Source: Deinococcales bacterium (GTDB taxonomy: Bacteria > Deinococcota > Deinococci > Deinococcales > JAAFIG01). From it: a DNA stretch of 64,000 bases. A program made the translations under genes and the position numbers. Below the pieces are notes generated by a model that was given only the letters and a program-made list of their open reading frames with translations, ran no database searches and had not been told where the DNA came from. Below, in pieces: positions 1-64,000 of the stretch (positions are counted from its first letter, which is position 1; each line of letters begins with the position of its first letter). The DNA is taken from assembly GCA_031414595.1 (NCBI GenBank), contig JANNVX010000064.1, positions 23,519 through 87,518 on the forward strand, in the 5' to 3' direction.

Positions 1-1507
1 TACCCGTATACTCGAGTAATAATTTCTCGAGAGCAGCAATTGCATCAGTATCCAGATTATTGGTGGGTTCATCCAAAATCAGCAATGAAGCTCGAGTGAC
101 CGATAACCGCGCTAAGGTTAAACGGGTGCGTTGCCCACCAGATAAAGTAGCAATGACTCGGGATGGTTCTTTGGGCAACCTTAAACTCGCCAGCAACGCA
201 TAGATTTCCTTGGTTTGCAAATGCGGATTAGCAGACAGCAGCGCCTCTTCAAGGGTGATGAATTCGTTGATTTCCTCAGTGTTCTGGGCTGCCCAGTAGA
301 CAGTCACATTCTGCCCGAAAGTCACATTGCCCGTAAACCCGAGTTGCCCTAGAATGGCTTTGATTAAGCTGCTCTTACCACCACCATTTGCTCCGACCAA
401 CGCAACTTTTTCACCACGTCCAATAAATAAATTAACCTTCTCGAGAATTATTTTTTCATCACGCTGCACCGTCACACCCTCGAGCTTAAGAACTTCAAAC
501 GCACCGACTGGCACAGCATCCAACTGAATTTTGGTCAAAAAACCATCTTCAAAAGGCTTCTCGAGTTCGCCCATGTGTTCAATGCGTTTCTCGAGTGCCA
601 GCGCACGTTTGCCTTGCTTATGCGACGCTCGGTTCATCAAATGAAAGGCAGTGGTGGCATCACGGCTTCCCACTCGGTGCTTATTTTCGCTTCTCGAGGC
701 TTGGGCAATGGCGGCTTGGCGCTCAAGGGCTAATTGTTTGATTTTACGTTCATGATTTTCAAACGCCAGCAATTGGTTTTCTCGAATGGCTTTTTTAAGC
801 GCCATTGCTTGGCTAAAATTCCCTTCGTACAAGCTGACTTTTTGCCGCTCGAGTTCATAACAACGCGTCACTGTCGCATCTAAAAAAGCCCTGTCGTGCG
901 AAACAATCATAAAACCCGCGTCAGAAGCTAAAATCCAATGCTCAAGCCAAGTTAAACTGTCTAAATCCAAGTGATTGGTTGGTTCATCCAACAAGTAAAA
1001 ATCGGCTGGCTGAATCAGTAACCGAGCCAGTAATGCGCGGCGTTCCTGCCCACCAGAAAGCGCGATACTCGAGCCTGAGCCTTCTAAACCCAGTCCAGCC
1101 AAGATTTCCTCAGCCCGAATTTCAAGGTCGTAGCCACCCGCAATTCTAAATTCTTCTTCTAGCAGTGCGTACTCGGTAAGATGCTCAGGGCTTGGATTCT
1201 CGAGGGCGACTTGGGCTGCCTCGAGTTTATGTTTCAAATCTTTAAGCGCATCGGGCAACACCACATCACGCAGCGCACCTGTCTCGAGGGTCGTGCGTTG
1301 TGCGAGATACGCCACTCGCCCAGTCAATGTCACTGTGCCAGTATCAGGTGGCTCAAAACCAGCCAGAATTTTGAGCAGCGTGGTTTTACCACTGCCATTA
1401 CGACCCAGCAGCGCAACCCGTTCGCCCATCTGTAACTCGAGGGCGACATCATCAAAAATTAAATTGTCTGCAAAGCGCTTTTGCGCTCCACGCATGATTA
1501 AGCTCAC
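1..1507 (-). CDS. ABC-F family ATPase (ribosome-associated, ARE-like), runs off the left edge
   Basis: Manual minus-strand translation from GTG 1507 (GGAGG RBS): two ABC domains with GRNGSGKT / GANGGGKS Walker A, LSGGQ signatures, LLDEPTNHLD / ILDEPTNNLD, helical linker, no TM segments. Missing from the ORF track because the stop lies outside the window. Confidence 0.92.
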   Translation of the reverse strand, partial: MSLIMRGAQKRFADNLIFDDVALELQMGERVALLGRNGSGKTTLLKILAGFEPPDTGTVTLTGRVAYLAQRTTLETGALRDVVLPDALKDLKHKLEAAQVALENPSPEHLTEYALLEEEFRIAGGYDLEIRAEEILAGLGLEGSGSSIALSGGQERRALLARLLIQPADFYLLDEPTNHLDLDSLTWLEHWILASDAGFMIVSHDRAFLDATVTRCYELERQKVSLYEGNFSQAMALKKAIRENQLLAFENHERKIKQLALERQAAIAQASRSENKHRVGSRDATTAFHLMNRASHKQGKRALALEKRIEHMGELEKPFEDGFLTKIQLDAVPVGAFEVLKLEGVTVQRDEKIILEKVNLFIGRGEKVALVGANGGGKSSLIKAILGQLGFTGNVTFGQNVTVYWAAQNTEEINEFITLEEALLSANPHLQTKEIYALLASLRLPKEPSRVIATLSGGQRTRLTLARLSVTRASLLILDEPTNNLDTDAIAALEKLLLEYTG

Positions 1508-1552
1508 GTGAACCTCCAAGAAAAAAGGGTGAAGACCTCTTGCCTATGGTGA

Positions 1553-1570
1553 TTAACGCAAACGTGTCAT
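1553..1570 (-). CDS. Putative leader peptide MTRLR* upstream of the ABC-F gene
   Basis: AAAGGA-N7-ATG ACA CGT TTG CGT TAA on the minus strand; ends in the R-L-R (+X+) motif. Confidence 0.6.
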   Translation of the reverse strand: MTRLR

Positions 1571-1634
1571 GCAGTAGTCCTTTGAAATAATTAAAGCCGT
1601 TGACTCGAGCCAATTCTCGAGGGAGTGGTTTAGA

Positions 1635-1661
1635 TTAACCCAAAATGTGCAGTAAAATCAT
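1635..1661 (-). CDS. Possible second upstream [11 protein letters not shown]
   Basis: ATG ATT TTA CTG CAC ATT TTG GGT TAA; shares TACTGCA...TTAATC blocks with the MTRLR region; weak RBS. Confidence 0.3.
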
Positions 1662-1710
1662 TACGAAAAATGGCGTATCTCTCACCCGGATTTTTGTTAG
1701 CATACGCGGC

Positions 1711-2205
1711 GTGAATCCGCTTGTTGGCATTATCATGGGCAGCCAATCCGACTTAGAAACTATGCAGCACACGGCGAATACCTTGCGTGACCTCGAGATA
1801 CCTTTTGAAATGCGAATTGTTAGCGCTCATCGCACCCCAGATTTACTTTTTGAATACGCCAAAAGCGCCGAGGCTCGAGGGCTTGAAGTGATTATCGCGG
1901 GGGCAGGCGGCGCAGCACATTTACCCGGAATGGCAGCCAGTCAAACCGTACTGCCCGTACTTGGCGTACCCGTACAAAGTAAAGCCCTAAACGGCTTAGA
2001 TAGCTTACTGAGCATTGTGCAAATGCCGGCTGGAATTCCAGTGGCAACGCTGGCGATTGGCAACGCTGGTGCTGTCAATGCGGCACTTTTAGCTGCCGCC
2101 ATCCTAGGCAATAAATACCCAGAAACTCGAGAGAAGCTGCGTTCTTGGCGTGAAAAACAAACAAAAACAGTTCTCGAGAACAGCCAACTCGAGGGCAATT
2201 CATGA
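1711..2205 (+). CDS. purE: N5-carboxyaminoimidazole ribonucleotide mutase
   Basis: [43 protein letters not shown] start 7 nt after TAGCAT. Confidence 0.97.
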
Positions 2206-3302
2206 TTCCGCCCGGAAGCACGATTGGCATTTTGGGTGGTGGGCAACTGGCGCGAATGCTGGCGCTGGCAGCCAGACCAATGGGATATAACGTCGTGGTA
2301 CTCGACCCAGACCCAGACTGCCCAGCTTCTGGTGTGGTGGACGAAGTGATTGTTGGTGCATTTGACAGCCCGAATGCCTATGCACAACTGGCTCAGGTCT
2401 GTGATGTGGTGACTTTAGAGTTTGAGAATATCCCATCAGAACACCTCAAAGCCCTCGAGCAAACCGTACCGTTGCGCCCAAACCGCAAAGTTCTTGAACG
2501 CAGCCGAGACCGACTGCTCGAGAAGAGCTTTATTACCAAAGCCGGTGTGCGTTGCGCTCCATTCCAAGCAATTTATGCCAGCAGCGACCTAGTAGCAGCC
2601 AGATACCCCGCAATTCTCAAAACTGCCACGTTAGGTTATGACGGCAAAGGACAAGCTAAGGTCTACACCCAACTCGAGGCAGTCAAGGCTTTTGAGCGCT
2701 TTGGCAGTGTGCCATGTGTTTTAGAAGGTATTATAGATTTTTTTCTCGAGATTAGCGTGATTGTGGCACGCTCAAGTACCCAAACCAAATGTTTTCCAGT
2801 CTTTGAAAACCAGCATCAGAACGGAATTTTGGACATCACCCTAGTGCCGGCTCGGATTCCAGAAGAAACCGCCGAAAAAGCCAAAGAAATTGCTATTAAA
2901 CTTGCCAATGCCCTCGAGTTACATGGATTGCTCTGCGTTGAAATGTTTGTCACCAACAACCAACAAATTCTGGTCAATGAGATTGCACCAAGACCACACA
3001 ACTCTGGGCATGTGACAATCGAAGCCTGTCAAACCAGTCAATTTGAACAAGCCGTGCGTGCCGTCTGCGATTTACCACTTGGCAGCACCGAATTACACTC
3101 GAGTGGCGCAATGGCGAACTTACTTGGTGAACACATCTCCCCAACTGCCAACTTTGGTGCAGCGCTCGAGACTGGGGCAAAACTGCACTTGTACCAAAAG
3201 CGCGAAGCTCGAGCAGGGCGCAAGATGGGGCATTTAACCGCGCTTGGTGAAGATGCTTTTGAAAAAGTTAAAGCGGCTCGAGCAGTGCTTAAAGAAACAT
3301 AA
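2202..3302 (+). CDS. purK: N5-carboxyaminoimidazole ribonucleotide synthase
   Basis: [41 protein letters not shown] overlap with purE. Confidence 0.97.
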
Positions 3303-3305
3303 ACC

Positions 3306-3400
3306 ATGCTTGAAGAACGTGCTAAGCGGGGTTCTCGAGAAAAGTTCTTAACTGCCTCGCAAGCCATGCCAAATGTTGCCCAAACCCAGAAGATATGTAA
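3306..3400 (+). pseudogene. Relic C-terminal fragment of a small RHH/HicB-like antitoxin
   Basis: LEERAKRGSREKFL..MPNV resembles the tail of small antitoxins that accompany PIN toxins (recognised from memory); no N-terminal DNA-binding part; apparent frameshift. Confidence 0.4.
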
Positions 3401-3418
3401 TTGCTGTACAATTGAGCC

Positions 3419-3661
3419 ATGAACTTAGACCTACCCAGCAAAACAGCCAAAACCCTCGAGCAACTGAGGCGTTCGCTTGGCACGACCAGAGAGGAAGCCA
3501 TTGACCGCGCCTTGAATTCTTATCTGGACGACATCAAAATGGAACGGGTTTTGACTGTCCCAAATCCTCGGACTAAAGACATGACCGAAGATGATGTTTA
3601 TGAAGTTGCCAATGCTGCCATAAAACGCGCTCGAGCCGAAAAGCGTGAGAAGAAACGGTGA
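3419..3661 (+). CDS. Ribbon-helix-helix antitoxin
   Basis: 80 aa, RHH-like N-terminus, GTGA overlap with PIN toxin, TACAAT 6 nt upstream. Confidence 0.75.
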   Translation: MNLDLPSKTAKTLEQLRRSLGTTREEAIDRALNSYLDDIKMERVLTVPNPRTKDMTEDDVYEVANAAIKRARAEKREKKR

Positions 3662-4086
3662 GGGTGGTTTTAGACACCAATATCTGGGTGGCTGGGGCAG
3701 CTAGACCCGAAGGCGTAACAGGCGCAATTCTATTTGCTTGGTTCAAAGAAAGGCGTTTTACACTACTCACTTCTAAAAGCCAACTCGAGGAATTCAAGAC
3801 CGTTACCAAGTATGCCCAAGTCAAAAAGATTCTTGGTAAGAACGAAGCTGGGGCATTGGTTAATCGAGTTAAGAAATTAGCTGAGTTTGTATCAGTCCGA
3901 GGCATTAAGAAAATTAGTCCAGACCCTGACGATGACTTTATTATTGCCATTGCCACCCAAGGCAAAGCCAATCATCTGGTCTCGAGAAACAAAATAGATT
4001 TACTCGACTTGGGTGTGATTGAGAATGTCCGAATGGTTACGCCCGAGCAGTTCCTACGATTTCTGCGGCGTGGTCGCTTGAACTGA
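3658..4086 (+). CDS. PIN-domain toxin (putative TA toxin component)
   Basis: MRVVLDTNIWV, DPDDDFIIAIA, LVSRN..DLL, VTPEQFL. Confidence 0.9.
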   Translation: MRVVLDTNIWVAGAARPEGVTGAILFAWFKERRFTLLTSKSQLEEFKTVTKYAQVKKILGKNEAGALVNRVKKLAEFVSVRGIKKISPDPDDDFIIAIATQGKANHLVSRNKIDLLDLGVIENVRMVTPEQFLRFLRRGRLN

Positions 4087-4130
4087 GTCCATAAACCGTA
4101 AATCTTTTTCGGGTTGGTCACTACGCCAAA

Positions 4131-4174
4131 CTGATTTCTCTAGGTGCAGTGACCTAGAGAAATCAGCTGTTTTT
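4131..4174 (+). terminator. Intrinsic terminator after the PIN TA pair
   Basis: 15-bp perfect stem CTGATTTCTCTAGGT/ACCTAGAGAAATCAG followed by a T-run. Confidence 0.65.
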
Positions 4175-4344
4175 GCAAAAGTACAAAATCTGGCTGACCA
4201 TCTGACGAGGTAATAAAAATGCGCCACTTCTGGGCGCTGATAAAAACAAGCATACAGCAATATGCACAAACTGTCAAATTTATGCACTCGAGTCGTTGTA
4301 AACGGTACATATATCAACTCGAGTCGTTGTGAATTCCTTTCGAC

Positions 4345-4388
4345 TTGACAAAATGAGAGACCTAGGATTACGATGTCGCTATCCTAGG
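4345..4388 (+). promoter_or_regulatory. Sigma70-type promoter with overlapping inverted repeat (candidate PadR operator)
   Basis: TTGACA 4345-4350, 18-nt spacer, TACGAT 4369-4374; CCTAGGAT-N12-ATCCTAGG 4361-4388. Confidence 0.55.
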
Positions 4389-4439
4389 ACAAACTCGAGA
4401 AGCGCCAAACGCAGCCACTCGAGAAACGAGGTACAACCC

Positions 4440-4766
4440 ATGAATCCAAACCTCTTAAAAGGCAACCTCGACCTGATTTTATTAGCGATTATTGAACCAG
4501 AACCGATTTACGGTGGAGAAATCACCCGCGAGGCTTCTGAACGCACCAATGGCTACTTTGACTTTAAGGAAGGCACACTCTACCCAGCCCTGCACCGACT
4601 CGAGAAAAGCGGTTTTATAAGCGGCTCATTCCAATACCTTCCACGCGGTGGAAGCCCCGTAAAATTCTACGAACTGACCGAAAGCGGCAAAAAAGAACTC
4701 AGCCAAAAACGCCGCGAGCAGCAAGCCTTCGACCAAGCCCTGGATGCACTACTGGGAAAACCATGA
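4440..4766 (+). CDS. PadR family transcriptional regulator
   Basis: LLKGNLDLILL, YGGEI, EGTLYPALHRLEKSG, YELTESGK; GAGGT RBS. Confidence 0.93.
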   Translation: MNPNLLKGNLDLILLAIIEPEPIYGGEITREASERTNGYFDFKEGTLYPALHRLEKSGFISGSFQYLPRGGSPVKFYELTESGKKELSQKRREQQAFDQALDALLGKP

Positions 4767-5962
4767 AGCCCCTCGAGCAGTACCTTTCTCGAGCCACACG
4801 CGGGCTTTACGGCGCTAAAAAACTCGAGATACAAGCCGAACTTCGCGGCAGTATTGAAGCGCGAATCTGGCAACTCGAGAGACAAGGTAACGCCAACGCC
4901 CTCGAGACGGCGCTTAGTGAAATGGGTGAAGCCAAAACAATCAATGCTGGTCTTTTTAAGGAGCATCTCATGCCAATTATTTCCAAAGCAGTATTTGTAA
5001 TTATTGCCGCTACAGCCCTGACCATCACCACACTCTCGAGTAGCCAAGCCCAAGTTGGATGGGCAACAGCGCAAGATGAATACCTCAAAAATTCTGGTTT
5101 TCACGATATTTTTGTCAACATCAGCGACTTAAAATCCTCCTTTGAAAAAGCAGGGGCAGTTGTGACTGAAAATATGGCTGAGCCAAAAAAATACACCTAT
5201 AGCGGCTTAATGTTCTCCATATCACCAAGACTCAATTGGGATGAAACATTGCCAGTCCGAACATTAGATATTCAGTTGCCAAATTCTGAGCAAAAAATTC
5301 AACTTCAAGCCCTCGCTAAATTCAGTTTGAACTCCGAAGAAAAAATTGCCACCACACCAGAGGAAGCCGCCTTTATTTCTTACAATTACATGATTGACCA
5401 ATTCAAAGCCACAAAATTGCCTGTTCGTTTTGAAGGTTGGCAAACACCAAAAATTCAAGTTGGTGATTTTTCTTTCACTTTAGAAAAAACAGGTAGCTCG
5501 CCTCGACCCGAAATGCAATACCTTCAAATTTTTTTCAAATGGTGGCTTTTGGATGGTGATAGACCAGGCATACGCAACCGACTGAATGCCAGACTTTCTA
5601 CTTCTGGTTTATCAAGCGACGCTTACCGCCATGCCATACGCACTAATGACCCAGCCAATACAGTCTATACCATTGTCAGCAGCGAAGGCGGATTTCGCTC
5701 GGCGGCTGGTGTAACCGAAGCACAAACCACCCTCACCTTGGCTCGAACCAATGCCCAAGGGATTCTCGAGTTCACTGCACCATACAGAATTCTACAATTC
5801 GGAAAGAATCCTTTGCTCGAGAAAAATGTACCAAGCGTTGCAGGTACAGAAAAAAATCCCGCCCAAGCACTTTTGCTTAAGTTCACAGGGCGTTTAGATG
5901 CTGCTGCAAAACCCGTAGAAATTGTCTTGCCCAGCAAAACAAAAATTGCTGCCCTCAAATAA
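4763..5962 (+). CDS. PadR-associated single-TM protein with permease-prefix (HAAS-like) N-terminal domain
   Basis: LEQYLSRATRGL..EIQAELRGSIE..ALSEMGEAKTI, one TM helix, large soluble domain; ATGA overlap with PadR. Confidence 0.7.
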   Translation: MKPLEQYLSRATRGLYGAKKLEIQAELRGSIEARIWQLERQGNANALETALSEMGEAKTINAGLFKEHLMPIISKAVFVIIAATALTITTLSSSQAQVGWATAQDEYLKNSGFHDIFVNISDLKSSFEKAGAVVTENMAEPKKYTYSGLMFSISPRLNWDETLPVRTLDIQLPNSEQKIQLQALAKFSLNSEEKIATTPEEAAFISYNYMIDQFKATKLPVRFEGWQTPKIQVGDFSFTLEKTGSSPRPEMQYLQIFFKWWLLDGDRPGIRNRLNARLSTSGLSSDAYRHAIRTNDPANTVYTIVSSEGGFRSAAGVTEAQTTLTLARTNAQGILEFTAPYRILQFGKNPLLEKNVPSVAGTEKNPAQALLLKFTGRLDAAAKPVEIVLPSKTKIAALK

Positions 5963-5989
5963 ACCTTGGCTCGAGTTTAATCGCTCGAG
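5942..5989 (+). repeat. 48-bp direct repeat, left copy (partner 6708-6755)
   Basis: aaaattgc(t/a)gccctcaaataaaccttggctcgagtttaatcgctcgag, one mismatch. Confidence 0.9.
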
Positions 5990-6081
5990 TCACACGCGAT
6001 TTGTGTGGTGCTAAAAACTTGAAGTACAAGCCAATCTCGAGTTTGGCACGCAGATACAGAATTCTCGAGTTTGGTCAGGAT

Positions 6082-6357
6082 TCAAGCGGCTTTTCGCCTT
6101 TTGTATGATTTTTTCCCGTAGGCATCGCCACGCTTTTCGATTAAATAAACATCAATCACCGAATCTGACATCGTGAACTCAGCACGATAACCACCAACCC
6201 GAAGCCGATAACAACCACGCGAACCCGAGATGGGTTTAACATCACCACTTCCAGTTTCAGATAAAATTGCAAAAGCCAGTAAAATCGCTTCGTTGAATCG
6301 AGCATCCAAAGAGCGCATGTCTTTAATTGCGGAAGCACGAAACTCGAGTTTTTTCAC
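6082..6357 (-). CDS. RelE/ParE family toxin
   Basis: 91 aa basic protein, GDVKPISG..YRLRVGGYR..IEKRGDAY. Confidence 0.9.
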   Translation of the reverse strand: MKKLEFRASAIKDMRSLDARFNEAILLAFAILSETGSGDVKPISGSRGCYRLRVGGYRAEFTMSDSVIDVYLIEKRGDAYGKKSYKRRKAA

Positions 6358-6611
6358 ACTAAACCTAGGGCTTTACGGGTTTGTGCCAAACTATAACGTT
6401 TATCCGACTGAGAAGACTTTAGACGCGCCTTAGAACGACGTAAAGCAGTGGGGGACAAAACTTCGGCATCGGTTTTCAAAGCAGTTACTTTCTTTTTATC
6501 AACAACTTTTTGCAATGCTAAATCTAGGGCACCGCGTAAAGTAATTTGGTGTTCACGACGAAGCAGTTCAAGGGTTTCAAATTGGGCATTGGTTACTTCA
6601 ATGGTTTTCAT
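6354..6611 (-). CDS. Antitoxin of the RelE module
   Basis: 85 aa from ATG 6611 (TACACT 6 nt upstream), C-terminal YSLAQTRKALGL, 4-nt overlap with the toxin. Confidence 0.7.
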   Translation of the reverse strand: MKTIEVTNAQFETLELLRREHQITLRGALDLALQKVVDKKKVTALKTDAEVLSPTALRRSKARLKSSQSDKRYSLAQTRKALGLV

Positions 6612-6707
6612 GTCTCGAGTGTACAGATATGAAGTGTTTATTTCAACTTTGCCACCCGTTGGCACACACCCACGCTGAGCAACCCGTTTTTTGGTCTTTG
6701 TCTTACC

Positions 6708-6767
6708 AAAATTGCAGCCCTCAAATAAACCTTGGCTCGAGTTTAATCGCTCGAGCCAAGGTTTATT
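6708..6767 (+). repeat. Right copy of the 48-bp repeat, continuing into an intact 18-bp hairpin (terminator-like)
   Basis: AATAAACCTTGGCTCGAG-tttaatcg-CTCGAGCCAAGGTTTATT 6724-6767. Confidence 0.85.
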
Positions 6768-6885
6768 AATGCCGGTTCGCACCATTGCCTGACTTCAAGG
6801 CTAATCGGCAATCACAGCAAAAGAATTTTTCACACCCGTAGTTTGCCTCGAGTACCGCAAAAAGTCTTTGACCTAGGTCAAAATC

Positions 6886-8925
6886 CTAAGCCAAGACTTC
6901 CCGAGCCACGGGTAACTCGAGAATAAAGGTACTGCCTTGCCCAACAACACTGGTGGCTCTGACCTGCCCATTCATGCGCTGCATCAGTTCTCGCACCACC
7001 GCTAAACCCAATCCAGCCCCGCCAGTGGCTCTGGCTCGAGCTGGGTCGGAGCGGTAAAAAGGTTCAAAAATTCGCGCCAAATCTTCGGGTTCGATGCCCA
7101 TGCCCGTGTCCTCGATAGTTAATTCAACAAAATCCACTCTGGCTCGGGCGGCAATTCGCACAATGCCCCATTCAGGGGTGTAGCGAATCGCATTGACCAT
7201 TAAATTGCGTAGCACCTGCTCGAGTCGTTCGCGGTCGGCTTGAATCGGCAAGATTCGTTCTGGAACATCGTTAAGTAAGGTTAAATTACTGACCTTCGCG
7301 AGAGGTGCAAAACTCTCGAAGAGTTGCGAAACCAATTCTGGTAATGCCACCACCGTGGGTTGAAACTCGAGTTGTTCAAGGTCGGCTCGAGACAAAGCAA
7401 ATAAATCTTCGACCAGACGCTCTAAACGTTGAACTTCGCTTAAAAGTGCTTGGGGGGCAATCGTTTCGCCACGCAATTCGGCACTCTCGAGCCGCGCCCG
7501 CAGCACCGCAATTGGGGTACGAAGTTCATGCGAAGCATTGGCAGTTAAGCCTTTTTTGGCTTCCAAAACACTTTCGACATTTTGTTTCTCGCGGCGAAGC
7601 GCCAGCACATTGCCCTCGAGCCGCGTTGCCATTTTATTAAAAGTTTGCGATAAACGCGCCACTTCATCCTCGCCGTCTATGTGAACCCGAGCCTCGAGTT
7701 GACCACCTTCTAGGGCTTGCACCCCTTTGAGCAATTGCTCGAGCGGACGGGTCAGACGCAAACTAACGGCGTAACCCAAAAACCCCAATCCCAGAAAAAA
7801 AGCCAAAAAAGATTGCGAAAGCGTATCTAAGGCATTGCTAAAATCCGAACTGATTTGGGCTGCAATATCGCCCGGTGGACTAGAATTTTGGGTGCTTTGT
7901 ACCACGCCAAGCACCACATTGGAGACTTTAGGGTCTTGAGAAATGGCTGGACAACCGGCAATCACTTCTAAACCAATCACCAACGCCCGACAACGCCCAT
8001 TTGCAGTGGTGACTAAAATTTCTTTCCACGGCGCAAGTTCTGGGGTTTCAAAACCATCCCCTTCCGAAAAACGATCAACTCGGTTAGACCCTAAGACTTT
8101 ACCTGTCGAATCAATTAAAAGTGCAATCCGCCGAGCATCATTAGAAGGTTCGTTGTCCTCGAGTAGACTGGATTTACGGGTATCAACACCACCCTCTAAA
8201 ACAGTAAACAAACGTTTTAACTGCTTTTCGTCAGACCCACTGCTCAGCGCCCCTTGAAAGGCTTTGGCAAGCTCAGTCGCATCGCGCAGCGCATCGCTGG
8301 TTAAACGAGCGCTAGGGTCGCGCACCAAAGTAAGCACACCGGGTAAAATTGCCACCACGCTGGCGGCAAAAACCCCACCAAACAGCGCCAAGGCGGTTAA
8401 ACGCCAACGCAAATTGCGCCGTCCTTCAAGCCAAACTTCTCTAATTGCAAAAACAAAGGCAAAACGCAAAAAGGTAATCACCATCAAGGCTTCAAACGGC
8501 ACACGGGCAGGTTCAGGGGCAATAATCGCTTGCAGTGCAAAAAAAGTTCGGGTGGGGGCTAAAAAATTAACCAGAATCACATTGGCGATACAAAACCCAA
8601 AACCCAAAAACAAGCCAAAAAAAGCCACCCGTACAACCCGCCACCACCACATTGTCTCCTCGAGCCGAGAAAGCCGCAGCACCGCCCAGAACCATAAAAT
8701 ATGTTCACTCAGTAACGCCCAGAGTTCTGCCCAAGGCGCAGCCACACCGACCCGAGTCAGCACCACCGCCAACCCACGAAAAAATAAGGCAAGCCACAAC
8801 GCCTCAAGCAGAGCTACCCAAAAAGACCTCGAGTAAACCATCCAATACGAAACACGGCGTTCCTCGGCATCCACCCGAGGCGAGCCAATAAAAACCCGCC
8901 AGCGTTCATCCCTTGAGTAATCCAT
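6886..8925 (-). CDS. Membrane sensor histidine kinase (HAMP-HisKA-HATPase)
   Basis: HAMP, SHELRTP H-box, NLMVNAIRY, DTGMGI, GGAGLGL; multi-TM N-terminus. Confidence 0.95.
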   Translation of the reverse strand: MDYSRDERWRVFIGSPRVDAEERRVSYWMVYSRSFWVALLEALWLALFFRGLAVVLTRVGVAAPWAELWALLSEHILWFWAVLRLSRLEETMWWWRVVRVAFFGLFLGFGFCIANVILVNFLAPTRTFFALQAIIAPEPARVPFEALMVITFLRFAFVFAIREVWLEGRRNLRWRLTALALFGGVFAASVVAILPGVLTLVRDPSARLTSDALRDATELAKAFQGALSSGSDEKQLKRLFTVLEGGVDTRKSSLLEDNEPSNDARRIALLIDSTGKVLGSNRVDRFSEGDGFETPELAPWKEILVTTANGRCRALVIGLEVIAGCPAISQDPKVSNVVLGVVQSTQNSSPPGDIAAQISSDFSNALDTLSQSFLAFFLGLGFLGYAVSLRLTRPLEQLLKGVQALEGGQLEARVHIDGEDEVARLSQTFNKMATRLEGNVLALRREKQNVESVLEAKKGLTANASHELRTPIAVLRARLESAELRGETIAPQALLSEVQRLERLVEDLFALSRADLEQLEFQPTVVALPELVSQLFESFAPLAKVSNLTLLNDVPERILPIQADRERLEQVLRNLMVNAIRYTPEWGIVRIAARARVDFVELTIEDTGMGIEPEDLARIFEPFYRSDPARARATGGAGLGLAVVRELMQRMNGQVRATSVVGQGSTFILELPVAREVLA

Positions 8926-8936
8926 AGGGCATTATA

Positions 8937-8992
8937 GGCGAAGGGCAAAAGGCAAAGGGCGAAGGTTTTACTTTTGCCCTTCGCCCTTTTTT
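8937..8992. repeat. Heptamer tandem repeat (GGCRAAR x4) with inverted partner forming a hairpin
   Basis: ggcgaag ggcaaaa ggcaaag ggcgaag ... cttttgcccttcgcccttttt. Confidence 0.7.
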
Positions 8993-9683
8993 AAGCTGCA
9001 TCAAAACGGTAGCCAACACCCCAGACGCTAATCACCCGTTCGCCCTCAATGCCTAATTTGCGTCTTAAGCGCACCACAGTCGTGTCCACAACTCGGTCAG
9101 AACCGTCGTATTCTGCGCCCCAAATTCGCTCGAGCAGATAATCGCGGGTAAAAGTACGTCCGGGATGACGCGCCAGCATCAGCAGCAATTCGTATTCCCT
9201 TGGGGTTAAATCGGTTAGTTTTTCGCCGATTCGCACCGCCCGAGCATTGTTATCGAGCTCGAACCGCCCAAAACGTAGCACCGCCACACGGCTTTCTTCT
9301 TCGATAATTTTGGCGCGGCGCAACATCGCCCGCACCCGAGCTAAGAATTCACGCAACGAAAAGGGCTTGACAATATAATCATCTGCCCCAACTTCAAAAC
9401 CAAGCACCCGATCTGTTTCTTCGGCTCGAGCCGTCAGCATTAAAATCGGTACAGTTGCAGTGGTTGCTCCACTGGAACGCCGTAAGCGCCGCGCCACCTC
9501 GAGACCATCTAAGCCGGGTAACATCAAATCCAGAATCAGTAAATCAAACGCCTCTAAACCGGCTCGCTCGAGGGCTTTAGAGCCATTACTTTCCAGAACG
9601 ACCAAATGACCCTCGCTCCGCAGATGTTCAGCAATGATATTTGCTAATTCTGATTCGTCTTCAACAACCAAAATTTTCGCCAC
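8991..9683 (-). CDS. OmpR/PhoB family response regulator
   Basis: ILVVEDE, LDLMLPGLDG, GADDYIVKPF, winged helix ending VWGVGYRF. Confidence 0.97.
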   Translation of the reverse strand: MAKILVVEDESELANIIAEHLRSEGHLVVLESNGSKALERAGLEAFDLLILDLMLPGLDGLEVARRLRRSSGATTATVPILMLTARAEETDRVLGFEVGADDYIVKPFSLREFLARVRAMLRRAKIIEEESRVAVLRFGRFELDNNARAVRIGEKLTDLTPREYELLLMLARHPGRTFTRDYLLERIWGAEYDGSDRVVDTTVVRLRRKLGIEGERVISVWGVGYRFDAA

Positions 9684-9752
9684 GATAACAGCAGTTTACT
9701 CTAAAAGAACCTGAAAAGTACGCCAAAAGTGTGCTAAACTCTGCAACGCCAT

Positions 9753-9829
9753 GCGCCCGTAGCTCAGTCGGATAGAGCAAAGCACTCCTAACGCTTAGGT
9801 CATCCGTTCAATTCGGATCGGGCGCACCA
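9753..9829 (+). tRNA. tRNA-Arg (anticodon CCT)
   Basis: GCGCCCG/CGGGCGC acceptor stem, D-arm AGCTCAGTCGGATAGAGC, loop CT-CCT-AA, T-loop TTCAATT, encoded CCA. Confidence 0.93.
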
Positions 9830-9874
9830 CTATTTTACTCGAATCTAAAGAATGAACGGTAGATTTTGTAAGCT

Positions 9875-9902
9875 GATGCTCGAGAACTTCTTGCCATGTC
9901 AT
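9875..9902 (-). pseudogene. Truncated 5' end of a Uma2-like endonuclease gene
   Basis: GAGGT RBS plus MTWQEVLEH (Uma2-type start recognised from memory); resemblance stops just after the CTCGAG at 9879-9884. Confidence 0.35.
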
Positions 9903-9936
9903 AAGCACCTCTTTAGGTTTATTGTGCGTTGAATTT

Positions 9937-9984
9937 TTCGGGGATGCCAGCAAAATACTGGCTGTCGTTAATCCAGACCTTTTG
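9937..9984 (-). pseudogene. 48-bp relic of an RM-enzyme C-terminal segment (homologous to 11992-12039)
   Basis: Encodes QKVWINDSQYFAGIPE versus QKVWINDTQYFAGIPE in the intact gene. Confidence 0.85.
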
Positions 9985-10135
9985 GGTACAAATTTTAACT
10001 GCTTAAGTTTAGTCAACCAAACCGCATAACGCAAATGGTAACGTAAAGAGTAACGCAATCCGGTTTAGTGCATATAGCGCAACAGACATATTAAACCGAC
10101 TTGAGTAACGTAAAAGTAGCGCAAAAGTAACGTAA

Positions 10136-11821
10136 TTATTTCTGGACTGTTCGGTAGATTGCCTTATTGCGTATCCCCACCATTTCGAGTTTACCTTGTT
10201 TGACTAAACGCCTCAGTAAATAAGAGGCTTGGTCTTCAGAAAGCGTCGTGAAGAGTCGCATAACATCAGCTCTGGTAATTTCCGATTTGGCTTTCAGTAA
10301 ACTAGAGACCATGATTTCCTGTTCGGTGGCAACCAATCCACGTTGTCGAACATAGGCTTCTGGCTTACCCAATTGCTCATAAACAGCAGCACTTAAATGA
10401 TAGGTTTTGGGGCGCTTAAAGCCCCGAGCCTCGAGCAACCCAAGCTCGAGAAGCCGATTCAGTAGCATTGTAGCATGAGTCACATTATTTTCTAAGAGTT
10501 GAGTGGCTTGGTTTGTATTGATGTCACCCTCGAGAGCAACTTGATGCAAAATCAGGAGAGTAGCCCAGTCCAAGGGTTTACCAAGACGGTTTTGGACTTC
10601 GAGCCAGATATAAACCAATTTAAGGTCAGCTTCACCGCCAGAAAAAGAGAGCTTGACTGTTTGCCGATTTGTGCCAAAGTAACTTGGGGCAGCCCTGCCT
10701 GTACGAAGAATACTCTCAAAAATTCGCTCTACCCCTCGGGCGGTGCGTTCAACTAAACCAAGGCGCTTAAAAATATCTGCCAGCATTGGATTACGAGGAC
10801 GTGGCTCGGTACTGATGATATTTTCTAAAGTTACGCCTTCGACAAAACCGCCCGGACTCGAAATACTTAGGGCATCATTCTCGAGGATGCGAACATAAAC
10901 CGCTTGCCGTAGACTGTAATCCCTGTGAACAAGTGCATTGGCAAGGCTTTCGCGCACGGCTTCTTTGGGGTAAAGCGGTATGCCAATGCGTTGTAAGCCC
11001 CAATCGAGTTCTTGTTCACGGTTACGCACCAAAATATACTGCTCGAGGCTTTGCAAGAGTTTAAGCAGAGGTTCACGAAAAAACTGATTGACTTCAACAG
11101 CCTGTTCCGCGCCTAAGACCTGAAAAGCTGCCTCATGACTTGGAACGAATTCTTGCAAGGCTCTTTGTTTGCCCACAAGTAATAAACCCGCCAAAGTTGG
11201 GCGCACCACACCATCAACTGTTTTTACTAAACCCAAGGCTTTGGCTTGTTCAAGATGCCCTAAATCACGCAAACTAGGGTCGCTATTGGGGTTATCTTGC
11301 AATAACTGATTTAGGCGTTCAAATTCGAGTGGGTCAAGTTCGTCCCAAGTGGTATTCGACAGAATTTCTGCACTGTGGTCATATTGGGTCAGTTGTGACA
11401 AACGGCTTGGCATTTGGTCTGGATAGAACGGAATACACTCTGGGCGATTATGGACATCCAGACTACGGCGCATGGTTTTCCCATCGGTTGTGCTGATCAC
11501 CCGTTTGGCTTGTGGCACATCAATCACATCCACAAAAACATTGCCAACAGCAACTCGAGTTGCTCTAACGCCAGCACTTGGGCGGGTACGATTATTGATA
11601 CTTGCCTCGAGCCTTGGCGAAGTCATCTCGAGATGTTTTTGATGAACACCCGTTATCTGACCGTTATCTTCAACTCCAACCAGCAAAGTACCACCATCTG
11701 CATTGGCTAAACACACCACAGCTTCAAATAAATCGTTAGCTGAAATAGGCGCATCGCGCTTAAACTCGAGGGTCATGGATTCGCCGTGGGCTATCAATTT
11801 AAGCAATTCTGATTCGGTCAT
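10136..11821 (-). CDS. AlbA_2 (Schlafen-like) + HATPase_c_4 + HTH protein
   Basis: GESMTLEFK, LANADGGTLLVGVEDNG, RESLANALVHRDY, SPGG, PRNPMLADIF..LVERTARG, C-terminal HTHs; ATGA-coupled to the RM gene. Confidence 0.85.
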   Translation of the reverse strand: MTESELLKLIAHGESMTLEFKRDAPISANDLFEAVVCLANADGGTLLVGVEDNGQITGVHQKHLEMTSPRLEASINNRTRPSAGVRATRVAVGNVFVDVIDVPQAKRVISTTDGKTMRRSLDVHNRPECIPFYPDQMPSRLSQLTQYDHSAEILSNTTWDELDPLEFERLNQLLQDNPNSDPSLRDLGHLEQAKALGLVKTVDGVVRPTLAGLLLVGKQRALQEFVPSHEAAFQVLGAEQAVEVNQFFREPLLKLLQSLEQYILVRNREQELDWGLQRIGIPLYPKEAVRESLANALVHRDYSLRQAVYVRILENDALSISSPGGFVEGVTLENIISTEPRPRNPMLADIFKRLGLVERTARGVERIFESILRTGRAAPSYFGTNRQTVKLSFSGGEADLKLVYIWLEVQNRLGKPLDWATLLILHQVALEGDINTNQATQLLENNVTHATMLLNRLLELGLLEARGFKRPKTYHLSAAVYEQLGKPEAYVRQRGLVATEQEIMVSSLLKAKSEITRADVMRLFTTLSEDQASYLLRRLVKQGKLEMVGIRNKAIYRTVQK

Positions 11822-14800
11822 GCCGCCCCCAGCACCAAATCTATACCTTCCATTAGCCCTTGTGTTTGCTCGAGGGCAGCCGCCACTTGGCAATAATGGT
11901 TTATATCATCAAAGCTCAGTTCGCGTCCTTTGCGGTCTTTAAGCCACTTCTCGAGAACTTGATAGCCACCAATTCGGGTTTGCCAAAGCTGTTCGGGGAT
12001 GCCAGCAAAATACTGAGTATCGTTTATCCAAACTTTTTGAGCAGCGTACCGTGGTTTATCCACCACATTTAAGCCAGCTTGTGGAAAAGTTACACTGGTC
12101 TCGAGTTCGGTGGTCATTAAATGAAGCCCTGATAATTCACGTCCCAAACGCACCAGAGCAACAAAGGCACTTAAATCTGTGGGCAGTGGAATACGAGGGA
12201 AATCTATTTTTAAGAATTCGGCATAACGGCTACGGTATTTGGGGCTGTGCAGAACCGCATAGATATAATGCAGCACATCTTCGGGAGCAAAATTCTGGAT
12301 TAAATCGCCTAAGCCATCGGGCAGCCACTCGAGACCAAGAATTTGTCCAAGCGCCGCAATAAATTTGGGCGAAAGATTGGCTTTGCGCCTCTCTGCCTCG
12401 AGTGCCAAGCCTTCGGTATTTGGGTAGAGATAAAGCGGAAAAATTTGTACACCACCACGCATAAAAACATTTTGGTCTATCGGACTTTTCGAGATTTGAA
12501 CAAGCGACCAAACAGGGTCATTGACAGCCATTCCTTGGCGACCAATACCAAGACAAAGATTATCTTGATGAACTACATGTTGTAAAAGTTCACGCCTTGG
12601 GCGATCCATCAAAAGATTACTGAAATAACACCACCGTGTATCAAATGGGCGATAGTGGCATTTAACAATCGGGGACTGCCAATTTTCATCTTTTCTCAAG
12701 GCTGCTCGAGTTGCCTGTAACGTCCAATTACCGCCATTCTTAATCTCATATTGTTGACGCAAAACATCATCGCTTTGACTCGAGTCTCGTAAATTCTCAA
12801 TTCGTTCTTCTATTTCGGATTTATCAAAAGCAATCGCAAAGTTATCACGGTGCGTCTTAAAACCATTGGCACTGATTGAAAAAATATCTGGGATACCCCA
12901 AAATTCTTGATATTCGACTTGTGCATTTATATCTTGAGGAGAGAACAAATAAAATGGGCTGGCGGGAAAAATTTCTGTCCATTGGGTGCTTTGTAGGTCG
13001 TTTTCCTCGAGCCAAAAGTATTTACCGCCTGTCAATTTGGCATTCTCAGCTTTTCCCTCAAAAATCTCGCGTAGACCCCATAAATTGGCATGGTAAACCC
13101 GTTTTCCTAGCTCGAGTGGCGGTTTTTTGTTGGGTGGCAATTTGATAAAAAAACCAATTGCCACACCCTGCATAATGTCAAACACATTTTCGTCTTTGCT
13201 ACCATCTGGGGATGTTTCTTTTTTACGGCTGTTGCCGTGTAAATCCAGAAAATACAATTCGTCAAAACTGTTTAACAGCGCTTGGCGCATTCCTCTAAAG
13301 GTTGGGTTGTCCAAATACCCGTGGTTGGTCACAAATGCCAAAATTCCCGCACCAGTTTTGTCTATGCGCCACTGCGAAAAGCGAATAAATTTCACGTAAT
13401 CATCGTTTAAGTATTTTGAGTTGGCTTCGCCTAGTGGCATTCCATCTATTTCAAAATAATTCGTGCCAGTCTGGTTATTTAGCGTATCCAAGCCATGCAG
13501 CAAGTTGTGAATCCAGTCGCCAGTATTGGCGCTGTGTCCACTGTACGGCGGGTTGCCAAGTACGACCATCACGGGGGTATCGCGCTTGATGCTGCTGGCA
13601 GCCAAAGATTCTTGTTGTAGCGCGGCGGCAAAAGGCTGGAAGGCTTGGTCCACGCCTCGCGGTTGCTCGAGCGTGTTGGTCAAAAAAATTCGTACCCGTT
13701 CGTCTTTTTGTAGCTTATAACCAGTTCTCGAGAGTAAAAAATCGAGTTTTAAGTGTGCCAAGGTGTACGGTGCAATTAAGAATTCAAAACCATGCACTCG
13801 AGGCAGAATATGGTCTTTGACGTAGCCATTCCACATGCCTTGGTTGTTGCTAAAACCCGCGTAAATATGGTTAATCACCCGATGCAAAAAAGTGCCAGTG
13901 CCAGTGGCGGGGTCTAGCACTTGGACTTTATGCACGCCGTCTGCGGTTTTACTGGGGTCGGCAAGCCCGCGCTTTAGGTCAAAACGGGTTTTCAGGATGT
14001 TATCTACACTCCGCACGATGTAGCCCACCACGGGTTCTGGGGTGTAATAAACACCGCGTTTTTCTCGCATGGCTTTGTCGTAAGCCGCTAAAAAAGTTTC
14101 GTAAAAATGCAGTACCGGGTCGCCTGCGCCAGTGGTTTTGCCAAGTTCGGTTTTGATGCTTTCCATATTGGCACTGTCCAAAACCATTGCGGCTTCCTCG
14201 AGCGCCCAAACAAAATCTGGGTGGGCTTCTGCCCCGCCAAAGTAACTAAAAATCTGGGTCAGAACCGCATTGCCTCGAATGCCAAGCAAAGGTGTGGCAC
14301 GGCTAAAGGTGCGCTCCTTAAAATCTGGGGCAAACTGACTAAGTTCACCTAAACTGGTATCGGGTTCGTCTTGTTGGATTCGGGTCGCAAATAAGCCGTA
14401 GGTAAGGGTTTGGGCGTACAAGTCGGCAAATTCTTCTCGGGTTAGTTCGGCAACCAAAATGGTTTTGACACTTAAAAATTGTTCGGTCAGGGGTTTTTTT
14501 AGGAGTTTTAATTCTTCACGCAGCACCCGCCGAATCACCACACGGATTTGCTGAGCGTAATAGGCTAAACGCATAGCCAGTTCTCTGGCGCTGCCGGCGG
14601 CTGGGGTTGGATTCTGGACAAAGGCTTGCAGCAAACTGCTTAGTTCTTCTTCGGCATTGGCTCTTGGGGTAATGGTTTTCTCAACTAAATCGGCAAGCCG
14701 TACAGTGCGGCGCAACTTGCCACGCACATACCACCTGAACTCGAGGTAATCGGATAAAATCAGGTTGCCAAGGGCATTGGTGTAACGCTGCCACTGGTCG

Positions 14801-15048
14801 GTTTTTAAGACCTTATCGAGGTTTACAGCAAGGTCTTTAACCTCGAGATGCCCGACATCCAAGCTGCCTTTGGAAATAATAAAATCAGGTGCGCCGTAAA
14901 CTTTTCGTTTGGCTTCGTTGGTGGCTTTATAGCCAGTTAATACCGCCTCGAGTAAATCTTGTAAGTACGGGCGGTAGGTGTGTTCGGTGGCATCGGCTCG
15001 AGCGTAGGCTCGTTTAATCTGGCTTAGGTACTCTGCGATTTCGGACAT
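11818..15048 (-). CDS. Single-polypeptide RM enzyme (Type IIG / helicase-less ISP-like): nuclease + N6-adenine MTase + specificity domain
   Basis: PDF..LEVK nuclease-like motif, GVYYTPEPVV, LDPATGTGTFL, GNPPY, YRPFD, DFPRIP, IGGYQVLEKWLKDRK; start ATG 15048. Confidence 0.88.
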   Translation of the reverse strand: MSEIAEYLSQIKRAYARADATEHTYRPYLQDLLEAVLTGYKATNEAKRKVYGAPDFIISKGSLDVGHLEVKDLAVNLDKVLKTDQWQRYTNALGNLILSDYLEFRWYVRGKLRRTVRLADLVEKTITPRANAEEELSSLLQAFVQNPTPAAGSARELAMRLAYYAQQIRVVIRRVLREELKLLKKPLTEQFLSVKTILVAELTREEFADLYAQTLTYGLFATRIQQDEPDTSLGELSQFAPDFKERTFSRATPLLGIRGNAVLTQIFSYFGGAEAHPDFVWALEEAAMVLDSANMESIKTELGKTTGAGDPVLHFYETFLAAYDKAMREKRGVYYTPEPVVGYIVRSVDNILKTRFDLKRGLADPSKTADGVHKVQVLDPATGTGTFLHRVINHIYAGFSNNQGMWNGYVKDHILPRVHGFEFLIAPYTLAHLKLDFLLSRTGYKLQKDERVRIFLTNTLEQPRGVDQAFQPFAAALQQESLAASSIKRDTPVMVVLGNPPYSGHSANTGDWIHNLLHGLDTLNNQTGTNYFEIDGMPLGEANSKYLNDDYVKFIRFSQWRIDKTGAGILAFVTNHGYLDNPTFRGMRQALLNSFDELYFLDLHGNSRKKETSPDGSKDENVFDIMQGVAIGFFIKLPPNKKPPLELGKRVYHANLWGLREIFEGKAENAKLTGGKYFWLEENDLQSTQWTEIFPASPFYLFSPQDINAQVEYQEFWGIPDIFSISANGFKTHRDNFAIAFDKSEIEERIENLRDSSQSDDVLRQQYEIKNGGNWTLQATRAALRKDENWQSPIVKCHYRPFDTRWCYFSNLLMDRPRRELLQHVVHQDNLCLGIGRQGMAVNDPVWSLVQISKSPIDQNVFMRGGVQIFPLYLYPNTEGLALEAERRKANLSPKFIAALGQILGLEWLPDGLGDLIQNFAPEDVLHYIYAVLHSPKYRSRYAEFLKIDFPRIPLPTDLSAFVALVRLGRELSGLHLMTTELETSVTFPQAGLNVVDKPRYAAQKVWINDTQYFAGIPEQLWQTRIGGYQVLEKWLKDRKGRELSFDDINHYCQVAAALEQTQGLMEGIDLVLGAA

Positions 15049-15196
15049 AGAGCAGTCTACCAAAAGCACTTGGGGCTTTGGCTTCTTCCTTTTATATTGC
15101 TGCGTATTCTCTGGGCTGCCGAGGCTCGAGCCGATAAAACCCAAGAACCCTTGTAGCCCACAAATACGGTGCTGTGACGCTTCATGGGTATCTGAC

Positions 15197-15949
15197 CTAA
15201 AAACTGGCGATGCGGGCTTTGTATTGCCCTTCGTCGTCTATTAACATCTCGAGGTACTGGCGCTTCTCGAGGGCATCAATCATCGCAAAACCACTTTCTA
15301 AATCAAGCACAATCCCGTCTTTCATGACCGTATGCCCGTAGACCCCAAAGGCATGACCCGCGTCTTTGACATAAAATGGTTTTTCGTGCCACCAATGTTT
15401 AGAATCACGGTCATTGTAAAAAAAGTCATCAAAGTACATCATCCCCGGCAGTGGTCCTGCGTGGGAAAAATGGACACCTTCGATGCGAATATAACGCTGG
15501 AAACTTTTTATCCATTCTTGTAAATCTTCTGGGAGCGGTGTACCGCCCTTGCTTGGGTCAAATTCGGCATGGATGACACCCATTGCATTGCCCAGTAAGA
15601 ACTTATGCTCGAGCGCGGCATCGTCGTGATTACCCAGAATAATTTCGACGTTGCCACCAGATTTTTCGACAAATTCTTTAATCTTATAAAGTTCTCGAGT
15701 TTGCGCCCTAGAAGCACTTTTTAAGTGGTCGGGGTTGCGAAAATCATACCCTTCACGCCCGGTCAGTTCTTCATAGCGAACTGTGGTTTTAGGATGAACC
15801 AAGTCACCCATTAAAATCACGCGGTAGCGTCCGTCGAGGACTGGTGGGGTGGGGTTGCCGTGAGCATCCATTGCAAACGAGGCTTTGAGCGCTCCGTAAA
15901 GCAAGCCCCAATCTGTGTGGACATCTCCGATGGCGATAACTTTGACCAT
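15197..15949 (-). CDS. Calcineurin-like metallophosphoesterase
   Basis: GDVH, GDLVH, GNHD, HAG, GHT motifs. Confidence 0.9.
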   Translation of the reverse strand: MVKVIAIGDVHTDWGLLYGALKASFAMDAHGNPTPPVLDGRYRVILMGDLVHPKTTVRYEELTGREGYDFRNPDHLKSASRAQTRELYKIKEFVEKSGGNVEIILGNHDDAALEHKFLLGNAMGVIHAEFDPSKGGTPLPEDLQEWIKSFQRYIRIEGVHFSHAGPLPGMMYFDDFFYNDRDSKHWWHEKPFYVKDAGHAFGVYGHTVMKDGIVLDLESGFAMIDALEKRQYLEMLIDDEGQYKARIASF

Positions 15950-16108
15950 GTTCTACCATTCTACTCATACTGGGGGGTATATCGCAAAGACCCTTGAGTG
16001 GGGGACGAAAATACGCCCGGTATGAAAAACTTCACATTCAAACAAAATTACAGTGCATTTTTTGAACTGTGTTATCAGCCTATATCTTGGAGTATGATGC
16101 CAAGCCAC

Positions 16109-17101
16109 ATGAACTCGAGTTTTGTTGGTTTGACCGCACTTGGCACATATGTCCCCGAGGAAATCGTCACCAACGATGATTTAAGAAAGCGCGGCGTAGA
16201 AACGTCCGATGAGTGGATTCAATCTCGGACTGGAATAAAAGAACGGCGTTTTGCTCGAGAAGACGAATTTACCAGCCATCTGTGTATTGGTGCAGTCGAG
16301 AATCTTGTGGCGCGGTACGGAGCAAAGGTACTCGAGGGCGTGGATATGGTGATTGTCGCAACCAGTACCCCAGATGCGCTTTTTCCACAAACCGCCGCAC
16401 TGGTTCAAAATCATTTTAAGTTAAATGCTGGAGCATTTGATTTACTGGCAGCTTGCCCGGGCTGGATATACGCCTTGTCGGTGGCGGCTGCCTATACCAA
16501 AAGTGGGATTCGTAAAAAAGTCTTGGCAATTGGGGCAGAGGCTTTAACCAAAATCCTTGATTGGTCTGACCGCACGACACTGGTGCTGTTTGGCGACGGG
16601 GCATGTGCTGGGATTGTCGAGGTCGTGCCAGAAGGTTACGGCTTTAAGAGCTTTGTACTGGGCGCAGATGGCGAAGGCGGCAAACACTTAAATATGCGTT
16701 GTATCAATAAAACCTTACCAGACGGTAATCCGTTGTCTGAATTTGTGTCCATGAACGGACGCGAAGTCTTTAAGTTTGCCGTGCGAGTGATGCACACCGC
16801 CACCAAACAAGCGGTTAGTGAAGCTGGCTTAGAACTAAAAGACATTGCCCAGTTTATTCCGCACCAAGCCAATTACCGAATTATAGATGCCGCCCGTGAA
16901 TACCTCGAGTTACCCGAAGACCGCGTGGTCGCCAACGTAGACCGTTACGGCAACACCAGTGCTGCCAGTATTGGTTTGGCGCTGCGTGAAGCCATAGATG
17001 ACGGTCGAATCAAAGACGGGCATCACCTTTTACTGGTGACGTTTGGAGCGGGTTTAACCTGGGCTGCCAGCGTGATTACATGGCATGAAAAGACGTTTTA
17101 G
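16109..17101 (+). CDS. fabH: 3-oxoacyl-ACP synthase III
   Basis: EWIQSRTGIKERR, AAC, FGDGA, PHQAN, GNTSAAS, FGAGLTW. Confidence 0.96.
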   Translation: MNSSFVGLTALGTYVPEEIVTNDDLRKRGVETSDEWIQSRTGIKERRFAREDEFTSHLCIGAVENLVARYGAKVLEGVDMVIVATSTPDALFPQTAALVQNHFKLNAGAFDLLAACPGWIYALSVAAAYTKSGIRKKVLAIGAEALTKILDWSDRTTLVLFGDGACAGIVEVVPEGYGFKSFVLGADGEGGKHLNMRCINKTLPDGNPLSEFVSMNGREVFKFAVRVMHTATKQAVSEAGLELKDIAQFIPHQANYRIIDAAREYLELPEDRVVANVDRYGNTSAASIGLALREAIDDGRIKDGHHLLLVTFGAGLTWAASVITWHEKTF

Positions 17102-17838
17102 TGCAGTTTAGTTTACTCGAGTGGGTCTTGTTGGGGCTTGGTGCATTGATTGCCGGTTCGAGCAAAGGCGGATTACCGGGGATTAACACCTTAGCCGTGG
17201 TTTTTTTTATACAGGTGCTACCCGCCAAAATTGCGACGGGCGCACTCCTACCGCTTTTAATTGCGGCTGATGTGGTGGCAGTGCTGCTTTTTCGCAATTC
17301 TGCCAATTGGCGTGAACTGTGGCGAATTTTTCCAAGTACCGCCGTCGGTGTGGTCTTGGGGGCGTTATTGCTTGGGCAAATAGATGATGCTGTAGTCAAG
17401 CCTCTGGTTGGCATTATTGTCTTGATTTTATGTGCTTTGCAATTCTGGCGTTCAAAAAACGCTGGCGCGGGCTTAGACTTGGTGCAACACCCTGTTACGG
17501 CTGCCTCGGCGGGTATCATTGCAGGGTTTACGACCCTGATTGCCAATGCTGCGGGTCCAATCATGACGCTTTATTTACTGGCAATGCGTTTACCAAAAAA
17601 CGAATTTGTTGGCACGACCGCCTGGTTTTTCTTTGTGGTCAATTTATTCAAGTTGCCTTTTATGCTTGGGCTTGGACTTATCAATGTCCAAAGTTTAGAA
17701 CTGAACTTATATTTAATTCCTGTTGTGATACTGGGTGTTTTTATTGGCAGATTCGCCATGCAAAAACTCGAGCAGAAAACCTTTAATAACCTTGCGCTGA
17801 TACTGGCTTTTCTGGGTGGATTACGGCTGCTTTTTTAA
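17101..17838 (+). CDS. TauE/SafE (TSUP) family membrane transporter
   Basis: About 8 TM helices, GSSKGGLPG, NAAGPIMTLYL. Confidence 0.85.
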   Translation: MQFSLLEWVLLGLGALIAGSSKGGLPGINTLAVVFFIQVLPAKIATGALLPLLIAADVVAVLLFRNSANWRELWRIFPSTAVGVVLGALLLGQIDDAVVKPLVGIIVLILCALQFWRSKNAGAGLDLVQHPVTAASAGIIAGFTTLIANAAGPIMTLYLLAMRLPKNEFVGTTAWFFFVVNLFKLPFMLGLGLINVQSLELNLYLIPVVILGVFIGRFAMQKLEQKTFNNLALILAFLGGLRLLF

Positions 17839-18963
17839 CCACTCGAGAATCTCGGTGCGGTGTTCGTCTAACCTCGGTGGGGCTTTTGTAATCGGTAAAG
17901 AAGCACCATTAAATTCAAAAGGAGGTTTGGTCAAACGAACCTGACCTAATTCTGGATGCTGGACACACTGCACCACACCTCGAGAAACCGCCCAGTCTGA
18001 CTCGAGAACCTGACCGACACTCCAAACCGCGCCACAAGGCACACCTGAGCCTTGCAGAAGTTCAATTGCTGCCTCGCTCGAGAAACGAACCAAATGCGCT
18101 TCTAAATGTTGTGTTAGCTCGAGACGATGGATTAAACGCTGTTCGTTTGTAGCAAATTGTGGCTCGAGTAAATCTGAGGCGTTCAGGGCAGCACAAAGTT
18201 TTTGGTACAAGACATCATTGCCACAAGCGATATTCACAAAACCATCCATTGTTTTATACGTTCCATACGGCACAATACTGCGGTGTTCATTGCCGAGGCG
18301 TTCAGCATCTTCACCAGCATTTAAGTAGCGACTATTCTGATACGTGCCGAGCGCCACCATACTCTCGAGCAGATTGATTTCAATCTGTTTGCCCAAGCCG
18401 GTGCGCTCACGCTCATACAGCGCTGCCAGAATCGCTTGGGTGGCAAGCGAACCCGCAAAAATATCGGCGATGGCTACCCCAGCCTTTTGTGGCAGACCGT
18501 TTGGTTCGCCAGTGTAACTCATAAAACCACTCATGCCTTGGGCGATTAAGTCATAACCCGCCCAATCTTTTAACGTGCCACTCGAGCCAAAACCAGAAAT
18601 ACTACACCTAATCAAACGCGGATTTTTGGTTTGAATCCCTAGTTTCTCGAGGGTTTTCGGACGGTAATTCTCCACCAGCACATCGGCAGCATCAACAATT
18701 TGTTGGGCAATCTCGAGGTCAGACGGGTTTTTCAAGTCCAAGGCAATACTGCGTTTATTGCGATTTGCTGACAAAAAATAGGTGGCTTCTCTTATCCCAT
18801 TGTTCTCGAGCCAAGGCGCACCCCACGCCCTTGTGTCATCGCCGTTTGGAGGTTCGATTTTAATGACATCCGCGCCCAAATCGCCTAGGGTTTGGGTGCA
18901 GTAAGGACCCGTTAAAACCCGGGTAAAATCGGCAACCACAATGCCAGATAAAGGAAGATTCAT
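17821..18963 (-). CDS. CaiB/BaiF family III CoA-transferase
   Basis: GPYCTQTLGDLGADVIKIEPP, NRNKRS, ENYRP, GYDLIAQGMSG. Confidence 0.95.
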   Translation of the reverse strand: MNLPLSGIVVADFTRVLTGPYCTQTLGDLGADVIKIEPPNGDDTRAWGAPWLENNGIREATYFLSANRNKRSIALDLKNPSDLEIAQQIVDAADVLVENYRPKTLEKLGIQTKNPRLIRCSISGFGSSGTLKDWAGYDLIAQGMSGFMSYTGEPNGLPQKAGVAIADIFAGSLATQAILAALYERERTGLGKQIEINLLESMVALGTYQNSRYLNAGEDAERLGNEHRSIVPYGTYKTMDGFVNIACGNDVLYQKLCAALNASDLLEPQFATNEQRLIHRLELTQHLEAHLVRFSSEAAIELLQGSGVPCGAVWSVGQVLESDWAVSRGVVQCVQHPELGQVRLTKPPFEFNGASLPITKAPPRLDEHRTEILEWLKKQP

Positions 18964-19928
18964 ATGTCCAGCGCCATAAAAGCCGTTTCGAGTTCGGCAG
19001 GGGACGCACCCCTCGCCAGCAGCACCAACAACAGAATTCGGGCTTTATGGGCATTCAAAAACGAAGCTGGAATCGCCCCAAGTTGACGCAGTTGCTTCCC
19101 TCCGCCCTCGTAGCCATAAATCGGTAGAATCGCGCCCGTGTGGGTGCGGGTGGCAATCACAATCGGTTTGGTGGCGTGGCGAATAATCGGCACAACATCG
19201 GGTGGAACATTGCCTGTGCCGAGCGCCGCAATCACCACCCCCGAAGCTCGAGAGAGCGCAGCTTCTAAGCCCTCACCGCCCCAACCCGCATAGGCATAGA
19301 CAATTTCGACTCTGGCATCCACATGCTCTATAACTTGTGGGACTCGAGGCTCTGGACGGGCAAAATAGGAAATCATGGCTTGAGCCGACAAAAAATCCAC
19401 TCGCCCAATCGGACCAGGATAACCTCCAAACGCCTCGAGCCGCGTCGTATCGGTTTTGGTGACGGTACGGGCATCAAAAATATCACCCGCAAAAACCACC
19501 AACGCCCCACGGCTTTTGGAACGCGGCTCGAGTGCCACATGTGCGGCTGCCAGAACATTACCGGGTCCATCCCAAGAGGCTTCTTCGGCATGACGCATAC
19601 TGCCAGTTAGAACCACAGGCACAGTCGTATTAAGTGTTAGATGCAAGAAAAAAGCAGTCTCCTCGAGTGTATCCGTGCCATGTGTGACCACAATTCCATC
19701 ATGATTTTGTGCCACTGCCTGAATTAAATCGCGAAGCTCGAGCATGTGCTTTGGGGTGACATGCGGACTGGGCAAATTGAATGGTTGAAACACCGAAATC
19801 TTAAACTGCTCGAGTTGTGGTAAAGCAAGAAGTAAATCCTGCACGGCATTGGCGGGGATTAAAGAACCGCTCGAGTCGGTGCGACTGGCGATTGTGCCAC
19901 CTGTTTGAATGATTGCAAGGCGTTTCAT
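18960..19928 (-). CDS. L-asparaginase
   Basis: TGGTIAS, THGTDTLEET, VLTGSMR. Confidence 0.94.
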   Translation of the reverse strand: MKRLAIIQTGGTIASRTDSSGSLIPANAVQDLLLALPQLEQFKISVFQPFNLPSPHVTPKHMLELRDLIQAVAQNHDGIVVTHGTDTLEETAFFLHLTLNTTVPVVLTGSMRHAEEASWDGPGNVLAAAHVALEPRSKSRGALVVFAGDIFDARTVTKTDTTRLEAFGGYPGPIGRVDFLSAQAMISYFARPEPRVPQVIEHVDARVEIVYAYAGWGGEGLEAALSRASGVVIAALGTGNVPPDVVPIIRHATKPIVIATRTHTGAILPIYGYEGGGKQLRQLGAIPASFLNAHKARILLLVLLARGASPAELETAFMALDI

Positions 19929-19959
19929 GATGCGATTAGCATACGGTACAGTAACCCCA

Positions 19960-21279
19960 ATGCGGCAACTTCCGACTGGTTTTCTAAAACGAATGCAGAG
20001 CCTTTTAGGGACTGAATTTACAGCTTTTCAAAGCGAATTAGGCACAAGTGAACGGCAGTACGCGATTCGTGCCAATGCCCTTAAAATCTCTCGAGAAACC
20101 TTAGCCTTTAAGTTGGGCTTAACCGAAAATGTGCCTTGGTCAGATACAGGTTTGTACGCCACTCGAGAAGCGCGACTTGGCGCTCACCCACTGCACCACG
20201 CTGGGGCATATTACGTCCAAGAACCCAGCGCTCAAGCGGTCGCCTTGGCGCTGGATGTTCAGCCAAATTTGCGGGTCTTAGATTTGTGTGCTGCCCCAGG
20301 CGGTAAAAGCACCCACTTAGCTGCTTTGATGCAAAACCAAGGGGTGTTGGTTTGCAATGAAATCAGTGCCACGAGAGCTAGAGCCTTAAGCGAAAATCTC
20401 GAGCGCTTGGGCTGCATCGGGATTGTGACCAACGAAGAACCCGCCAGACTTGCCCAAAAATGGGGCGCAACCTTTGACCGTGTACTTGTAGACGCGCCAT
20501 GTAGCGGCGAAGGGATGTTTCGTAAGCATAATGCCGCCATAGAAAGCTGGTCAGAAGCGCATGTGGTGACTTGTGCGGTGCGCCAAAACTTAATTCTCGA
20601 GAATGCGGCGGCACTGCTCAACAATGATGGGATACTGGTCTACAGCACCTGTACTTTTGCAGTTGAGGAAAACGAAGATGTCATCACGGCATTTCTCGAG
20701 CAACACCCAGAATTTAGTCTCGAGCCAATACAGGGATTTAAGGCTGGAATCGGTGGTATTGGCTCGAGATTGTATCCACATTTGCTTCGTGGCGAAGGGC
20801 ATTTTCTGGCACGGCTTCGTAAAAATGGGCTTGCTGAGGTGAGCGAGGCATACTATCTTGACCCTACAGTTAAGGACAAAAAACCATTTGCCGAATTTGC
20901 TCGAGAATTTGCAATTCCAGACGGCATTGCTCTCGAGTTTCGTCAAGAGATTCATATGGCACACCCAAACAGCCCGAGTCTCGAGGGAATACGGGCGTTG
21001 CGGGCTGGGATTCCAGTAGCGCACCTCGAGAAAAACCGTCTTGAACCACATCATGCCTTGTCTCGAGTGACAAAAAATTATACCAATACAGTAGAACTCG
21101 AGGATTCAGAAATCATTGCGTACTTACGCGGCGAAACGATAACTCGAGACGGAAAAGCTGGTTGGGTTTTACTCGAGACTGGCGGTTTAGCCCTCAGTTG
21201 GGGTAAACAGGTTGGCAGTGTTATTAAAAATCATTATCCGAAGCATTTACGTGGCAATGCGTTACTACTCGAGGATTGA
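19960..21279 (+). CDS. rsmF: 16S rRNA m5C methyltransferase (RsmF/RsmB-NOP)
   Basis: YVQEPSA, DLCAAPGGKST, DAPCSGEGMF, YSTCTF, C-terminal KNHYPK. Confidence 0.88.
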   Translation: MRQLPTGFLKRMQSLLGTEFTAFQSELGTSERQYAIRANALKISRETLAFKLGLTENVPWSDTGLYATREARLGAHPLHHAGAYYVQEPSAQAVALALDVQPNLRVLDLCAAPGGKSTHLAALMQNQGVLVCNEISATRARALSENLERLGCIGIVTNEEPARLAQKWGATFDRVLVDAPCSGEGMFRKHNAAIESWSEAHVVTCAVRQNLILENAAALLNNDGILVYSTCTFAVEENEDVITAFLEQHPEFSLEPIQGFKAGIGGIGSRLYPHLLRGEGHFLARLRKNGLAEVSEAYYLDPTVKDKKPFAEFAREFAIPDGIALEFRQEIHMAHPNSPSLEGIRALRAGIPVAHLEKNRLEPHHALSRVTKNYTNTVELEDSEIIAYLRGETITRDGKAGWVLLETGGLALSWGKQVGSVIKNHYPKHLRGNALLLED

Positions 21280-21319
21280 ACTCAGTCCACTCGAGGATTG
21301 AACTCAGTCCAAGGATTGA
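21268..21319 (+). repeat. 22-bp tandem repeat starting at CTCGAG
   Basis: ctcgaggattgaactcagtcca x2 plus partial aggattga. Confidence 0.85.
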
Positions 21320-21385
21320 GAAGATAAAACCACCACCTCAAAAATAGCGTAGACTAGCCTTCGATTCACAAATAAGGAGAGGTGT

Positions 21386-22954
21386 ATGCGAAAACGAATA
21401 GGCGCGGTTGCATTACTTGGCATTGGCTTACTAGCAGTCAGCATGGCTCAGAATTCTCGCTCGAGTACCTTGGTGTATGGCGGAGATTTCTCTGACCTGA
21501 TTTCGCTTGACCCCGGAATCAGTTACGAATTTAGCGGTGGTTTAATCACCGACAATTTGTACGAAACCTTGGTCAAATTTGAAGGCGAAGATTTAAGCAC
21601 CTTAAAACCCGGCATTGCGGCTCGTTGGGTAGTTAAAGACGCGGGCAGCACTTGGAAAGTCACCTTTAATCTTGCCAACAAAAAATTCGCTTCGGGTAAT
21701 CCAGTCACGGCTGCCGATGTGGTCTACACTTTTGACCGAGCAATAGCCTTAAAAGGTAACGGTTCGTTTTTGTTTGACGAAGTTGCCAATATGAAAATCG
21801 GTAGCACCAAAGCCCTCGGTCGGTCTACTGTCGAAGTAACTTTGCCAAAAACCGCCAGTCCAGCCGCTTTTTTGAATTTGCTTACCTTTAACATTGGCGG
21901 CATTGTAGACAGCGTTTTGGTCAAATCCAAAGCGGTCGGTAACGATTACGGTTCAGAATGGTTAAAACGCAACTCGGCGGGCTCGGGCGCGTTTGTCTTA
22001 AATCGTTGGGACCAGAATCAGCAAGTGGTCTTGGATGCCAACCCCAACTCGAGCTTAAAAGCCAAATTGAGCCGCGTTATCTTGCGCGAAATGAAAGAAG
22101 CTAACACCCAAAAAATTGCCCTCGAGAGCGGTGAAATTGACATTGCTGAGAATCTAACCCCAGATATGGTCAAAGCCAAAGCCACAGACGCTAAATTTAA
22201 TGTCTACAAAGCCGATAGCTTGCGTTTGCAGTACCTCGGCATGAATACTGGGGCTGGCAGCCAATTTGAGGATGCAAGGGTGCGCCAAGCGGTGCGTTGG
22301 GCGCTTGACCAAGACAGCATGGTTAATGTATTGGCTGGTGGCAACGCCCGTAAAGTCCAAACGATTATTCCTGCCGGTTTATTTGGCTTTAATGCCAGCA
22401 ACCCCTACAGTGTTAATGTCGAAAAAGCCAAGGGGTTACTAGCCGCCGCAGGCAAGCCCAATGGTTTTGAATTTGAAATGCTCGTCCCACAAGGCTCTTG
22501 TGCAGCAGGTGTACCGTGCGCTGATTTAGCCGCCAAAATTCAATCTGACCTTGGAAAAATTGGCTTAAAAGCCAATATCAAACAAATTGTGCAATCCGAG
22601 TTACTTGGTATTTACCGCGCTCAGAAAGCCCAAATGGTCTTAGTTGGTTGGTCTCCGGATTTTCCGGATCCGGACGGCAACGCTACACCAATGTCGGATT
22701 ACGGCGCAAAAAGCCTTGCATGGCGCAATGCTTGGAATAATGCCACCGCCAGCAAACTCGCCCAACAAGCCGCCCTCGAGCCGAACCCAGCCAAACGCGC
22801 TGCGCTCTATAAGCAACTGACCGAACTGCATCTCGAGGAAGGTCCGTTTGCGATTTTGTACCAACCAAAAGTACCCGTTACGTTATCCACCAGCGTCAAA
22901 GGCTATTTACGCAATGCCCAAGGTCAAGTTCGTTTCGAGAAAATTTCTAAGTAA
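21386..22954 (+). CDS. Peptide/nickel ABC transporter substrate-binding protein (family 5)
   Basis: Signal peptide, SLDPG, LYETLVK, TAADVVYTF, RVRQAV, WSPDFPDPD. Confidence 0.93.
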   Translation: MRKRIGAVALLGIGLLAVSMAQNSRSSTLVYGGDFSDLISLDPGISYEFSGGLITDNLYETLVKFEGEDLSTLKPGIAARWVVKDAGSTWKVTFNLANKKFASGNPVTAADVVYTFDRAIALKGNGSFLFDEVANMKIGSTKALGRSTVEVTLPKTASPAAFLNLLTFNIGGIVDSVLVKSKAVGNDYGSEWLKRNSAGSGAFVLNRWDQNQQVVLDANPNSSLKAKLSRVILREMKEANTQKIALESGEIDIAENLTPDMVKAKATDAKFNVYKADSLRLQYLGMNTGAGSQFEDARVRQAVRWALDQDSMVNVLAGGNARKVQTIIPAGLFGFNASNPYSVNVEKAKGLLAAAGKPNGFEFEMLVPQGSCAAGVPCADLAAKIQSDLGKIGLKANIKQIVQSELLGIYRAQKAQMVLVGWSPDFPDPDGNATPMSDYGAKSLAWRNAWNNATASKLAQQAALEPNPAKRAALYKQLTELHLEEGPFAILYQPKVPVTLSTSVKGYLRNAQGQVRFEKISK

Positions 22955-22964
22955 AGCAAAAAAC

Positions 22965-22993
22965 TCGAGGAGCGTATTTAATGCGCTCCTCGA
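22965..22993 (+). terminator. Hairpin after the SBP gene
   Basis: TCGAGGAGCG-tatttaatg-CGCTCCTCGA. Confidence 0.55.
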
Positions 22994-23040
22994 TTCGTAG
23001 GATTTAAGGCGATAAGTCAAGGTCAGCGATGCGCTAAAAC

Positions 23041-23087
23041 TCAAAGCTCATAGCCCATAGCCCATAGCCCATAGCCCAAAGCTCAAA
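23041..23087. repeat. Heptamer tandem repeat (YCAWAGC x6)
   Basis: tcaaagc tcatagc ccatagc ccatagc ccatagc ccaaagc. Confidence 0.8.
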
Positions 23088-23100
23088 AAGAGACCCTAAA

Positions 23101-24108
23101 ATGCTTAATTACACCATCAGAAGATTATTTTTTGTCCTATTCGTGGTTTGGGGCGTTTCCTTAGCCACCTTTTTTATCTCCCAAGTCGTCCCCGGCGACC
23201 CCGCACTGGTTGCGCTTGGCGATAAAGCCACCGATGAAATGATTGCCAATTTTAGAACCAAAAATGGCTTAGACCAACCCGTTGTAACACAGTATTTTAC
23301 TTATGTTGGGCGTTTATTAAAAGGCGACCTCGGCACAAGCCTGCGAACTGGCAGACCAATCCTAGATGATTTACGCGATTTTTTCCCCGGTACACTCGAG
23401 TTATCCGCTACAGCCCTGTTTATTGCAGCGCTGATTGGTATTCCAGCCGGAGTGTTGGCGGCGCTCACCCAAAATAAAGCCCCAGACATTATTGTGCGCT
23501 TATTAGCACTACTGGGCGGGGCAACCCCGATTTACTGGTTGGCGATTTTACTGCTCGAGTTTCTGCACAATAAACTGCGCTTACTGCCCGGACCCGGACG
23601 TTTAGATGCTTACTTAATCGCTCCGCCTCGAGTGACTGGTTTTGTCGGCATAGACGCACTGATTGCTAGAGATTGGGAAGTGTTTTCTGACAGTATTGCC
23701 CATTTAATCTTACCCGCTTTTGTGCTGGGCGCGTTTAGCTCGGCGCTGCTGGCACGCATGACCAGAGCCGCCATGCTTGAAACCATGAGCCAAGATTATA
23801 TTCGCACCGCCAAAGCCAAAGGCATTGCCCAGTCTCGAGTGGTGATAAAACACGCCCTGAGAAATGCTTTTTTGCCTGTCCTGACGGTGCTTGGTGGGGT
23901 GCTTGGCGGTTTATTGTCTGGGGCAGTGCTGACCGAAACCATTTTTAGCTGGCCCGGAGTTGGACGCTACACCACCGATGCCGCCATCAGCCTTGATTTT
24001 CCAGCCGTGATGGGTGTGACTTTACTGGCTGGCATGGCATATTCACTGATTAACTTAGTCACTGATTTACTGTACGCGCTGTTTGACCCAAGGATAACCT
24101 ATGCTTAG
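23101..24108 (+). CDS. Peptide ABC transporter permease (DppB/OppB-like)
   Basis: PGDP, GDLGTS, DYIRTAKAKG, HALRN, ETIFSWPG. Confidence 0.95.
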   Translation: MLNYTIRRLFFVLFVVWGVSLATFFISQVVPGDPALVALGDKATDEMIANFRTKNGLDQPVVTQYFTYVGRLLKGDLGTSLRTGRPILDDLRDFFPGTLELSATALFIAALIGIPAGVLAALTQNKAPDIIVRLLALLGGATPIYWLAILLLEFLHNKLRLLPGPGRLDAYLIAPPRVTGFVGIDALIARDWEVFSDSIAHLILPAFVLGAFSSALLARMTRAAMLETMSQDYIRTAKAKGIAQSRVVIKHALRNAFLPVLTVLGGVLGGLLSGAVLTETIFSWPGVGRYTTDAAISLDFPAVMGVTLLAGMAYSLINLVTDLLYALFDPRITYA

Positions 24109-24961
24109 TGCTGTCGAAGCCCCTAAAAAACAAGCCTCCAAAGCCTCTAAACGCTTTTGGCGCAACCCTGCTTCGATTATCGGGGTGGTGCTGTTGGGTT
24201 TACTATTGCTGATTGCTGTGCTGGCAACCGTTATTTCCCCAGACCCGATTGTTCAAGACTTAGGACAGCGCTTACTCCCGCCCTCGAGCCAACATTTACT
24301 TGGCACAGACCAACTTGGGCGCAGCGTTTGGGGACGGGTGGCACACGGGGCATCGTTGTCCTTACAAGTCGGTGTGGTTGTGACCCTGATTTCTGTGACA
24401 GTTGGTGTGCTTGTTGGCTTGTTGGCTGGAACATTTGGTGGCGTTTGGGACAATGTTTTGATGCGTATCACCGATATTTTCTTTGCTTTCCCCAGTTTAA
24501 TCCTAGCGATGGCAATTGCGGCAGCCCTCGGACCAAGTTTAACCAACACGATTATCGCTGTCGCCATTGTTAGCTGGCCCAGTTACGCCCGACTGGTACG
24601 CGCCCAAGCCATGGCACTGCGCGAACGCGAATTTGTCGAAGCGGCAAGGGCTATCGGCACATCACAAATCAGCATTGCTTTACGCCATGTTTTTCCAAAT
24701 ACCTTGACCCCCGTTTTAATCCAAGCCAGTTTTGATGTCGGACAAGCGATTTTAACTGCCGCAGGGTTATCTTTTATCGGCTTTGGGGCGCAACCACCAA
24801 CCCCAGAATGGGGGGCGATGGTCTCGGAAACCCGCAACTTTATTTCCGAAGCACCTTGGGCAAGCTCTGCCCCTGCAATCGCCATACTACTGGCGGTACT
24901 GGCATTTAATTTGGTTGGTGATGGTCTACGCGACGCACTAGACCCACGCAACACCCGCTAG
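24101..24961 (+). CDS. Peptide ABC transporter permease (DppC/OppC-like)
   Basis: LGTDQLGR, EFVEAARAIG, PPTPEWG, GDGLRDALDP. Confidence 0.95.
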   Translation: MLSAVEAPKKQASKASKRFWRNPASIIGVVLLGLLLLIAVLATVISPDPIVQDLGQRLLPPSSQHLLGTDQLGRSVWGRVAHGASLSLQVGVVVTLISVTVGVLVGLLAGTFGGVWDNVLMRITDIFFAFPSLILAMAIAAALGPSLTNTIIAVAIVSWPSYARLVRAQAMALREREFVEAARAIGTSQISIALRHVFPNTLTPVLIQASFDVGQAILTAAGLSFIGFGAQPPTPEWGAMVSETRNFISEAPWASSAPAIAILLAVLAFNLVGDGLRDALDPRNTR

Positions 24962-25353
24962 GGCAGTACCGCAATCACTTCGACCTCGAGCCGAACTTCT
25001 GGGCTACCGAGGCTGGCGACAATCAAACCCGTGTGCGGTGGGCGATGCAAACCAAAAAACTCGAGCCGAACTTCGGTCACGGCTTTAGAATCTGCACCGT
25101 CCACAAGGTACGTTGTGACTTTAACCACGCTGTCTCGAGGAAACCCAGCCGCCTCGAGAACCACACCAAGATTCTGATACACCTGTTTGGCTTGAGCCGC
25201 CGCGTCAAAAGGCGCAACTAACGCCCCGTTTACATCTCGAGCCACTTGCCCAGCCACATAGAGGGTGTTGCCCGCCCGCATTGCATGGTTGTAGGTGGCA
25301 GGTTGGTAAATGCCTTCTGGTTGGATGAGTTGGTAGAAATCTGATTGAGACAT
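24958..25353 (-). CDS. RidA/YjgF family protein
   Basis: YNHAMRAGNTLYVAGQV, VKVTTYL, LEVEVIA. Confidence 0.92.
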   Translation of the reverse strand: MSQSDFYQLIQPEGIYQPATYNHAMRAGNTLYVAGQVARDVNGALVAPFDAAAQAKQVYQNLGVVLEAAGFPRDSVVKVTTYLVDGADSKAVTEVRLEFFGLHRPPHTGLIVASLGSPEVRLEVEVIAVLP

Positions 25354-25362
25354 GATTGAGTC

Positions 25363-26142
25363 CTAATTTTCTTGTGAGTCTTGACTGATTATTAAATTCA
25401 AGCTGTGTAGCCAATGAACAAATTCATTTATTTTTGTGGCAAGGTTTGTGTCAAAATGAATATTCACATCCAATCGCCCATTGCCCCAATCGGATAATCC
25501 TATAAAACCCTCAATAGCTCGAACATAGACAACAAAATACCCCTCTTTGTGCAAGAAACGCGTCTCAGATATGTTATTCCAATGTTGATGAATTTGTTGA
25601 GCCAGCCAAGTTAAATCCACTGTATGCTCGAGAACAAGTCTTCTGTTTTGGTTATTGCCATATGGGTAAAAAGTCAAAAGTGCTGCAACTTGGGATTCAT
25701 CAAAAGGTTCTTGACGATAGCGCCATCGGTGCAAAGAAAAAAAACTGCCTTCAACCCAAAAGACTTTTTCCGAATGTCTCGGCAGTATGTACAATTGATG
25801 CACTGTGTTTGGTGCGTAAACGATGTAGTCACTATCTATGGTATCAGCAAGAACCACCGAATTAAGTGCGTCTTCCGTAGAAAGAATATCTTGCTGTCCT
25901 TCCCAGAAACGCTCGTAGTAGCCATCAATAATACTTTCGCGGAAATCAAGTTGGGCTTTTGGAAGTTGTTCAGGTGAATAAATGCGAAAGTAATGACAGT
26001 ATTCACCGACCCCAAGCTGGGACATAAATTCTCTATACCCAAGTGGCAATGGGTGTTTTAACCAAGCCTCGAGTTCATCCAAACGTGACTGTTCAACGGT
26101 TTGAAGTTCTTGTGAAACAAGGTAGACATTCTTGAAATCCAT
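25363..26142 (-). CDS. SMI1/KNR4 (SUKH) domain protein
   Basis: LDELEAWLKHPLPLGYREFMSQLG, LADTIDSD; AT-richer than neighbours. Confidence 0.7.
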   Translation of the reverse strand: MDFKNVYLVSQELQTVEQSRLDELEAWLKHPLPLGYREFMSQLGVGEYCHYFRIYSPEQLPKAQLDFRESIIDGYYERFWEGQQDILSTEDALNSVVLADTIDSDYIVYAPNTVHQLYILPRHSEKVFWVEGSFFSLHRWRYRQEPFDESQVAALLTFYPYGNNQNRRLVLEHTVDLTWLAQQIHQHWNNISETRFLHKEGYFVVYVRAIEGFIGLSDWGNGRLDVNIHFDTNLATKINEFVHWLHSLNLIISQDSQEN

Positions 26143-26145
26143 AGG

Positions 26146-27555
26146 CTATAGAATACCCAATTTTCTTAAAGCCTTCGCGCCGCCCTCGAGACTGCTGTGG
26201 TTCATCCCCGCATAATTCGGACTGTAGACAATCCCCTTTGCGCCATTGCTGTACGACGCAAGCACGCTCTGCTCGACAATTTCTGGGGTGCAAATGGCTT
26301 GGCTTGCGCTGGTGCGCGGCGCGTCCACGCCAATGCCCATGTAGACTGGTATTTTGTCTTGCAGGTCTCGCACCGTGTCTCGAGCTTGCCCACCGACATA
26401 GGTCTCTGGGTTCATGCCTGTCTCGAGCAAGCTATCCCACGGAGCTTCTTGTAAACCAAGCAATTTGTACATAATTGGGGTCAGTTCTTGCGGTGTAAAA
26501 TCTCGCAAAATACTTTGATGCCATTCAGTCATTTCTTTTTTGTAAATCCCACCCGACTGATGCTGGTAAGTAATCGGTTTGACCCAATCGGCGTACATGG
26601 TTTGTTCATCCCAAGACCATTGGGCTTTACGAAGCGGATTAAAATGATTGCGATTCCAGACATTTAGCCCAAAACTTAGGGCAGGCTTGCACCACTTAAC
26701 AATGCCGTACAACTCGCGGTCAAGGTCTTTGTTGCGCTCGAGCCAGAAACGCTCCCAAATTAAAATCTCGGGATTTCGCAGCAGCATCCGCAAAAAGCCA
26801 ATGAAAAAACCATCGGAGCAACCGCGCCCGGCTCGAGCCTCTTGGAAAAATGTATAGGCTTCACGGAACGCCAGCAAAACCCGCTCGACATCTATACCGC
26901 GTTCAATCGCTTCGCGTCTGGCGGCTGGACTAAAATCATTGGCGGCGTTCCCTGCAATTAAATTATCCAATGGGCTGCGGCGTTCGTTGCACCACATGAT
27001 GCCGTCAATATCGTAATTTCTGGCGTAATCCTCGAGAACACTGTGCAACCAAGTGCGGTAATGCGGATTGGAGGTGCTGGGTTCAGAACCAATCCGCCCA
27101 AACTGGTCTATCTCGAGGTACTGCGGTAGATTTGGAATCTGCACCGTGTTGCTGCTGCCGTGGTCGGCGTACTTAAAAAGGGGTTCCATGACTTCGGGCA
27201 TGACTTTCATGCCACGTTTGTGTGCCGCCTCTATCACCATCTCGAGGATGTCCATGCCAGCCATGCCGGGGTCGTTGTTGGCAAAATTAGTGATGCTGGT
27301 ATTGCGGTAAAATTCTGGATGATGTTTGATGTACGAGCCGCCACGCATTTGGTCGGGTTCTTGGACACCGTGGTCTGGGAAGCCCTCGAGTTTATGCGAG
27401 ATTCGCCGCCCGACTTTTAAGCCAAGCCAAGAGAGTGTGCCGATTAAAAGCACATTGATTCCGAAACGTTCTTGGAGGGTCTCGAGAAGTGGCTCTACAC
27501 CTTCGTCTAAGAAGCTAATGGGGCTGATTTGAATGCCAACGAATTTATCGGTCAT
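26146..27555 (-). CDS. Uncharacterised glycoside-hydrolase-like TIM-barrel protein
   Basis: AHKRGMKV, NPHYRTWLHSVLEDYARNYDIDGIMW pattern typical of GHL10-like barrels; no signal peptide. Confidence 0.55.
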   Translation of the reverse strand: MTDKFVGIQISPISFLDEGVEPLLETLQERFGINVLLIGTLSWLGLKVGRRISHKLEGFPDHGVQEPDQMRGGSYIKHHPEFYRNTSITNFANNDPGMAGMDILEMVIEAAHKRGMKVMPEVMEPLFKYADHGSSNTVQIPNLPQYLEIDQFGRIGSEPSTSNPHYRTWLHSVLEDYARNYDIDGIMWCNERRSPLDNLIAGNAANDFSPAARREAIERGIDVERVLLAFREAYTFFQEARAGRGCSDGFFIGFLRMLLRNPEILIWERFWLERNKDLDRELYGIVKWCKPALSFGLNVWNRNHFNPLRKAQWSWDEQTMYADWVKPITYQHQSGGIYKKEMTEWHQSILRDFTPQELTPIMYKLLGLQEAPWDSLLETGMNPETYVGGQARDTVRDLQDKIPVYMGIGVDAPRTSASQAICTPEIVEQSVLASYSNGAKGIVYSPNYAGMNHSSLEGGAKALRKLGIL

Positions 27556-27580
27556 GGATTCCCCTTGGGGTCTGTGCAAA

Positions 27581-27603
27581 GGCGAGGCATGCCTCGCCCC
27601 TAC
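27581..27603 (-). repeat. GTAG-type REP-like palindrome
   Basis: Minus strand GTAGGGGCGAGGCATGCCTCGCC; near-identical copy at 34325-34348. Confidence 0.7.
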
Positions 27604-27606
27604 GGA

Positions 27607-28800
27607 TTATAAAAATTGTTTCCAGAATTGCTCGAGTTTGTCTAGGGCAGCATCCATTGTTGGGCGTGGACACATCAGGCTTAGACGCACAAAGCCTTCT
27701 GCACCACTGCCAAAGACCACACCGGGTCCAACCCGAACCGCGTGTTGTTCGATTAAACTCGAGGCGAATTCCATTGAACCCATCTTGGATGCACGAATGT
27801 CTGCCATGATGTAATAACTTCCACTGGTGCGGATAAACGGTAGACCCATACCCTCGAGTCTCGAGATTAAATAGCTTCGGCGTTCGGCATAGGTTTGTAG
27901 GCGTTCCTGCCATGCACTTTGGTCGCCAGTCAGGGCAGCCAGTGCTGCCAGTTGGGTTGGGGTGCTGGTGCTGATTGAGTGCATATGGCGGGTTTCGGTG
28001 GCGACTTGTTTTAACCACATTGGCACAGCCAAATAGCCAACCCGCAAACCAGTCATGCCGTAGGTTTTGGAAAAACCATTAACCGTGATGGTGCGCTCGA
28101 ACATATTGGGTAATCGGGCAAAAGAAAATTGTTCCGCGCCATCGTAAATGTATTTTTCGTAAAGTTCGTCGGACACGACCAAGAAATTGTGCTTCTCGGC
28201 AAGGGCTGCAATCCCCATCATTGTTTCTCGAGTGACCACTGCGCCCGTTGGATTGTCTGGGCTGACCACAATCACCAGTTTGGTGCGTGGCGTAATGGCT
28301 GCCTCGAGCGCGGCTAAGTCCCAAGACCAGCCTGTTTCTGGTTTGACTGGCACAGTCACGGCTTTGCCACCACACAGCGCCACGATGTTGTTATAGGCAC
28401 TGTAGTACGGGTTGGTCAAAATCACTTCGTCATTTGGGTTTAAGAGCGCAGCGCACATCACATAAATCGCTTCTTGCGCCCCTGCCGTGACGATGATGTT
28501 ATCTGCCACGTACTCGAGATGATTTTCCGAGCGTAACTTGGCAGCAATCGCTTCACGCAAAGGCACAATGCCATCATAAGGCGTGTACTGCAAAATGCCG
28601 TTTCGTAAGCCCTCACGCATCGCATCCAACACAAAATCTGGGGTCGGCAAATCTGGTGTGCCAGAGCCGAGATTGACTAAGCCCTTGGCGTTCTGCACGG
28701 CGGCAACCATACGCGGGTTAATCGGGTTGCCAATGGAATGCTCTAAGTTATCCACTGCAACTCGAGACAAGAATTTTGAAAAATTAACCGTCTGTGTCAT
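27607..28800 (-). CDS. PLP-dependent aminotransferase class I/II
   Basis: NLGSGTPD, PDNPTG, SDELY, SKTYGMTGLRVG. Confidence 0.95.
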   Translation of the reverse strand: MTQTVNFSKFLSRVAVDNLEHSIGNPINPRMVAAVQNAKGLVNLGSGTPDLPTPDFVLDAMREGLRNGILQYTPYDGIVPLREAIAAKLRSENHLEYVADNIIVTAGAQEAIYVMCAALLNPNDEVILTNPYYSAYNNIVALCGGKAVTVPVKPETGWSWDLAALEAAITPRTKLVIVVSPDNPTGAVVTRETMMGIAALAEKHNFLVVSDELYEKYIYDGAEQFSFARLPNMFERTITVNGFSKTYGMTGLRVGYLAVPMWLKQVATETRHMHSISTSTPTQLAALAALTGDQSAWQERLQTYAERRSYLISRLEGMGLPFIRTSGSYYIMADIRASKMGSMEFASSLIEQHAVRVGPGVVFGSGAEGFVRLSLMCPRPTMDAALDKLEQFWKQFL

Positions 28801-28813
28801 TTATACCTCCAAT

Positions 28814-29848
28814 TCATGCCAATCCTATTGCTTCTGCATACTCAAGTAAGTCCAAAGTCTGTCCGTGCTTCGAGCTTTCGGCGCAAGCCAGTGTTAAAGC
28901 CATCGTCATTAAGTGGTCACGCCCACTCGGGTAGGTGCTGGGTTCATCACGCACTGCACACAAGAAATCTTCGAGCAACCCGCGTGTGTCGTCTACAAAA
29001 TCTTCTTGAGGCTCGAGCATAATTTCTTCGGGGGTGGTTGCCCCAGCCTGCCAATACTCGAGACCCGCAAAAATATCGCGCTGGAAGAGCATTCCAGAAC
29101 TGCCATCGGTGCGCCACTGAAATTCGTTTTTAGAGTTTGTCCCCATCCACGTCCCGAAATACTGCAACTCCACGCCATTTTCAAACTCGAGCCACGCCGC
29201 AACTGTGGCATCCGAAGCGTACATGCTCCACGGTGGATTGGTGGTGCGCCCCCAAACGCGCTTGACTTCGGAATTGTAAATAAATCTGGCTAAATCAAGG
29301 TGATGAATGCTCTGCTCGAGCAGCATCGGTTGCTCCATCGTCAGTGGGTATTTATTCAGCAAAGGGCGTTTTCCGTCGCGGTAACGCCAATAGTTGATAC
29401 GCCCAAAACCGACCTGACCGAGCTTGCCGCCCACAATATATTCACGGCTTTTTTTGGTCGTCTCGAGATAGCGAAAATTCATACCGACACACAGATGAAT
29501 CCCCGCCTGTTCTGCCATATCTACACAGGCTCGAGCGGTAATGGCATCCAGCGCCAAAGGCTTTTCGCACAGCACGGGAATACCGCGCTTGGCACAAGCC
29601 GTAATCTGCTCGAGATGGACACTTGGTGGGGTGGAAAGCACCACTGCATCGGGTTTGAATTGCTCTAAGGCGGTTTCTAAATCAGTCAGGTGTGGAAACT
29701 CGAGGTTCAGCAGTTTTTCTTGCAATGTTTGCATCGCCTCCGCGCTCGGATCAACCCCAGCCACCAAACTCGAGCCAGCATTTTCGGCAATCACCCGCGC
29801 CCAGTGCCGCCCGCGAGTGCCAAGTCCAACAAGTAATGTGCGTATCAC
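28814..29848 (-). CDS. Gfo/Idh/MocA family oxidoreductase
   Basis: VGLGTRG, CEKPLA, EQSIHHLD. Confidence 0.92.
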   Translation of the reverse strand: MIRTLLVGLGTRGRHWARVIAENAGSSLVAGVDPSAEAMQTLQEKLLNLEFPHLTDLETALEQFKPDAVVLSTPPSVHLEQITACAKRGIPVLCEKPLALDAITARACVDMAEQAGIHLCVGMNFRYLETTKKSREYIVGGKLGQVGFGRINYWRYRDGKRPLLNKYPLTMEQPMLLEQSIHHLDLARFIYNSEVKRVWGRTTNPPWSMYASDATVAAWLEFENGVELQYFGTWMGTNSKNEFQWRTDGSSGMLFQRDIFAGLEYWQAGATTPEEIMLEPQEDFVDDTRGLLEDFLCAVRDEPSTYPSGRDHLMTMALTLACAESSKHGQTLDLLEYAEAIGLA

Positions 29849-29859
29849 ATGAAACTCCT

Positions 29860-30738
29860 TTAAGGTTTTGGTGGGTAGTCAAGTAAACCTTGCTCGAGGA
29901 GAATTTTAGGTTTGAACCTGAGTTCTTGCTTGATTTTGCTCGAGTCAATCGCACCGTGACGGGGTGGCATATAGGCATTCCAAACTGAGGCTTTGTTGAG
30001 GTCGCCATAAACAATTTGGTAGGTATTGAGAATCCACGAAGCACTAATGGCTATACCGCCAACATTGTACAGATGCGTTTTTTTATCGCCTCGGCGTTTA
30101 GCGATGATTTGGATTAAACGGGCTAAATCGGTAGTGTGCAGAAAATTGTATTCGTCAAAGTTTTTATGCGGCAAAACTATGTTTTTCGGACCAAGAAACT
30201 GTTCTGCCATTTGCCCAATTACAGACACCCCTACTCGAGTTCCAGAAGCCTGTTCGTTCGGTCCGTAAATCGCCGCCAGACGCAAAATCCATAGGGTCAT
30301 GCCTTCGGGCTTGCCAAGTTCGCAACTCTGTTCGGCAAGGGTTTTGGAGAGGCTGTAGGCTTTGTCATTACGAAGTATTCCGTCTTCGCCAATCGGTGTG
30401 GCTTGTTCTGGTGCATAGACCCCAGCCGAACTGAGTAGAATAAAGTGTTTGACTTTTGCTTCTCGAGCCGCGAACATTGCATTGATTGTGCCTTGGACAT
30501 TAACTTCGATTAAATCAAGTTCGTCGTCTCGAGTGGCAGTGGTGCGAGCCGCCGCATGAACCAAAACTGTAGGCTGATGCTCGAGTGCCAGCGCGGTTAG
30601 ATGGTCGCAGTCAAGCACATTGAGTCTGTATCGGGTACTATGAACATCACCGTCCAGCACTTCAAAACCAAGCTGCTCGAGTGACTGAGTTAATGCCTGT
30701 CCAACAAATCCACCTGCTCCTGTGAGTAGTATTTTCAT
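29860..30738 (-). CDS. NAD-dependent epimerase/dehydratase
   Basis: TGAGGFVG, HAAA, SSAGVY, YSLSK. Confidence 0.9.
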   Translation of the reverse strand: MKILLTGAGGFVGQALTQSLEQLGFEVLDGDVHSTRYRLNVLDCDHLTALALEHQPTVLVHAAARTTATRDDELDLIEVNVQGTINAMFAAREAKVKHFILLSSAGVYAPEQATPIGEDGILRNDKAYSLSKTLAEQSCELGKPEGMTLWILRLAAIYGPNEQASGTRVGVSVIGQMAEQFLGPKNIVLPHKNFDEYNFLHTTDLARLIQIIAKRRGDKKTHLYNVGGIAISASWILNTYQIVYGDLNKASVWNAYMPPRHGAIDSSKIKQELRFKPKILLEQGLLDYPPKP

Positions 30739-32108
30739 GGGCGTACAAACCTCCCGTCCCCCGCTACACCAATCACTGCACCATCAAGAAAAACTGTTTT
30801 TCCATGCACAATCGTGCGCTTGACTTGCCCTTGAAAGATTTTGCCATCAAAAAAGTAATCGTTGGCTCGAGCTTGACTAAATTCTTTATTTTTGTCCACG
30901 ACAGTTTGGGCGTTTAAGTCCACCAAGATTAAATCTGCGTCGGCACTGGGTTGCACCGCCCCTTTTTGTGGGTAAATCCCAAAACGTTTTGCGCCAGCGC
31001 TGGACATCAGTTCAACCGCTTTCTCGAGACTGATTTTTTGGTTTCCTACGGCATCCAGCAACATTGGTACAAGTTGTTCTACCCCTGGTGCGCCGGGTGG
31101 AGCAAGCCAAATATCGGTTTTGGCGCGTTCTTTTTCTTCAACCGTAAATGGCGAGTGGTCGGTAGTCACACTTTGCAGTGTGCCGTCCTGAATACCTTCC
31201 CAGAGCGCAGCATTATCCTCGAGTGTCCGCAAGGGCGGGTTAATTTTGGCGTAACTGCCGTACTGCTTAAGCTCTGCCTCGGTAAAAAGCAAATACTGTG
31301 GACAGGTCTCGCCACTGATGTCTTGTCCAGCTTTTTGCCATTTTCGTAACGTCTCGAGGGCATGTTTTGAAGTCACATGGGCAATATGAAGTTTTGCGCC
31401 AATCAAGTCGTTCATCGTGGCAATTTTGGCAATGGCTAACGCCTCCACCAAGGCTGGACGAGATTCACCGTGAGTGGCTGCATCGTTGCGTCCTGTGCTT
31501 CTGACTTTGGCGCTGTAATACTCGAGGAGTGGGTTACTTTCGGCATGAACCACAAGGGTTAGTCCAGTATGGCGCACCAATTCTAAGCACTCGAGTTGCT
31601 GCCATTCTTCGGGGATACACAGCCCATCAAATTCATCTTCGCGCCCTAGAACGGCTGCTGTGGTAAAAATCTTAAAGCCAATTGCACCCGCCTCCACCAT
31701 CCCTTGAACAAATTCGGGTTTGAGCATTCCGGGTGCGCCGTACAGCGCAAAATTGACCACGGCTTCGCGTTCGGCTTGGATTCGTCTCGAGGTCAGGATT
31801 TCTGGTGTAGCACAACACGGCTTGGAAATCGGCATTTCAAAAACCGTGGTTACTCCACCCGCCGCAGCCGCTCGGGTTTCCGTAGTCCATGTGCCACGTT
31901 CTGGGTAGGCTGGAGCGCGAACATGAAAATGAATATCTACCGCGCCGGGCAGTAAATGTAAGCCAGTCGCATCTATAATTTCTTTGGCTTCGGCAGTCGT
32001 GTTCGGCTCGAGCAGTGCCGCAATTTTACCGTTCTCGAGGGCAACATCTAGGCGTTTGGTGGCTTGGGGTGTAACAACTACTGCACCGCGAATGAGGGTA
32101 TCAAACAT
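30735..32108 (-). CDS. Cyclic amidohydrolase (allantoinase/dihydroorotase/hydantoinase family)
   Basis: DIHFH, AAAGGVTT..MP, GFKIF, HAE, HIAHV, KINPPLR, TDHSP. Confidence 0.9.
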   Translation of the reverse strand: MFDTLIRGAVVVTPQATKRLDVALENGKIAALLEPNTTAEAKEIIDATGLHLLPGAVDIHFHVRAPAYPERGTWTTETRAAAAGGVTTVFEMPISKPCCATPEILTSRRIQAEREAVVNFALYGAPGMLKPEFVQGMVEAGAIGFKIFTTAAVLGREDEFDGLCIPEEWQQLECLELVRHTGLTLVVHAESNPLLEYYSAKVRSTGRNDAATHGESRPALVEALAIAKIATMNDLIGAKLHIAHVTSKHALETLRKWQKAGQDISGETCPQYLLFTEAELKQYGSYAKINPPLRTLEDNAALWEGIQDGTLQSVTTDHSPFTVEEKERAKTDIWLAPPGAPGVEQLVPMLLDAVGNQKISLEKAVELMSSAGAKRFGIYPQKGAVQPSADADLILVDLNAQTVVDKNKEFSQARANDYFFDGKIFQGQVKRTIVHGKTVFLDGAVIGVAGDGRFVRP

Positions 32109-33264
32109 GGTCTTCCCCACTTAAATGCTGTTTTAGAAAACCGTTCAGGACTGCAAAACACTGCTCGAGTTGACTGATTTCGACATATTCATCAAATGAA
32201 TGTGCCACTTCATAACTGCCGGGTCCAAAAATCACCATATCGCCCCGAACCAAGTTCATTAAGTGTTTGGCATCAGAACCGGGCAAGTAGCCAATTGGCT
32301 CGAGCGGTGTTTGGGTGGCTTGGCTCGAATACTGTAAAAAGGCTTTGCCCAAAGGGGTTTCCAACCGCGATTCAAACCAACTTGAGTATTGAAATTCACT
32401 GATTTTAGCCGTGGCTGGCGAAAGGTCGGTCATTGCCACGACTTGCTCGAGTTCGTGTTGGACAGTCTTGGGGTTTTCACCCGGAATCATGCGTCGGTCT
32501 AGCCGTATCAGACATTGGTCTGCCACCGCGTTGGCGGTGCTGCCACCCTGAATCACCCCGATGTTGCAAGTCGGAACGCCAACCAAAGGATGCAAATGTT
32601 CGGTCAAACGATAATGGTACGCCTCAAGTGCCAAGACAAGCCTTGCCATGGCGTTAATCGCGTTAATCCCACGACTTGGGTTGGTGGCATGGACGCTATG
32701 CCCCTGTGTAGTGATGGTGGCACGCATTACGCCCTTGTGAGCCGTCGCAACACGGTTGGCGGTTTGTTCACCGACCACAATCAAATCGCAAATTGGTAAA
32801 TGCCCAGATTCGGCTAACCAGCGCGTCCCCATTTGTCCACCCATCTCTTCGTCGGCTGCCGCCACCAAAACCAGTGTACCAAGGGGTTTTCCTCGAGATG
32901 CTTGGTGTTTCATGGTCAACATCATCGCCGCAAGCGGGGCTTTATCGTCCACACTGCCTTTACCATAAATTCGTCCATTTTGCTCGAGTGCAACAAAAGG
33001 GTCAGACGACCATCGTTCGCCTTCGGTTTCTGCCACGGGTACAGTATCCGAATGGGCATGGAGCATCACCACTGGCTCACCTTGTCCGATGGTTGCCACG
33101 ACACTCTGTATTTGCGGATGCTCGATTGGCGCAAGCACCTGCACTGTTGCCCCAATCTGCTCGAGCCAAGCGGCAATAAAACCCGAGATGGCGCTGTTAT
33201 CGCCAGGAGGATTGACCGAAGGAATGGCAATCAGGTTTTTAAGTAAATCAACCAATTCATGCAC
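32101..33264 (-). CDS. M20 metallopeptidase (ArgE/DapE-like deacylase)
   Basis: HSDTV, GKGSVDDK, ADEE, GEQ, AHSFDE. Confidence 0.9.
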   Translation of the reverse strand: MHELVDLLKNLIAIPSVNPPGDNSAISGFIAAWLEQIGATVQVLAPIEHPQIQSVVATIGQGEPVVMLHAHSDTVPVAETEGERWSSDPFVALEQNGRIYGKGSVDDKAPLAAMMLTMKHQASRGKPLGTLVLVAAADEEMGGQMGTRWLAESGHLPICDLIVVGEQTANRVATAHKGVMRATITTQGHSVHATNPSRGINAINAMARLVLALEAYHYRLTEHLHPLVGVPTCNIGVIQGGSTANAVADQCLIRLDRRMIPGENPKTVQHELEQVVAMTDLSPATAKISEFQYSSWFESRLETPLGKAFLQYSSQATQTPLEPIGYLPGSDAKHLMNLVRGDMVIFGPGSYEVAHSFDEYVEISQLEQCFAVLNGFLKQHLSGEDHV

Positions 33265-33298
33265 CGTGTCTCACCACCTTGTCTCGAGTTTGGCTTCT

Positions 33299-34279
33299 TC
33301 ACGTCAATATCCCTTGAACCTCGGCAAAGAAACAACACCAATCGCCGACGGTTACATTGGGTAAGGCTCGTAAACCAAAAATTCTGCCATCGGCTGGGGC
33401 GGTTAAAGTCTCTTGTAAATCGCCGTAAACATCGTAAATTCGGGCAATCACATCGCCTTTTTTCATCGTTTTTTTGAATTCGGCTGACTCATCGGCTAGA
33501 AATAAACCACTGCATGGTGCAAGCAGCGCATGTTGCACACCTGTATAACGTGGCTCGGCGTATCTGGCTTGCCCGTCCAGCATCTTGTAATGACGCATCA
33601 CGTTCAGGGCAGCATCCGCCAAGACCCGTCCAACTCGAGCAAAATCTTTTGGGCTGGTGGCACTTCGCCCACCGAGTTCAACTGTAATTCCCGTCTTACC
33701 GACCTCGAGCATCGAAGCCATTGGATTACCTTTGGGCAAAAAGGCTTTCAGGGCTAAGTCCCAACCCTCACCCATTGCCTTGGCGAGTTCCTGAGATTTT
33801 GCGTCCTCGGTGGCAAAAATTGTCTCAGACAAATACGAATGCGCTCCGCCCGAATGGATGCTCAGTTCTAAATCCGCTACCTTGATCATCCACAGGCTAT
33901 GTTCATAACAAATCCGTTCCGAAAAATACCCGTTCGGCTTACCAGGGTAAATTCGGTTCATGTCGTAGCTGAACGTATCGAGCGGATTACCTCGAGAGGC
34001 GGCTTCAAAGGCTGGCACATTGATGACTGGCACAAGCACCAACGACCCGTGCAACTCGGCGGGATTGACTTCACGGCGCAGGATATGGCACATCAAAGGA
34101 CCTTCGGGTTCATCGCCATGAATTGCGCCATCTACCCACAAGCAAGGACCATCATGTGCGCCGTTAATCACCACCACGGGAATCTCGAGTGGTGTCCCAC
34201 CCGCCAGTTTAGAGACGGGGATTGCACCAAGTGCCACGCTATTTGGCTCGGCTTTGGCTGTTCCAACTGTAATTGTCAT
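33299..34279 (-). CDS. Succinylglutamate desuccinylase/aspartoacylase family (M14-like)
   Basis: HGDEPEG, DMNRIYPG, IHSGG, TVELGG. Confidence 0.9.
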   Translation of the reverse strand: MTITVGTAKAEPNSVALGAIPVSKLAGGTPLEIPVVVINGAHDGPCLWVDGAIHGDEPEGPLMCHILRREVNPAELHGSLVLVPVINVPAFEAASRGNPLDTFSYDMNRIYPGKPNGYFSERICYEHSLWMIKVADLELSIHSGGAHSYLSETIFATEDAKSQELAKAMGEGWDLALKAFLPKGNPMASMLEVGKTGITVELGGRSATSPKDFARVGRVLADAALNVMRHYKMLDGQARYAEPRYTGVQHALLAPCSGLFLADESAEFKKTMKKGDVIARIYDVYGDLQETLTAPADGRIFGLRALPNVTVGDWCCFFAEVQGILT

Positions 34280-34324
34280 GGTTCTCCTCAAATGAAATAG
34301 ACTTGAAAACAGATTGCTCGAGGT

Positions 34325-34348
34325 GGGCGAGGCATACCTCGCCCCTAC
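34325..34348 (-). repeat. GTAG-type REP-like palindrome
   Basis: Minus strand GTAGGGGCGAGGTATGCCTCGCCC. Confidence 0.7.
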
Positions 34349-34381
34349 GGTGGATGACTCATTTTTTTGCTGTCCTTCTAA

Positions 34382-34413
34382 AAGCTAGAAGCTAGTGACT
34401 AGCAGCTAGAAGC
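34382..34413. repeat. Heptamer tandem repeat (core CTAG)
   Basis: aagctag aagctag tgactag cagctag aagc. Confidence 0.65.
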
Positions 34414-34417
34414 CAAA

Positions 34418-34891
34418 TCAAATCCCTTGTACTTTTTGGTACTGCTCGAGTTCTTCTGGGGTATAAACCTGCATAAATTCGATTTCGATACCACCCGCGT
34501 CGTTGTCTAAAAATGCGACGTAACCTTCTGGGTGCGGGTGCGAACCATACACATCACACGCTTTACAAATGCGTAAACTTGCGCCGTGGGCTTGAGCATG
34601 TTCGAGAGCAGCTTTTATATCGCTGACTTCATAGCAAATATGATGCAGTCCTTCGGCGTTCCGTTCGGCAATCCAGGCTGCGAAACGTCCGTCGGCATCC
34701 ATGCTTTCGCAAAGTTGATACTCGATGTTACCAAGGTTAAACAGCGCCACGCGATTGCGTGATTTTTGGTACTCGAGAATTGGCGTGTCGGCTGGCACAT
34801 CCAAGAATCTCGAGTAGGTCTCGAGGGCTTTTTTGGCATCACGCACTGCAAACGCCATGTGCTTAATAGATTTAACTTCTGGGTTTGTCAT
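34418..34891 (-). CDS. VOC family protein (methylmalonyl-CoA epimerase-like)
   Basis: KHMAFAVRD, EGLHHICYEV, IEIEFMQ. Confidence 0.85.
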   Translation of the reverse strand: MTNPEVKSIKHMAFAVRDAKKALETYSRFLDVPADTPILEYQKSRNRVALFNLGNIEYQLCESMDADGRFAAWIAERNAEGLHHICYEVSDIKAALEHAQAHGASLRICKACDVYGSHPHPEGYVAFLDNDAGGIEIEFMQVYTPEELEQYQKVQGI

Positions 34892-36066
34892 GCTTCCCCT
34901 TTTAACTTTGGTAGGGCTTTAGCAATTCGTTCCGCCGCTTCTTCTAATTTTTGAATTGGTTGCAATAATGAAATACGAATAAAATCATCGCTGTGGTCGC
35001 CAAATAACGAACCGGGGAAAATCATCACTTTGGCTTCCTCGAGTAAGCGCACACAAAAATTTCCAGCCCCTAAACCTGTGCTGCTGATATTGGTGTACAA
35101 ATAAAATGCACCTTGAGGTTGTCCATAAGTCAGCCCTAAATTATCCAGTACCTTGCGAAAATAAGTGCGTCTCGAGGCAAAAATTTGGCGGTACTCGAGA
35201 ACACAATCTTGCGAACCCCGCAACGCCGCCAATGCTGCATGTTGCGAAACCGCAGGGGCGCAAATTGTTAAACCATGATGAATTTCATTCATTGGAATCA
35301 CCAATTCTCGAGGGGCAGCAAAATAACCAATGCGCCAACCCGTCATGGCGTAGGCTTTAGAAAAACCATTAACGGTGATGGTGCGTTCCTTCATGTTTGG
35401 TAGGCTGGCAAAACTGGTCACGGATGAACCGTCATAAACGAGGCGTTCGTAAATTTCATCGGAAATGACAATTAAGTTAAATTCGATAGCTAAAGCCGCC
35501 AGTTTCTCAATTTCTGTTCTTGGCGTGACTGCTCCAGTCGGATTACTTGGGTTCATCAAACACAAAATTCTCGAGCGAGGCGTGATTTTTGCCCGAACCG
35601 CTTCGGCAGTCAATGCAAAATTATCTTTTTGGAAGGTTGGCACAGTCACAACCACGCCCCCCGCCAATTCAACCGCTTGATTGTAAGAAGTGTAACCCGG
35701 AGAAGTCAGCAGTACCTCGTCACCAGCATTTAGAAGCGCCAGCATACTGACATAAATACCTTCTTGCGCTCCTGCCGTGACCACAATTTCATCTGCGGTA
35801 TAGTGCAAAGAATTTTCTGTCTCGAGCTTATGGCAAATGGCTTGACGCAACTCGAGCAAGCCTTGCGGTGCAGTGTAATGGGTTGCCCCAGCCGCCAATG
35901 CCTTCTGTCCCGCCTCGATGATATGAATTGGCGTAGGCAAATCTGGGTCGCCACGCCCAAGCGCAATCACACCGTCCAGCTTAGCGGCAATGCCCAGCAT
36001 CTTGGTGCGAATAGATTCATCTTGATGAATAATCCGGTCCGCAATTTGGTAACGCATGGTACTCAC
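34888..36066 (-). CDS. PLP-dependent aminotransferase class I/II
   Basis: LGRGDPD, PSNPTG, SDEIY, SKAYAMTGWRIG; GTG start after AAAGGAG. Confidence 0.95.
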   Translation of the reverse strand: MSTMRYQIADRIIHQDESIRTKMLGIAAKLDGVIALGRGDPDLPTPIHIIEAGQKALAAGATHYTAPQGLLELRQAICHKLETENSLHYTADEIVVTAGAQEGIYVSMLALLNAGDEVLLTSPGYTSYNQAVELAGGVVVTVPTFQKDNFALTAEAVRAKITPRSRILCLMNPSNPTGAVTPRTEIEKLAALAIEFNLIVISDEIYERLVYDGSSVTSFASLPNMKERTITVNGFSKAYAMTGWRIGYFAAPRELVIPMNEIHHGLTICAPAVSQHAALAALRGSQDCVLEYRQIFASRRTYFRKVLDNLGLTYGQPQGAFYLYTNISSTGLGAGNFCVRLLEEAKVMIFPGSLFGDHSDDFIRISLLQPIQKLEEAAERIAKALPKLKGEA

Positions 36067-36111
36067 AAAATCTCCTTTGGTTGACTGCTGCACACAAGAA
36101 CGTGAATTCCG

Positions 36112-36228
36112 ACGAACTCCCCCTCGCTTCGCTCGACCCCTCCATGAGGGGTGCTAAGGTCAAGGTCTGGCACTTTGCCCCCCTCATGGAGGGGGAAACT
36201 CGAGCGAAGCGCGAGTGGGGGAGTTCGT
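36112..36228. repeat. Long imperfect inverted repeat (miniature palindromic element)
   Basis: acgaactccccc..ttcgctcga..ctccatgagggg / cccctcatggag..tcgagcgaa..gggggagttcgt. Confidence 0.75.
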
Positions 36229-36302
36229 GACCAATTGCGTTTTGCCAAGATACTTTGAGGCTGTTTTGTCTCGAGTTTTTATCTCGAGACACGGCGTTTG
36301 AT

Positions 36303-38135
36303 TTAGCGCTTTACATAAGCTGTGTCTAAGAAATTAAAGAGTTCGCCAATGTAACCGTTGGCGGTGCTTTGGAATGCGCCCATTGGGTCTTTGAGTTGGT
36401 CTTGGGTGTTGCCAACGCGGTTTTTATAGGCAACATGTAAGCCTCGAGTGTACAAGTAGACCAAAGGTAGGTTCTCGGCAGCCACTTTTTGAAATTGGTC
36501 GTAGATTTGTTTGCGAGCAGCCGTGTCCAGTGTCGAAAGCCCTTGGGTAACCAGTTTATCCAAGAGGATTTCAAAGGATTCTGGTTTTTCGGGTTTGCTC
36601 TGCCCAGCACGGTTTAAGTTCCAGATATGCGCCACACCGTTTAAGTTGTACAAGTTACGGCGGGTCGGTGGGTCAGAAACACCACCAAAATCGGTGAACG
36701 ACAAATCAAAGTTGCGAGTGCCATCTGGGTTAAAGTTGCGAAGCGCTGGGTTAATCACACTGCCATTGTCTGCCACGGTAAAACTGGCATCAATACCAAC
36801 TTTTTTCATGTCTTCGATGATGATTGGCGCAGCCACTTTTTGTAGGGCTTCGGTCGAGACCACCAAGGCGTTCATTTTGATGGCTTCGCCTTTGCTGTTG
36901 ACCAAAAAGCCACTCGAGTTTTTGCGGGTAAAACCAAGTTCACGCAGCAAGGTAGCAGCTCGAGTCGGGTTGTAACTAAATTTGCTGCTGCCTTCGACAA
37001 ATAAACTGTCGTTGTACCATTTGGTGTTACCGCTCGAGATAGGTCCGTACAATGGTTTGCCCAGTCCGCCCAATCCGACTTTGACAATTGTTTCACGGTC
37101 TACAAGGTGCGATAAGGCACGGCGGAATTTTGCATTGCGGCAGAGGGTGGCTTTGAACGGGTCTTTGTTTTGGAAGTTGCAAAAAATCGTCGAGGTCACA
37201 GCCGTTTGGGTGATGTTGATTTTCAGTTCGCCATCCAAACGTCCACTGCTGATGGCTTGGCGGACTCCTTGCACCTCGTCTATGGTCAGTGGTTGGAAAA
37301 CATCTTGTTGCCCAGCAATAAAACCAGCCAGACGTGCGTTGGTATCGGCAAAGTTCTTAGCGATAATGCGGTCTAAGTACGGTAATTTATTGCCTTTTTC
37401 GTCTACGCCCCAATAATCGGGGTTGCGGCGCAAGGTCATTTCTTCACCCGGTTTATAGGACTCAACCAAGAAAGGTCCTGCCCCAACGATGTTTTTAGGG
37501 TCGGTGCTGACATTGTACGCGCCTTGGACAGCCGCTTCGCCGCGTTCGGCAAGGGGTTGCCAAATGTGCTTAGGCACAATAGACCAGTCAGCTAAGTCAA
37601 GGAAGGCTGCATCGGTGATGTTTAAGGTCATGCGAACCGTGTCTGCATCTACTTTCGTCCATTTAATTTCTTTGCCCGCTTGGGTAAAATCTGAGCGCTG
37701 TCTCGAGTTGATTTTGACGTTGCTGTGCAACTCGGCGCTGTAAATGATGTCATCGGCGGTCAGCGCTCTGCCATCTGACCATTTGATGCCTGTGCGGATA
37801 TTAAAGTTTACATCCAAACCGCGCTGCGTTACACTGGTACAAACATAGCATTCGTTCTGACCTGTGGCAGCATTAAACTGTACCAACTGCGGAAACCAGA
37901 GGTACTGAATAAAGGTGTCCGAAAGCGACTGCACCGTAAACGGATTAAAAGTTGGTGGCAAACCAACCAAGCCGTAAGTCAGTGTTCCGCCTTTAACGGC
38001 TGTACCATCACCGCCAAAACGTGCTGTGCGAACCAAAGCCTGCGAGGACTGTTGGGCTTGTCCCTGAATCGAAACCACTGCTGCTGCAACCACCAGCGCA
38101 GCCCCGAGCCAACTGAGTTTTGAGCGAACGTTCAT
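36303..38135 (-). CDS. ABC transporter substrate-binding protein (family 5)
   Basis: Signal peptide, TFNPF, KWSDGRALTADDIIYS, GAGPF, RNPDYW, FRRALSHLVDRE. Confidence 0.92.
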   Translation of the reverse strand: MNVRSKLSWLGAALVVAAAVVSIQGQAQQSSQALVRTARFGGDGTAVKGGTLTYGLVGLPPTFNPFTVQSLSDTFIQYLWFPQLVQFNAATGQNECYVCTSVTQRGLDVNFNIRTGIKWSDGRALTADDIIYSAELHSNVKINSRQRSDFTQAGKEIKWTKVDADTVRMTLNITDAAFLDLADWSIVPKHIWQPLAERGEAAVQGAYNVSTDPKNIVGAGPFLVESYKPGEEMTLRRNPDYWGVDEKGNKLPYLDRIIAKNFADTNARLAGFIAGQQDVFQPLTIDEVQGVRQAISSGRLDGELKINITQTAVTSTIFCNFQNKDPFKATLCRNAKFRRALSHLVDRETIVKVGLGGLGKPLYGPISSGNTKWYNDSLFVEGSSKFSYNPTRAATLLRELGFTRKNSSGFLVNSKGEAIKMNALVVSTEALQKVAAPIIIEDMKKVGIDASFTVADNGSVINPALRNFNPDGTRNFDLSFTDFGGVSDPPTRRNLYNLNGVAHIWNLNRAGQSKPEKPESFEILLDKLVTQGLSTLDTAARKQIYDQFQKVAAENLPLVYLYTRGLHVAYKNRVGNTQDQLKDPMGAFQSTANGYIGELFNFLDTAYVKR

Positions 38136-38207
38136 ACTTCCTCCTTTGAAACCAAGCACCTTGTCTTCTCGAGCCGCTAATTTAAGTTAGAAATCGTTTC
38201 AAATAGA

Positions 38208-39377
38208 TCACCGCCTTGCCTTGGGGTCAAGTGCATCACGTAAACCGTCCCCCACAAAATTAAAAGCCAGTACCGCCACGAAAATAAAGAAGCCCGGAAG
38301 TAACATCCACGGTCTCGAGGTAAAAGTCTGCATTCCGCCTTCTTGTGCCACCGCCAGCATCAAACCCCAACTCGAGTTTGGGTCACTTATCCCAAGCCCA
38401 AGAAAACTCAGTCCAGATTCGGTCAAGATAAACCCCGGAATCAGCAGGCTAAACGAGACAATCGCAAAACTGGCAGTGGCGGGCAGAACATGCCTAAAAA
38501 TAATTCGAGCATCCGCCGCCCCAAGCCCGCGAGCCGCCATCACAAAGTCTTCTTCGCGTAAGCTCAGCACCTGACCACGCACTGCTCGAGCCACAGGACC
38601 CCAACGGATTAAACCAAGAATCATCACCACCACAAAATAAACCACCCCAGACTTGGCATCCAAAGGAAATAGCGCCCGCAGTGCCAGCAGCAAAAATAAA
38701 CCGGGAATGGTCGCCAATATCTCGACGATACGCATAATAAAATCATCCAACCAACCGCCATAAAAACCAGAAATTGCGCCCATCACTACACCGACAATTA
38801 GGGATAGGGTGGCAGCCATAATCCCGATGGTCAGTGTCACCCTTGCGCCAAACAGAATCCGGCTAAAGACATCGCGCCCAAGTTTATCTGCCCCCCAAAC
38901 AAAAAGCGTGGCGGGTTTGTCTACCCCAAAAAGCCGTAAGGAAATTTGTGGGTCAAAACCCGAAGCATTGCGCCATGAAACTGGAATCAGGTTAATTGGA
39001 AACGGGGTGTACGGCTGCCCACTGGTCAAGAGTTTAATCGGAAAACGCTGCGTAATGTCTTCTTTGTACTCGAGTTCCAAGGTGTCCAGATTTAGGCTGC
39101 TCGAGACATTATAAACAAAGGGTAAGGTTAAGCTCTTGGTCTCGGGGTCAATCCAATGCACCTTGGTTGGCGGGGCGTAACTGCGGTCAATTGCGCCTCG
39201 AAAAAAAGATTCAGATTCGCCGTAAGGGGAAATAAAATCAGCCATTGCTGCCAGAGCATAGAAAAACCCCAGTACCCATAAACTCAGCACTGCCAAACCG
39301 TGCTTGGCAAATTGAGTCCGCACCACTTGCCCTCGAGACAAGGCTTTGACGGGCGTGTTTTCGGTTAATAAGCTCAT
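38208..39377 (-). CDS. Peptide ABC permease (OppC-like)
   Basis: GADKLGRDVFSR, EDFVMAARGLG, GDGLRDALDP. Confidence 0.93.
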   Translation of the reverse strand: MSLLTENTPVKALSRGQVVRTQFAKHGLAVLSLWVLGFFYALAAMADFISPYGESESFFRGAIDRSYAPPTKVHWIDPETKSLTLPFVYNVSSSLNLDTLELEYKEDITQRFPIKLLTSGQPYTPFPINLIPVSWRNASGFDPQISLRLFGVDKPATLFVWGADKLGRDVFSRILFGARVTLTIGIMAATLSLIVGVVMGAISGFYGGWLDDFIMRIVEILATIPGLFLLLALRALFPLDAKSGVVYFVVVMILGLIRWGPVARAVRGQVLSLREEDFVMAARGLGAADARIIFRHVLPATASFAIVSFSLLIPGFILTESGLSFLGLGISDPNSSWGLMLAVAQEGGMQTFTSRPWMLLPGFFIFVAVLAFNFVGDGLRDALDPKARR

Positions 39378-40429
39378 GCGTAGCGAATCCTAGGGTCAAC
39401 AAGGGCGAGTAACAAATCCGAAAATAAATTGCCAATCATCAGTAAAATTGCCGATAAGACCAATAAACCCATGACCACATACAAATCTTGTTGTTGAATC
39501 GCAATCACAAAACCGGGCGTGATTCCGGGCCAACGGTAGACAAACTCGACCAAACCCGCACCAGTAACCAACTCGGGCAGAATCGTGCCAAGCCCAGACA
39601 CGACCGGACCAATGGCATTACGCAGCACATGCTTATAAGTCACAACCCGCTCAGATAAACCCTTGGCTCTGGCGGTGCGTACAAAATCGGCTTTTAGGAA
39701 CTCGAGCATCTGACTGCGAACTACTCGCACTAGACTGGATAAACCCGAGGTGGTGACCACAATGGTTGGTAAAATCAGATGCCAAGCGCGGTCAATCATC
39801 TGCTGCCACCACGGTAAATTGTCGTAAATCTCGGTGGTTCGCATCCCGCCGACTGGGAAAATCAAACCGTTTTTGAGGTCATAGGTCAAAAACTCGAGTA
39901 TCGGCTTGTACCACGCCTCCCCCTTTGCTACCTGACGCAAATCGGCTTGAAAGGCGAGGACACCGACAATCAAAAGCAGAATAAAAAAGAAATTTGGCAG
40001 TGCCAGACCCATGATGCTTAAAAAACTCACGACTTTATCGCCATTGCTGTACTGTTTTGCCGCCTGATAAATGCCAATCGGAATGGCTAAAACATAGGTC
40101 AGCACCAAAGAAATAACCACCAGACTGAGGCTATTCCAAATTAAAGGCACAATAATATCTGATACTGGCGAGCGGTAAGTAAACGACTCCCCCAAATACC
40201 CAAGGGTCAGGATTCCCCAAATCCAACGAAAATACTGAACAATAATTGGTTGATCCAAGCCAAAATTCTGACGCAGCCGCTCGAGTTGCCCCGCATCAGC
40301 ATTTGGGTCAAGCGCAAAACGGTCGGTGAAATCACCGGGGGTCAGTTGAATAATCATAAACGCCAGAAGTGTCGCCCCGATAAAGGTCGGCACAATTTGA
40401 AGTAAACGTTTTGCCACGTATTGAATCAC
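39374..40429 (-). CDS. Peptide ABC permease (OppB-like)
   Basis: PGDF, DFVRTARAKGL, HVLRN, DPRIRY. Confidence 0.93.
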   Translation of the reverse strand: MIQYVAKRLLQIVPTFIGATLLAFMIIQLTPGDFTDRFALDPNADAGQLERLRQNFGLDQPIIVQYFRWIWGILTLGYLGESFTYRSPVSDIIVPLIWNSLSLVVISLVLTYVLAIPIGIYQAAKQYSNGDKVVSFLSIMGLALPNFFFILLLIVGVLAFQADLRQVAKGEAWYKPILEFLTYDLKNGLIFPVGGMRTTEIYDNLPWWQQMIDRAWHLILPTIVVTTSGLSSLVRVVRSQMLEFLKADFVRTARAKGLSERVVTYKHVLRNAIGPVVSGLGTILPELVTGAGLVEFVYRWPGITPGFVIAIQQQDLYVVMGLLVLSAILLMIGNLFSDLLLALVDPRIRYA

Positions 40430-40442
40430 GAGTCAGAACCTC

Positions 40443-40470
40443 GGAGGAAGGAGGAAGGAGGAAGGAGGAA
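40443..40470. repeat. Heptamer tandem repeat GGAGGAA x4
   Basis: Direct reading. Confidence 0.8.
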
Positions 40471-40541
40471 AAAAAACGAGTTGCGCTGTGCGGATGTCTC
40501 GAGGGCAGATGGGATGTGTTGAGAAATGAAAAGACTGTGAA

Positions 40542-41930
40542 TCACGAAGAACCACCCGTCTCGAGGGCATACTCATGAAAAATAGCTGCCGCGTACTTGA
40601 TGCCTTGAATAAAACGTTCAACTGGCATGTTTTCGTTCGGTCCATGCAGATTATTTTCTGGCGCACCAAAGCCAGACAGCACTGCCGGATGGGGAATGGC
40701 TAACATGATAATCCCTTGAATACTGACCCCATGCACCACTGGTTGTACCCCAAAAACCCGTTCGGCTGCTTTGAAAGTGGCTTGAGAAATGGCTTCGCGG
40801 CTCGAGACTTTATAGGGGTTTTTACGGGCATTGACCAAGACAAGCTCGACATCATCAAAACCATGTTTGATCATGTGCATCTCGAGTTTTTTGAATTGCT
40901 CTGATGGCTCGAGATCGGGTGGGCAACGAAAATCCATTTTGACCACACCTTCGGCGGGAACAATTGTTTTAGAACCCTCGCCAGCGTAACCAGAACTAAA
41001 ACCACAGATGTTGGCACTTGCGCCGTAATGGGCGCGTTTGAGGATTTCAAAATCATCTTCGCTGGATAAATGCTTTGCGCCCATTTGTCGCATAAACTCG
41101 GTACGGTCAAAGTATTGTTGTTCGTCGCGCAAAAACTCGAGGTCGTACTGGTCTGGGGGAATCAGGGTGTCATACCAGCCATCCACTTTAATCACACCCG
41201 TGGCAGGGTCGGCGATGCTTGATAAACATTCGATTAAACGCCATGCTGGATTTCGCAGCATTTGCGCCCGCCCAGACCAAGTGTCTTGTTTGAGGGTTTT
41301 GCAACGCAACTCGACATACAAAATCGCCTTAATCCCAAGATGCACTTCTGGGCGCAAACTGGTGCGGTTGACCCCGCCATCTAAGCCAATGCTGGCATCG
41401 CACGCCAAACGCTCTTTGTGCTTGTAGACAAAATCCTCGAGATGCGGGCTGCCGATTTCTTCTTCGCCCTCGAACAGATATTGCAAGTTTACGGGTGTAC
41501 CGCCAGTGATGGCGCGGTAGGCTTTGGCAGCTTCAACAAAGGCGAGGCAGCCGCTTTTGTTGTCGGTTGCACCACGGGCATAAATGATGCCATCGCGTAT
41601 ATCTGCGCCCCACGGGTCGGAATGCCACAACTCGAGCGGCTCGGGTGGCTGGACGTCGTAATGCCCGTAACAAAGTAACGTTTTGGCGTTGGGGTGGCTC
41701 GAGGATTCTGTGCCGAGCAGCACTTCGGGTCCACCATCGGTTGGCAGAATTTCAACATCTTTTACGCCGTCTTCAAGCATCAGGTCACGCAACAATTGGG
41801 CGCATGGTTCGAGACCGATGTTTTGGGCGCTGACCGATGGCTGGCGCAGAAACGTCCGCAAATCCTCGACGGCTTGTTCGGCGTGGTCATCTATGTATTT
41901 GAAGACTTGCTCGAGGGTGGCTTCAGACAT
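40542..41930 (-). CDS. M20/M25/M40 dipeptidase-like metallohydrolase
   Basis: YGHYDVQP, ARGATDNK, EGEEEIGS, HGPNE. Confidence 0.92.
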   Translation of the reverse strand: MSEATLEQVFKYIDDHAEQAVEDLRTFLRQPSVSAQNIGLEPCAQLLRDLMLEDGVKDVEILPTDGGPEVLLGTESSSHPNAKTLLCYGHYDVQPPEPLELWHSDPWGADIRDGIIYARGATDNKSGCLAFVEAAKAYRAITGGTPVNLQYLFEGEEEIGSPHLEDFVYKHKERLACDASIGLDGGVNRTSLRPEVHLGIKAILYVELRCKTLKQDTWSGRAQMLRNPAWRLIECLSSIADPATGVIKVDGWYDTLIPPDQYDLEFLRDEQQYFDRTEFMRQMGAKHLSSEDDFEILKRAHYGASANICGFSSGYAGEGSKTIVPAEGVVKMDFRCPPDLEPSEQFKKLEMHMIKHGFDDVELVLVNARKNPYKVSSREAISQATFKAAERVFGVQPVVHGVSIQGIIMLAIPHPAVLSGFGAPENNLHGPNENMPVERFIQGIKYAAAIFHEYALETGGSS

Positions 41931-43626
41931 CAAGATTCACCTCAGCTTGTTGCACGCCACCCTTCTGGCTCGAGACAACAATGTTGATTTTCGCGTCTGG
42001 CTTGGCTTTGACCAACCATTCCACAGGTCGGGCGGTGCGCCCCCATTTTTCGCCCCACGGCGACCATTGGTATTTGCGTCCGTTGCGTCCCGCTAAATGC
42101 CCAACATCGGCGGTGCTATCACCCATCAGCAATTCGGCATTCTCGAGGTGAAGCGTGGCTTTGACCGTTTCGGCTACCTTTTTCTCGATGGCACGGTCAG
42201 TCAGGTGGCTTGGTAAATACCCGTCGTTGCCGATGACCGCATGAATTTTGTACAAACTCGAGCCGTCTGGGGCTGTACCAAGTTTCTCGAGTTTGCTCGA
42301 GCGCACCCGAATGCGTGGACTAGCTGCCGCATGTTCGAGGCAAAAAAGCGTGTTGGTATGACAAATTTCCTCAAGCAGATGTCCGGGTGGGTTTCGCAGT
42401 ACCCAAATTTCGGCGAGTCCGCCAATTTCAACTGCCCCGAGTTGTGGATGGTCAAACGCTGTCCATTCGCGCCAACCTTTTTCGCCGTGGTTTTCCCAGA
42501 CCCACTGCACCATTTTAATCAGGGTTTCATCGTCTCGAGGGCGAAGGTTGTAAAAAGCAACTTTTTCGATACCAGCCGCTTTTTCGATGTCCCAGAGTTC
42601 GGTGGCAAATATCGGTACGCCAGTTTCTTCAAACATCCAATCTTTTAATGAACCGCGCCGCGCCTTGGTTTTGTCGGGTGTGAAGCCCTCATAGGTGCTG
42701 ATGGTTGGATAGCCCGTGATGCTCGTGCCAACCGCGCCCAAATCCTTGAACAGCGTCAAATCCCTTGGACTCATTTCCGAGTCGTACTTGGTGGTACTTG
42801 GGCGCAAATGTACCCCGCCGTGGGTGTGGAACGAATTCATACCGCAAATGTTTGGGTGATTCAAAATAAAATCAATCATCGCCTTGGATTCTGGTTCGGA
42901 GCCGGGGTACAGACCAGCACCGTACTGCTCAGTTTCTTGCGCCCAGTTTGCGGGGAATTGACGGTTGAGGTTGCCGTCTCGGGTGGCTTCAATCTCTGGT
43001 TCTACACCATCATAATCTGGAATTAAACCTTCGGGGTAAAGGCGGTAATAGTTGCCGCCAAATTCACCAGGTTGACGTTGTACCATCACCCTCGAGTCTT
43101 TGCTTGAAATTTTCCATTCGCCAGCTTGGTCTGGCACACGCATTTGCACAATGTAACCGTCGTTATTGAGGTCAGTTTGGTACAAGCCGTGTCCGCGTTC
43201 GTCCTCTGAACTCGGCACAAAACGCCCATTGCCACACCACCTGAACGGATGCGACAGCGAATACTCTGCGCCGTCTGGATTGAGGCGTGGCAGGATATAA
43301 AAAGTTTGTTCGTTGAGGAGCATCGTCACTTTTTGGTCATGCCCAAACTGCTCGAGTAAGTACGAAGCGGCGTACAACGCCGTGGCGCTGGTGGTGTGTT
43401 CCTCGGCGTGAATGTGTGCGTCTATGTAGTAGGCGGGTTTCTCGAGGTCAGAACCCGTACTTTTATTGGTAATCGTCATCAGCCAAATTTCACGCCCCAG
43501 AAAGGTTTTGCCAATGCTCGAGAGCGTGGCGGTTTCGGGGAATGCTGCGGCAAGCTGTTGCAATAAAGCCGTCAGTTCTTCGTAGTTGTAAAAGCGGTTA
43601 TGGGCAATAGATACACGGGGATTCAC
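41923..43626 (-). CDS. M14 zinc carboxypeptidase
   Basis: HAEE, NPDG, NLNRQF, SEPE, FHTHG, TELW. Confidence 0.9.
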   Translation of the reverse strand: MNPRVSIAHNRFYNYEELTALLQQLAAAFPETATLSSIGKTFLGREIWLMTITNKSTGSDLEKPAYYIDAHIHAEEHTTSATALYAASYLLEQFGHDQKVTMLLNEQTFYILPRLNPDGAEYSLSHPFRWCGNGRFVPSSEDERGHGLYQTDLNNDGYIVQMRVPDQAGEWKISSKDSRVMVQRQPGEFGGNYYRLYPEGLIPDYDGVEPEIEATRDGNLNRQFPANWAQETEQYGAGLYPGSEPESKAMIDFILNHPNICGMNSFHTHGGVHLRPSTTKYDSEMSPRDLTLFKDLGAVGTSITGYPTISTYEGFTPDKTKARRGSLKDWMFEETGVPIFATELWDIEKAAGIEKVAFYNLRPRDDETLIKMVQWVWENHGEKGWREWTAFDHPQLGAVEIGGLAEIWVLRNPPGHLLEEICHTNTLFCLEHAAASPRIRVRSSKLEKLGTAPDGSSLYKIHAVIGNDGYLPSHLTDRAIEKKVAETVKATLHLENAELLMGDSTADVGHLAGRNGRKYQWSPWGEKWGRTARPVEWLVKAKPDAKINIVVSSQKGGVQQAEVNLDV

Positions 43627-44870
43627 AAATGACCTCCACTGGCTCGAGAGACCTCGAGACCGTTCTGAAAAACACGCAAGTTCTTTTTATCTTGTAAAAC
43701 ACGAATATCTTCTAGCGGATTACCATTCACCAGCACCAAATCTGCAATTTTGCCAGTCTCGAGTGTGCCAATGTCGGGCATGTCCAAGAGTTCGGCTGCC
43801 GTTTGGGTTGCTGCCCTAATTGCCTCGAGTGCGCTTAAACCACCACGCATCAAGAGTTCCATTTCATGATGGTTAGAAAGTCCATGTGGCAGCATAAAAC
43901 CCGCATCCGTACCAGTCACGATTTTTACGCCAGCTTTTTTGGCTCGAGTCAAGCTGTCCCACATTGCTTCGCGCCCAAGCTCGAGCCACTTGATGCTGTT
44001 GGCATTGGCATTTTGGGCTTCCCATGAATGCTCAAAGTGATTCTCTTGCACCCGCAGCGTCGGCACATAGTAACAATTCTTTTCTGCCATTAGGTCTAAG
44101 CACTCGTCATCTAGCCAGCGCCCATGTTCAACACTGTCCAGCCCAGCTTTGACCGCCATATTGACGGTTGGACCACCGCTTGTGTGCGCTGCCACCTGTT
44201 TCTCGAGACGGTGCGCTTCGGTGATGGCTGCGATTATTTCGGACTCATCCATTTCTTGTTTGTAAGGGTGTTGCCAATCACGGAAAGAACCGCCACACAA
44301 GTTAATTTTAATCACATCCGCGCCGCGTTTGACTTGGGTTCGCACCCCTGCTTGCCACTCGAGCGCCCCATCGCAAGGGTAGGTCATGTCGTGCAGTGCC
44401 ACATGGTCGCCCCAACCGCCTTTGTCCATGTGTCCACTTGTCACCGAAAGCCCCAAACCGCACGCCCGAACTCGAGGACCCGCCACATATCCCGCGTTGA
44501 TGGCATCGCGTAAGTCAATAATCACGCCGCCGGGTGCATTCAGGTCACGCACCGCCGTCACACCCCACTCGAGGGTTTCACGGGCGTAACGGGCGGCTCT
44601 GAGCGCCAATTTTGGGTACGACATCTCAGAGGCTTCGGCACGAAAAGCCCGAGCTTCGATAGCACCACTGTAGGCAAGGTGAACATGGGCATCAATCATG
44701 CCGGGCAGTAAAGTCTCACCAAGTATAATGTTCGCACGTTCTGGCAAACTGACATCGGCGGTTCGAGAAACACCAGAGATACGTCCGTTTTGAACATGCA
44801 GCACCGCGTTATCGAGGACTGAGCCATTACCAATAATCAGACGCTTGGCAACAAAGAAAGTCTCGTTCAT
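43623..44870 (-). CDS. Metal-dependent amidohydrolase (Xaa-Pro dipeptidase/M38-like)
   Basis: DAHVH, GVTAVRD, DVIKI, AAH, EHG, GTDAG. Confidence 0.92.
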   Translation of the reverse strand: MNETFFVAKRLIIGNGSVLDNAVLHVQNGRISGVSRTADVSLPERANIILGETLLPGMIDAHVHLAYSGAIEARAFRAEASEMSYPKLALRAARYARETLEWGVTAVRDLNAPGGVIIDLRDAINAGYVAGPRVRACGLGLSVTSGHMDKGGWGDHVALHDMTYPCDGALEWQAGVRTQVKRGADVIKINLCGGSFRDWQHPYKQEMDESEIIAAITEAHRLEKQVAAHTSGGPTVNMAVKAGLDSVEHGRWLDDECLDLMAEKNCYYVPTLRVQENHFEHSWEAQNANANSIKWLELGREAMWDSLTRAKKAGVKIVTGTDAGFMLPHGLSNHHEMELLMRGGLSALEAIRAATQTAAELLDMPDIGTLETGKIADLVLVNGNPLEDIRVLQDKKNLRVFQNGLEVSRASGGHL

Positions 44871-46090
44871 GCCCATACCTCGAGTCCATCTTTGAAGACG
44901 CGGAAATTATTTTTATCCTGTAGCACTTTTATATCTTCTAATGGATTACCGTTCACCAAAAGTAAATCTGCGATTTTGCCAGTTTTGATTGAACCCAAAT
45001 TGGACATTTGCATCAGTTCGGCGGCTGTCTGTGTTCCCGCCTTGATTGCCTCGAGCGCCGTTAAACCACCGTGCATCAAAAGCTCCAATTCTCGAGCGTT
45101 CATGCTGCCATGCGGTAACGTAAAACCTGCATCTGTGCCAAGCGCGATTTTCACGCCAGCCTTATGCACAATTTCTAAAGAAACCCATTTGTCCTCGCGG
45201 GACTTCTCGAGCCAAAGCCGTGTAGCAGCACTCAGATGCTCGAGTGAAAAGTCAAAATTGCGTTCATTGACAAGTAACGTTGGCACATAATACGCGCCGC
45301 GTTCCGCCATTAAATCTGCTGTTTCTTCATCTATCCAATGTCCATGTTCGACCGTGTTTAAGCCCAGTGAAACAGCTTTTTTGACACTTTCACCACCGCT
45401 CGTGTGGGCTGCCACAAATTTCTCGAGGTGGGCTGCTTCCTGCATTACTGCCGCGATTTCTTCGTCGGTCATTTCTTGGCGGTACGGGGTGTGTTCAACA
45501 TCTACCCTCGAGCCAACACACAAATTGATTTTAATAAAATCTGCACCACGTTTAACTTGACTTCGCGCTCCGCGAACAAAACCCACTGCGCCATCGCAGG
45601 GCAGGGTCATATCTGTAAACCTCACATGGTCGCCCCAACCGCCAGCATCCATGTGTCCACCTGTGACCGATAAGCCCAGACCACAGGCTTTGACTCGAGA
45701 ACCCTGCACATGACCCGCGTTAATCGCATCGCGTAAGTCGAGTATCACCCCGCCGGGCGCATTCATATCCCGCACCGAAGTAAAACCCCACTCGAGGGTG
45801 TCTTTAGCATGTTTGGCTGCCCGAAGCGCCAAAAGCGGATAGGAAGTCTCGCTGGCTTCGGCACGGAAAGCCCCTTTTTCGGGTTTGCCTGTGTACGCCA
45901 AATGCACATGGGTATCTATCAAACCGGGCATCAGGGTTTGGGTACGAATAATGGTTGCATGGTCTGGGATGCTGATGTCAGCCGCTCGAGCCACGGTTTT
46001 TATAAGCCCGTTTTCCTCGAGCAGTACCGCATTCTCGAGGAGTGGCTTGCCTGTGCCATCTATCAGGCGTTCACACAAAAAGGCGTTCAT
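44867..46090 (-). CDS. Metal-dependent amidohydrolase, paralog of 43623-44870
   Basis: DTHVH, GFTSVRD, DFIKI, AAH, EHG, GTDAG. Confidence 0.92.
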   Translation of the reverse strand: MNAFLCERLIDGTGKPLLENAVLLEENGLIKTVARAADISIPDHATIIRTQTLMPGLIDTHVHLAYTGKPEKGAFRAEASETSYPLLALRAAKHAKDTLEWGFTSVRDMNAPGGVILDLRDAINAGHVQGSRVKACGLGLSVTGGHMDAGGWGDHVRFTDMTLPCDGAVGFVRGARSQVKRGADFIKINLCVGSRVDVEHTPYRQEMTDEEIAAVMQEAAHLEKFVAAHTSGGESVKKAVSLGLNTVEHGHWIDEETADLMAERGAYYVPTLLVNERNFDFSLEHLSAATRLWLEKSREDKWVSLEIVHKAGVKIALGTDAGFTLPHGSMNARELELLMHGGLTALEAIKAGTQTAAELMQMSNLGSIKTGKIADLLLVNGNPLEDIKVLQDKNNFRVFKDGLEVWA

Positions 46091-46830
46091 GCGTTCCACC
46101 CCATTTGGCGCAATTCTTCGGAGCGTTGCCACGCATTGACATACTGGTCATGAATCCCACTTGAGTTTTGCAAGGCAAGTTCAACAAAAGCTGGCGTGAT
46201 TAAAAACGGATCTTTCCAGATTTTCTTGGTTTCCTCGGAATACGTCTGCATACTCATGCTGGTCTGGGTTGGTGTACCGGGCGTGATAGTGTTGACCGCA
46301 ATGCCATCTTCGCCCAAATCAGCAGCGATGGCTCGAGACAAGCCCTCTAAACCAAATTTCGAGGCACAGTAGGCGATTTCATGGGCAAAACCCATCACTC
46401 CTGCTCGAGACGAAACGTTGATAATCGAGCCGTTTTTTGCTTGCTGCATGGTGGGTGCAAAAGCGCGGCACATCAAAAAAACACCGCGTAAGTTAATCCC
46501 TAGAATCGTGTCCCAGTCATCGAATGTAGTGTCTATCAGGTGCTTCTCGATAATCACACCAGCAACATTAGCAAGAATATCTATGTGGTTTTGTTGCTCT
46601 AGAACTGTTTGGGCTAGGTTCTCGACACTGCTTGGCTCGAGTAAATCCAGTGGCATAGCATGGGCTTGTAGTCCAGCCTCACGCAAGTTTTTCATTTCAG
46701 TCTCGAGTTCTTGGATTTCGCGGTCTGCGCCGTAGACAATTGCACCCTCGAGCGCAAAAGCCTTTGCCACGGCTCGCCCAATGCCTCTGGCTGCTCCTGT
46801 GACGACCGCAACTTTGCCGAGGAGTCTCAT
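46087..46830 (-). CDS. SDR family oxidoreductase
   Basis: TGAARGIG, NVAG, YCASK. Confidence 0.93.
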   Translation of the reverse strand: MRLLGKVAVVTGAARGIGRAVAKAFALEGAIVYGADREIQELETEMKNLREAGLQAHAMPLDLLEPSSVENLAQTVLEQQNHIDILANVAGVIIEKHLIDTTFDDWDTILGINLRGVFLMCRAFAPTMQQAKNGSIINVSSRAGVMGFAHEIAYCASKFGLEGLSRAIAADLGEDGIAVNTITPGTPTQTSMSMQTYSEETKKIWKDPFLITPAFVELALQNSSGIHDQYVNAWQRSEELRQMGWNA

Positions 46831-47594
46831 GTGGCGACCCGCCCTCCGTCTATTAAAAGTCCGATGCCCGTGGTGAATGAACTCATGTCCGAGGCGAGGT
46901 ACAGCACGGTTCTAGCAATCTCGAGCGGTGTTCCCATGCGCCCAATCGGGGTGTTTTCCATCCACATTTTTCGGGTGGCTTCTTGGTTTTGTGCCAAATT
47001 CAAATTGCGTTGGTTCATTGGCGTGTCTATCACGCCCGGGCAGATGGCATTAACGCGAATGTTTTGTCTCGAGTATTCGATGGCTAGAATTCTGGTCATG
47101 CTCATGATTGCGCCTTTACTCGAGCCATACGAGATGTTCCCGCCAACATTGGCAAAAGCCGAAACCGATGAATTATTGACAATCGTGCCACCACCCGACT
47201 CGAGCAGCAAGGGAATGGCGTGCTTGCAGCAAAAGAATGTGCCTTTAAGGTTGACACCAATTACGCGGTCAAACAGTTCTTCGGTCACATCCACACTTGG
47301 GGTTTTTGGTTGCTCGATTCCAGCATTGTTAAAAATCGTGTGCAGACCACCAAATTCTGTTTTGGCAACCGCCACCATGTTTTGAACATCGGTTTCTTTG
47401 GAAACATCGCAACGCACAAACACAGCTTTTCCGCCGTGTGAACGAATTTCTTCTACCGCACTTTTGCTACCAATTTCGTCTATATCGGCAAGTACCACGC
47501 TCGCGCCTTCTTCGGCAAAAAGCAGGGCTGTGGCGCGTCCCATACCGTTACCTGCACCGGTCACGATTGCTATTTTGTTCTCGAGCCACTTCAT
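46827..47594 (-). CDS. SDR family oxidoreductase
   Basis: [17 protein letters not shown]. Confidence 0.93.
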
Positions 47595-48322
47595 AGGCTT
47601 CTCGCAGTGATGCTTGGTGTAGCACCTAAGATAGGTGGTTCTTCGCGCAGTTCTAAACTCATGTCGGCAAGCTCCAAGTGCTTAATCACCATTTGAATGT
47701 GCTGCCGTGCGGCATGTTCTGCCGCGATAGGGTCTTTACTGGCAATCGCTTCAAAAATGGCTTGGTGTTCGGCACGAACATCATCCCTCGAGCGACTTGT
47801 GCCACTTTGCGGGTCGGACATCCGACGAATCGTGTTGCGGCGGTAGACGGCTGCTAGTTCGGCGGTGATTTCGCTAAAGCGAATCAAATGCCGATTGTCT
47901 GAAACCTCATAGATATGATGATGAAATTTGAGGTCGCTGACCCATAACGCACTTAAATCCGATTCTTGGACAGGTGTTTCCCATGCTTTAAGGTAAGTTT
48001 CTAAGGTCTTTAATTCTGGTTTAGTGATTTTTGACGCGGCTAAAAAAGCTGCCACACCATCTAAGCCCATCCGACACCAGTACAGATTGACGACATCCTC
48101 GAGTTTGAGGACACTGACTTCCATCCGTCCACCAGAATCATAAATCAATCCACGTTCACGCAGCATCACCAGTGCATTGCTGACAGGAGTGCGGCTGACA
48201 TTCAATTGGGCAGCCAGTTCGACTTCGACCAAACTGTCGCCGGGGTGAAGTTCGCCGCTAATGATACGGTCACGGATGTTCTCGTAGACCTGATCGCGCA
48301 ATGCCTTTCCTCTCAAAATCAT
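47591..48322 (-). CDS. GntR family regulator (FCD domain)
   Basis: [29 protein letters not shown]. Confidence 0.93.
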
Positions 48323-48354
48323 TGGGGTGTCCTTTCAAAACCTTGGGATGCGGG

Positions 48355-48370
48355 ATGCTGCATGCAGCAT
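48355..48370. promoter_or_regulatory. Perfect 16-bp palindrome, candidate GntR operator in a divergent promoter
   Basis: ATGCTGCATGCAGCAT. Confidence 0.6.
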
Positions 48371-48478
48371 TCATGTAGAATGTGGTACAGATTAGGTGAC
48401 TGGAATCAGAAAGTCAAGCCGCCCTCTTTTAACCATCCGATTGTCGCCCTCACTCAAAACCTCAGAAAGGATAAAATT

Positions 48479-49705
48479 ATGCCTGAAGCCCCCGCTTGGA
48501 AATTCGAGAAAATCATTAAGCCGATGTTTGACACACCAAAATCAGCCGTTCTGCTGCGTGGCAGGGTGGTTAGTGGCACAGACTCCCCAACTTTAGAAGA
48601 TGGAATTGTAGAACTCGAGAATGGCAGTATCAAAGCTGTTGGACACGCCACAGAATTTGGCTCGAGGAGCGAAGAATCGGTGCAGGTACTTGGCACAATC
48701 TTGCCCGGCTTAATCAACTCCCACGCCCACCTTGCATGGGATGGGATTCATGACTTGGCGCATCAAAGTATTTACGATTCCAAGCCAATCAATGCCTATA
48801 AAAGCGCTGGCAATATGCTGCTCAGTTTGCAGGCTGGCATCACCACGGTGCGTGACCTTGGAATGCACGACAGCAACTTATTTGCCAAACAAGCCGTCGA
48901 GCAAGGCATTTTCCCGGGTCCACGAATACTGGCGTGTGGGGCAGCGATTGTCCAAACTGGCGGACACACCTACTGGGCGTGTAAAGAAGCCAGTGGCGCA
49001 GACGAAATGCGTCGAGCTGTCCGTGAACAAGTCCGTGCTGGGGCAGACCTCATTAAAATCATGGCAAGCCACGACCTCAACGAATTCACCGATGCCGAAC
49101 TCGAGGCAGTGGTGGACGAAGCCCACCGTAACGGCTTACCGATTACTGCCCATGCCACGTTTAACAGCGTGATTTACCGTGTCGCCCAAGCTGGAGTGGA
49201 TTGTATCGAACATGGCGGCGACATGACTGATGAAACCATTGCGCTAATTTTAGAAAAAAACATTCCGATTGTTACGACCTTTGCTCCGTTAGTGATGCAG
49301 TCCCAAGCCGAAGTCGCAAGGGCATACAACATCCCCGAATGGAAAATTCTCGAGCGTCAAAAAGCCGTCCAAAGTGGAACGCGCTTTGCAGGACTGGTCA
49401 AAGCTGCCGAAGCTGGTATCACCATTGCTTTTGGCACAGATGCCGGAAGCCCCGTTGTGCCGCACACCGTGGTTGCCCCAGAACTCGAGTTTATGATTAA
49501 ACTCGGTGTTAAGAAAAATGCCTTGGATGCGATTCACTGCGCCACCAGTGTGGCTGCTAAAGTCAACCGCTTGGAGGGTAAAATCGGTACGCTCGAGACT
49601 GGCAAAATCGCTGATGTAATTGTCACCGAAGGGCAACCAGACCAAAACATCAGCGACATCTCGAGAGTCAAAATGGTTTTTGTTGGCGGGATTCGGCGCG
49701 TTTAA
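48479..49705 (+). CDS. Metal-dependent amidohydrolase (M38-like), divergent from GntR
   Basis: NSHAH, GITTVRD, DLIKI, AHA, EHG, GTDAG; ATG 48479 after AAAGGA. Confidence 0.92.
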   Translation: MPEAPAWKFEKIIKPMFDTPKSAVLLRGRVVSGTDSPTLEDGIVELENGSIKAVGHATEFGSRSEESVQVLGTILPGLINSHAHLAWDGIHDLAHQSIYDSKPINAYKSAGNMLLSLQAGITTVRDLGMHDSNLFAKQAVEQGIFPGPRILACGAAIVQTGGHTYWACKEASGADEMRRAVREQVRAGADLIKIMASHDLNEFTDAELEAVVDEAHRNGLPITAHATFNSVIYRVAQAGVDCIEHGGDMTDETIALILEKNIPIVTTFAPLVMQSQAEVARAYNIPEWKILERQKAVQSGTRFAGLVKAAEAGITIAFGTDAGSPVVPHTVVAPELEFMIKLGVKKNALDAIHCATSVAAKVNRLEGKIGTLETGKIADVIVTEGQPDQNISDISRVKMVFVGGIRRV

Positions 49706-49724
49706 CCGTAAAACACAATCCATT

Positions 49725-49751
49725 GTAGGGACAGACCCCCGTGTCTGTCCT
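49725..49751 (+). repeat. GTAG-type REP-like palindrome
   Basis: GTAG-GGACAGAC-ccccgt-GTCTGTCC. Confidence 0.6.
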
Positions 49752-49928
49752 GCCAAACAACGAAAACACATTCTCGAGACTCGAGAAACTCTTATAGGAA
49801 ATTCGATTCATGCCCTCTCACGCACTTCCCCAGCCTCGCTTCTTGACCATAAACGCGCACCTTACGGGCATGGTCGCTTCGCTAGGCAGCCCCTTCGTTG
49901 AAGGGGCTTAGGGGGAAAGGAATAAGAA

Positions 49929-50864
49929 ATGGAATATCGTCAACTTGGCAATTCAGGTTTAACAGTCTCACTGGTCGGCATTGGTTGTAATAATTTTGGT
50001 GGTCGTGCCGATGCTACTCAGTCTCAAATCGTGATTAAAAAAGCTCTCGATTTAGGGATTACGCTTTTTGACACTGCCGATGTCTACGGTGGTAAAGGCG
50101 GCTCAGAAACGATTTTAGGCGATTACCTTGGGGAAAATCGCCAAAACATTGTGCTTGCCACTAAATTTGGCTGGGATATGTCTGAGACTGATAAAGGCGC
50201 TTCACGGCGGTACATCATGAAAGCCGTTCACTCGAGCTTAAAACGTCTGAAAACCGATTATATAGACTTGTACCAACTGCATAAACCAGACCCTAAAACC
50301 CCAATCGCCGAAACGCTACGTGCCATGAATGACTTGGTAAAAGCGGGTGCGGTGCGCTATATTGGCTGCTCGAATCTCAAATCTTGGCAAGTGGTTGAGG
50401 CGGTGTACACGGCAAAAGAACTAGGACTCGAGGGTTTTATTTCTTGTCAAGACGAATACAGTTTGGTGCAACGCAATGCCGAAAGCGAACTGCTTCCAGC
50501 CATGAAAGCATATGGACTGGGTTTACTGCCCTATTTTCCACTGGCAAGCGGATTACTGAGCGGTAAGTACAAACAGGGTGCGCCAATGCCAGAAGGGGCG
50601 CGTCTGACCAAATCTCAGGGATTAGCCAACGAATACTTAACCGATAAGAACTGGGCAATTGTTGAAAAACTAACGGCATTCTGTGCGGCGCACAATCACA
50701 CCATTCTCGAGTTGGCATTTTCTTGGTTGGCGGCTAACCCTGTGACCTCGAGCATTATTGCTGGCGCAACCAAACCCGAACAAATCGAGCAGAATGTCGC
50801 GGCGGTAAGCTGGCAACTGACCAGCAGTGAACTTGCGGAGGTACAAAAAATCCTCGATGCCTAA
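49929..50864 (+). CDS. Aldo/keto reductase
   Basis: GIGCNNFG, FDTADVYG, ATKFG, DLYQLH, IGCSN. Confidence 0.95.
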   Translation: MEYRQLGNSGLTVSLVGIGCNNFGGRADATQSQIVIKKALDLGITLFDTADVYGGKGGSETILGDYLGENRQNIVLATKFGWDMSETDKGASRRYIMKAVHSSLKRLKTDYIDLYQLHKPDPKTPIAETLRAMNDLVKAGAVRYIGCSNLKSWQVVEAVYTAKELGLEGFISCQDEYSLVQRNAESELLPAMKAYGLGLLPYFPLASGLLSGKYKQGAPMPEGARLTKSQGLANEYLTDKNWAIVEKLTAFCAAHNHTILELAFSWLAANPVTSSIIAGATKPEQIEQNVAAVSWQLTSSELAEVQKILDA

Positions 50865-50914
50865 AATGCCTCGGTTTGGTACTCGAGTACATCAGAAGTT
50901 GGTAAACTAAGACT

Positions 50915-51964
50915 GTGTTACTCCGTTCGCTTTCAACCCTCAATTTCCGCAATCTCGAGGCTGGTAAACTCGAGTTTAAGGCGGGAATTACTGCCATTGT
51001 CGGTGGCAACGGCATGGGCAAATCGAATCTGCTCGAGGCAATTTTTTTGGCTTTAACCGGTGTGGTTGAGGTCTCAAAGCTCGAGACGGTGGTACTGCTC
51101 GGGGAAAAAGAGGCATTTATTGGTGCAGAAGTCGAACGCGAGGACGGCATCACCAAACTCGAGGTTGGCTTAGCCCCCGGTAAAAAACGCGCCAAAGTAG
51201 ATGGGGTGACGGTTCGTGTGGCAGAACTTGCCCGTCATGCCAGTGCGGTGCTGATTCGCCCAGAAGATGCCGATTTAATTCATGGCAGCCCAAGCCTGCG
51301 CCGTGGTTTTTTGGATGTTTTGGTCTCGAGAATTTCGCCGCGTTATGGGGCGCTCTTGCAGCAGTACGAACGGGTGGTGCAGCAGCGCAATGCAGTCCTT
51401 AAAGGTGATCGGGTCGAGGACTGGATGCTTGAAGTCTGGGATGAAAAACTGCTCGAGTACACCGATGAAATTATGCGTTTGCGTCGTCGGGCAATGAACC
51501 GGCTGACCGAAATTGCCAGAGAATCGCACACCGTTCTGGCGGGAAATAACAAAGTGCTTGAACTAAAACTGCTCGAGACTGCCCGTCTGGATGACCTGAA
51601 AACCCACTTAAAAGAAAAACGCCGTGAAGAAATTGCGCGTGGCAGTACCGCCATTGGTCCGCACCGCGATGACCTCGAGATTTTATTGGCTGGGACAAAA
51701 GCATCTGATTATGCTTCTCGCGGCGAAGCTCGCACGATTGCACTGGCGCTGCGTCAAGCCGAATTTATGCTTTTAAGCGAGAAATTCAAAGAAGCACCAG
51801 TTTTGCTGCTTGATGATTTCACGGCTGAACTCGACTCGAGCCGCCGTGATTATTTGCTTGGTATGGCAGAACTTGCGCCTCAAGCCATCGTGACCGGTAC
51901 AGAAGCCGCTCCTCGAGCCATCAAGTCCTACCAGATTACCGATGGGAAACTGACGGTTTTATGA
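50915..51964 (+). CDS. recF: DNA replication/repair protein RecF
   Basis: NFRNL, GGNGMGKSNLLEAI, RRGFLD, GPHRDDL, SRGEAR, LLDDFTAELD. Confidence 0.95.
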   Translation: MLLRSLSTLNFRNLEAGKLEFKAGITAIVGGNGMGKSNLLEAIFLALTGVVEVSKLETVVLLGEKEAFIGAEVEREDGITKLEVGLAPGKKRAKVDGVTVRVAELARHASAVLIRPEDADLIHGSPSLRRGFLDVLVSRISPRYGALLQQYERVVQQRNAVLKGDRVEDWMLEVWDEKLLEYTDEIMRLRRRAMNRLTEIARESHTVLAGNNKVLELKLLETARLDDLKTHLKEKRREEIARGSTAIGPHRDDLEILLAGTKASDYASRGEARTIALALRQAEFMLLSEKFKEAPVLLLDDFTAELDSSRRDYLLGMAELAPQAIVTGTEAAPRAIKSYQITDGKLTVL

Positions 51965-52842
51965 GGTTTCGAGTCTCGCAGCGTTCTCGGGTCGGTGGAA
52001 TGCAGCAAATCACAGGGGTACTTGACCGAGTGGTCGAGCGCAAAGGCTGGAAACGCAGTTTTGATAAGGCGCGGTTACTGGCGGCGTGGGATGATGCGGT
52101 TGGGCATCAATTGGCACGAACCACCAAAGCCATAGAATTTCGCAAGAACCGAGAATCCAAAGAAACCATTATGGCCATTCGGGTGCAGGACAACACCGCC
52201 GCTAGTTTTTTTAGTCTCAACACCCCGCTTTATCTCGAGAAACTGCGCCAAGTCTTGGGAACAGCCGCCCCAACCCACTTGCAATTTACGGTCGGCGCAC
52301 TCGAGAAGGTCAGTAAAACCGTCAAGCACCGTGCAATCAAACTGACCCTAGCCGAACAAAAACGCATTTCCCAAACATTAGAAAACACCCCAGAGAACCT
52401 TCGCAGCACCCTACAAAGCGTGGCAGAAGCCTTGGCTCGAGCGCGGCTAGAACGCCTCCGCAGTGGCTTTGTGCCGTGTCCGATTTGTGCTACCCTGACC
52501 GAAAACCCAGAACCTTGCGCCCATTGTCGGATTACCCTGCGTTCGCCGCTTGCCACCCAATGGCGTTCTAAAATTGTCCGTAACCCAGATTTAATGCTGA
52601 ACCACAGCGAACCAGACGAAATCATGAGTTGCGCCAAGTTCTTAGCCCTCGAGTATTTACAAGGACAACTCGAGGCATTGGCATTGCAAATTCTGGCACA
52701 GAACGCCCCAGAGATGCGCTTTTATCTCGAGCTAACCGCCAAGGCGTATTTGGCACTGCGTCTCGAGCAGCCACTTTTGAGTATTTCCCCTAAAGATTGG
52801 CGGCATTTGCCAGAACGAATTCGCGGGGTTCTCGAGGCATAA
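51961..52842 (+). CDS. DciA (DUF721) family protein with C-terminal Zn-ribbon
   Basis: WDDAVGHQLARTT, CPIC/CAHC, directly after recF. Confidence 0.7.
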   Translation: MRFRVSQRSRVGGMQQITGVLDRVVERKGWKRSFDKARLLAAWDDAVGHQLARTTKAIEFRKNRESKETIMAIRVQDNTAASFFSLNTPLYLEKLRQVLGTAAPTHLQFTVGALEKVSKTVKHRAIKLTLAEQKRISQTLENTPENLRSTLQSVAEALARARLERLRSGFVPCPICATLTENPEPCAHCRITLRSPLATQWRSKIVRNPDLMLNHSEPDEIMSCAKFLALEYLQGQLEALALQILAQNAPEMRFYLELTAKAYLALRLEQPLLSISPKDWRHLPERIRGVLEA

Positions 52843-52850
52843 AAATCATG

Positions 52851-52922
52851 TGCCGTTGGCATGACAGGTTTATCTGCCGTTGGCATGACAGGTTTATCTG
52901 CCGTCGGCGTGACAGGTTTATG
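52851..52922. repeat. 24-bp tandem repeat x3 between convergent genes
   Basis: tgccgttggcatgacaggtttatc x2 plus a variant overlapping the divIVA stop. Confidence 0.85.
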
Positions 52923-53406
52923 TGCCTTTGTCTTCGCCTCGGTCAATGTTTTCCATATGGCTTTGCAGCAGTGCTTTGAACTGCGAAGCAAACATCGAAC
53001 GTTGTGAACGAAGCCGTTCCATTTCCACACGAATGTCTCTGGCTTTATTTAAGGCTTCGCGCAGCAATTGTTCTTTTTGATTTTCGGCTTCTTGAAGCAG
53101 CGTTTGGGCTTGGTGTTCGGCATTTTTGATGCGTAAACTGGCTTCGCGTTCGGCGTTCAGTTTCATTTCATTGGAGATTCGCTCAGCACTGACCACAGCC
53201 CGTTTTAAGGTTTCTTCGCCTTGACGTAATTCGTTGACTTGGGCTTCAAGTTGCGTAATTCGTTCTTGGTTGTTTCGCATTCCACGTTCGTACTCTTCGA
53301 GGTCTTCAGCAACACTCATCAGAAATTCGCGCACGTCTCTTTTGGAATACCCAGAAAGCGCATTTGAAAATTCTTGGTGGCGTACATCGAGTGGTGTGCG
53401 TTTCAT
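52918..53406 (-). CDS. divIVA: DivIVA domain protein
   Basis: TPLDVRHQEF..GYSKRDVREFL then coiled coil. Confidence 0.88.
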   Translation of the reverse strand: MKRTPLDVRHQEFSNALSGYSKRDVREFLMSVAEDLEEYERGMRNNQERITQLEAQVNELRQGEETLKRAVVSAERISNEMKLNAEREASLRIKNAEHQAQTLLQEAENQKEQLLREALNKARDIRVEMERLRSQRSMFASQFKALLQSHMENIDRGEDKGT

Positions 53407-53503
53407 GGATTCCCCTAAACCACTCTACCCGAGAGCAAATGAGAACAACAAGGGCGGAGGTGAAGGCAACAAGGCAAAGGCAAAACAGTTTTCTCGAGAA
53501 TTA

Positions 53504-54130
53504 TCAGATAAAACAGGCTCTACCGATGCGTAGGATGGTTGCACCCTCGTTTATTGCCAGTTCAAGGTCGTCGGACATGCCCATACTCAGATGCTCGAGA
53601 CCGAGTGAATCGCGCAGTTTTGCCAGTCCCGCAAAGGCAGCTTGAGCAAGTGCAGGGTCTTGAGGCGCAACCGTCATTAAGCCGCGAACCATTAGACCCA
53701 AGTCCCTTGCAGTCGCCAAAAGTTCAGGGGCTTGGTTTGGGCTTGCGCCGTGTTTCTGCACTTCAAAGCCCATGTTTATCTCGAGCAGAAGTTCTGGGGT
53801 TTGAAGCCAAGTTTGGCTTCGCTTGGCAATCTCCTCGAGTAGACGCGAACTGTCTACGCTGTGAATCATGCTAAAACCCGCACAGAATTTAACTTTATTG
53901 GTTTGCAGATGCCCGATTAAATGCCATTCTAAATTTGGCTGTGCCTCGAGTTTTGGCAATGCCTCTTGGATACGGTTTTCGCCGAGGATGATGTGACCAT
54001 GTGCCAGAACTGCCGTGCCGATTTCCTCGAGCGTATGCCCTTTGGTGACGGCAATCAGTTTAATGTCGCTTGGGTTGCGCCCAGCCTTTTGGCAAGCTAT
54101 TTGGATACGGGTTTGTACATCTGAAAGCAT
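53504..54130 (-). CDS. yggS: PLP homeostasis protein (YggS family)
   Basis: LIAVTK, GENRIQE, WHLIGHLQTNK, LSMGMSDD, RIGR. Confidence 0.93.
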   Translation of the reverse strand: MLSDVQTRIQIACQKAGRNPSDIKLIAVTKGHTLEEIGTAVLAHGHIILGENRIQEALPKLEAQPNLEWHLIGHLQTNKVKFCAGFSMIHSVDSSRLLEEIAKRSQTWLQTPELLLEINMGFEVQKHGASPNQAPELLATARDLGLMVRGLMTVAPQDPALAQAAFAGLAKLRDSLGLEHLSMGMSDDLELAINEGATILRIGRACFI

Positions 54131-54139
54131 AATAATCCT

Positions 54140-54715
54140 TTAATAATGCAGTTGCCGCACAATGGTTTCGTCTTTGCTGCTTTTATCAGCTTTAAGCTGA
54201 TGCTGGCGCAATAATTCTAAAAAAATCTCTTGATGCCCCAATGAACTGTGCTGACCCATTGCCCACACACGACCCGCTTTTTTAAGTGCTTGGTGTTCTT
54301 CTACACTCGCCTCACGCAGTTTTTGCCAACCGCGCATCAGGCTTGGGCGACCACTCGGATTTGCCCCATCGCTACCCGAGGCGTTCAGCCACAGCAAAGG
54401 CTCGAGACCATCTAACTCGGGCGCACGAACTCCAAGAATCTCCCCTTCGATGTCCCTGATATGCGAATTACACTGCTCGATAATCGTGTTGCAACCCGCA
54501 ATACTTTCTGCTGTTGGCGGTCTGGTATCCAGCCAAGCCATCAAGCCAGAAATAAACCAGCGTTTGGCAGGGGCAGCACTGCTTGGGTACAACTGCAAAA
54601 CTCGAGCGCAACCATAGTTGGGGGCAGGTTGATGCAGCTTTACCGCCCAGAATTGCCCAACCTCAAGGTGGGCTGTGGACTTCGCCACAAAAGGATAGCT
54701 TGGTTTTTTACGCAC
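54140..54715 (-). CDS. Hypothetical protein, possibly Imm26-like immunity protein
   Basis: LEVGQFWAVKL..YGCARVL pattern recalls Imm26-type proteins; TATGCT 6 nt before GTG. Confidence 0.4.
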   Translation of the reverse strand: MRKKPSYPFVAKSTAHLEVGQFWAVKLHQPAPNYGCARVLQLYPSSAAPAKRWFISGLMAWLDTRPPTAESIAGCNTIIEQCNSHIRDIEGEILGVRAPELDGLEPLLWLNASGSDGANPSGRPSLMRGWQKLREASVEEHQALKKAGRVWAMGQHSSLGHQEIFLELLRQHQLKADKSSKDETIVRQLHY

Positions 54716-54807
54716 GGTCTAAGCATAAACGAGATTGACCCGCACATGCCCCTACCTTTAGGTCTGGGATTTAACCTTTTCACCTTTTCACCTTTTAATC
54801 TATCCCC

Positions 54808-55158
54808 ATGACTCTATTTGAACGCATCATCGCAAAAGAAATCCCAAGCAGCATTGTTTTTGAGAACGAGGCATTTATTGCTTTTAAGGACATCAACCCA
54901 AAAGCTCCTGTGCATGTGCTGTGCGTGCCGAAAAAAGTCTCGAGTCGGCTTGACGAATTAACCGCCTCTGAAATGGGAGCTTTGTTTCAAACAGCCACAA
55001 AAGTAGCTCGGGAGGCTTGCGGCTTAAAGGATTACCGTTTGGCAGTCAATCTTGGAGCAGAAGCTGGACAGATTATTTTCCATACCCATGTGCATATTTT
55101 GGGTGGCTGGACAAACTTAAACGCTGAATCACATCACGATCAGATGGGTCAGAAGTGA
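54808..55158 (+). CDS. HIT family nucleotide hydrolase
   Basis: [28 protein letters not shown]. Confidence 0.95.
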
Positions 55159-55175
55159 ACTGTTAGAATAACCCC

Positions 55176-55934
55176 ATGACACAAAAAGTGGCACTGATTA
55201 CCGGCGCAGCCCAAGGCATTGGCAAACGCACTGCCGAGGTTTTGGCAGAACGTGGTTTTGCTTTGGTCTTAAACGACCTCCGCCCGACGAATCTCGAGTT
55301 AGGTGTACCAACCCTAGAGGCAACTGGCGATATTAGCGACGAGTCCGTCGTTAAGCATTTTGTGGCGCTCACCTTAGAACGTTTTGGACGTATAGATGTA
55401 CTGGTCAATAACGCTGGAATCAGTTGTATCACGCCTGCCGAAGACACCAGTCTCGAGCAGTGGCAGAAAGTCATGAATGTTAATCTAACCGCGCCATTTT
55501 TGCTTTGCCGAGAATTTGGAAAACTGATGCTGCAACAAGGTTCTGGTAGCATTGTCAACATTGCCAGTGTTGCGGGGCTACTTGGCATTTCAGACCGAAG
55601 TGCCTACAACGCCAGTAAGCACGGACTCATTGGTCTAACCAGAACCCTAGCTGCTGAATGGGGCGGACGTGGTGTGCGGGTCAATGCAGTTTGCCCCGGT
55701 TGGGTACTGACCGAAATGGATCATGCCGATACGGGCGTTGGCACATACACCCATACCGACATTACCAATCGCATACCAATGGGCAGATACGCCATGCCAG
55801 ACGACATTGCCAAGGCTGTGGCATTCCTTGCCGACTCGAGCCAATCTGGGTTTATAAACGGCACAAACGTATCGGTAGATGGAGGCTGGGCAAATGACGG
55901 CAGTTGGGAAAATCTGCGGCTTAAAAAACGTTAA
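55176..55934 (+). CDS. SDR family oxidoreductase
   Basis: TGAAQGIG, NNAG, YNASK. Confidence 0.93.
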   Translation: MTQKVALITGAAQGIGKRTAEVLAERGFALVLNDLRPTNLELGVPTLEATGDISDESVVKHFVALTLERFGRIDVLVNNAGISCITPAEDTSLEQWQKVMNVNLTAPFLLCREFGKLMLQQGSGSIVNIASVAGLLGISDRSAYNASKHGLIGLTRTLAAEWGGRGVRVNAVCPGWVLTEMDHADTGVGTYTHTDITNRIPMGRYAMPDDIAKAVAFLADSSQSGFINGTNVSVDGGWANDGSWENLRLKKR

Positions 55935-55950
55935 ACCGCAGATTGCACAA

Positions 55951-56793
55951 TCAATCTTGGCTTAAGACTTCGGCTAAGACCTTACTGCGTCCCAAAGGGT
56001 AAATATGCGCCCCAGCTACACCAATTTGGCGTAAACCTAAAACCACTTTTTTTGCCCAAGCTATCCCAGCCGCTCGCCCACCATGCTCGAGGGCAATTAA
56101 AAGCGCCTCGGGGATGCTTGCCCATTTGGAAACCCGTTGTGCCATCTCGAGACTGAGTACAGGCAGCACACCATAAAGCACGGGAATACTTGGCTGCACA
56201 ATATCTATAAACCGCCTGACAGTTTCCATCTCAAAGACCGGTTGGGTCTGAGCAAAGTGCGCTCCTGCGGCTACTTTTTCCAAGAACCGGTGTTTCTCGA
56301 GGGTTAAATCAGTGGCACTTGGATTAGCGGCTACGGCAATTGTAAAGCTACTCGGCTCGAGGTCACGTCCAGCATGAGACTTTCCTGCGTTTAAGCCGCT
56401 CACAATGCGGGTTAAGCCCACTGCATCCACTTCAAAAACACCATGGGCGGTGGGGTGATCGCCAATTGAAGGTGGGTCGCCACGTAGACACAAAATGTTC
56501 TGCACCCCAAGCGCCGCCGCCCCCAGCAACTCAGATTGTAAACCCAGTACATTGCGGTCACGACAAGTAAAATGAGCAATCACTTCTAAGCCAAGCTGAC
56601 TCTGCACCAAATGGGCTGCCACCAAAGGATTCATTCGCAAGTTGGCTTGAGGGCTATCAGAGATATTGACTGCATCCACAAGTTTTTGCGCGGCGGCGGC
56701 TTCCTCGAGTAATTTTGTGGCATCCGAACCACGCGGCGGGTCAAGCTCGGCGGTCAAGATAAAGGTTTGACCGAGTTGGTCACGTAGGTTCAT
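55951..56793 (-). CDS. metF: Methylenetetrahydrofolate reductase
   Basis: [32 protein letters not shown]-coupled to metK. Confidence 0.88.
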
Positions 56794-57956
56794 GCCAACC
56801 TCGCGGCACGGTCGGTTTGTTCCCACGGCAAGTGTGCCTGTCCAAAATGCCCATAACTCGAGGTCGGCACATAAATCGCTTGCTCGAGACCAAGTTCTTC
56901 GATAATCGCTAAGGGGCGCGGGTCAAAGTGTTCTCGAGCTAACCGACTTAAATCTTGGTCAGAAATTTTACCCGTGCCAAAACTCTCGACCCGCAGACTG
57001 ACCGGATGGGCTTTACCTATCGCATACGCCACTTCGACCATGGCACGGCTGGCAAGTCCAGATGCCACGATGTTCTTTGCCATATAGCGGGCATAATAAG
57101 CGGCGCTTCGGTCTACTTTGGTTGGGTCTTTGCCACTAAACGCCCCGCCACCATGCGGAATTGCCCCGCCATAAGTATCCACAATGATTTTACGACCGGT
57201 TAAACCAGTGTCCGCTCCGGGACCACCAAAAATAAACGAACCAGACGGGTTAATTAAGTAATTGACCTGACTCGAGTCTAGCCAATCTGGAATGACGGGC
57301 AGAATTACATGTTGAATCATATCGGCATGGATTTGTTCTTGACTGATGTCTGGGGCGTGTTGGGTGCTGATGACTGCCGTCTCGAGACCGACCGGTTTTG
57401 CCCCGTCATAAATTAAGGTGACTTGGGATTTTCCATCGGGGCGCAAATAGGCTAAAGTGCCATTTTTACGCACCTCAGCTAGTTTTCTCGAGATTCGGTG
57501 CGCCAACCAAATCGGGGTTGGCATCAGTTCTGGTGTTTCATCAGTCGCATAGCCAAACATCAAGCCTTGGTCGCCTGCTCCGCGTTCGTTGCGTGGGTCA
57601 CGGTCTCCGCCACGCCATTCGGTTGAAACATTGACCCCACTGGCAATTTCTGGACTCTGCCCAGTAATCGTGTTTAGCACCGCCACATGTTCGGCATCAA
57701 AACCAAGTTCGGCACTGGTGTACCCGACTTCGGTAATTGCTTGACGCACTGTTTTCTGCACATCCACAAATTCGGCACTCGAGGTGATTTCACCTGCTAC
57801 CAAGACCAAGCCTTTGGTAACAAGGGTTTCGCAAGCCACTCGAGACTTTGGATCTTGACTTAAAAAAGCGTCCAGAATTGAATCGGAAATCCGATCCGCA
57901 AGTTTATCGGGATGACCTTCTGTCACCGATTCAGAACTGACCAAACGATACTGCAT
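56790..57956 (-). CDS. metK: S-adenosylmethionine synthetase
   Basis: [33 protein letters not shown]. Confidence 0.98.
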
Positions 57957-58058
57957 ACAACCTCCGCAAAAAATTGAAGAGCGAACCACTGTTACAAAAG
58001 TGGTGTGACAAAAAACCGATTTGAATAGAACATTCCCCTTTCTGGAAGGGAAGTCCCT

Positions 58059-58183
58059 TCCTCATCGCTCCGTTGCCCACGAATTTGGGTAACGGCTGGC
58101 TGAAGCACCTAAAGCCCAAGAATAAGGGAATGGTTGCTGCAACGGTCACTGCGCCAGGACGCTCGCGTTGCTCTGGATGAAGC
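58059..58183 (-). promoter_or_regulatory. SAM-I riboswitch
   Basis: UUCAUCCAGAG...CUGGC...GCAACC...GGUGC...GCCAG...GAUGAG (P1, pseudoknot CUGGC/GCCAG, P3 core) upstream of metK; downstream hairpin 58033-58052. Confidence 0.85.
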
Positions 58184-58222
58184 TGTTGCATCGTGTCATG
58201 AGAAGCAACTCGAGTCAAGCGT

Positions 58223-58271
58223 ACAAACGTACCGTATCGGCAAACAAACGTACCGTATCGGAAAACAAACG
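58223..58271. repeat. 21-bp tandem repeat x2.3
   Basis: acaaacgtaccgtatcgg(c/a)aa. Confidence 0.8.
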
Positions 58272-58294
58272 CTTACGCTGTTAAACTACTCAAC

Positions 58295-59014
58295 ATGAGA
58301 ATTTTTATCACCGGTGGAACTGGACGAATGGGCAGTGAACTTATCCCAAGGCTGCGTACTCGAGGCTGGCAAGTAACCGCACCCTCAAGCCAATCAGTCA
58401 GTATCAGCAATGCAAGTGCCATTTCTCGAGCCATCGCAGAAGCCGAGCCTGAGATTGTGCTGCACTTAGCAGCCTACACTGATGTTGCCAAAGCCGAACA
58501 AGACCATGCAGCTTGTTATGCGGTCAATGTCATCGGCTCGAGAAACGTGGCAAAAGCTGCCAATGGTGTGCGGCTGGTACACATCAGTACCGATTATGTG
58601 TTTGATGGCGAACAAGGCATGTACTGCGAGACCGACGCGCCCAACCCCAGCAACTATTACAGTTTAACCAAGACCATTGCCGAAGAAGCGGCTCGAGCCG
58701 CCAATCACAGCCTGATTGTGCGTACCAGTTTTAAGGATGCAATTTGGAAATACCCAATGGCATTTAAAGACCAATTCACCAGTGCCGATTACACCGATGT
58801 GATTGCTGGCGAACTCGAGTTATTGCTACTGAATTTATCTCGAGTTCAAACCGATGTGCTGCATTTGGTAACAGAGCGCAAAAGTATTTTAGAATTAGCA
58901 CAGCGTCGTAACCCACAGGTTCAAGCTGGCTCGAGGGTCGGCGCAAAAGTCCATATTCCACCAGATGTCAGTTTGGATAATTCCAAATGGCTTGGCATAA
59001 AAGCAGAATTTTAA
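58295..59014 (+). CDS. RmlD-like sugar-nucleotide reductase (extended SDR)
   Basis: TGGTGRMG, AAYTDV..AE, HISTDYVFDG, YSLTK. Confidence 0.85.
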   Translation: MRIFITGGTGRMGSELIPRLRTRGWQVTAPSSQSVSISNASAISRAIAEAEPEIVLHLAAYTDVAKAEQDHAACYAVNVIGSRNVAKAANGVRLVHISTDYVFDGEQGMYCETDAPNPSNYYSLTKTIAEEAARAANHSLIVRTSFKDAIWKYPMAFKDQFTSADYTDVIAGELELLLLNLSRVQTDVLHLVTERKSILELAQRRNPQVQAGSRVGAKVHIPPDVSLDNSKWLGIKAEF

Positions 59015-59317
59015 GTCCATCCCGTGAGATGCCTTATCCCGTAACTCGAGACATCAAGGGCTATCACTAAACCTTGCCATATTTGATTGCCTTCTGAGAA
59101 TTTTTCTTGGTTGGCTTGGGCAATTTTTTTGAACGCCTAAAAAACCGAACTCGAGTTGGTTTGTACCAGTGGCAAATATATTTTCGCAAATCTCGAATAC
59201 GTTCACCTGACGGGCATGTATGGTCGAAAACCCAATAGCTAGGTGAAGCCAATTTAAGTTCAAACCAAGAAGTGATGCGTGGACAATTCCTTGCTATTTT
59301 GGGCGTAAACTAGACAG

Positions 59318-59773
59318 ATGCTTTCAATTGTCACGCGGCAACAAGAACTGCGCTTACGAATTCTGGCTAAACTCTATGTCGGGTTTACCGAAGATGCCCA
59401 TGCGTGGTTTGACCTCGAGAAACTGGATTTAAGCAGCACACCAAACATTCCCAGAGCCGAACCAGACGATGATGACGCGCTCGAGCTACCCAAGGCTGAT
59501 TTTAGCCAACCCATCACCGAAAACGAAACTCGAGCTGCTGCGCTGTATTTGCTCGAACGTGGTTTACTGATTGGTTTGCCGCTTGAAGTGCTGCAAGAAC
59601 AAAAGATTGACCCTGCAAAAATGATGTTGCGTTTAACGGCTAATGGGGTGGATGCTCTTGAAAACTTTGCGCTGGCTAATTTCCAAAGAGCCGCCGAGCG
59701 CCCAGTTGGATTTATTCCAATGTCAAACCCTCGAGTCACGGGTATGCCACTTGGACAAAAAGGAAAATCATGA
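59318..59773 (+). CDS. Hypothetical protein (possible winged helix)
   Basis: 151-aa ORF, TAAACT 6 nt before ATG, YLLERGLL..RLTANGVD. Confidence 0.6.
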   Translation: MLSIVTRQQELRLRILAKLYVGFTEDAHAWFDLEKLDLSSTPNIPRAEPDDDDALELPKADFSQPITENETRAAALYLLERGLLIGLPLEVLQEQKIDPAKMMLRLTANGVDALENFALANFQRAAERPVGFIPMSNPRVTGMPLGQKGKS

Positions 59774-59948
59774 ACTCGTCATGCAGAGGTACGCTGAACT
59801 CGTCATGCAGAGGTACACCATGAATTCCCCGCTCGAGTATTTCCAAAGGCGTTGGGTACAACTTTCTTTTTCTTTGGCTGTGATTGCAATTGGTTTATTC
59901 TCGATTCAATTTATTTTTGGCTCGTTCAGGGGCGTAATTCAAGAACTC
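59757..59948 (+). repeat. 192-bp direct repeat, left copy, containing a truncated AI-2E transporter 5' end (partner 61948-62139)
   Basis: Same MNSPLEYFQRRW...GVIQEL peptide in both copies. Confidence 0.92.
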
Positions 59949-60144
59949 GAAGTTTTGCTAATTGTCTCGAGAACTGTGGCTTTGACTGAACCTACATCAT
60001 CTTTTAAGGTCGCTAGGGTTTGTCATTTAGACTCAAACCCCCCAACAACTGCTCCTCCTTCAAAAAAATTCTTTTTGCCTGACCCAGCAGGGTTTTCAAA
60101 AGATAAAATTCTGCTCTTGGTGGTAGGGAATCTGAAAACTATCT

Positions 60145-60666
60145 TTAATATGGTTTGATACCAAATAAAAGGGTTTTGGGTGAGCCACCACGCTGGATTA
60201 AAACACTTGAATTTATTTTGACTGAGTGACCAAGTGCAAGCATCACTGATTCGAGAGGTACATACCAAAGACCATTATAATTTGTTGGAGCTACAGGTAA
60301 AGGAAAGCGTATTGTATCGTTAAAATAGTTTGATGTTGGTGGTAATTGTGAAATGTGCATTTCAGAGGCACCAATTTTAAAATCAATACCACGGATTGAA
60401 AAAAAGCCCCAATACTTATCAATCTTGACTTGCTCAATCGCAGAATTGATAAGTAAGACGGGAATCCATACGCGACCATCGCGTCGAAGAATTGGCAATG
60501 CTCTAAGTGGTTCAATTGCTCGGTCAGTCATAGGAACTATTCTTCCGTCTACGGAAAAACTTGAAAAATTGCTGCCATTTGGGGAGTTGCTAGATTGAGA
60601 AAATCCCATGACAATCACTGCAAAGTAGCACAAAGCTATAATTATAAAAACTAATGATTTTTTCAT
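60145..60666 (-). CDS. Secreted hypothetical protein, copper-amine-oxidase N-terminal-like domain
   Basis: Signal peptide; GRVWIPV and GLWYVPLESVMLALG repeats; low GC. Confidence 0.5.
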   Translation of the reverse strand: MKKSLVFIIIALCYFAVIVMGFSQSSNSPNGSNFSSFSVDGRIVPMTDRAIEPLRALPILRRDGRVWIPVLLINSAIEQVKIDKYWGFFSIRGIDFKIGASEMHISQLPPTSNYFNDTIRFPLPVAPTNYNGLWYVPLESVMLALGHSVKINSSVLIQRGGSPKTLLFGIKPY

Positions 60667-60690
60667 GCCTATCTTCTACACTACAACCCT

Positions 60691-61731
60691 ATGAATACGA
60701 TTAGAAAGCGTCAGTCAGAAAGTACAGGGAAGTATCGGTACTATGTACTCCTCGCAATCTTATGTTTTTCATCAGTAGCATGCTTACAGGAAACTACAAT
60801 AGATACAGATATGCCTCTCATTGAAGAACAATTGAAAACAAAGTTAAACAATGTTCTTCCAAGTTTAAGTCCTGAATTAAGAGAGTCAGCAACTTATATT
60901 GATCTCAAAAATGGCTTTGAATATAGCAATTCGGGTGGTTTTCAAAAAATCGAAGTAGGTTACGAAGATCAATTGGGAATCGTGAGGTTTGCCAATGGTG
61001 CAACCTTAAAGAAAAACTCACAGTTAATAAAGGAATCGGATAAATTGCGTCTTCAAGCCAATTTTACGTTTTTGCGGGGGGTAAATTCTGTGGTTGGATA
61101 TAATGGTATTTCTGCAGAATTTACTCCTCCATCCAATAATTCAATATGGTTTAACGGAATAAATGAGGCAGGCGAAGCAGGCTACAATTATCTTGGAGTG
61201 AGGTCTACTCAGCCCATATGTACCCCAAGCACTTATAATCCTGTTTGCCCACCTGGATCGATACCGCGTAGCTTTGATGCTGAAGGTGGGACTTTTACAA
61301 GTGCAGGACCTTTTTACCTTGTTGGTAAGTATTACTTTTATATAAGTAATAATGGTGCAAATACTCCACTACGCTGGCCAACATATGATGGCTATTCCGG
61401 TAGCACTGTTAGAATGTCACTGAGAGTATTGCAGGACGATAAAATACAATTTACTGTTTTCCCGCTCCAAGAAAGTACATCAAAAACTTGGATCATTGAT
61501 GCAGTTGGTGCGAAGGCTTCAGGGGTAGGAGCGCAAGTGCGTAAGAATACCAGTTTGCTAGTTAATAATTTCGATGCCCGTTTCTGGGGTAGCTTTTGGC
61601 AATTTGGTAGGTTGTATCAGAATAGTAATGCCTCACAAACTTTTTTCAATTCAAACTTAGCTTCTTCAACAACGGGTTCATGTGCATCTAATTGTTTCCC
61701 ATACGAAACAGAGCGAATCAACTTGCCCTAG
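60691..61731 (+). CDS. Hypothetical lipoprotein
   Basis: Hydrophobic stretch ending SSVAC, beta-rich G/S/N-rich body; low GC. Confidence 0.55.
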   Translation: MNTIRKRQSESTGKYRYYVLLAILCFSSVACLQETTIDTDMPLIEEQLKTKLNNVLPSLSPELRESATYIDLKNGFEYSNSGGFQKIEVGYEDQLGIVRFANGATLKKNSQLIKESDKLRLQANFTFLRGVNSVVGYNGISAEFTPPSNNSIWFNGINEAGEAGYNYLGVRSTQPICTPSTYNPVCPPGSIPRSFDAEGGTFTSAGPFYLVGKYYFYISNNGANTPLRWPTYDGYSGSTVRMSLRVLQDDKIQFTVFPLQESTSKTWIIDAVGAKASGVGAQVRKNTSLLVNNFDARFWGSFWQFGRLYQNSNASQTFFNSNLASSTTGSCASNCFPYETERINLP

Positions 61732-61947
61732 AAAATCTTTTGAAGATTTCTTACTTCCACTTTCTAGTGTAAACAGGTAGGTCTTATCTTTGAGTGATGC
61801 TGTCGTCCAATAGGCACTTAGTCTTGGTGTTCTGGGATTTTAAGAGCAGATGTTATTGAATGAATAAAGGTAAAGTGGTCAGCTATATTTCACTCATGGA
61901 TTGAATGAATCACTTTGTCAAAATTTTGACTTTCGCTACCTTAACCA

Positions 61948-62139
61948 AAAAAGGAAAATCATGAACTCGTTTCACAGAGGTACGCTGAACTTGTCATGCA
62001 GAGGTACACCATGAATTCCCCGCTCGAGTATTTCCAAAGGCGTTGGGTACAACTTTCTTTTTCTTTGGCTGTGATTGCGATTGGCTTATTCTCGATTCAA
62101 TTTATTTTTGGCTCGTTTAGGGGTGTAATTCAAGAACTC
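61948..62139 (+). repeat. 192-bp direct repeat, right copy
   Basis: Similarity ends at the first base of CTCGAG 62139-62144. Confidence 0.92.
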
Positions 62140-63171
62140 TCGAGTGTCTTTGTCTTGGGTGGTTTATCTTACCTTTTTGCCTATTTGTTCCATCCGCTTG
62201 TGATGTGGCTAAAAAATCGTGGTGTACGGCGTGGCTTGGGTTTATTGGTAGCATTTATTATTGTACTTTTATTCTTAGCCTTGTCTACGATTCTGATTGG
62301 TACAGTGGTACAAGAACTGGCGTTGTTTGCTCAGAAATTACCAGTCTTGGTGACAAACATCCAAACCCAAATCAATGTTTGGTTGGATGAACTCGAGCAG
62401 GTGCGTGGTCAGAATCAACAGATTCGGGATTTAATTGATCAGGTCACAAGTGCCGTTCAAACAGCCCTCTCGAGTATTGTCCAGAATTTACTGGGCTTGT
62501 TACAAAATGCCAGCAGTGGACTTGTCACACGCACCCTTGGCGTACTTGGTGGGGTGGTGCAGTTTTTCTTGGTGCTGATTATTGGCACGTATATGCTTGG
62601 GGCATTCGAGGGCATCGGTAAAACCATGATTGGCTTGTTTCCAGTGCGTTTTCAGGGTCGGGTTCTCGAGTTTTCTAAAGATGTTTCTGTGGCGGTTGGT
62701 GGCTATATTCGCGGGCAACTCTTAATTGCTTTGGCAGTCGGAACAATGGTTGGCACTGGACTAGCGATTCTTGGTGTGCCTTTGGCTTTGGCACTTGGTT
62801 TTATCAGTGGGGTTTTTAATATCGTGCCGTACCTTGGGGTGATTATTTCGATTGCTCCTGCGCTACTGCTTGCCAGTCAATTTGGTTTGGTCAAAGTGCT
62901 TTTGGTGGTTTTGGTTTTTGTGATTGCCAATCAGGTCGAAGCACTGGTCTTAAGCCCCAACATCCTTGGGCGAAGCACCGAACTGCATCCGATTACGATT
63001 ATCCTGACCATCATTGCAGGGGCAAGTGTGCTAGGCGTATTTGGTGGTTTGTTGGCTGTGCCACTGGTGGCATTGGCAAAACTCTTGGTTTATAAGCACT
63101 GGATTGGTTCACCGTGGCATGGAAGTACAAAAGAAGCACCAGAAGCTGTTCTCGAGCAAGTCGAAGCCTAA
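62011..63171 (+). CDS. AI-2E (PerM) family transporter
   Basis: AYLFHPLV, GYIRGQL, NIVPYLG, LSPNILG..LHP, GGLLAVP. Confidence 0.92.
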   Translation: MNSPLEYFQRRWVQLSFSLAVIAIGLFSIQFIFGSFRGVIQELSSVFVLGGLSYLFAYLFHPLVMWLKNRGVRRGLGLLVAFIIVLLFLALSTILIGTVVQELALFAQKLPVLVTNIQTQINVWLDELEQVRGQNQQIRDLIDQVTSAVQTALSSIVQNLLGLLQNASSGLVTRTLGVLGGVVQFFLVLIIGTYMLGAFEGIGKTMIGLFPVRFQGRVLEFSKDVSVAVGGYIRGQLLIALAVGTMVGTGLAILGVPLALALGFISGVFNIVPYLGVIISIAPALLLASQFGLVKVLLVVLVFVIANQVEALVLSPNILGRSTELHPITIILTIIAGASVLGVFGGLLAVPLVALAKLLVYKHWIGSPWHGSTKEAPEAVLEQVEA

Positions 63172-64000
63172 CCAATGTTGGTACTGGCAATCCGTTTGCC
63201 TTTCTCGAGGTACATCGCACGGTCAGCTTGGCGTAAAACCGTGTCGAGGTCTCGTTGTTCAATCGCAGCCCAACCCGCCGATACATCCGAGAACTTTTGG
63301 CGCACATTGGCGTAGACATCAGACAAATTGGTTTGACTGTCATGAAAACTGACAAATTCGTCGCCACCGATGCGGTAGAGGTCATCAAAGCATTGACTTT
63401 GGTAGGCTTTGACAAATGCCAGTAAATAAGTGTCTCCTGCGTGGTGTCCTTTTTCATCATTGACTTTTTTTAAGCCGTTGACATCCCACATGCACATCAA
63501 ACCCCGTCCTTTTAATCTAATAAAATCGGCTTGTAAAGCAAAACGATTACCCAATTTGGTCAGTGGATCGCTACTTGCCATCTTCTCGAGTTTGGCTCGG
63601 GCTTGGTCTACGTCGGCTACAAGACGATGAATTAAAGCCCCCGAAAAGGCTGTGCCTATCAGAATAACCCAACCAATTACGGTGGCTTCGATATTTGAAT
63701 TTGGTTTGGTAAAAATGACTGGAATACTTGCCAGCAATGCCAGCAATCCACCACGCCAACCCCAAAGCACACTGATAAATAAAGTTGGTAAAGTGACAAT
63801 CGAAAGCACTGCAAATGAATTATTAAACACCCCACTGGTGATTAAAAAAGATGCACTTAAGACAATAGACGTTATCGGAAATAAGAAACTAGCTCGATTT
63901 CCGCAAAGCCCGTTTGCGAAAAGCACAGCGAAGGTTATGCAAACCACAAGCAATCTCCATAAACCAATCAGAGCAATACCACTTCGTATTCCGCAACACG
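63168..64000 (-). CDS. Membrane GGDEF diguanylate cyclase (frame open to the right edge)
   Basis: DPLTKLGNR, DVNGLKKVND..GHHAGD, RIGGDEF, ADRAMY. Confidence 0.9.
   Translation of the reverse strand, partial: CCGIRSGIALIGLWRLLVVCITFAVLFANGLCGNRASFLFPITSIVLSASFLITSGVFNNSFAVLSIVTLPTLFISVLWGWRGGLLALLASIPVIFTKPNSNIEATVIGWVILIGTAFSGALIHRLVADVDQARAKLEKMASSDPLTKLGNRFALQADFIRLKGRGLMCMWDVNGLKKVNDEKGHHAGDTYLLAFVKAYQSQCFDDLYRIGGDEFVSFHDSQTNLSDVYANVRQKFSDVSAGWAAIEQRDLDTVLRQADRAMYLEKGKRIASTNIG

Follow-up and report, generated by a model that had tools for sequence, protein, structure and literature searches.

The stretch of DNA analyzed here, hereafter the window (64,000 bases), contains 385 exact copies of the palindrome CTCGAG (6.0/kb), dispersed over its whole length (1..64000, no strand assigned) in all three reading frames of the genes on both strands and in intergenic DNA. 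The counts per 4 kb were 35, 31, 19, 20, 25, 27, 22, and 27 in the first half of the window and 25, 17, 27, 27, 26, 20, 29, and 8 in the second; the original prediction, which had counted 35 sites in positions 1-4000, was exact, as 35 sites start there. When the window was shuffled 100 times with its dinucleotides preserved, the shuffled sequences held 8.72 copies on average (S.D. 3.10, maximum 18) and none reached 385. The excess is ~44-fold, and the claim of a hyper-iterated palindrome proved stronger than first stated (385 copies versus 8.7 expected). Sites can lie as close together as CTCGAG-N-CTCGAG, the minimal spacing (start-to-start distance of 7; for example 27853..27865, no strand assigned). 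A local maximum of 10 sites in 400 bases (20900..21295, no strand assigned) falls inside a gene for an RsmF-like rRNA methyltransferase (19909-21279, + strand; NF041567 RsmF_Thermus match, 4e-105). A stretch of 2,051 bases with 38.8% GC (59972..62022, no strand assigned) is free of sites; it holds two ORFs without a Pfam match and is probably a recent acquisition that has yet to gain CTCGAG sites.

The genome under study (G000; 4,488,778 bases in 120 contigs) contains 23,235 CTCGAG sites (5.2/kb), 23.9-fold more than expected from base composition, and CTCGAG is its commonest hexamer by location count, the next non-overlapping word occurring 11,129 times. A maximal-order Markov model gave an observed/expected (O/E) ratio of 1.16 for the whole genome, a value that is uninformative because 23,235 of the 25,876 CTCGA pentamers (90%) belong to CTCGAG itself. 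The bases flanking the sites are almost unconstrained, the exception being CCTCGAGG, which is depleted (178). We also note that many other palindromes are avoided in this genome. The spacing of the sites is geometric, as in a Poisson process (mean of 191 bases, CV of 0.99), with an excess of long gaps, and we detected no regular spacing and no helical or short-range periodicity beyond 3 bases over distances of up to 300 bases. Genome-wide, a start-to-start distance of 6 never occurs, a distance of 7 occurs 101 times, in a unique context in 101/101 cases, and distances of 8-20 are depleted. No cluster in 400-base windows exceeded the Poisson tail: the densest windows hold 10 sites each and lie mostly or wholly in ORFs, ~1.4 windows with at least 10 sites being expected genome-wide, and the stretch in the RsmF-like gene, among the three densest of the genome, is still near that tail. 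Site-free gaps of more than 1,500 bases number 42 versus 9 expected and mostly have 32-42% GC; recently acquired low-GC DNA is spared by the pressure toward CTCGAG.

All 13 genomes of the uncultured Deinococcales family that was searched first (13/13; five genera) carry CTCGAG at 4.3-6.8/kb; the reversed word GAGCTC occurs in them 3-568 times per genome. In family stretches of 9-65 kb, local GC ranged from 43 to 63% and CTCGAG from 4.6 to 7.0/kb; the enrichment does not depend on genomic GC. In several further Deinococcales genera, the density is 1.4-3.6/kb, and four genomes with 2.5-3.3/kb (G034, G112, G083, and G194) exceed synonymous shuffles 2.7-4-fold, an effect that is weaker but equally at the DNA level. 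A Thermus-like genus (g9) has no enrichment (56 CTCGAG observed in genome G016 versus 72 in shuffles), and a Deinococcus-like genus avoids the word. Public MAG records titled Meiothermus sp. have 2.1-2.7/kb and three differently named ones (L078-L080) 4.8-6.2/kb. The nearest public records are from Deinococcales, Meiothermus sp., and uncultured Deinococcaceae, as the prediction of a Deinococcota-type genome had implied. Because the sites are equally dense in 12 other family assemblies and in the differently named MAG records, the excess is not an artefact, a check that had been proposed at the outset.

We called ORFs with a crude procedure of our own (3,820 ORFs of at least 100 amino acids, 87.5% of the G000 genome). 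CTCGAG density was 5.15/kb in coding and 5.38/kb in non-coding DNA; the sites in ORFs occupy all frames (CTC GAG, 12,015; xCT CGA Gxx, 3,964; xxC TCG AGx, 4,269), and 3,015 sites are not wholly within an ORF, so that the claimed occurrence in every frame and between genes extends to the whole genome. CTCGAG shows a level profile across gene starts and stops, with 5.1-6.2/kb in the intergenic spacers of divergent, tandem, and convergent genes (6.2 in convergent spacers versus 5.1-5.6 elsewhere). The pressure thus affects genes, intergenic DNA, and gene ends alike, and the Poisson spacing of the sites shows that it acts site by site. Synonymous-codon shuffles (n = 20) of the ORFs gave 1,984 ± 41 sites (maximum 2,047) and codon-order shuffles 913 ± 26, versus 20,248 observed, and non-coding DNA contains 2,974 sites versus 53 expected from a first-order Markov model. 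The genome-wide comparison with expectation that had been proposed therefore gives 23.9-fold by composition, 56-fold by the Markov model in non-coding DNA, and 10-fold by synonymous-codon shuffles, and, together with the equal density of non-coding DNA, upholds the original prediction of a DNA-level process instead of codon usage: the force acts on DNA, not on codons. CTCGAG is far beyond what genes require, and we conclude that some DNA-level process favors it as strongly as the cyanobacterial HIP1 word is favored. CTCGAG fills about half of all synonymously accessible positions (20,248/40,215; 42/104 in the ribosomal-protein cluster) and writes 12,015 of the 20,024 Leu-Glu pairs; of the Leu codons that precede Glu, 64.8% are CTC, versus 7.9% of those in other places. 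Leu-Glu is the most over-represented of all dipeptides (O/E of 2.23; Glu-Leu, 0.98), its number having been about doubled by this pressure. It might be argued that CTCGAG is a by-product of codon or dipeptide usage, of the avoidance of other palindromes, or of assembly, since CTC-GAG spells a common pair, Leu-Glu, and the genome avoids many other palindromes. However, shuffles that preserve amino acids and codon usage yield 10-fold fewer sites, non-coding DNA equals coding DNA in density, such unavoided synonyms as TTAGAA and CTTGAA are available but used far less, and the trait is common to 13 assemblies and the separately named MAG records; we regard all three causes as refuted with near certainty.

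Site retention was 79-81% for CTCGAG versus 30% for other hexamers within the genus and 47-54% versus 14-18% between genera. At Leu-Glu pairs conserved between genera, the relative has CTCGAG in 81-82% of cases where G000 has the site and in 89-92% where it does not, independently of the G000 state (Fisher p = 0.67-0.71). Saturation of conserved Leu-Glu, not position-specific conservation, explains the between-genus retention, and CTCGAG is under an equilibrium drive in which positions are not fixed. Among 475 aligned G000 sites, a single one faces a gap, and CTCGAG hence spreads by point substitution, not insertion. In non-coding DNA, the one-off neighbors of CTCGAG are at 1.2-fold expectation, versus 56-fold for CTCGAG itself, and none is depleted; the transition neighbors all have O/E ratios of 1.56-1.95, a pattern that indicates decay of the motif rather than consumption of a precursor. 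Non-coding DNA gives, in a simple reversible model, a rough estimate of ~e^3.8 for the scaled advantage per site.

The original prediction knew of no characterized CTCGAG system in this phylum, a statement that needs correction: the supplement of Blow et al. 2016 (PMC4752239) records m6A at CTCGAG in Meiothermus ruber (99.5% of sites), M. chliarophilus (94.1%), and Marinithermus hydrothermalis (94.6%). The CTCGAG methyltransferases M.Mru1279II, M.Mch9957IV, and M.Mhy14884I are listed there without a restriction partner, as is a Nocardiaceae CTCGAG enzyme; CTCGAG is described as clustering at the replication origin in Nocardia, and the paper does not report genome-wide CTCGAG abundance (PMC4752239). 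The annotations of the three enzymes differ (one "Eco57I," one "Type I ... methyltransferase subunit"; PMC4752239), and by annotation they are not one family. G000 itself encodes many methyltransferases, none of them assignable to CTCGAG. The proposed profiling for a methyltransferase that co-occurs with the enrichment failed to yield one, as no orthologue of five Pfam families was common to G000, G006, G010, G011, G012, and G021 (PF00145, PF01555, and PF02384 searched in all six; PF07669 and PF02086 in the five other than G012). The PF02384 genes with scanned neighbors (G000 L016-L020, G010 L061, and G021 L060) were Type I subunits adjoining HsdS in 7/7 cases; HsdS lies two genes off G011 L062, and for G021 L065 we saw just an HsdR-like gene, at a distance of four ORFs. 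G021, a single contig, has 0 PF01555 matches, a single C5 gene that contains no CTCGAG, and two D12 genes, of which one turns up sporadically in CTCGAG-poor genomes. Candidate methyltransferases L021 and L024 occur in only 3/13 and 2/13 family genomes, respectively, C5 methyltransferases are absent from G010, and G000 has no orthologue of a TaqI-like or a solitary HsdM-like enzyme. Methylation covering CTCGAG is insufficient for enrichment, because an M.TaqI orthologue is present in 30/30 genomes of the unenriched Thermus-like genus g9.

In Elhai 2015 (PMC4390886), HIP1 is GCGATCGC, with a quoted abundance of 300-2,700 per Mb; the alternate HIPs are GGCGCC, GCsGC, GGGATCCC, rCCGGy, and TCGATCGA, and CTCGAG occurs 0 times. 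Like these words, CTCGAG is a GC-containing palindrome that is tens-fold over-represented in coding and non-coding DNA, is kept between genomes above background, spreads by substitution (one gap in 475 sites, variable flanks, unique distance-7 contexts), and shapes codon-pair usage, and solitary methyltransferases of relatives modify a related word. A HIP is marked by an excess of at least ~15-fold and by copy numbers of ~1,000 per Mb or higher, with sites in every frame and in non-coding DNA; CTCGAG has 23.9-, 44-, 56-, and 10-fold by four null models and 5,176 per Mb. Unlike HIP1, CTCGAG belongs to another phylum, has 6 bases instead of 8, is denser (5,176 versus 300-2,700 per Mb), came with no family-wide methyltransferase in our search, and owes its between-genus retention to Leu-Glu saturation. 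With the DUS/USS words of Neisseriaceae and Pasteurellaceae it shares a lineage-specific, genome-wide distribution in all frames with an effect on proteins, presence in related genera, absence from recent islands, and a competence channel (ComEC in 21/21 genomes, which does not discriminate); it differs in being much shorter, palindromic, ~5-fold denser, and randomly spaced. Known uptake sequences have 9-12 bases, are non-palindromic, occur ~1 per kb, and often form inverted pairs in terminators, versus 6 bases and 5.2/kb here, and we know of no uptake specificity in the Deinococcota phylum. The Dcm/Vsr bias of E. coli, which raises CCWGG and lowers CTWGG, is similar in that biased repair at a methylated palindrome shifts word frequencies genome-wide; the CTCGAG effect is orders of magnitude larger, with no Vsr found in five family genomes and no depleted one-off word. 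The methyltransferases of Blow et al. recognize the same word, three of them in the same phylum, with no cognate restriction enzyme listed (PMC4752239), but, unlike the origin clusters of Nocardia, the clusters in G000 are within the Poisson tail. CTCGAG likewise departs from the motifs of orphan methyltransferases (Dam/CcrM-like or that of Nocardia) in having no common orthologue among the family genomes compared and no excess clusters.

Overall, we conclude that CTCGAG is a HIP-type highly iterated palindrome, a strand-symmetric genomic watermark in another phylum, and that a genome-wide directional force pushes it toward saturation wherever the sequence tolerates it. The most likely mechanism, which we put forward tentatively, is that the site serves as a mark of own DNA. 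A dimeric CTCGAG-specific protein would read the mark, which, judging from the methylomes of cultured relatives, would probably be CTCG(m6A)G made by solitary adenine methyltransferases, and site-bearing alleles would be slightly favored at each uptake, recombination, or repair within the population. Molecular drive or weak per-site selection would result, in line with a current proposal for methylated HIP1 in the transformation of cyanobacteria; in two cyanobacteria, transformation is reported to be more efficient with methylated HIP1 (PMC13756078). ComEC (PF03772), found in 13/13 family genomes and 21/21 genomes searched, fits this reading, but it is equally present in genera without enrichment. 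A 6-base signal much shorter than known uptake sequences counts against it, as do the lack of a methyltransferase common to the family in our searches and the origin of the CTCGAG methylomes in cultured relatives. It is less probable, yet conceivable, that the drive is CTCGAG-specific and needs no conserved methyltransferase, fixation being biased by a putative factor of competence, recombination, or repair that recognizes the bare hexamer. If so, it would represent a sequence drive of a new kind, acting genome-wide, that would have filled half of the possible positions, added ~11,000 Leu-Glu dipeptides to the proteome, and changed in strength during the evolution of Deinococcales, from avoidance up to 7 sites/kb.

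Relatives within this phylum are naturally transformable, and with ComEC in 13/13 family genomes and such DUS-like traits as occupation of all frames, proteome distortion, sharing among related genera, and absence from recent islands, a plain uptake signal, read by the competence machinery without methylation and accumulating through uptake bias and recombination, has some appeal. We nevertheless consider it unlikely, as 6 bases at 5 per kb depart from the known 9-12 non-palindromic bases at ~1 per kb, the spacing is random (CV of 0.99), ComEC is as frequent in genera without enrichment, and no receptor candidate was found. A methyl-directed or very-short-patch repair ratchet, Elhai's model for HIP1, appears slightly less likely still; here the site would be marked by a methyltransferase, and a nuclease of the MutH or Vsr type would bias the correction of near-site mismatches toward CTCGAG. 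Intracellular enzymes would suffice, coding and non-coding DNA would be hit equally, as seen, and relatives methylate CTCGAG. The mean spacing of 191 bases is of the same order as that of GATC in E. coli. However, Vsr (PF03852) was found in 0/5 family genomes and MutH (PF02976) in 1/5, adjoining a D12 methyltransferase as in a GATC-type system, G010 lacks C5 methyltransferases, no one-off neighbor is depleted in non-coding DNA (transition neighbors, 1.56-1.95), and the geometric spacing with its excess of long gaps gives no sign of selection for coverage; this candidate of the original prediction is unsupported. Similarly improbable is a site for an abundant nucleoid or chromosome-organizing protein with weak selection on each site, akin to the structural role that Xu et al. 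2018 proposed for HIP1: the palindrome would fit a dimeric binder, density is uniform across the genome, and sites are retained above background, but there is no regular spacing or periodicity beyond 3 bases (distances up to 300 bases), between-genus positions show no specific conservation beyond that of Leu-Glu, and no candidate protein was found. The weakest of these alternatives, to which we give very little credence, is a Chi-like signal that restrains a helicase-nuclease and thereby lets word-rich DNA survive and recombine. Chi words can be very dense when short, and some family members have AddAB-like pairs of PDDEXK_1 proteins of ~900-1,000 residues; yet PDDEXK_1 matches were found in only 7/12 other family genomes (in G000, only a 256-residue protein) and also in genera without enrichment. 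Moreover, asymmetry and strand bias characterize the known Chi words, and both are impossible for a palindrome.

To our knowledge, HIP1 has resisted explanation for three decades and every known HIP belongs to one phylum, and the literature searched contained no report of CTCGAG hyper-iteration in Deinococcales. CTCGAG in Deinococcales is an independent HIP-type case outside the cyanobacteria; the word differs from HIP1, is shorter and denser, and has a drive strong enough to reshape protein sequences. In CTCGAG-rich genomes, XhoI/TaqI-type digestion, codon-pair models, gene finding, and the detection of horizontal transfer are affected, and absence of CTCGAG marks recent acquisitions. The gradient within one order (avoidance, no enrichment, 1.4-3.6/kb, and 4.3-6.8/kb) lends itself to mapping the responsible gene on a phylogeny. 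Cultured species exist in Meiothermus, Calidithermus, and Marinithermus, and we infer that the genera of intermediate density are linked to them. With cultured relatives that carry m6A at CTCGAG, what creates and maintains an iterated palindrome can therefore be tested directly in bacteria other than cyanobacteria.

The window carries 385 copies of the palindrome CTCGAG, compared with 8.72 ± 3.10 (maximum, 18) in 100 dinucleotide-preserving shuffles, and an exact recount of bases 1–4,000 gives 35 starts, the number that the original prediction had counted there by eye. The genome from which the window comes (G000, with the window at C64:23519–87518; 4,488,778 bases in 120 contigs, 47.2% GC, completeness 94%, contamination 0.5%) contains 23,235 sites, i.e. 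5.18 per kb or 23.9 times the base-composition expectation, and CTCGAG tops all of its hexamers by number of locations. The proposal that this is an iterated palindrome of the HIP kind is thus borne out. The maximal-order Markov ratio for CTCGAG is 1.16, which is uninformative because CTCGAG itself accounts for 69% of the TCGA and 90% of the CTCGA in the genome. The bases flanking the site are almost free, and the sole depleted flank pair is CCTCGAGG, with 178 copies genome-wide (none in the window) compared with 1,100–1,900 for other NCTCGAGN flank pairs; it is about eight-fold rarer, as if the 8-base palindrome enclosing CTCGAG were itself avoided.

We compared coding and non-coding DNA using 3,820 ORFs (minimum length, 100 residues; 87.5% of the genome), a crude set chosen greedily by length in which the starts are imprecise. 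Sites occur at 5.15/kb within and 5.38/kb outside these ORFs. The 20,248 sites within ORFs compare with 1,984 ± 41 (largest, 2,047) in 20 synonymous-codon shuffles per gene, which preserve the protein and a codon usage already inflated by CTCGAG itself, and with 913 ± 26 after shuffling codon order; non-coding DNA holds 2,974 sites, compared with 53 expected when the motif is masked in a first-order Markov model. CTCGAG spells 12,015 of the 20,024 Leu-Glu pairs (60%), the CTC share of Leu codons is 64.8% ahead of Glu and 7.9% elsewhere, and, with the three frames pooled, 20,248 of 40,215 synonymously reachable positions carry the site. Further, Leu-Glu is the most over-represented dipeptide of the proteome (O/E 2.23, ∼11,000 above expectation; Glu-Leu, 0.98), and CTCGAG pressure has altered protein sequences. 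We note that a ribosomal-protein cluster on contig C93 is below the genome average, at 2.87/kb, mainly because it offers fewer reachable positions, of which 42/104 are realized. The original prediction had held that codon usage alone does not account for the sites; with the codon-shuffled null ∼10-fold below the observed count and non-coding DNA as dense as coding DNA, this stands. Both codon usage and artefact are excluded as causes.

The sites are scattered nearly at random. Inter-site gaps have a mean of 191 bases, a coefficient of variation of 0.99 and a median of 138 (a geometric law gives 133). At distances of up to 300 bases there is no periodicity other than the 3-base signal of coding DNA, and no cluster of sites in 400-base windows rises above the Poisson tail genome-wide; therefore, nothing in this genome resembles an origin cluster. 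The densest stretches, one of them at window positions 20900–21295, have 10 sites per 400 bases. The profile around ORF starts and stops is flat at ∼5/kb, apart from a slight dip over the initial 30 bases of ORFs and a slight rise at stops, and divergent, tandem and convergent spacers carry 5.1, 5.6 and 6.2/kb, respectively. Start-to-start distances of 8–20 bases are depleted (17–84 cases each, compared with ∼120 expected). A distance of 6, at which two sites would create GAGCTC, never occurs. An exception to the short-range exclusion between neighbouring sites is seen at distance 7, with 101 cases, each in a unique context (e.g. window 27853–27865). Site-free gaps longer than 1,500 bases number 42, compared with 9 expected, and are mostly of 32–42% GC; the one at window 59972–62022 (38.8% GC) holds two ORFs without a Pfam match. 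Several apparently foreign methyltransferase genes of relatives likewise contain no CTCGAG, and sites therefore seem to accumulate as DNA resides longer in the genome.

The original prediction had suggested following site gain and loss in orthologues of relatives. We built codon alignments between genes of the window and the syntenic regions in four genomes of the same uncultured Deinococcales family, two from the genus of the source genome (G003 and G007; nucleotide identity ∼80%, third-position identity 0.58–0.59) and two from other genera (G022 and G012; 71–73% identity). Retention of sites exceeded that of other hexamers throughout: G003 kept 123/155 and G007 94/116 (other hexamers, 30% in each), G022 kept 55/102 (other hexamers, 18%), and G012 kept 47/101 (other hexamers, 14%). 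Only 1 of 475 aligned sites lies opposite a gap, and CTCGAG therefore arises by substitution. Between genera, retention is not position-specific: at conserved Leu-Glu pairs the relative has CTCGAG in 81–82% of cases where the source genome has the site and in 89–92% where it has not (Fisher p 0.67 and 0.71). Some association with position does remain among members of one genus (p 0.003). A stationary directional force produces such a pattern, each lineage independently moving all of its available positions towards CTCGAG. One-off neighbours of CTCGAG are not depleted in non-coding DNA of the source genome (transitions, O/E 1.56–1.95; transversions, 0.58–1.5), and these ratios suggest that abundant sites decay by mutation, not that a specific mismatch substrate is consumed. 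Under a simple reversible model, the 56-fold excess of the motif against 1.2-fold for its neighbours points to a scaled fixation advantage of roughly e^3.8. Assembled contigs from four runs of three other studies (∼88–95% identity) were also compared with window 20000–39999; none of the 40 differences listed, from a total of 2,457, falls inside a site, a number too small to test site protection.

All 13 family genomes first searched (five genera, completeness 57–94%) are rich in the site, with 12,028–35,442 copies each, or 4.3–6.8/kb on rounded genome sizes, and 3–568 copies of the reversed word GAGCTC. Stretches fetched from the family span a local GC of 43–63%, yet their site density keeps to 4.6–7.0/kb. 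The assignment to a Deinococcota-type genome was right, and the RsmF gene of the window fits a Thermus-type model best. A survey of 201 genomes of the phylum revealed a gradient. Densities of 1.4–3.6/kb, with GAGCTC far scarcer, are seen in genera g12, g13, g14 and g35 and in parts of family f2, and these intermediate cases show the same DNA-level phenomenon: fetched stretches of one such genome, G034, have 2.53/kb in coding and 2.46/kb in non-coding DNA, 125 sites compared with 46 ± 5 after synonymous shuffling, and CTCGAG at 51% of Leu-Glu pairs, and three others (G112, G083 and G194) have 3.1–3.3/kb, 3.3–4 times their synonymous shuffles, and CTCGAG at 68–75% of Leu-Glu pairs. The Thermus-like genus g9 (30 small genomes) has about 0.6–1.6/kb with GAGCTC roughly equal in frequency, and fetched stretches of its member G016 show no enrichment (56 sites, compared with 72 after shuffling). 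The largest genus of the order, g7 (83 species, all searched), which we take to be Deinococcus-like, has at most about 0.3/kb (26–1,010 sites per genome), and its member G014 has 2 sites in C1:100001–120000 and 200001–220000, compared with 6.7 after shuffling; the word so abundant in sister lineages is avoided in this genus. Viral contigs with three sites within 70 bases were, among the matches listed, mostly high-GC repeat stretches and are uninformative on phages of the family.

We searched for the gene responsible. The source genome has nine PF01555 matches, five C5 genes and at least five Type I operons, together with the Type ISP enzyme of the window, MmeI-like and other large enzymes, about eight N4/N6 methyltransferases, and a D12 methyltransferase adjoined by a MutH/Sau3AI-family ORF (C1:26904–28231). 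This large restriction-modification set fits the extreme degree to which the genome avoids most palindromes other than CTCGAG (GGCC, 152 copies, O/E 0.01; GATC, O/E 0.14; GGGCCC, 0 copies; TGCGCA, 2; CGATCG, 3; GAGCTC, 6; in the window, GGCC 5, GATC 26 and GAGCTC 1). An XhoI-type restriction enzyme (PF04555) is present in 0/13 family genomes, G015 being the only positive. Clustering PF00145, PF01555 and PF02384 matches from six family genomes yielded no methyltransferase group in more than three of them; G010 lacks a C5 gene and G021, a closed single-contig member, lacks a PF01555 gene. Two TaqI_C-bearing loci were rejected as conserved methyltransferases, having orthologues in 3/13 family genomes (L021, with an HTH; G000, G001 and G003) and 2/13 (L024; G000 and G001). 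L019 and other HsdM-like genes were set aside as an HsdS gene adjoins all seven whose neighbours were scanned; of two further loci, L062 of G011 has HsdS two genes off, and at L065 of G021 an HsdR-like gene alone was seen. D12 methyltransferase genes are common to G021 and G011 (one at 77% identity), but they are missing from the source genome, and one of them occurs sporadically in CTCGAG-poor genomes. The TaqI-like methyltransferase of G019 is the M.TaqI orthologue, whose presence (30/30 g9, 2/2 g17, 0/18 g12, 0/4 g13, 0/3 g14 and 0/2 family genomes) fails to track enrichment; because all 30 unenriched g9 genomes have it, methylation covering the site is not sufficient. An NCBIfam scan of 12 candidate methyltransferases gave no specificity. 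Thus, among the handful of families profiled, the co-occurring methyltransferase sought at the suggestion of the original prediction did not emerge.

Published methylomes bear on this. In the accessible part of the supplement of Blow et al. (2016), m6A at CTCGAG is recorded for three species, with no restriction partner listed for any: Meiothermus ruber DSM 1279 (M.Mru1279II, 99.5% of sites), M. chliarophilus DSM 9957 (M.Mch9957IV, 94.1%, annotated as a Type I methyltransferase subunit) and Marinithermus hydrothermalis DSM 14884 (M.Mhy14884I, 94.6%, annotated “Eco57I”); the same part has no CTCGAG entry for M. silvanus. CTCGAG is thus a substrate of no fewer than two unrelated kinds of methyltransferase in the phylum, and the family may therefore methylate the site even though it has no one orthologue in common. 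The first 50 kb of the A. silvanus megaplasmid pMESIL01, from a strain without listed CTCGAG methylation, has an intermediate 1.26/kb (3.7 times composition), which is weak evidence as a plasmid may not represent the chromosome. The accessible main text of Blow et al. (2016) has as its only CTCGAG case a Nocardia orphan with origin clusters, of a kind that the source genome lacks. According to the available portion of a 2026 bioRxiv preprint, CTCGAG and TCGA are methylated motifs common to one hot-spring host-phage group, its phylum not stated there. Our literature search found no report of CTCGAG hyper-abundance and none joining “highly iterated palindrome” with CTCGAG, and Meiothermus with CTCGAG returned cloning papers only; the alternate HIPs enumerated in the available text of Elhai (2015) never include it.

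Other elements of the window were also noted. The Type ISP restriction-modification enzyme (1,108 residues, 11818–15144, minus strand; Type_ISP_C 1e-88, weak N6_Mtase) precedes a Schlafen/AlbA_2 and HATPase_c_4 protein (10136–11893, minus strand); the pair is defence-island-like, with normal CTCGAG density and 18 sites in the enzyme gene. A hairpin-forming element of ∼204 bases in an intergenic spacer (36079–36282) looks like a MITE: a relative's contig fuses 36078 straight to 36283, and parts of the element are found again on numerous contigs in G000, G003 and G007. A REP-like hairpin (stem GGCGAGGCA/TGCCTCGCC, then CCTACGG) lies downstream of genes at 27583–27607 and 34327–34351, with near-identical ∼30-base copies on many other contigs of the source genome and relatives. 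A SAM (S-box) riboswitch (58059–58183, minus strand) upstream of the S-adenosylmethionine synthetase gene (56790–57989, minus strand) and the one tRNA gene (9753–9826, plus strand) are ordinary.

We conclude that a sequence-specific, strand-symmetric and directional force acts on the DNA site by site, is old enough to be common to five genera, and varies by degrees across the order. Our tentative explanation is that it works through a protein that would recognize CTCGAG, most likely in its m6A form, while DNA is exchanged or repaired between cells of the population. A parallel comes from HIP1, for which the accessible text of PMC13756078 (2026) reports that two cyanobacteria were transformed more efficiently when the word was methylated and puts it forward as a “watermark” for DNA uptake. 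That the site serves as an uptake signal in unmethylated form is unlikely; ComEC is ubiquitous inside and outside the enriched groups. A repair ratchet, in which mismatched near-sites would be converted to CTCGAG, is improbable: one-off neighbours are not depleted, and Vsr is found in 0/5 and MutH in 1/5 family genomes. We give similarly little credence to a binding site for a nucleoid protein, and a Chi-like recombination signal is very improbable given that AddAB-like nucleases are patchily distributed. There is also a small chance that the cause lies beyond the readings so far conceived.

Like the cyanobacterial HIP, CTCGAG in this family is an iterated palindrome, but it lies outside cyanobacteria, is a new word and reaches a higher density. 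This HIP-like element also leaves a measurable mark on the proteome, and the natural gradient of its density takes in cultured species whose methylomes have been mapped.
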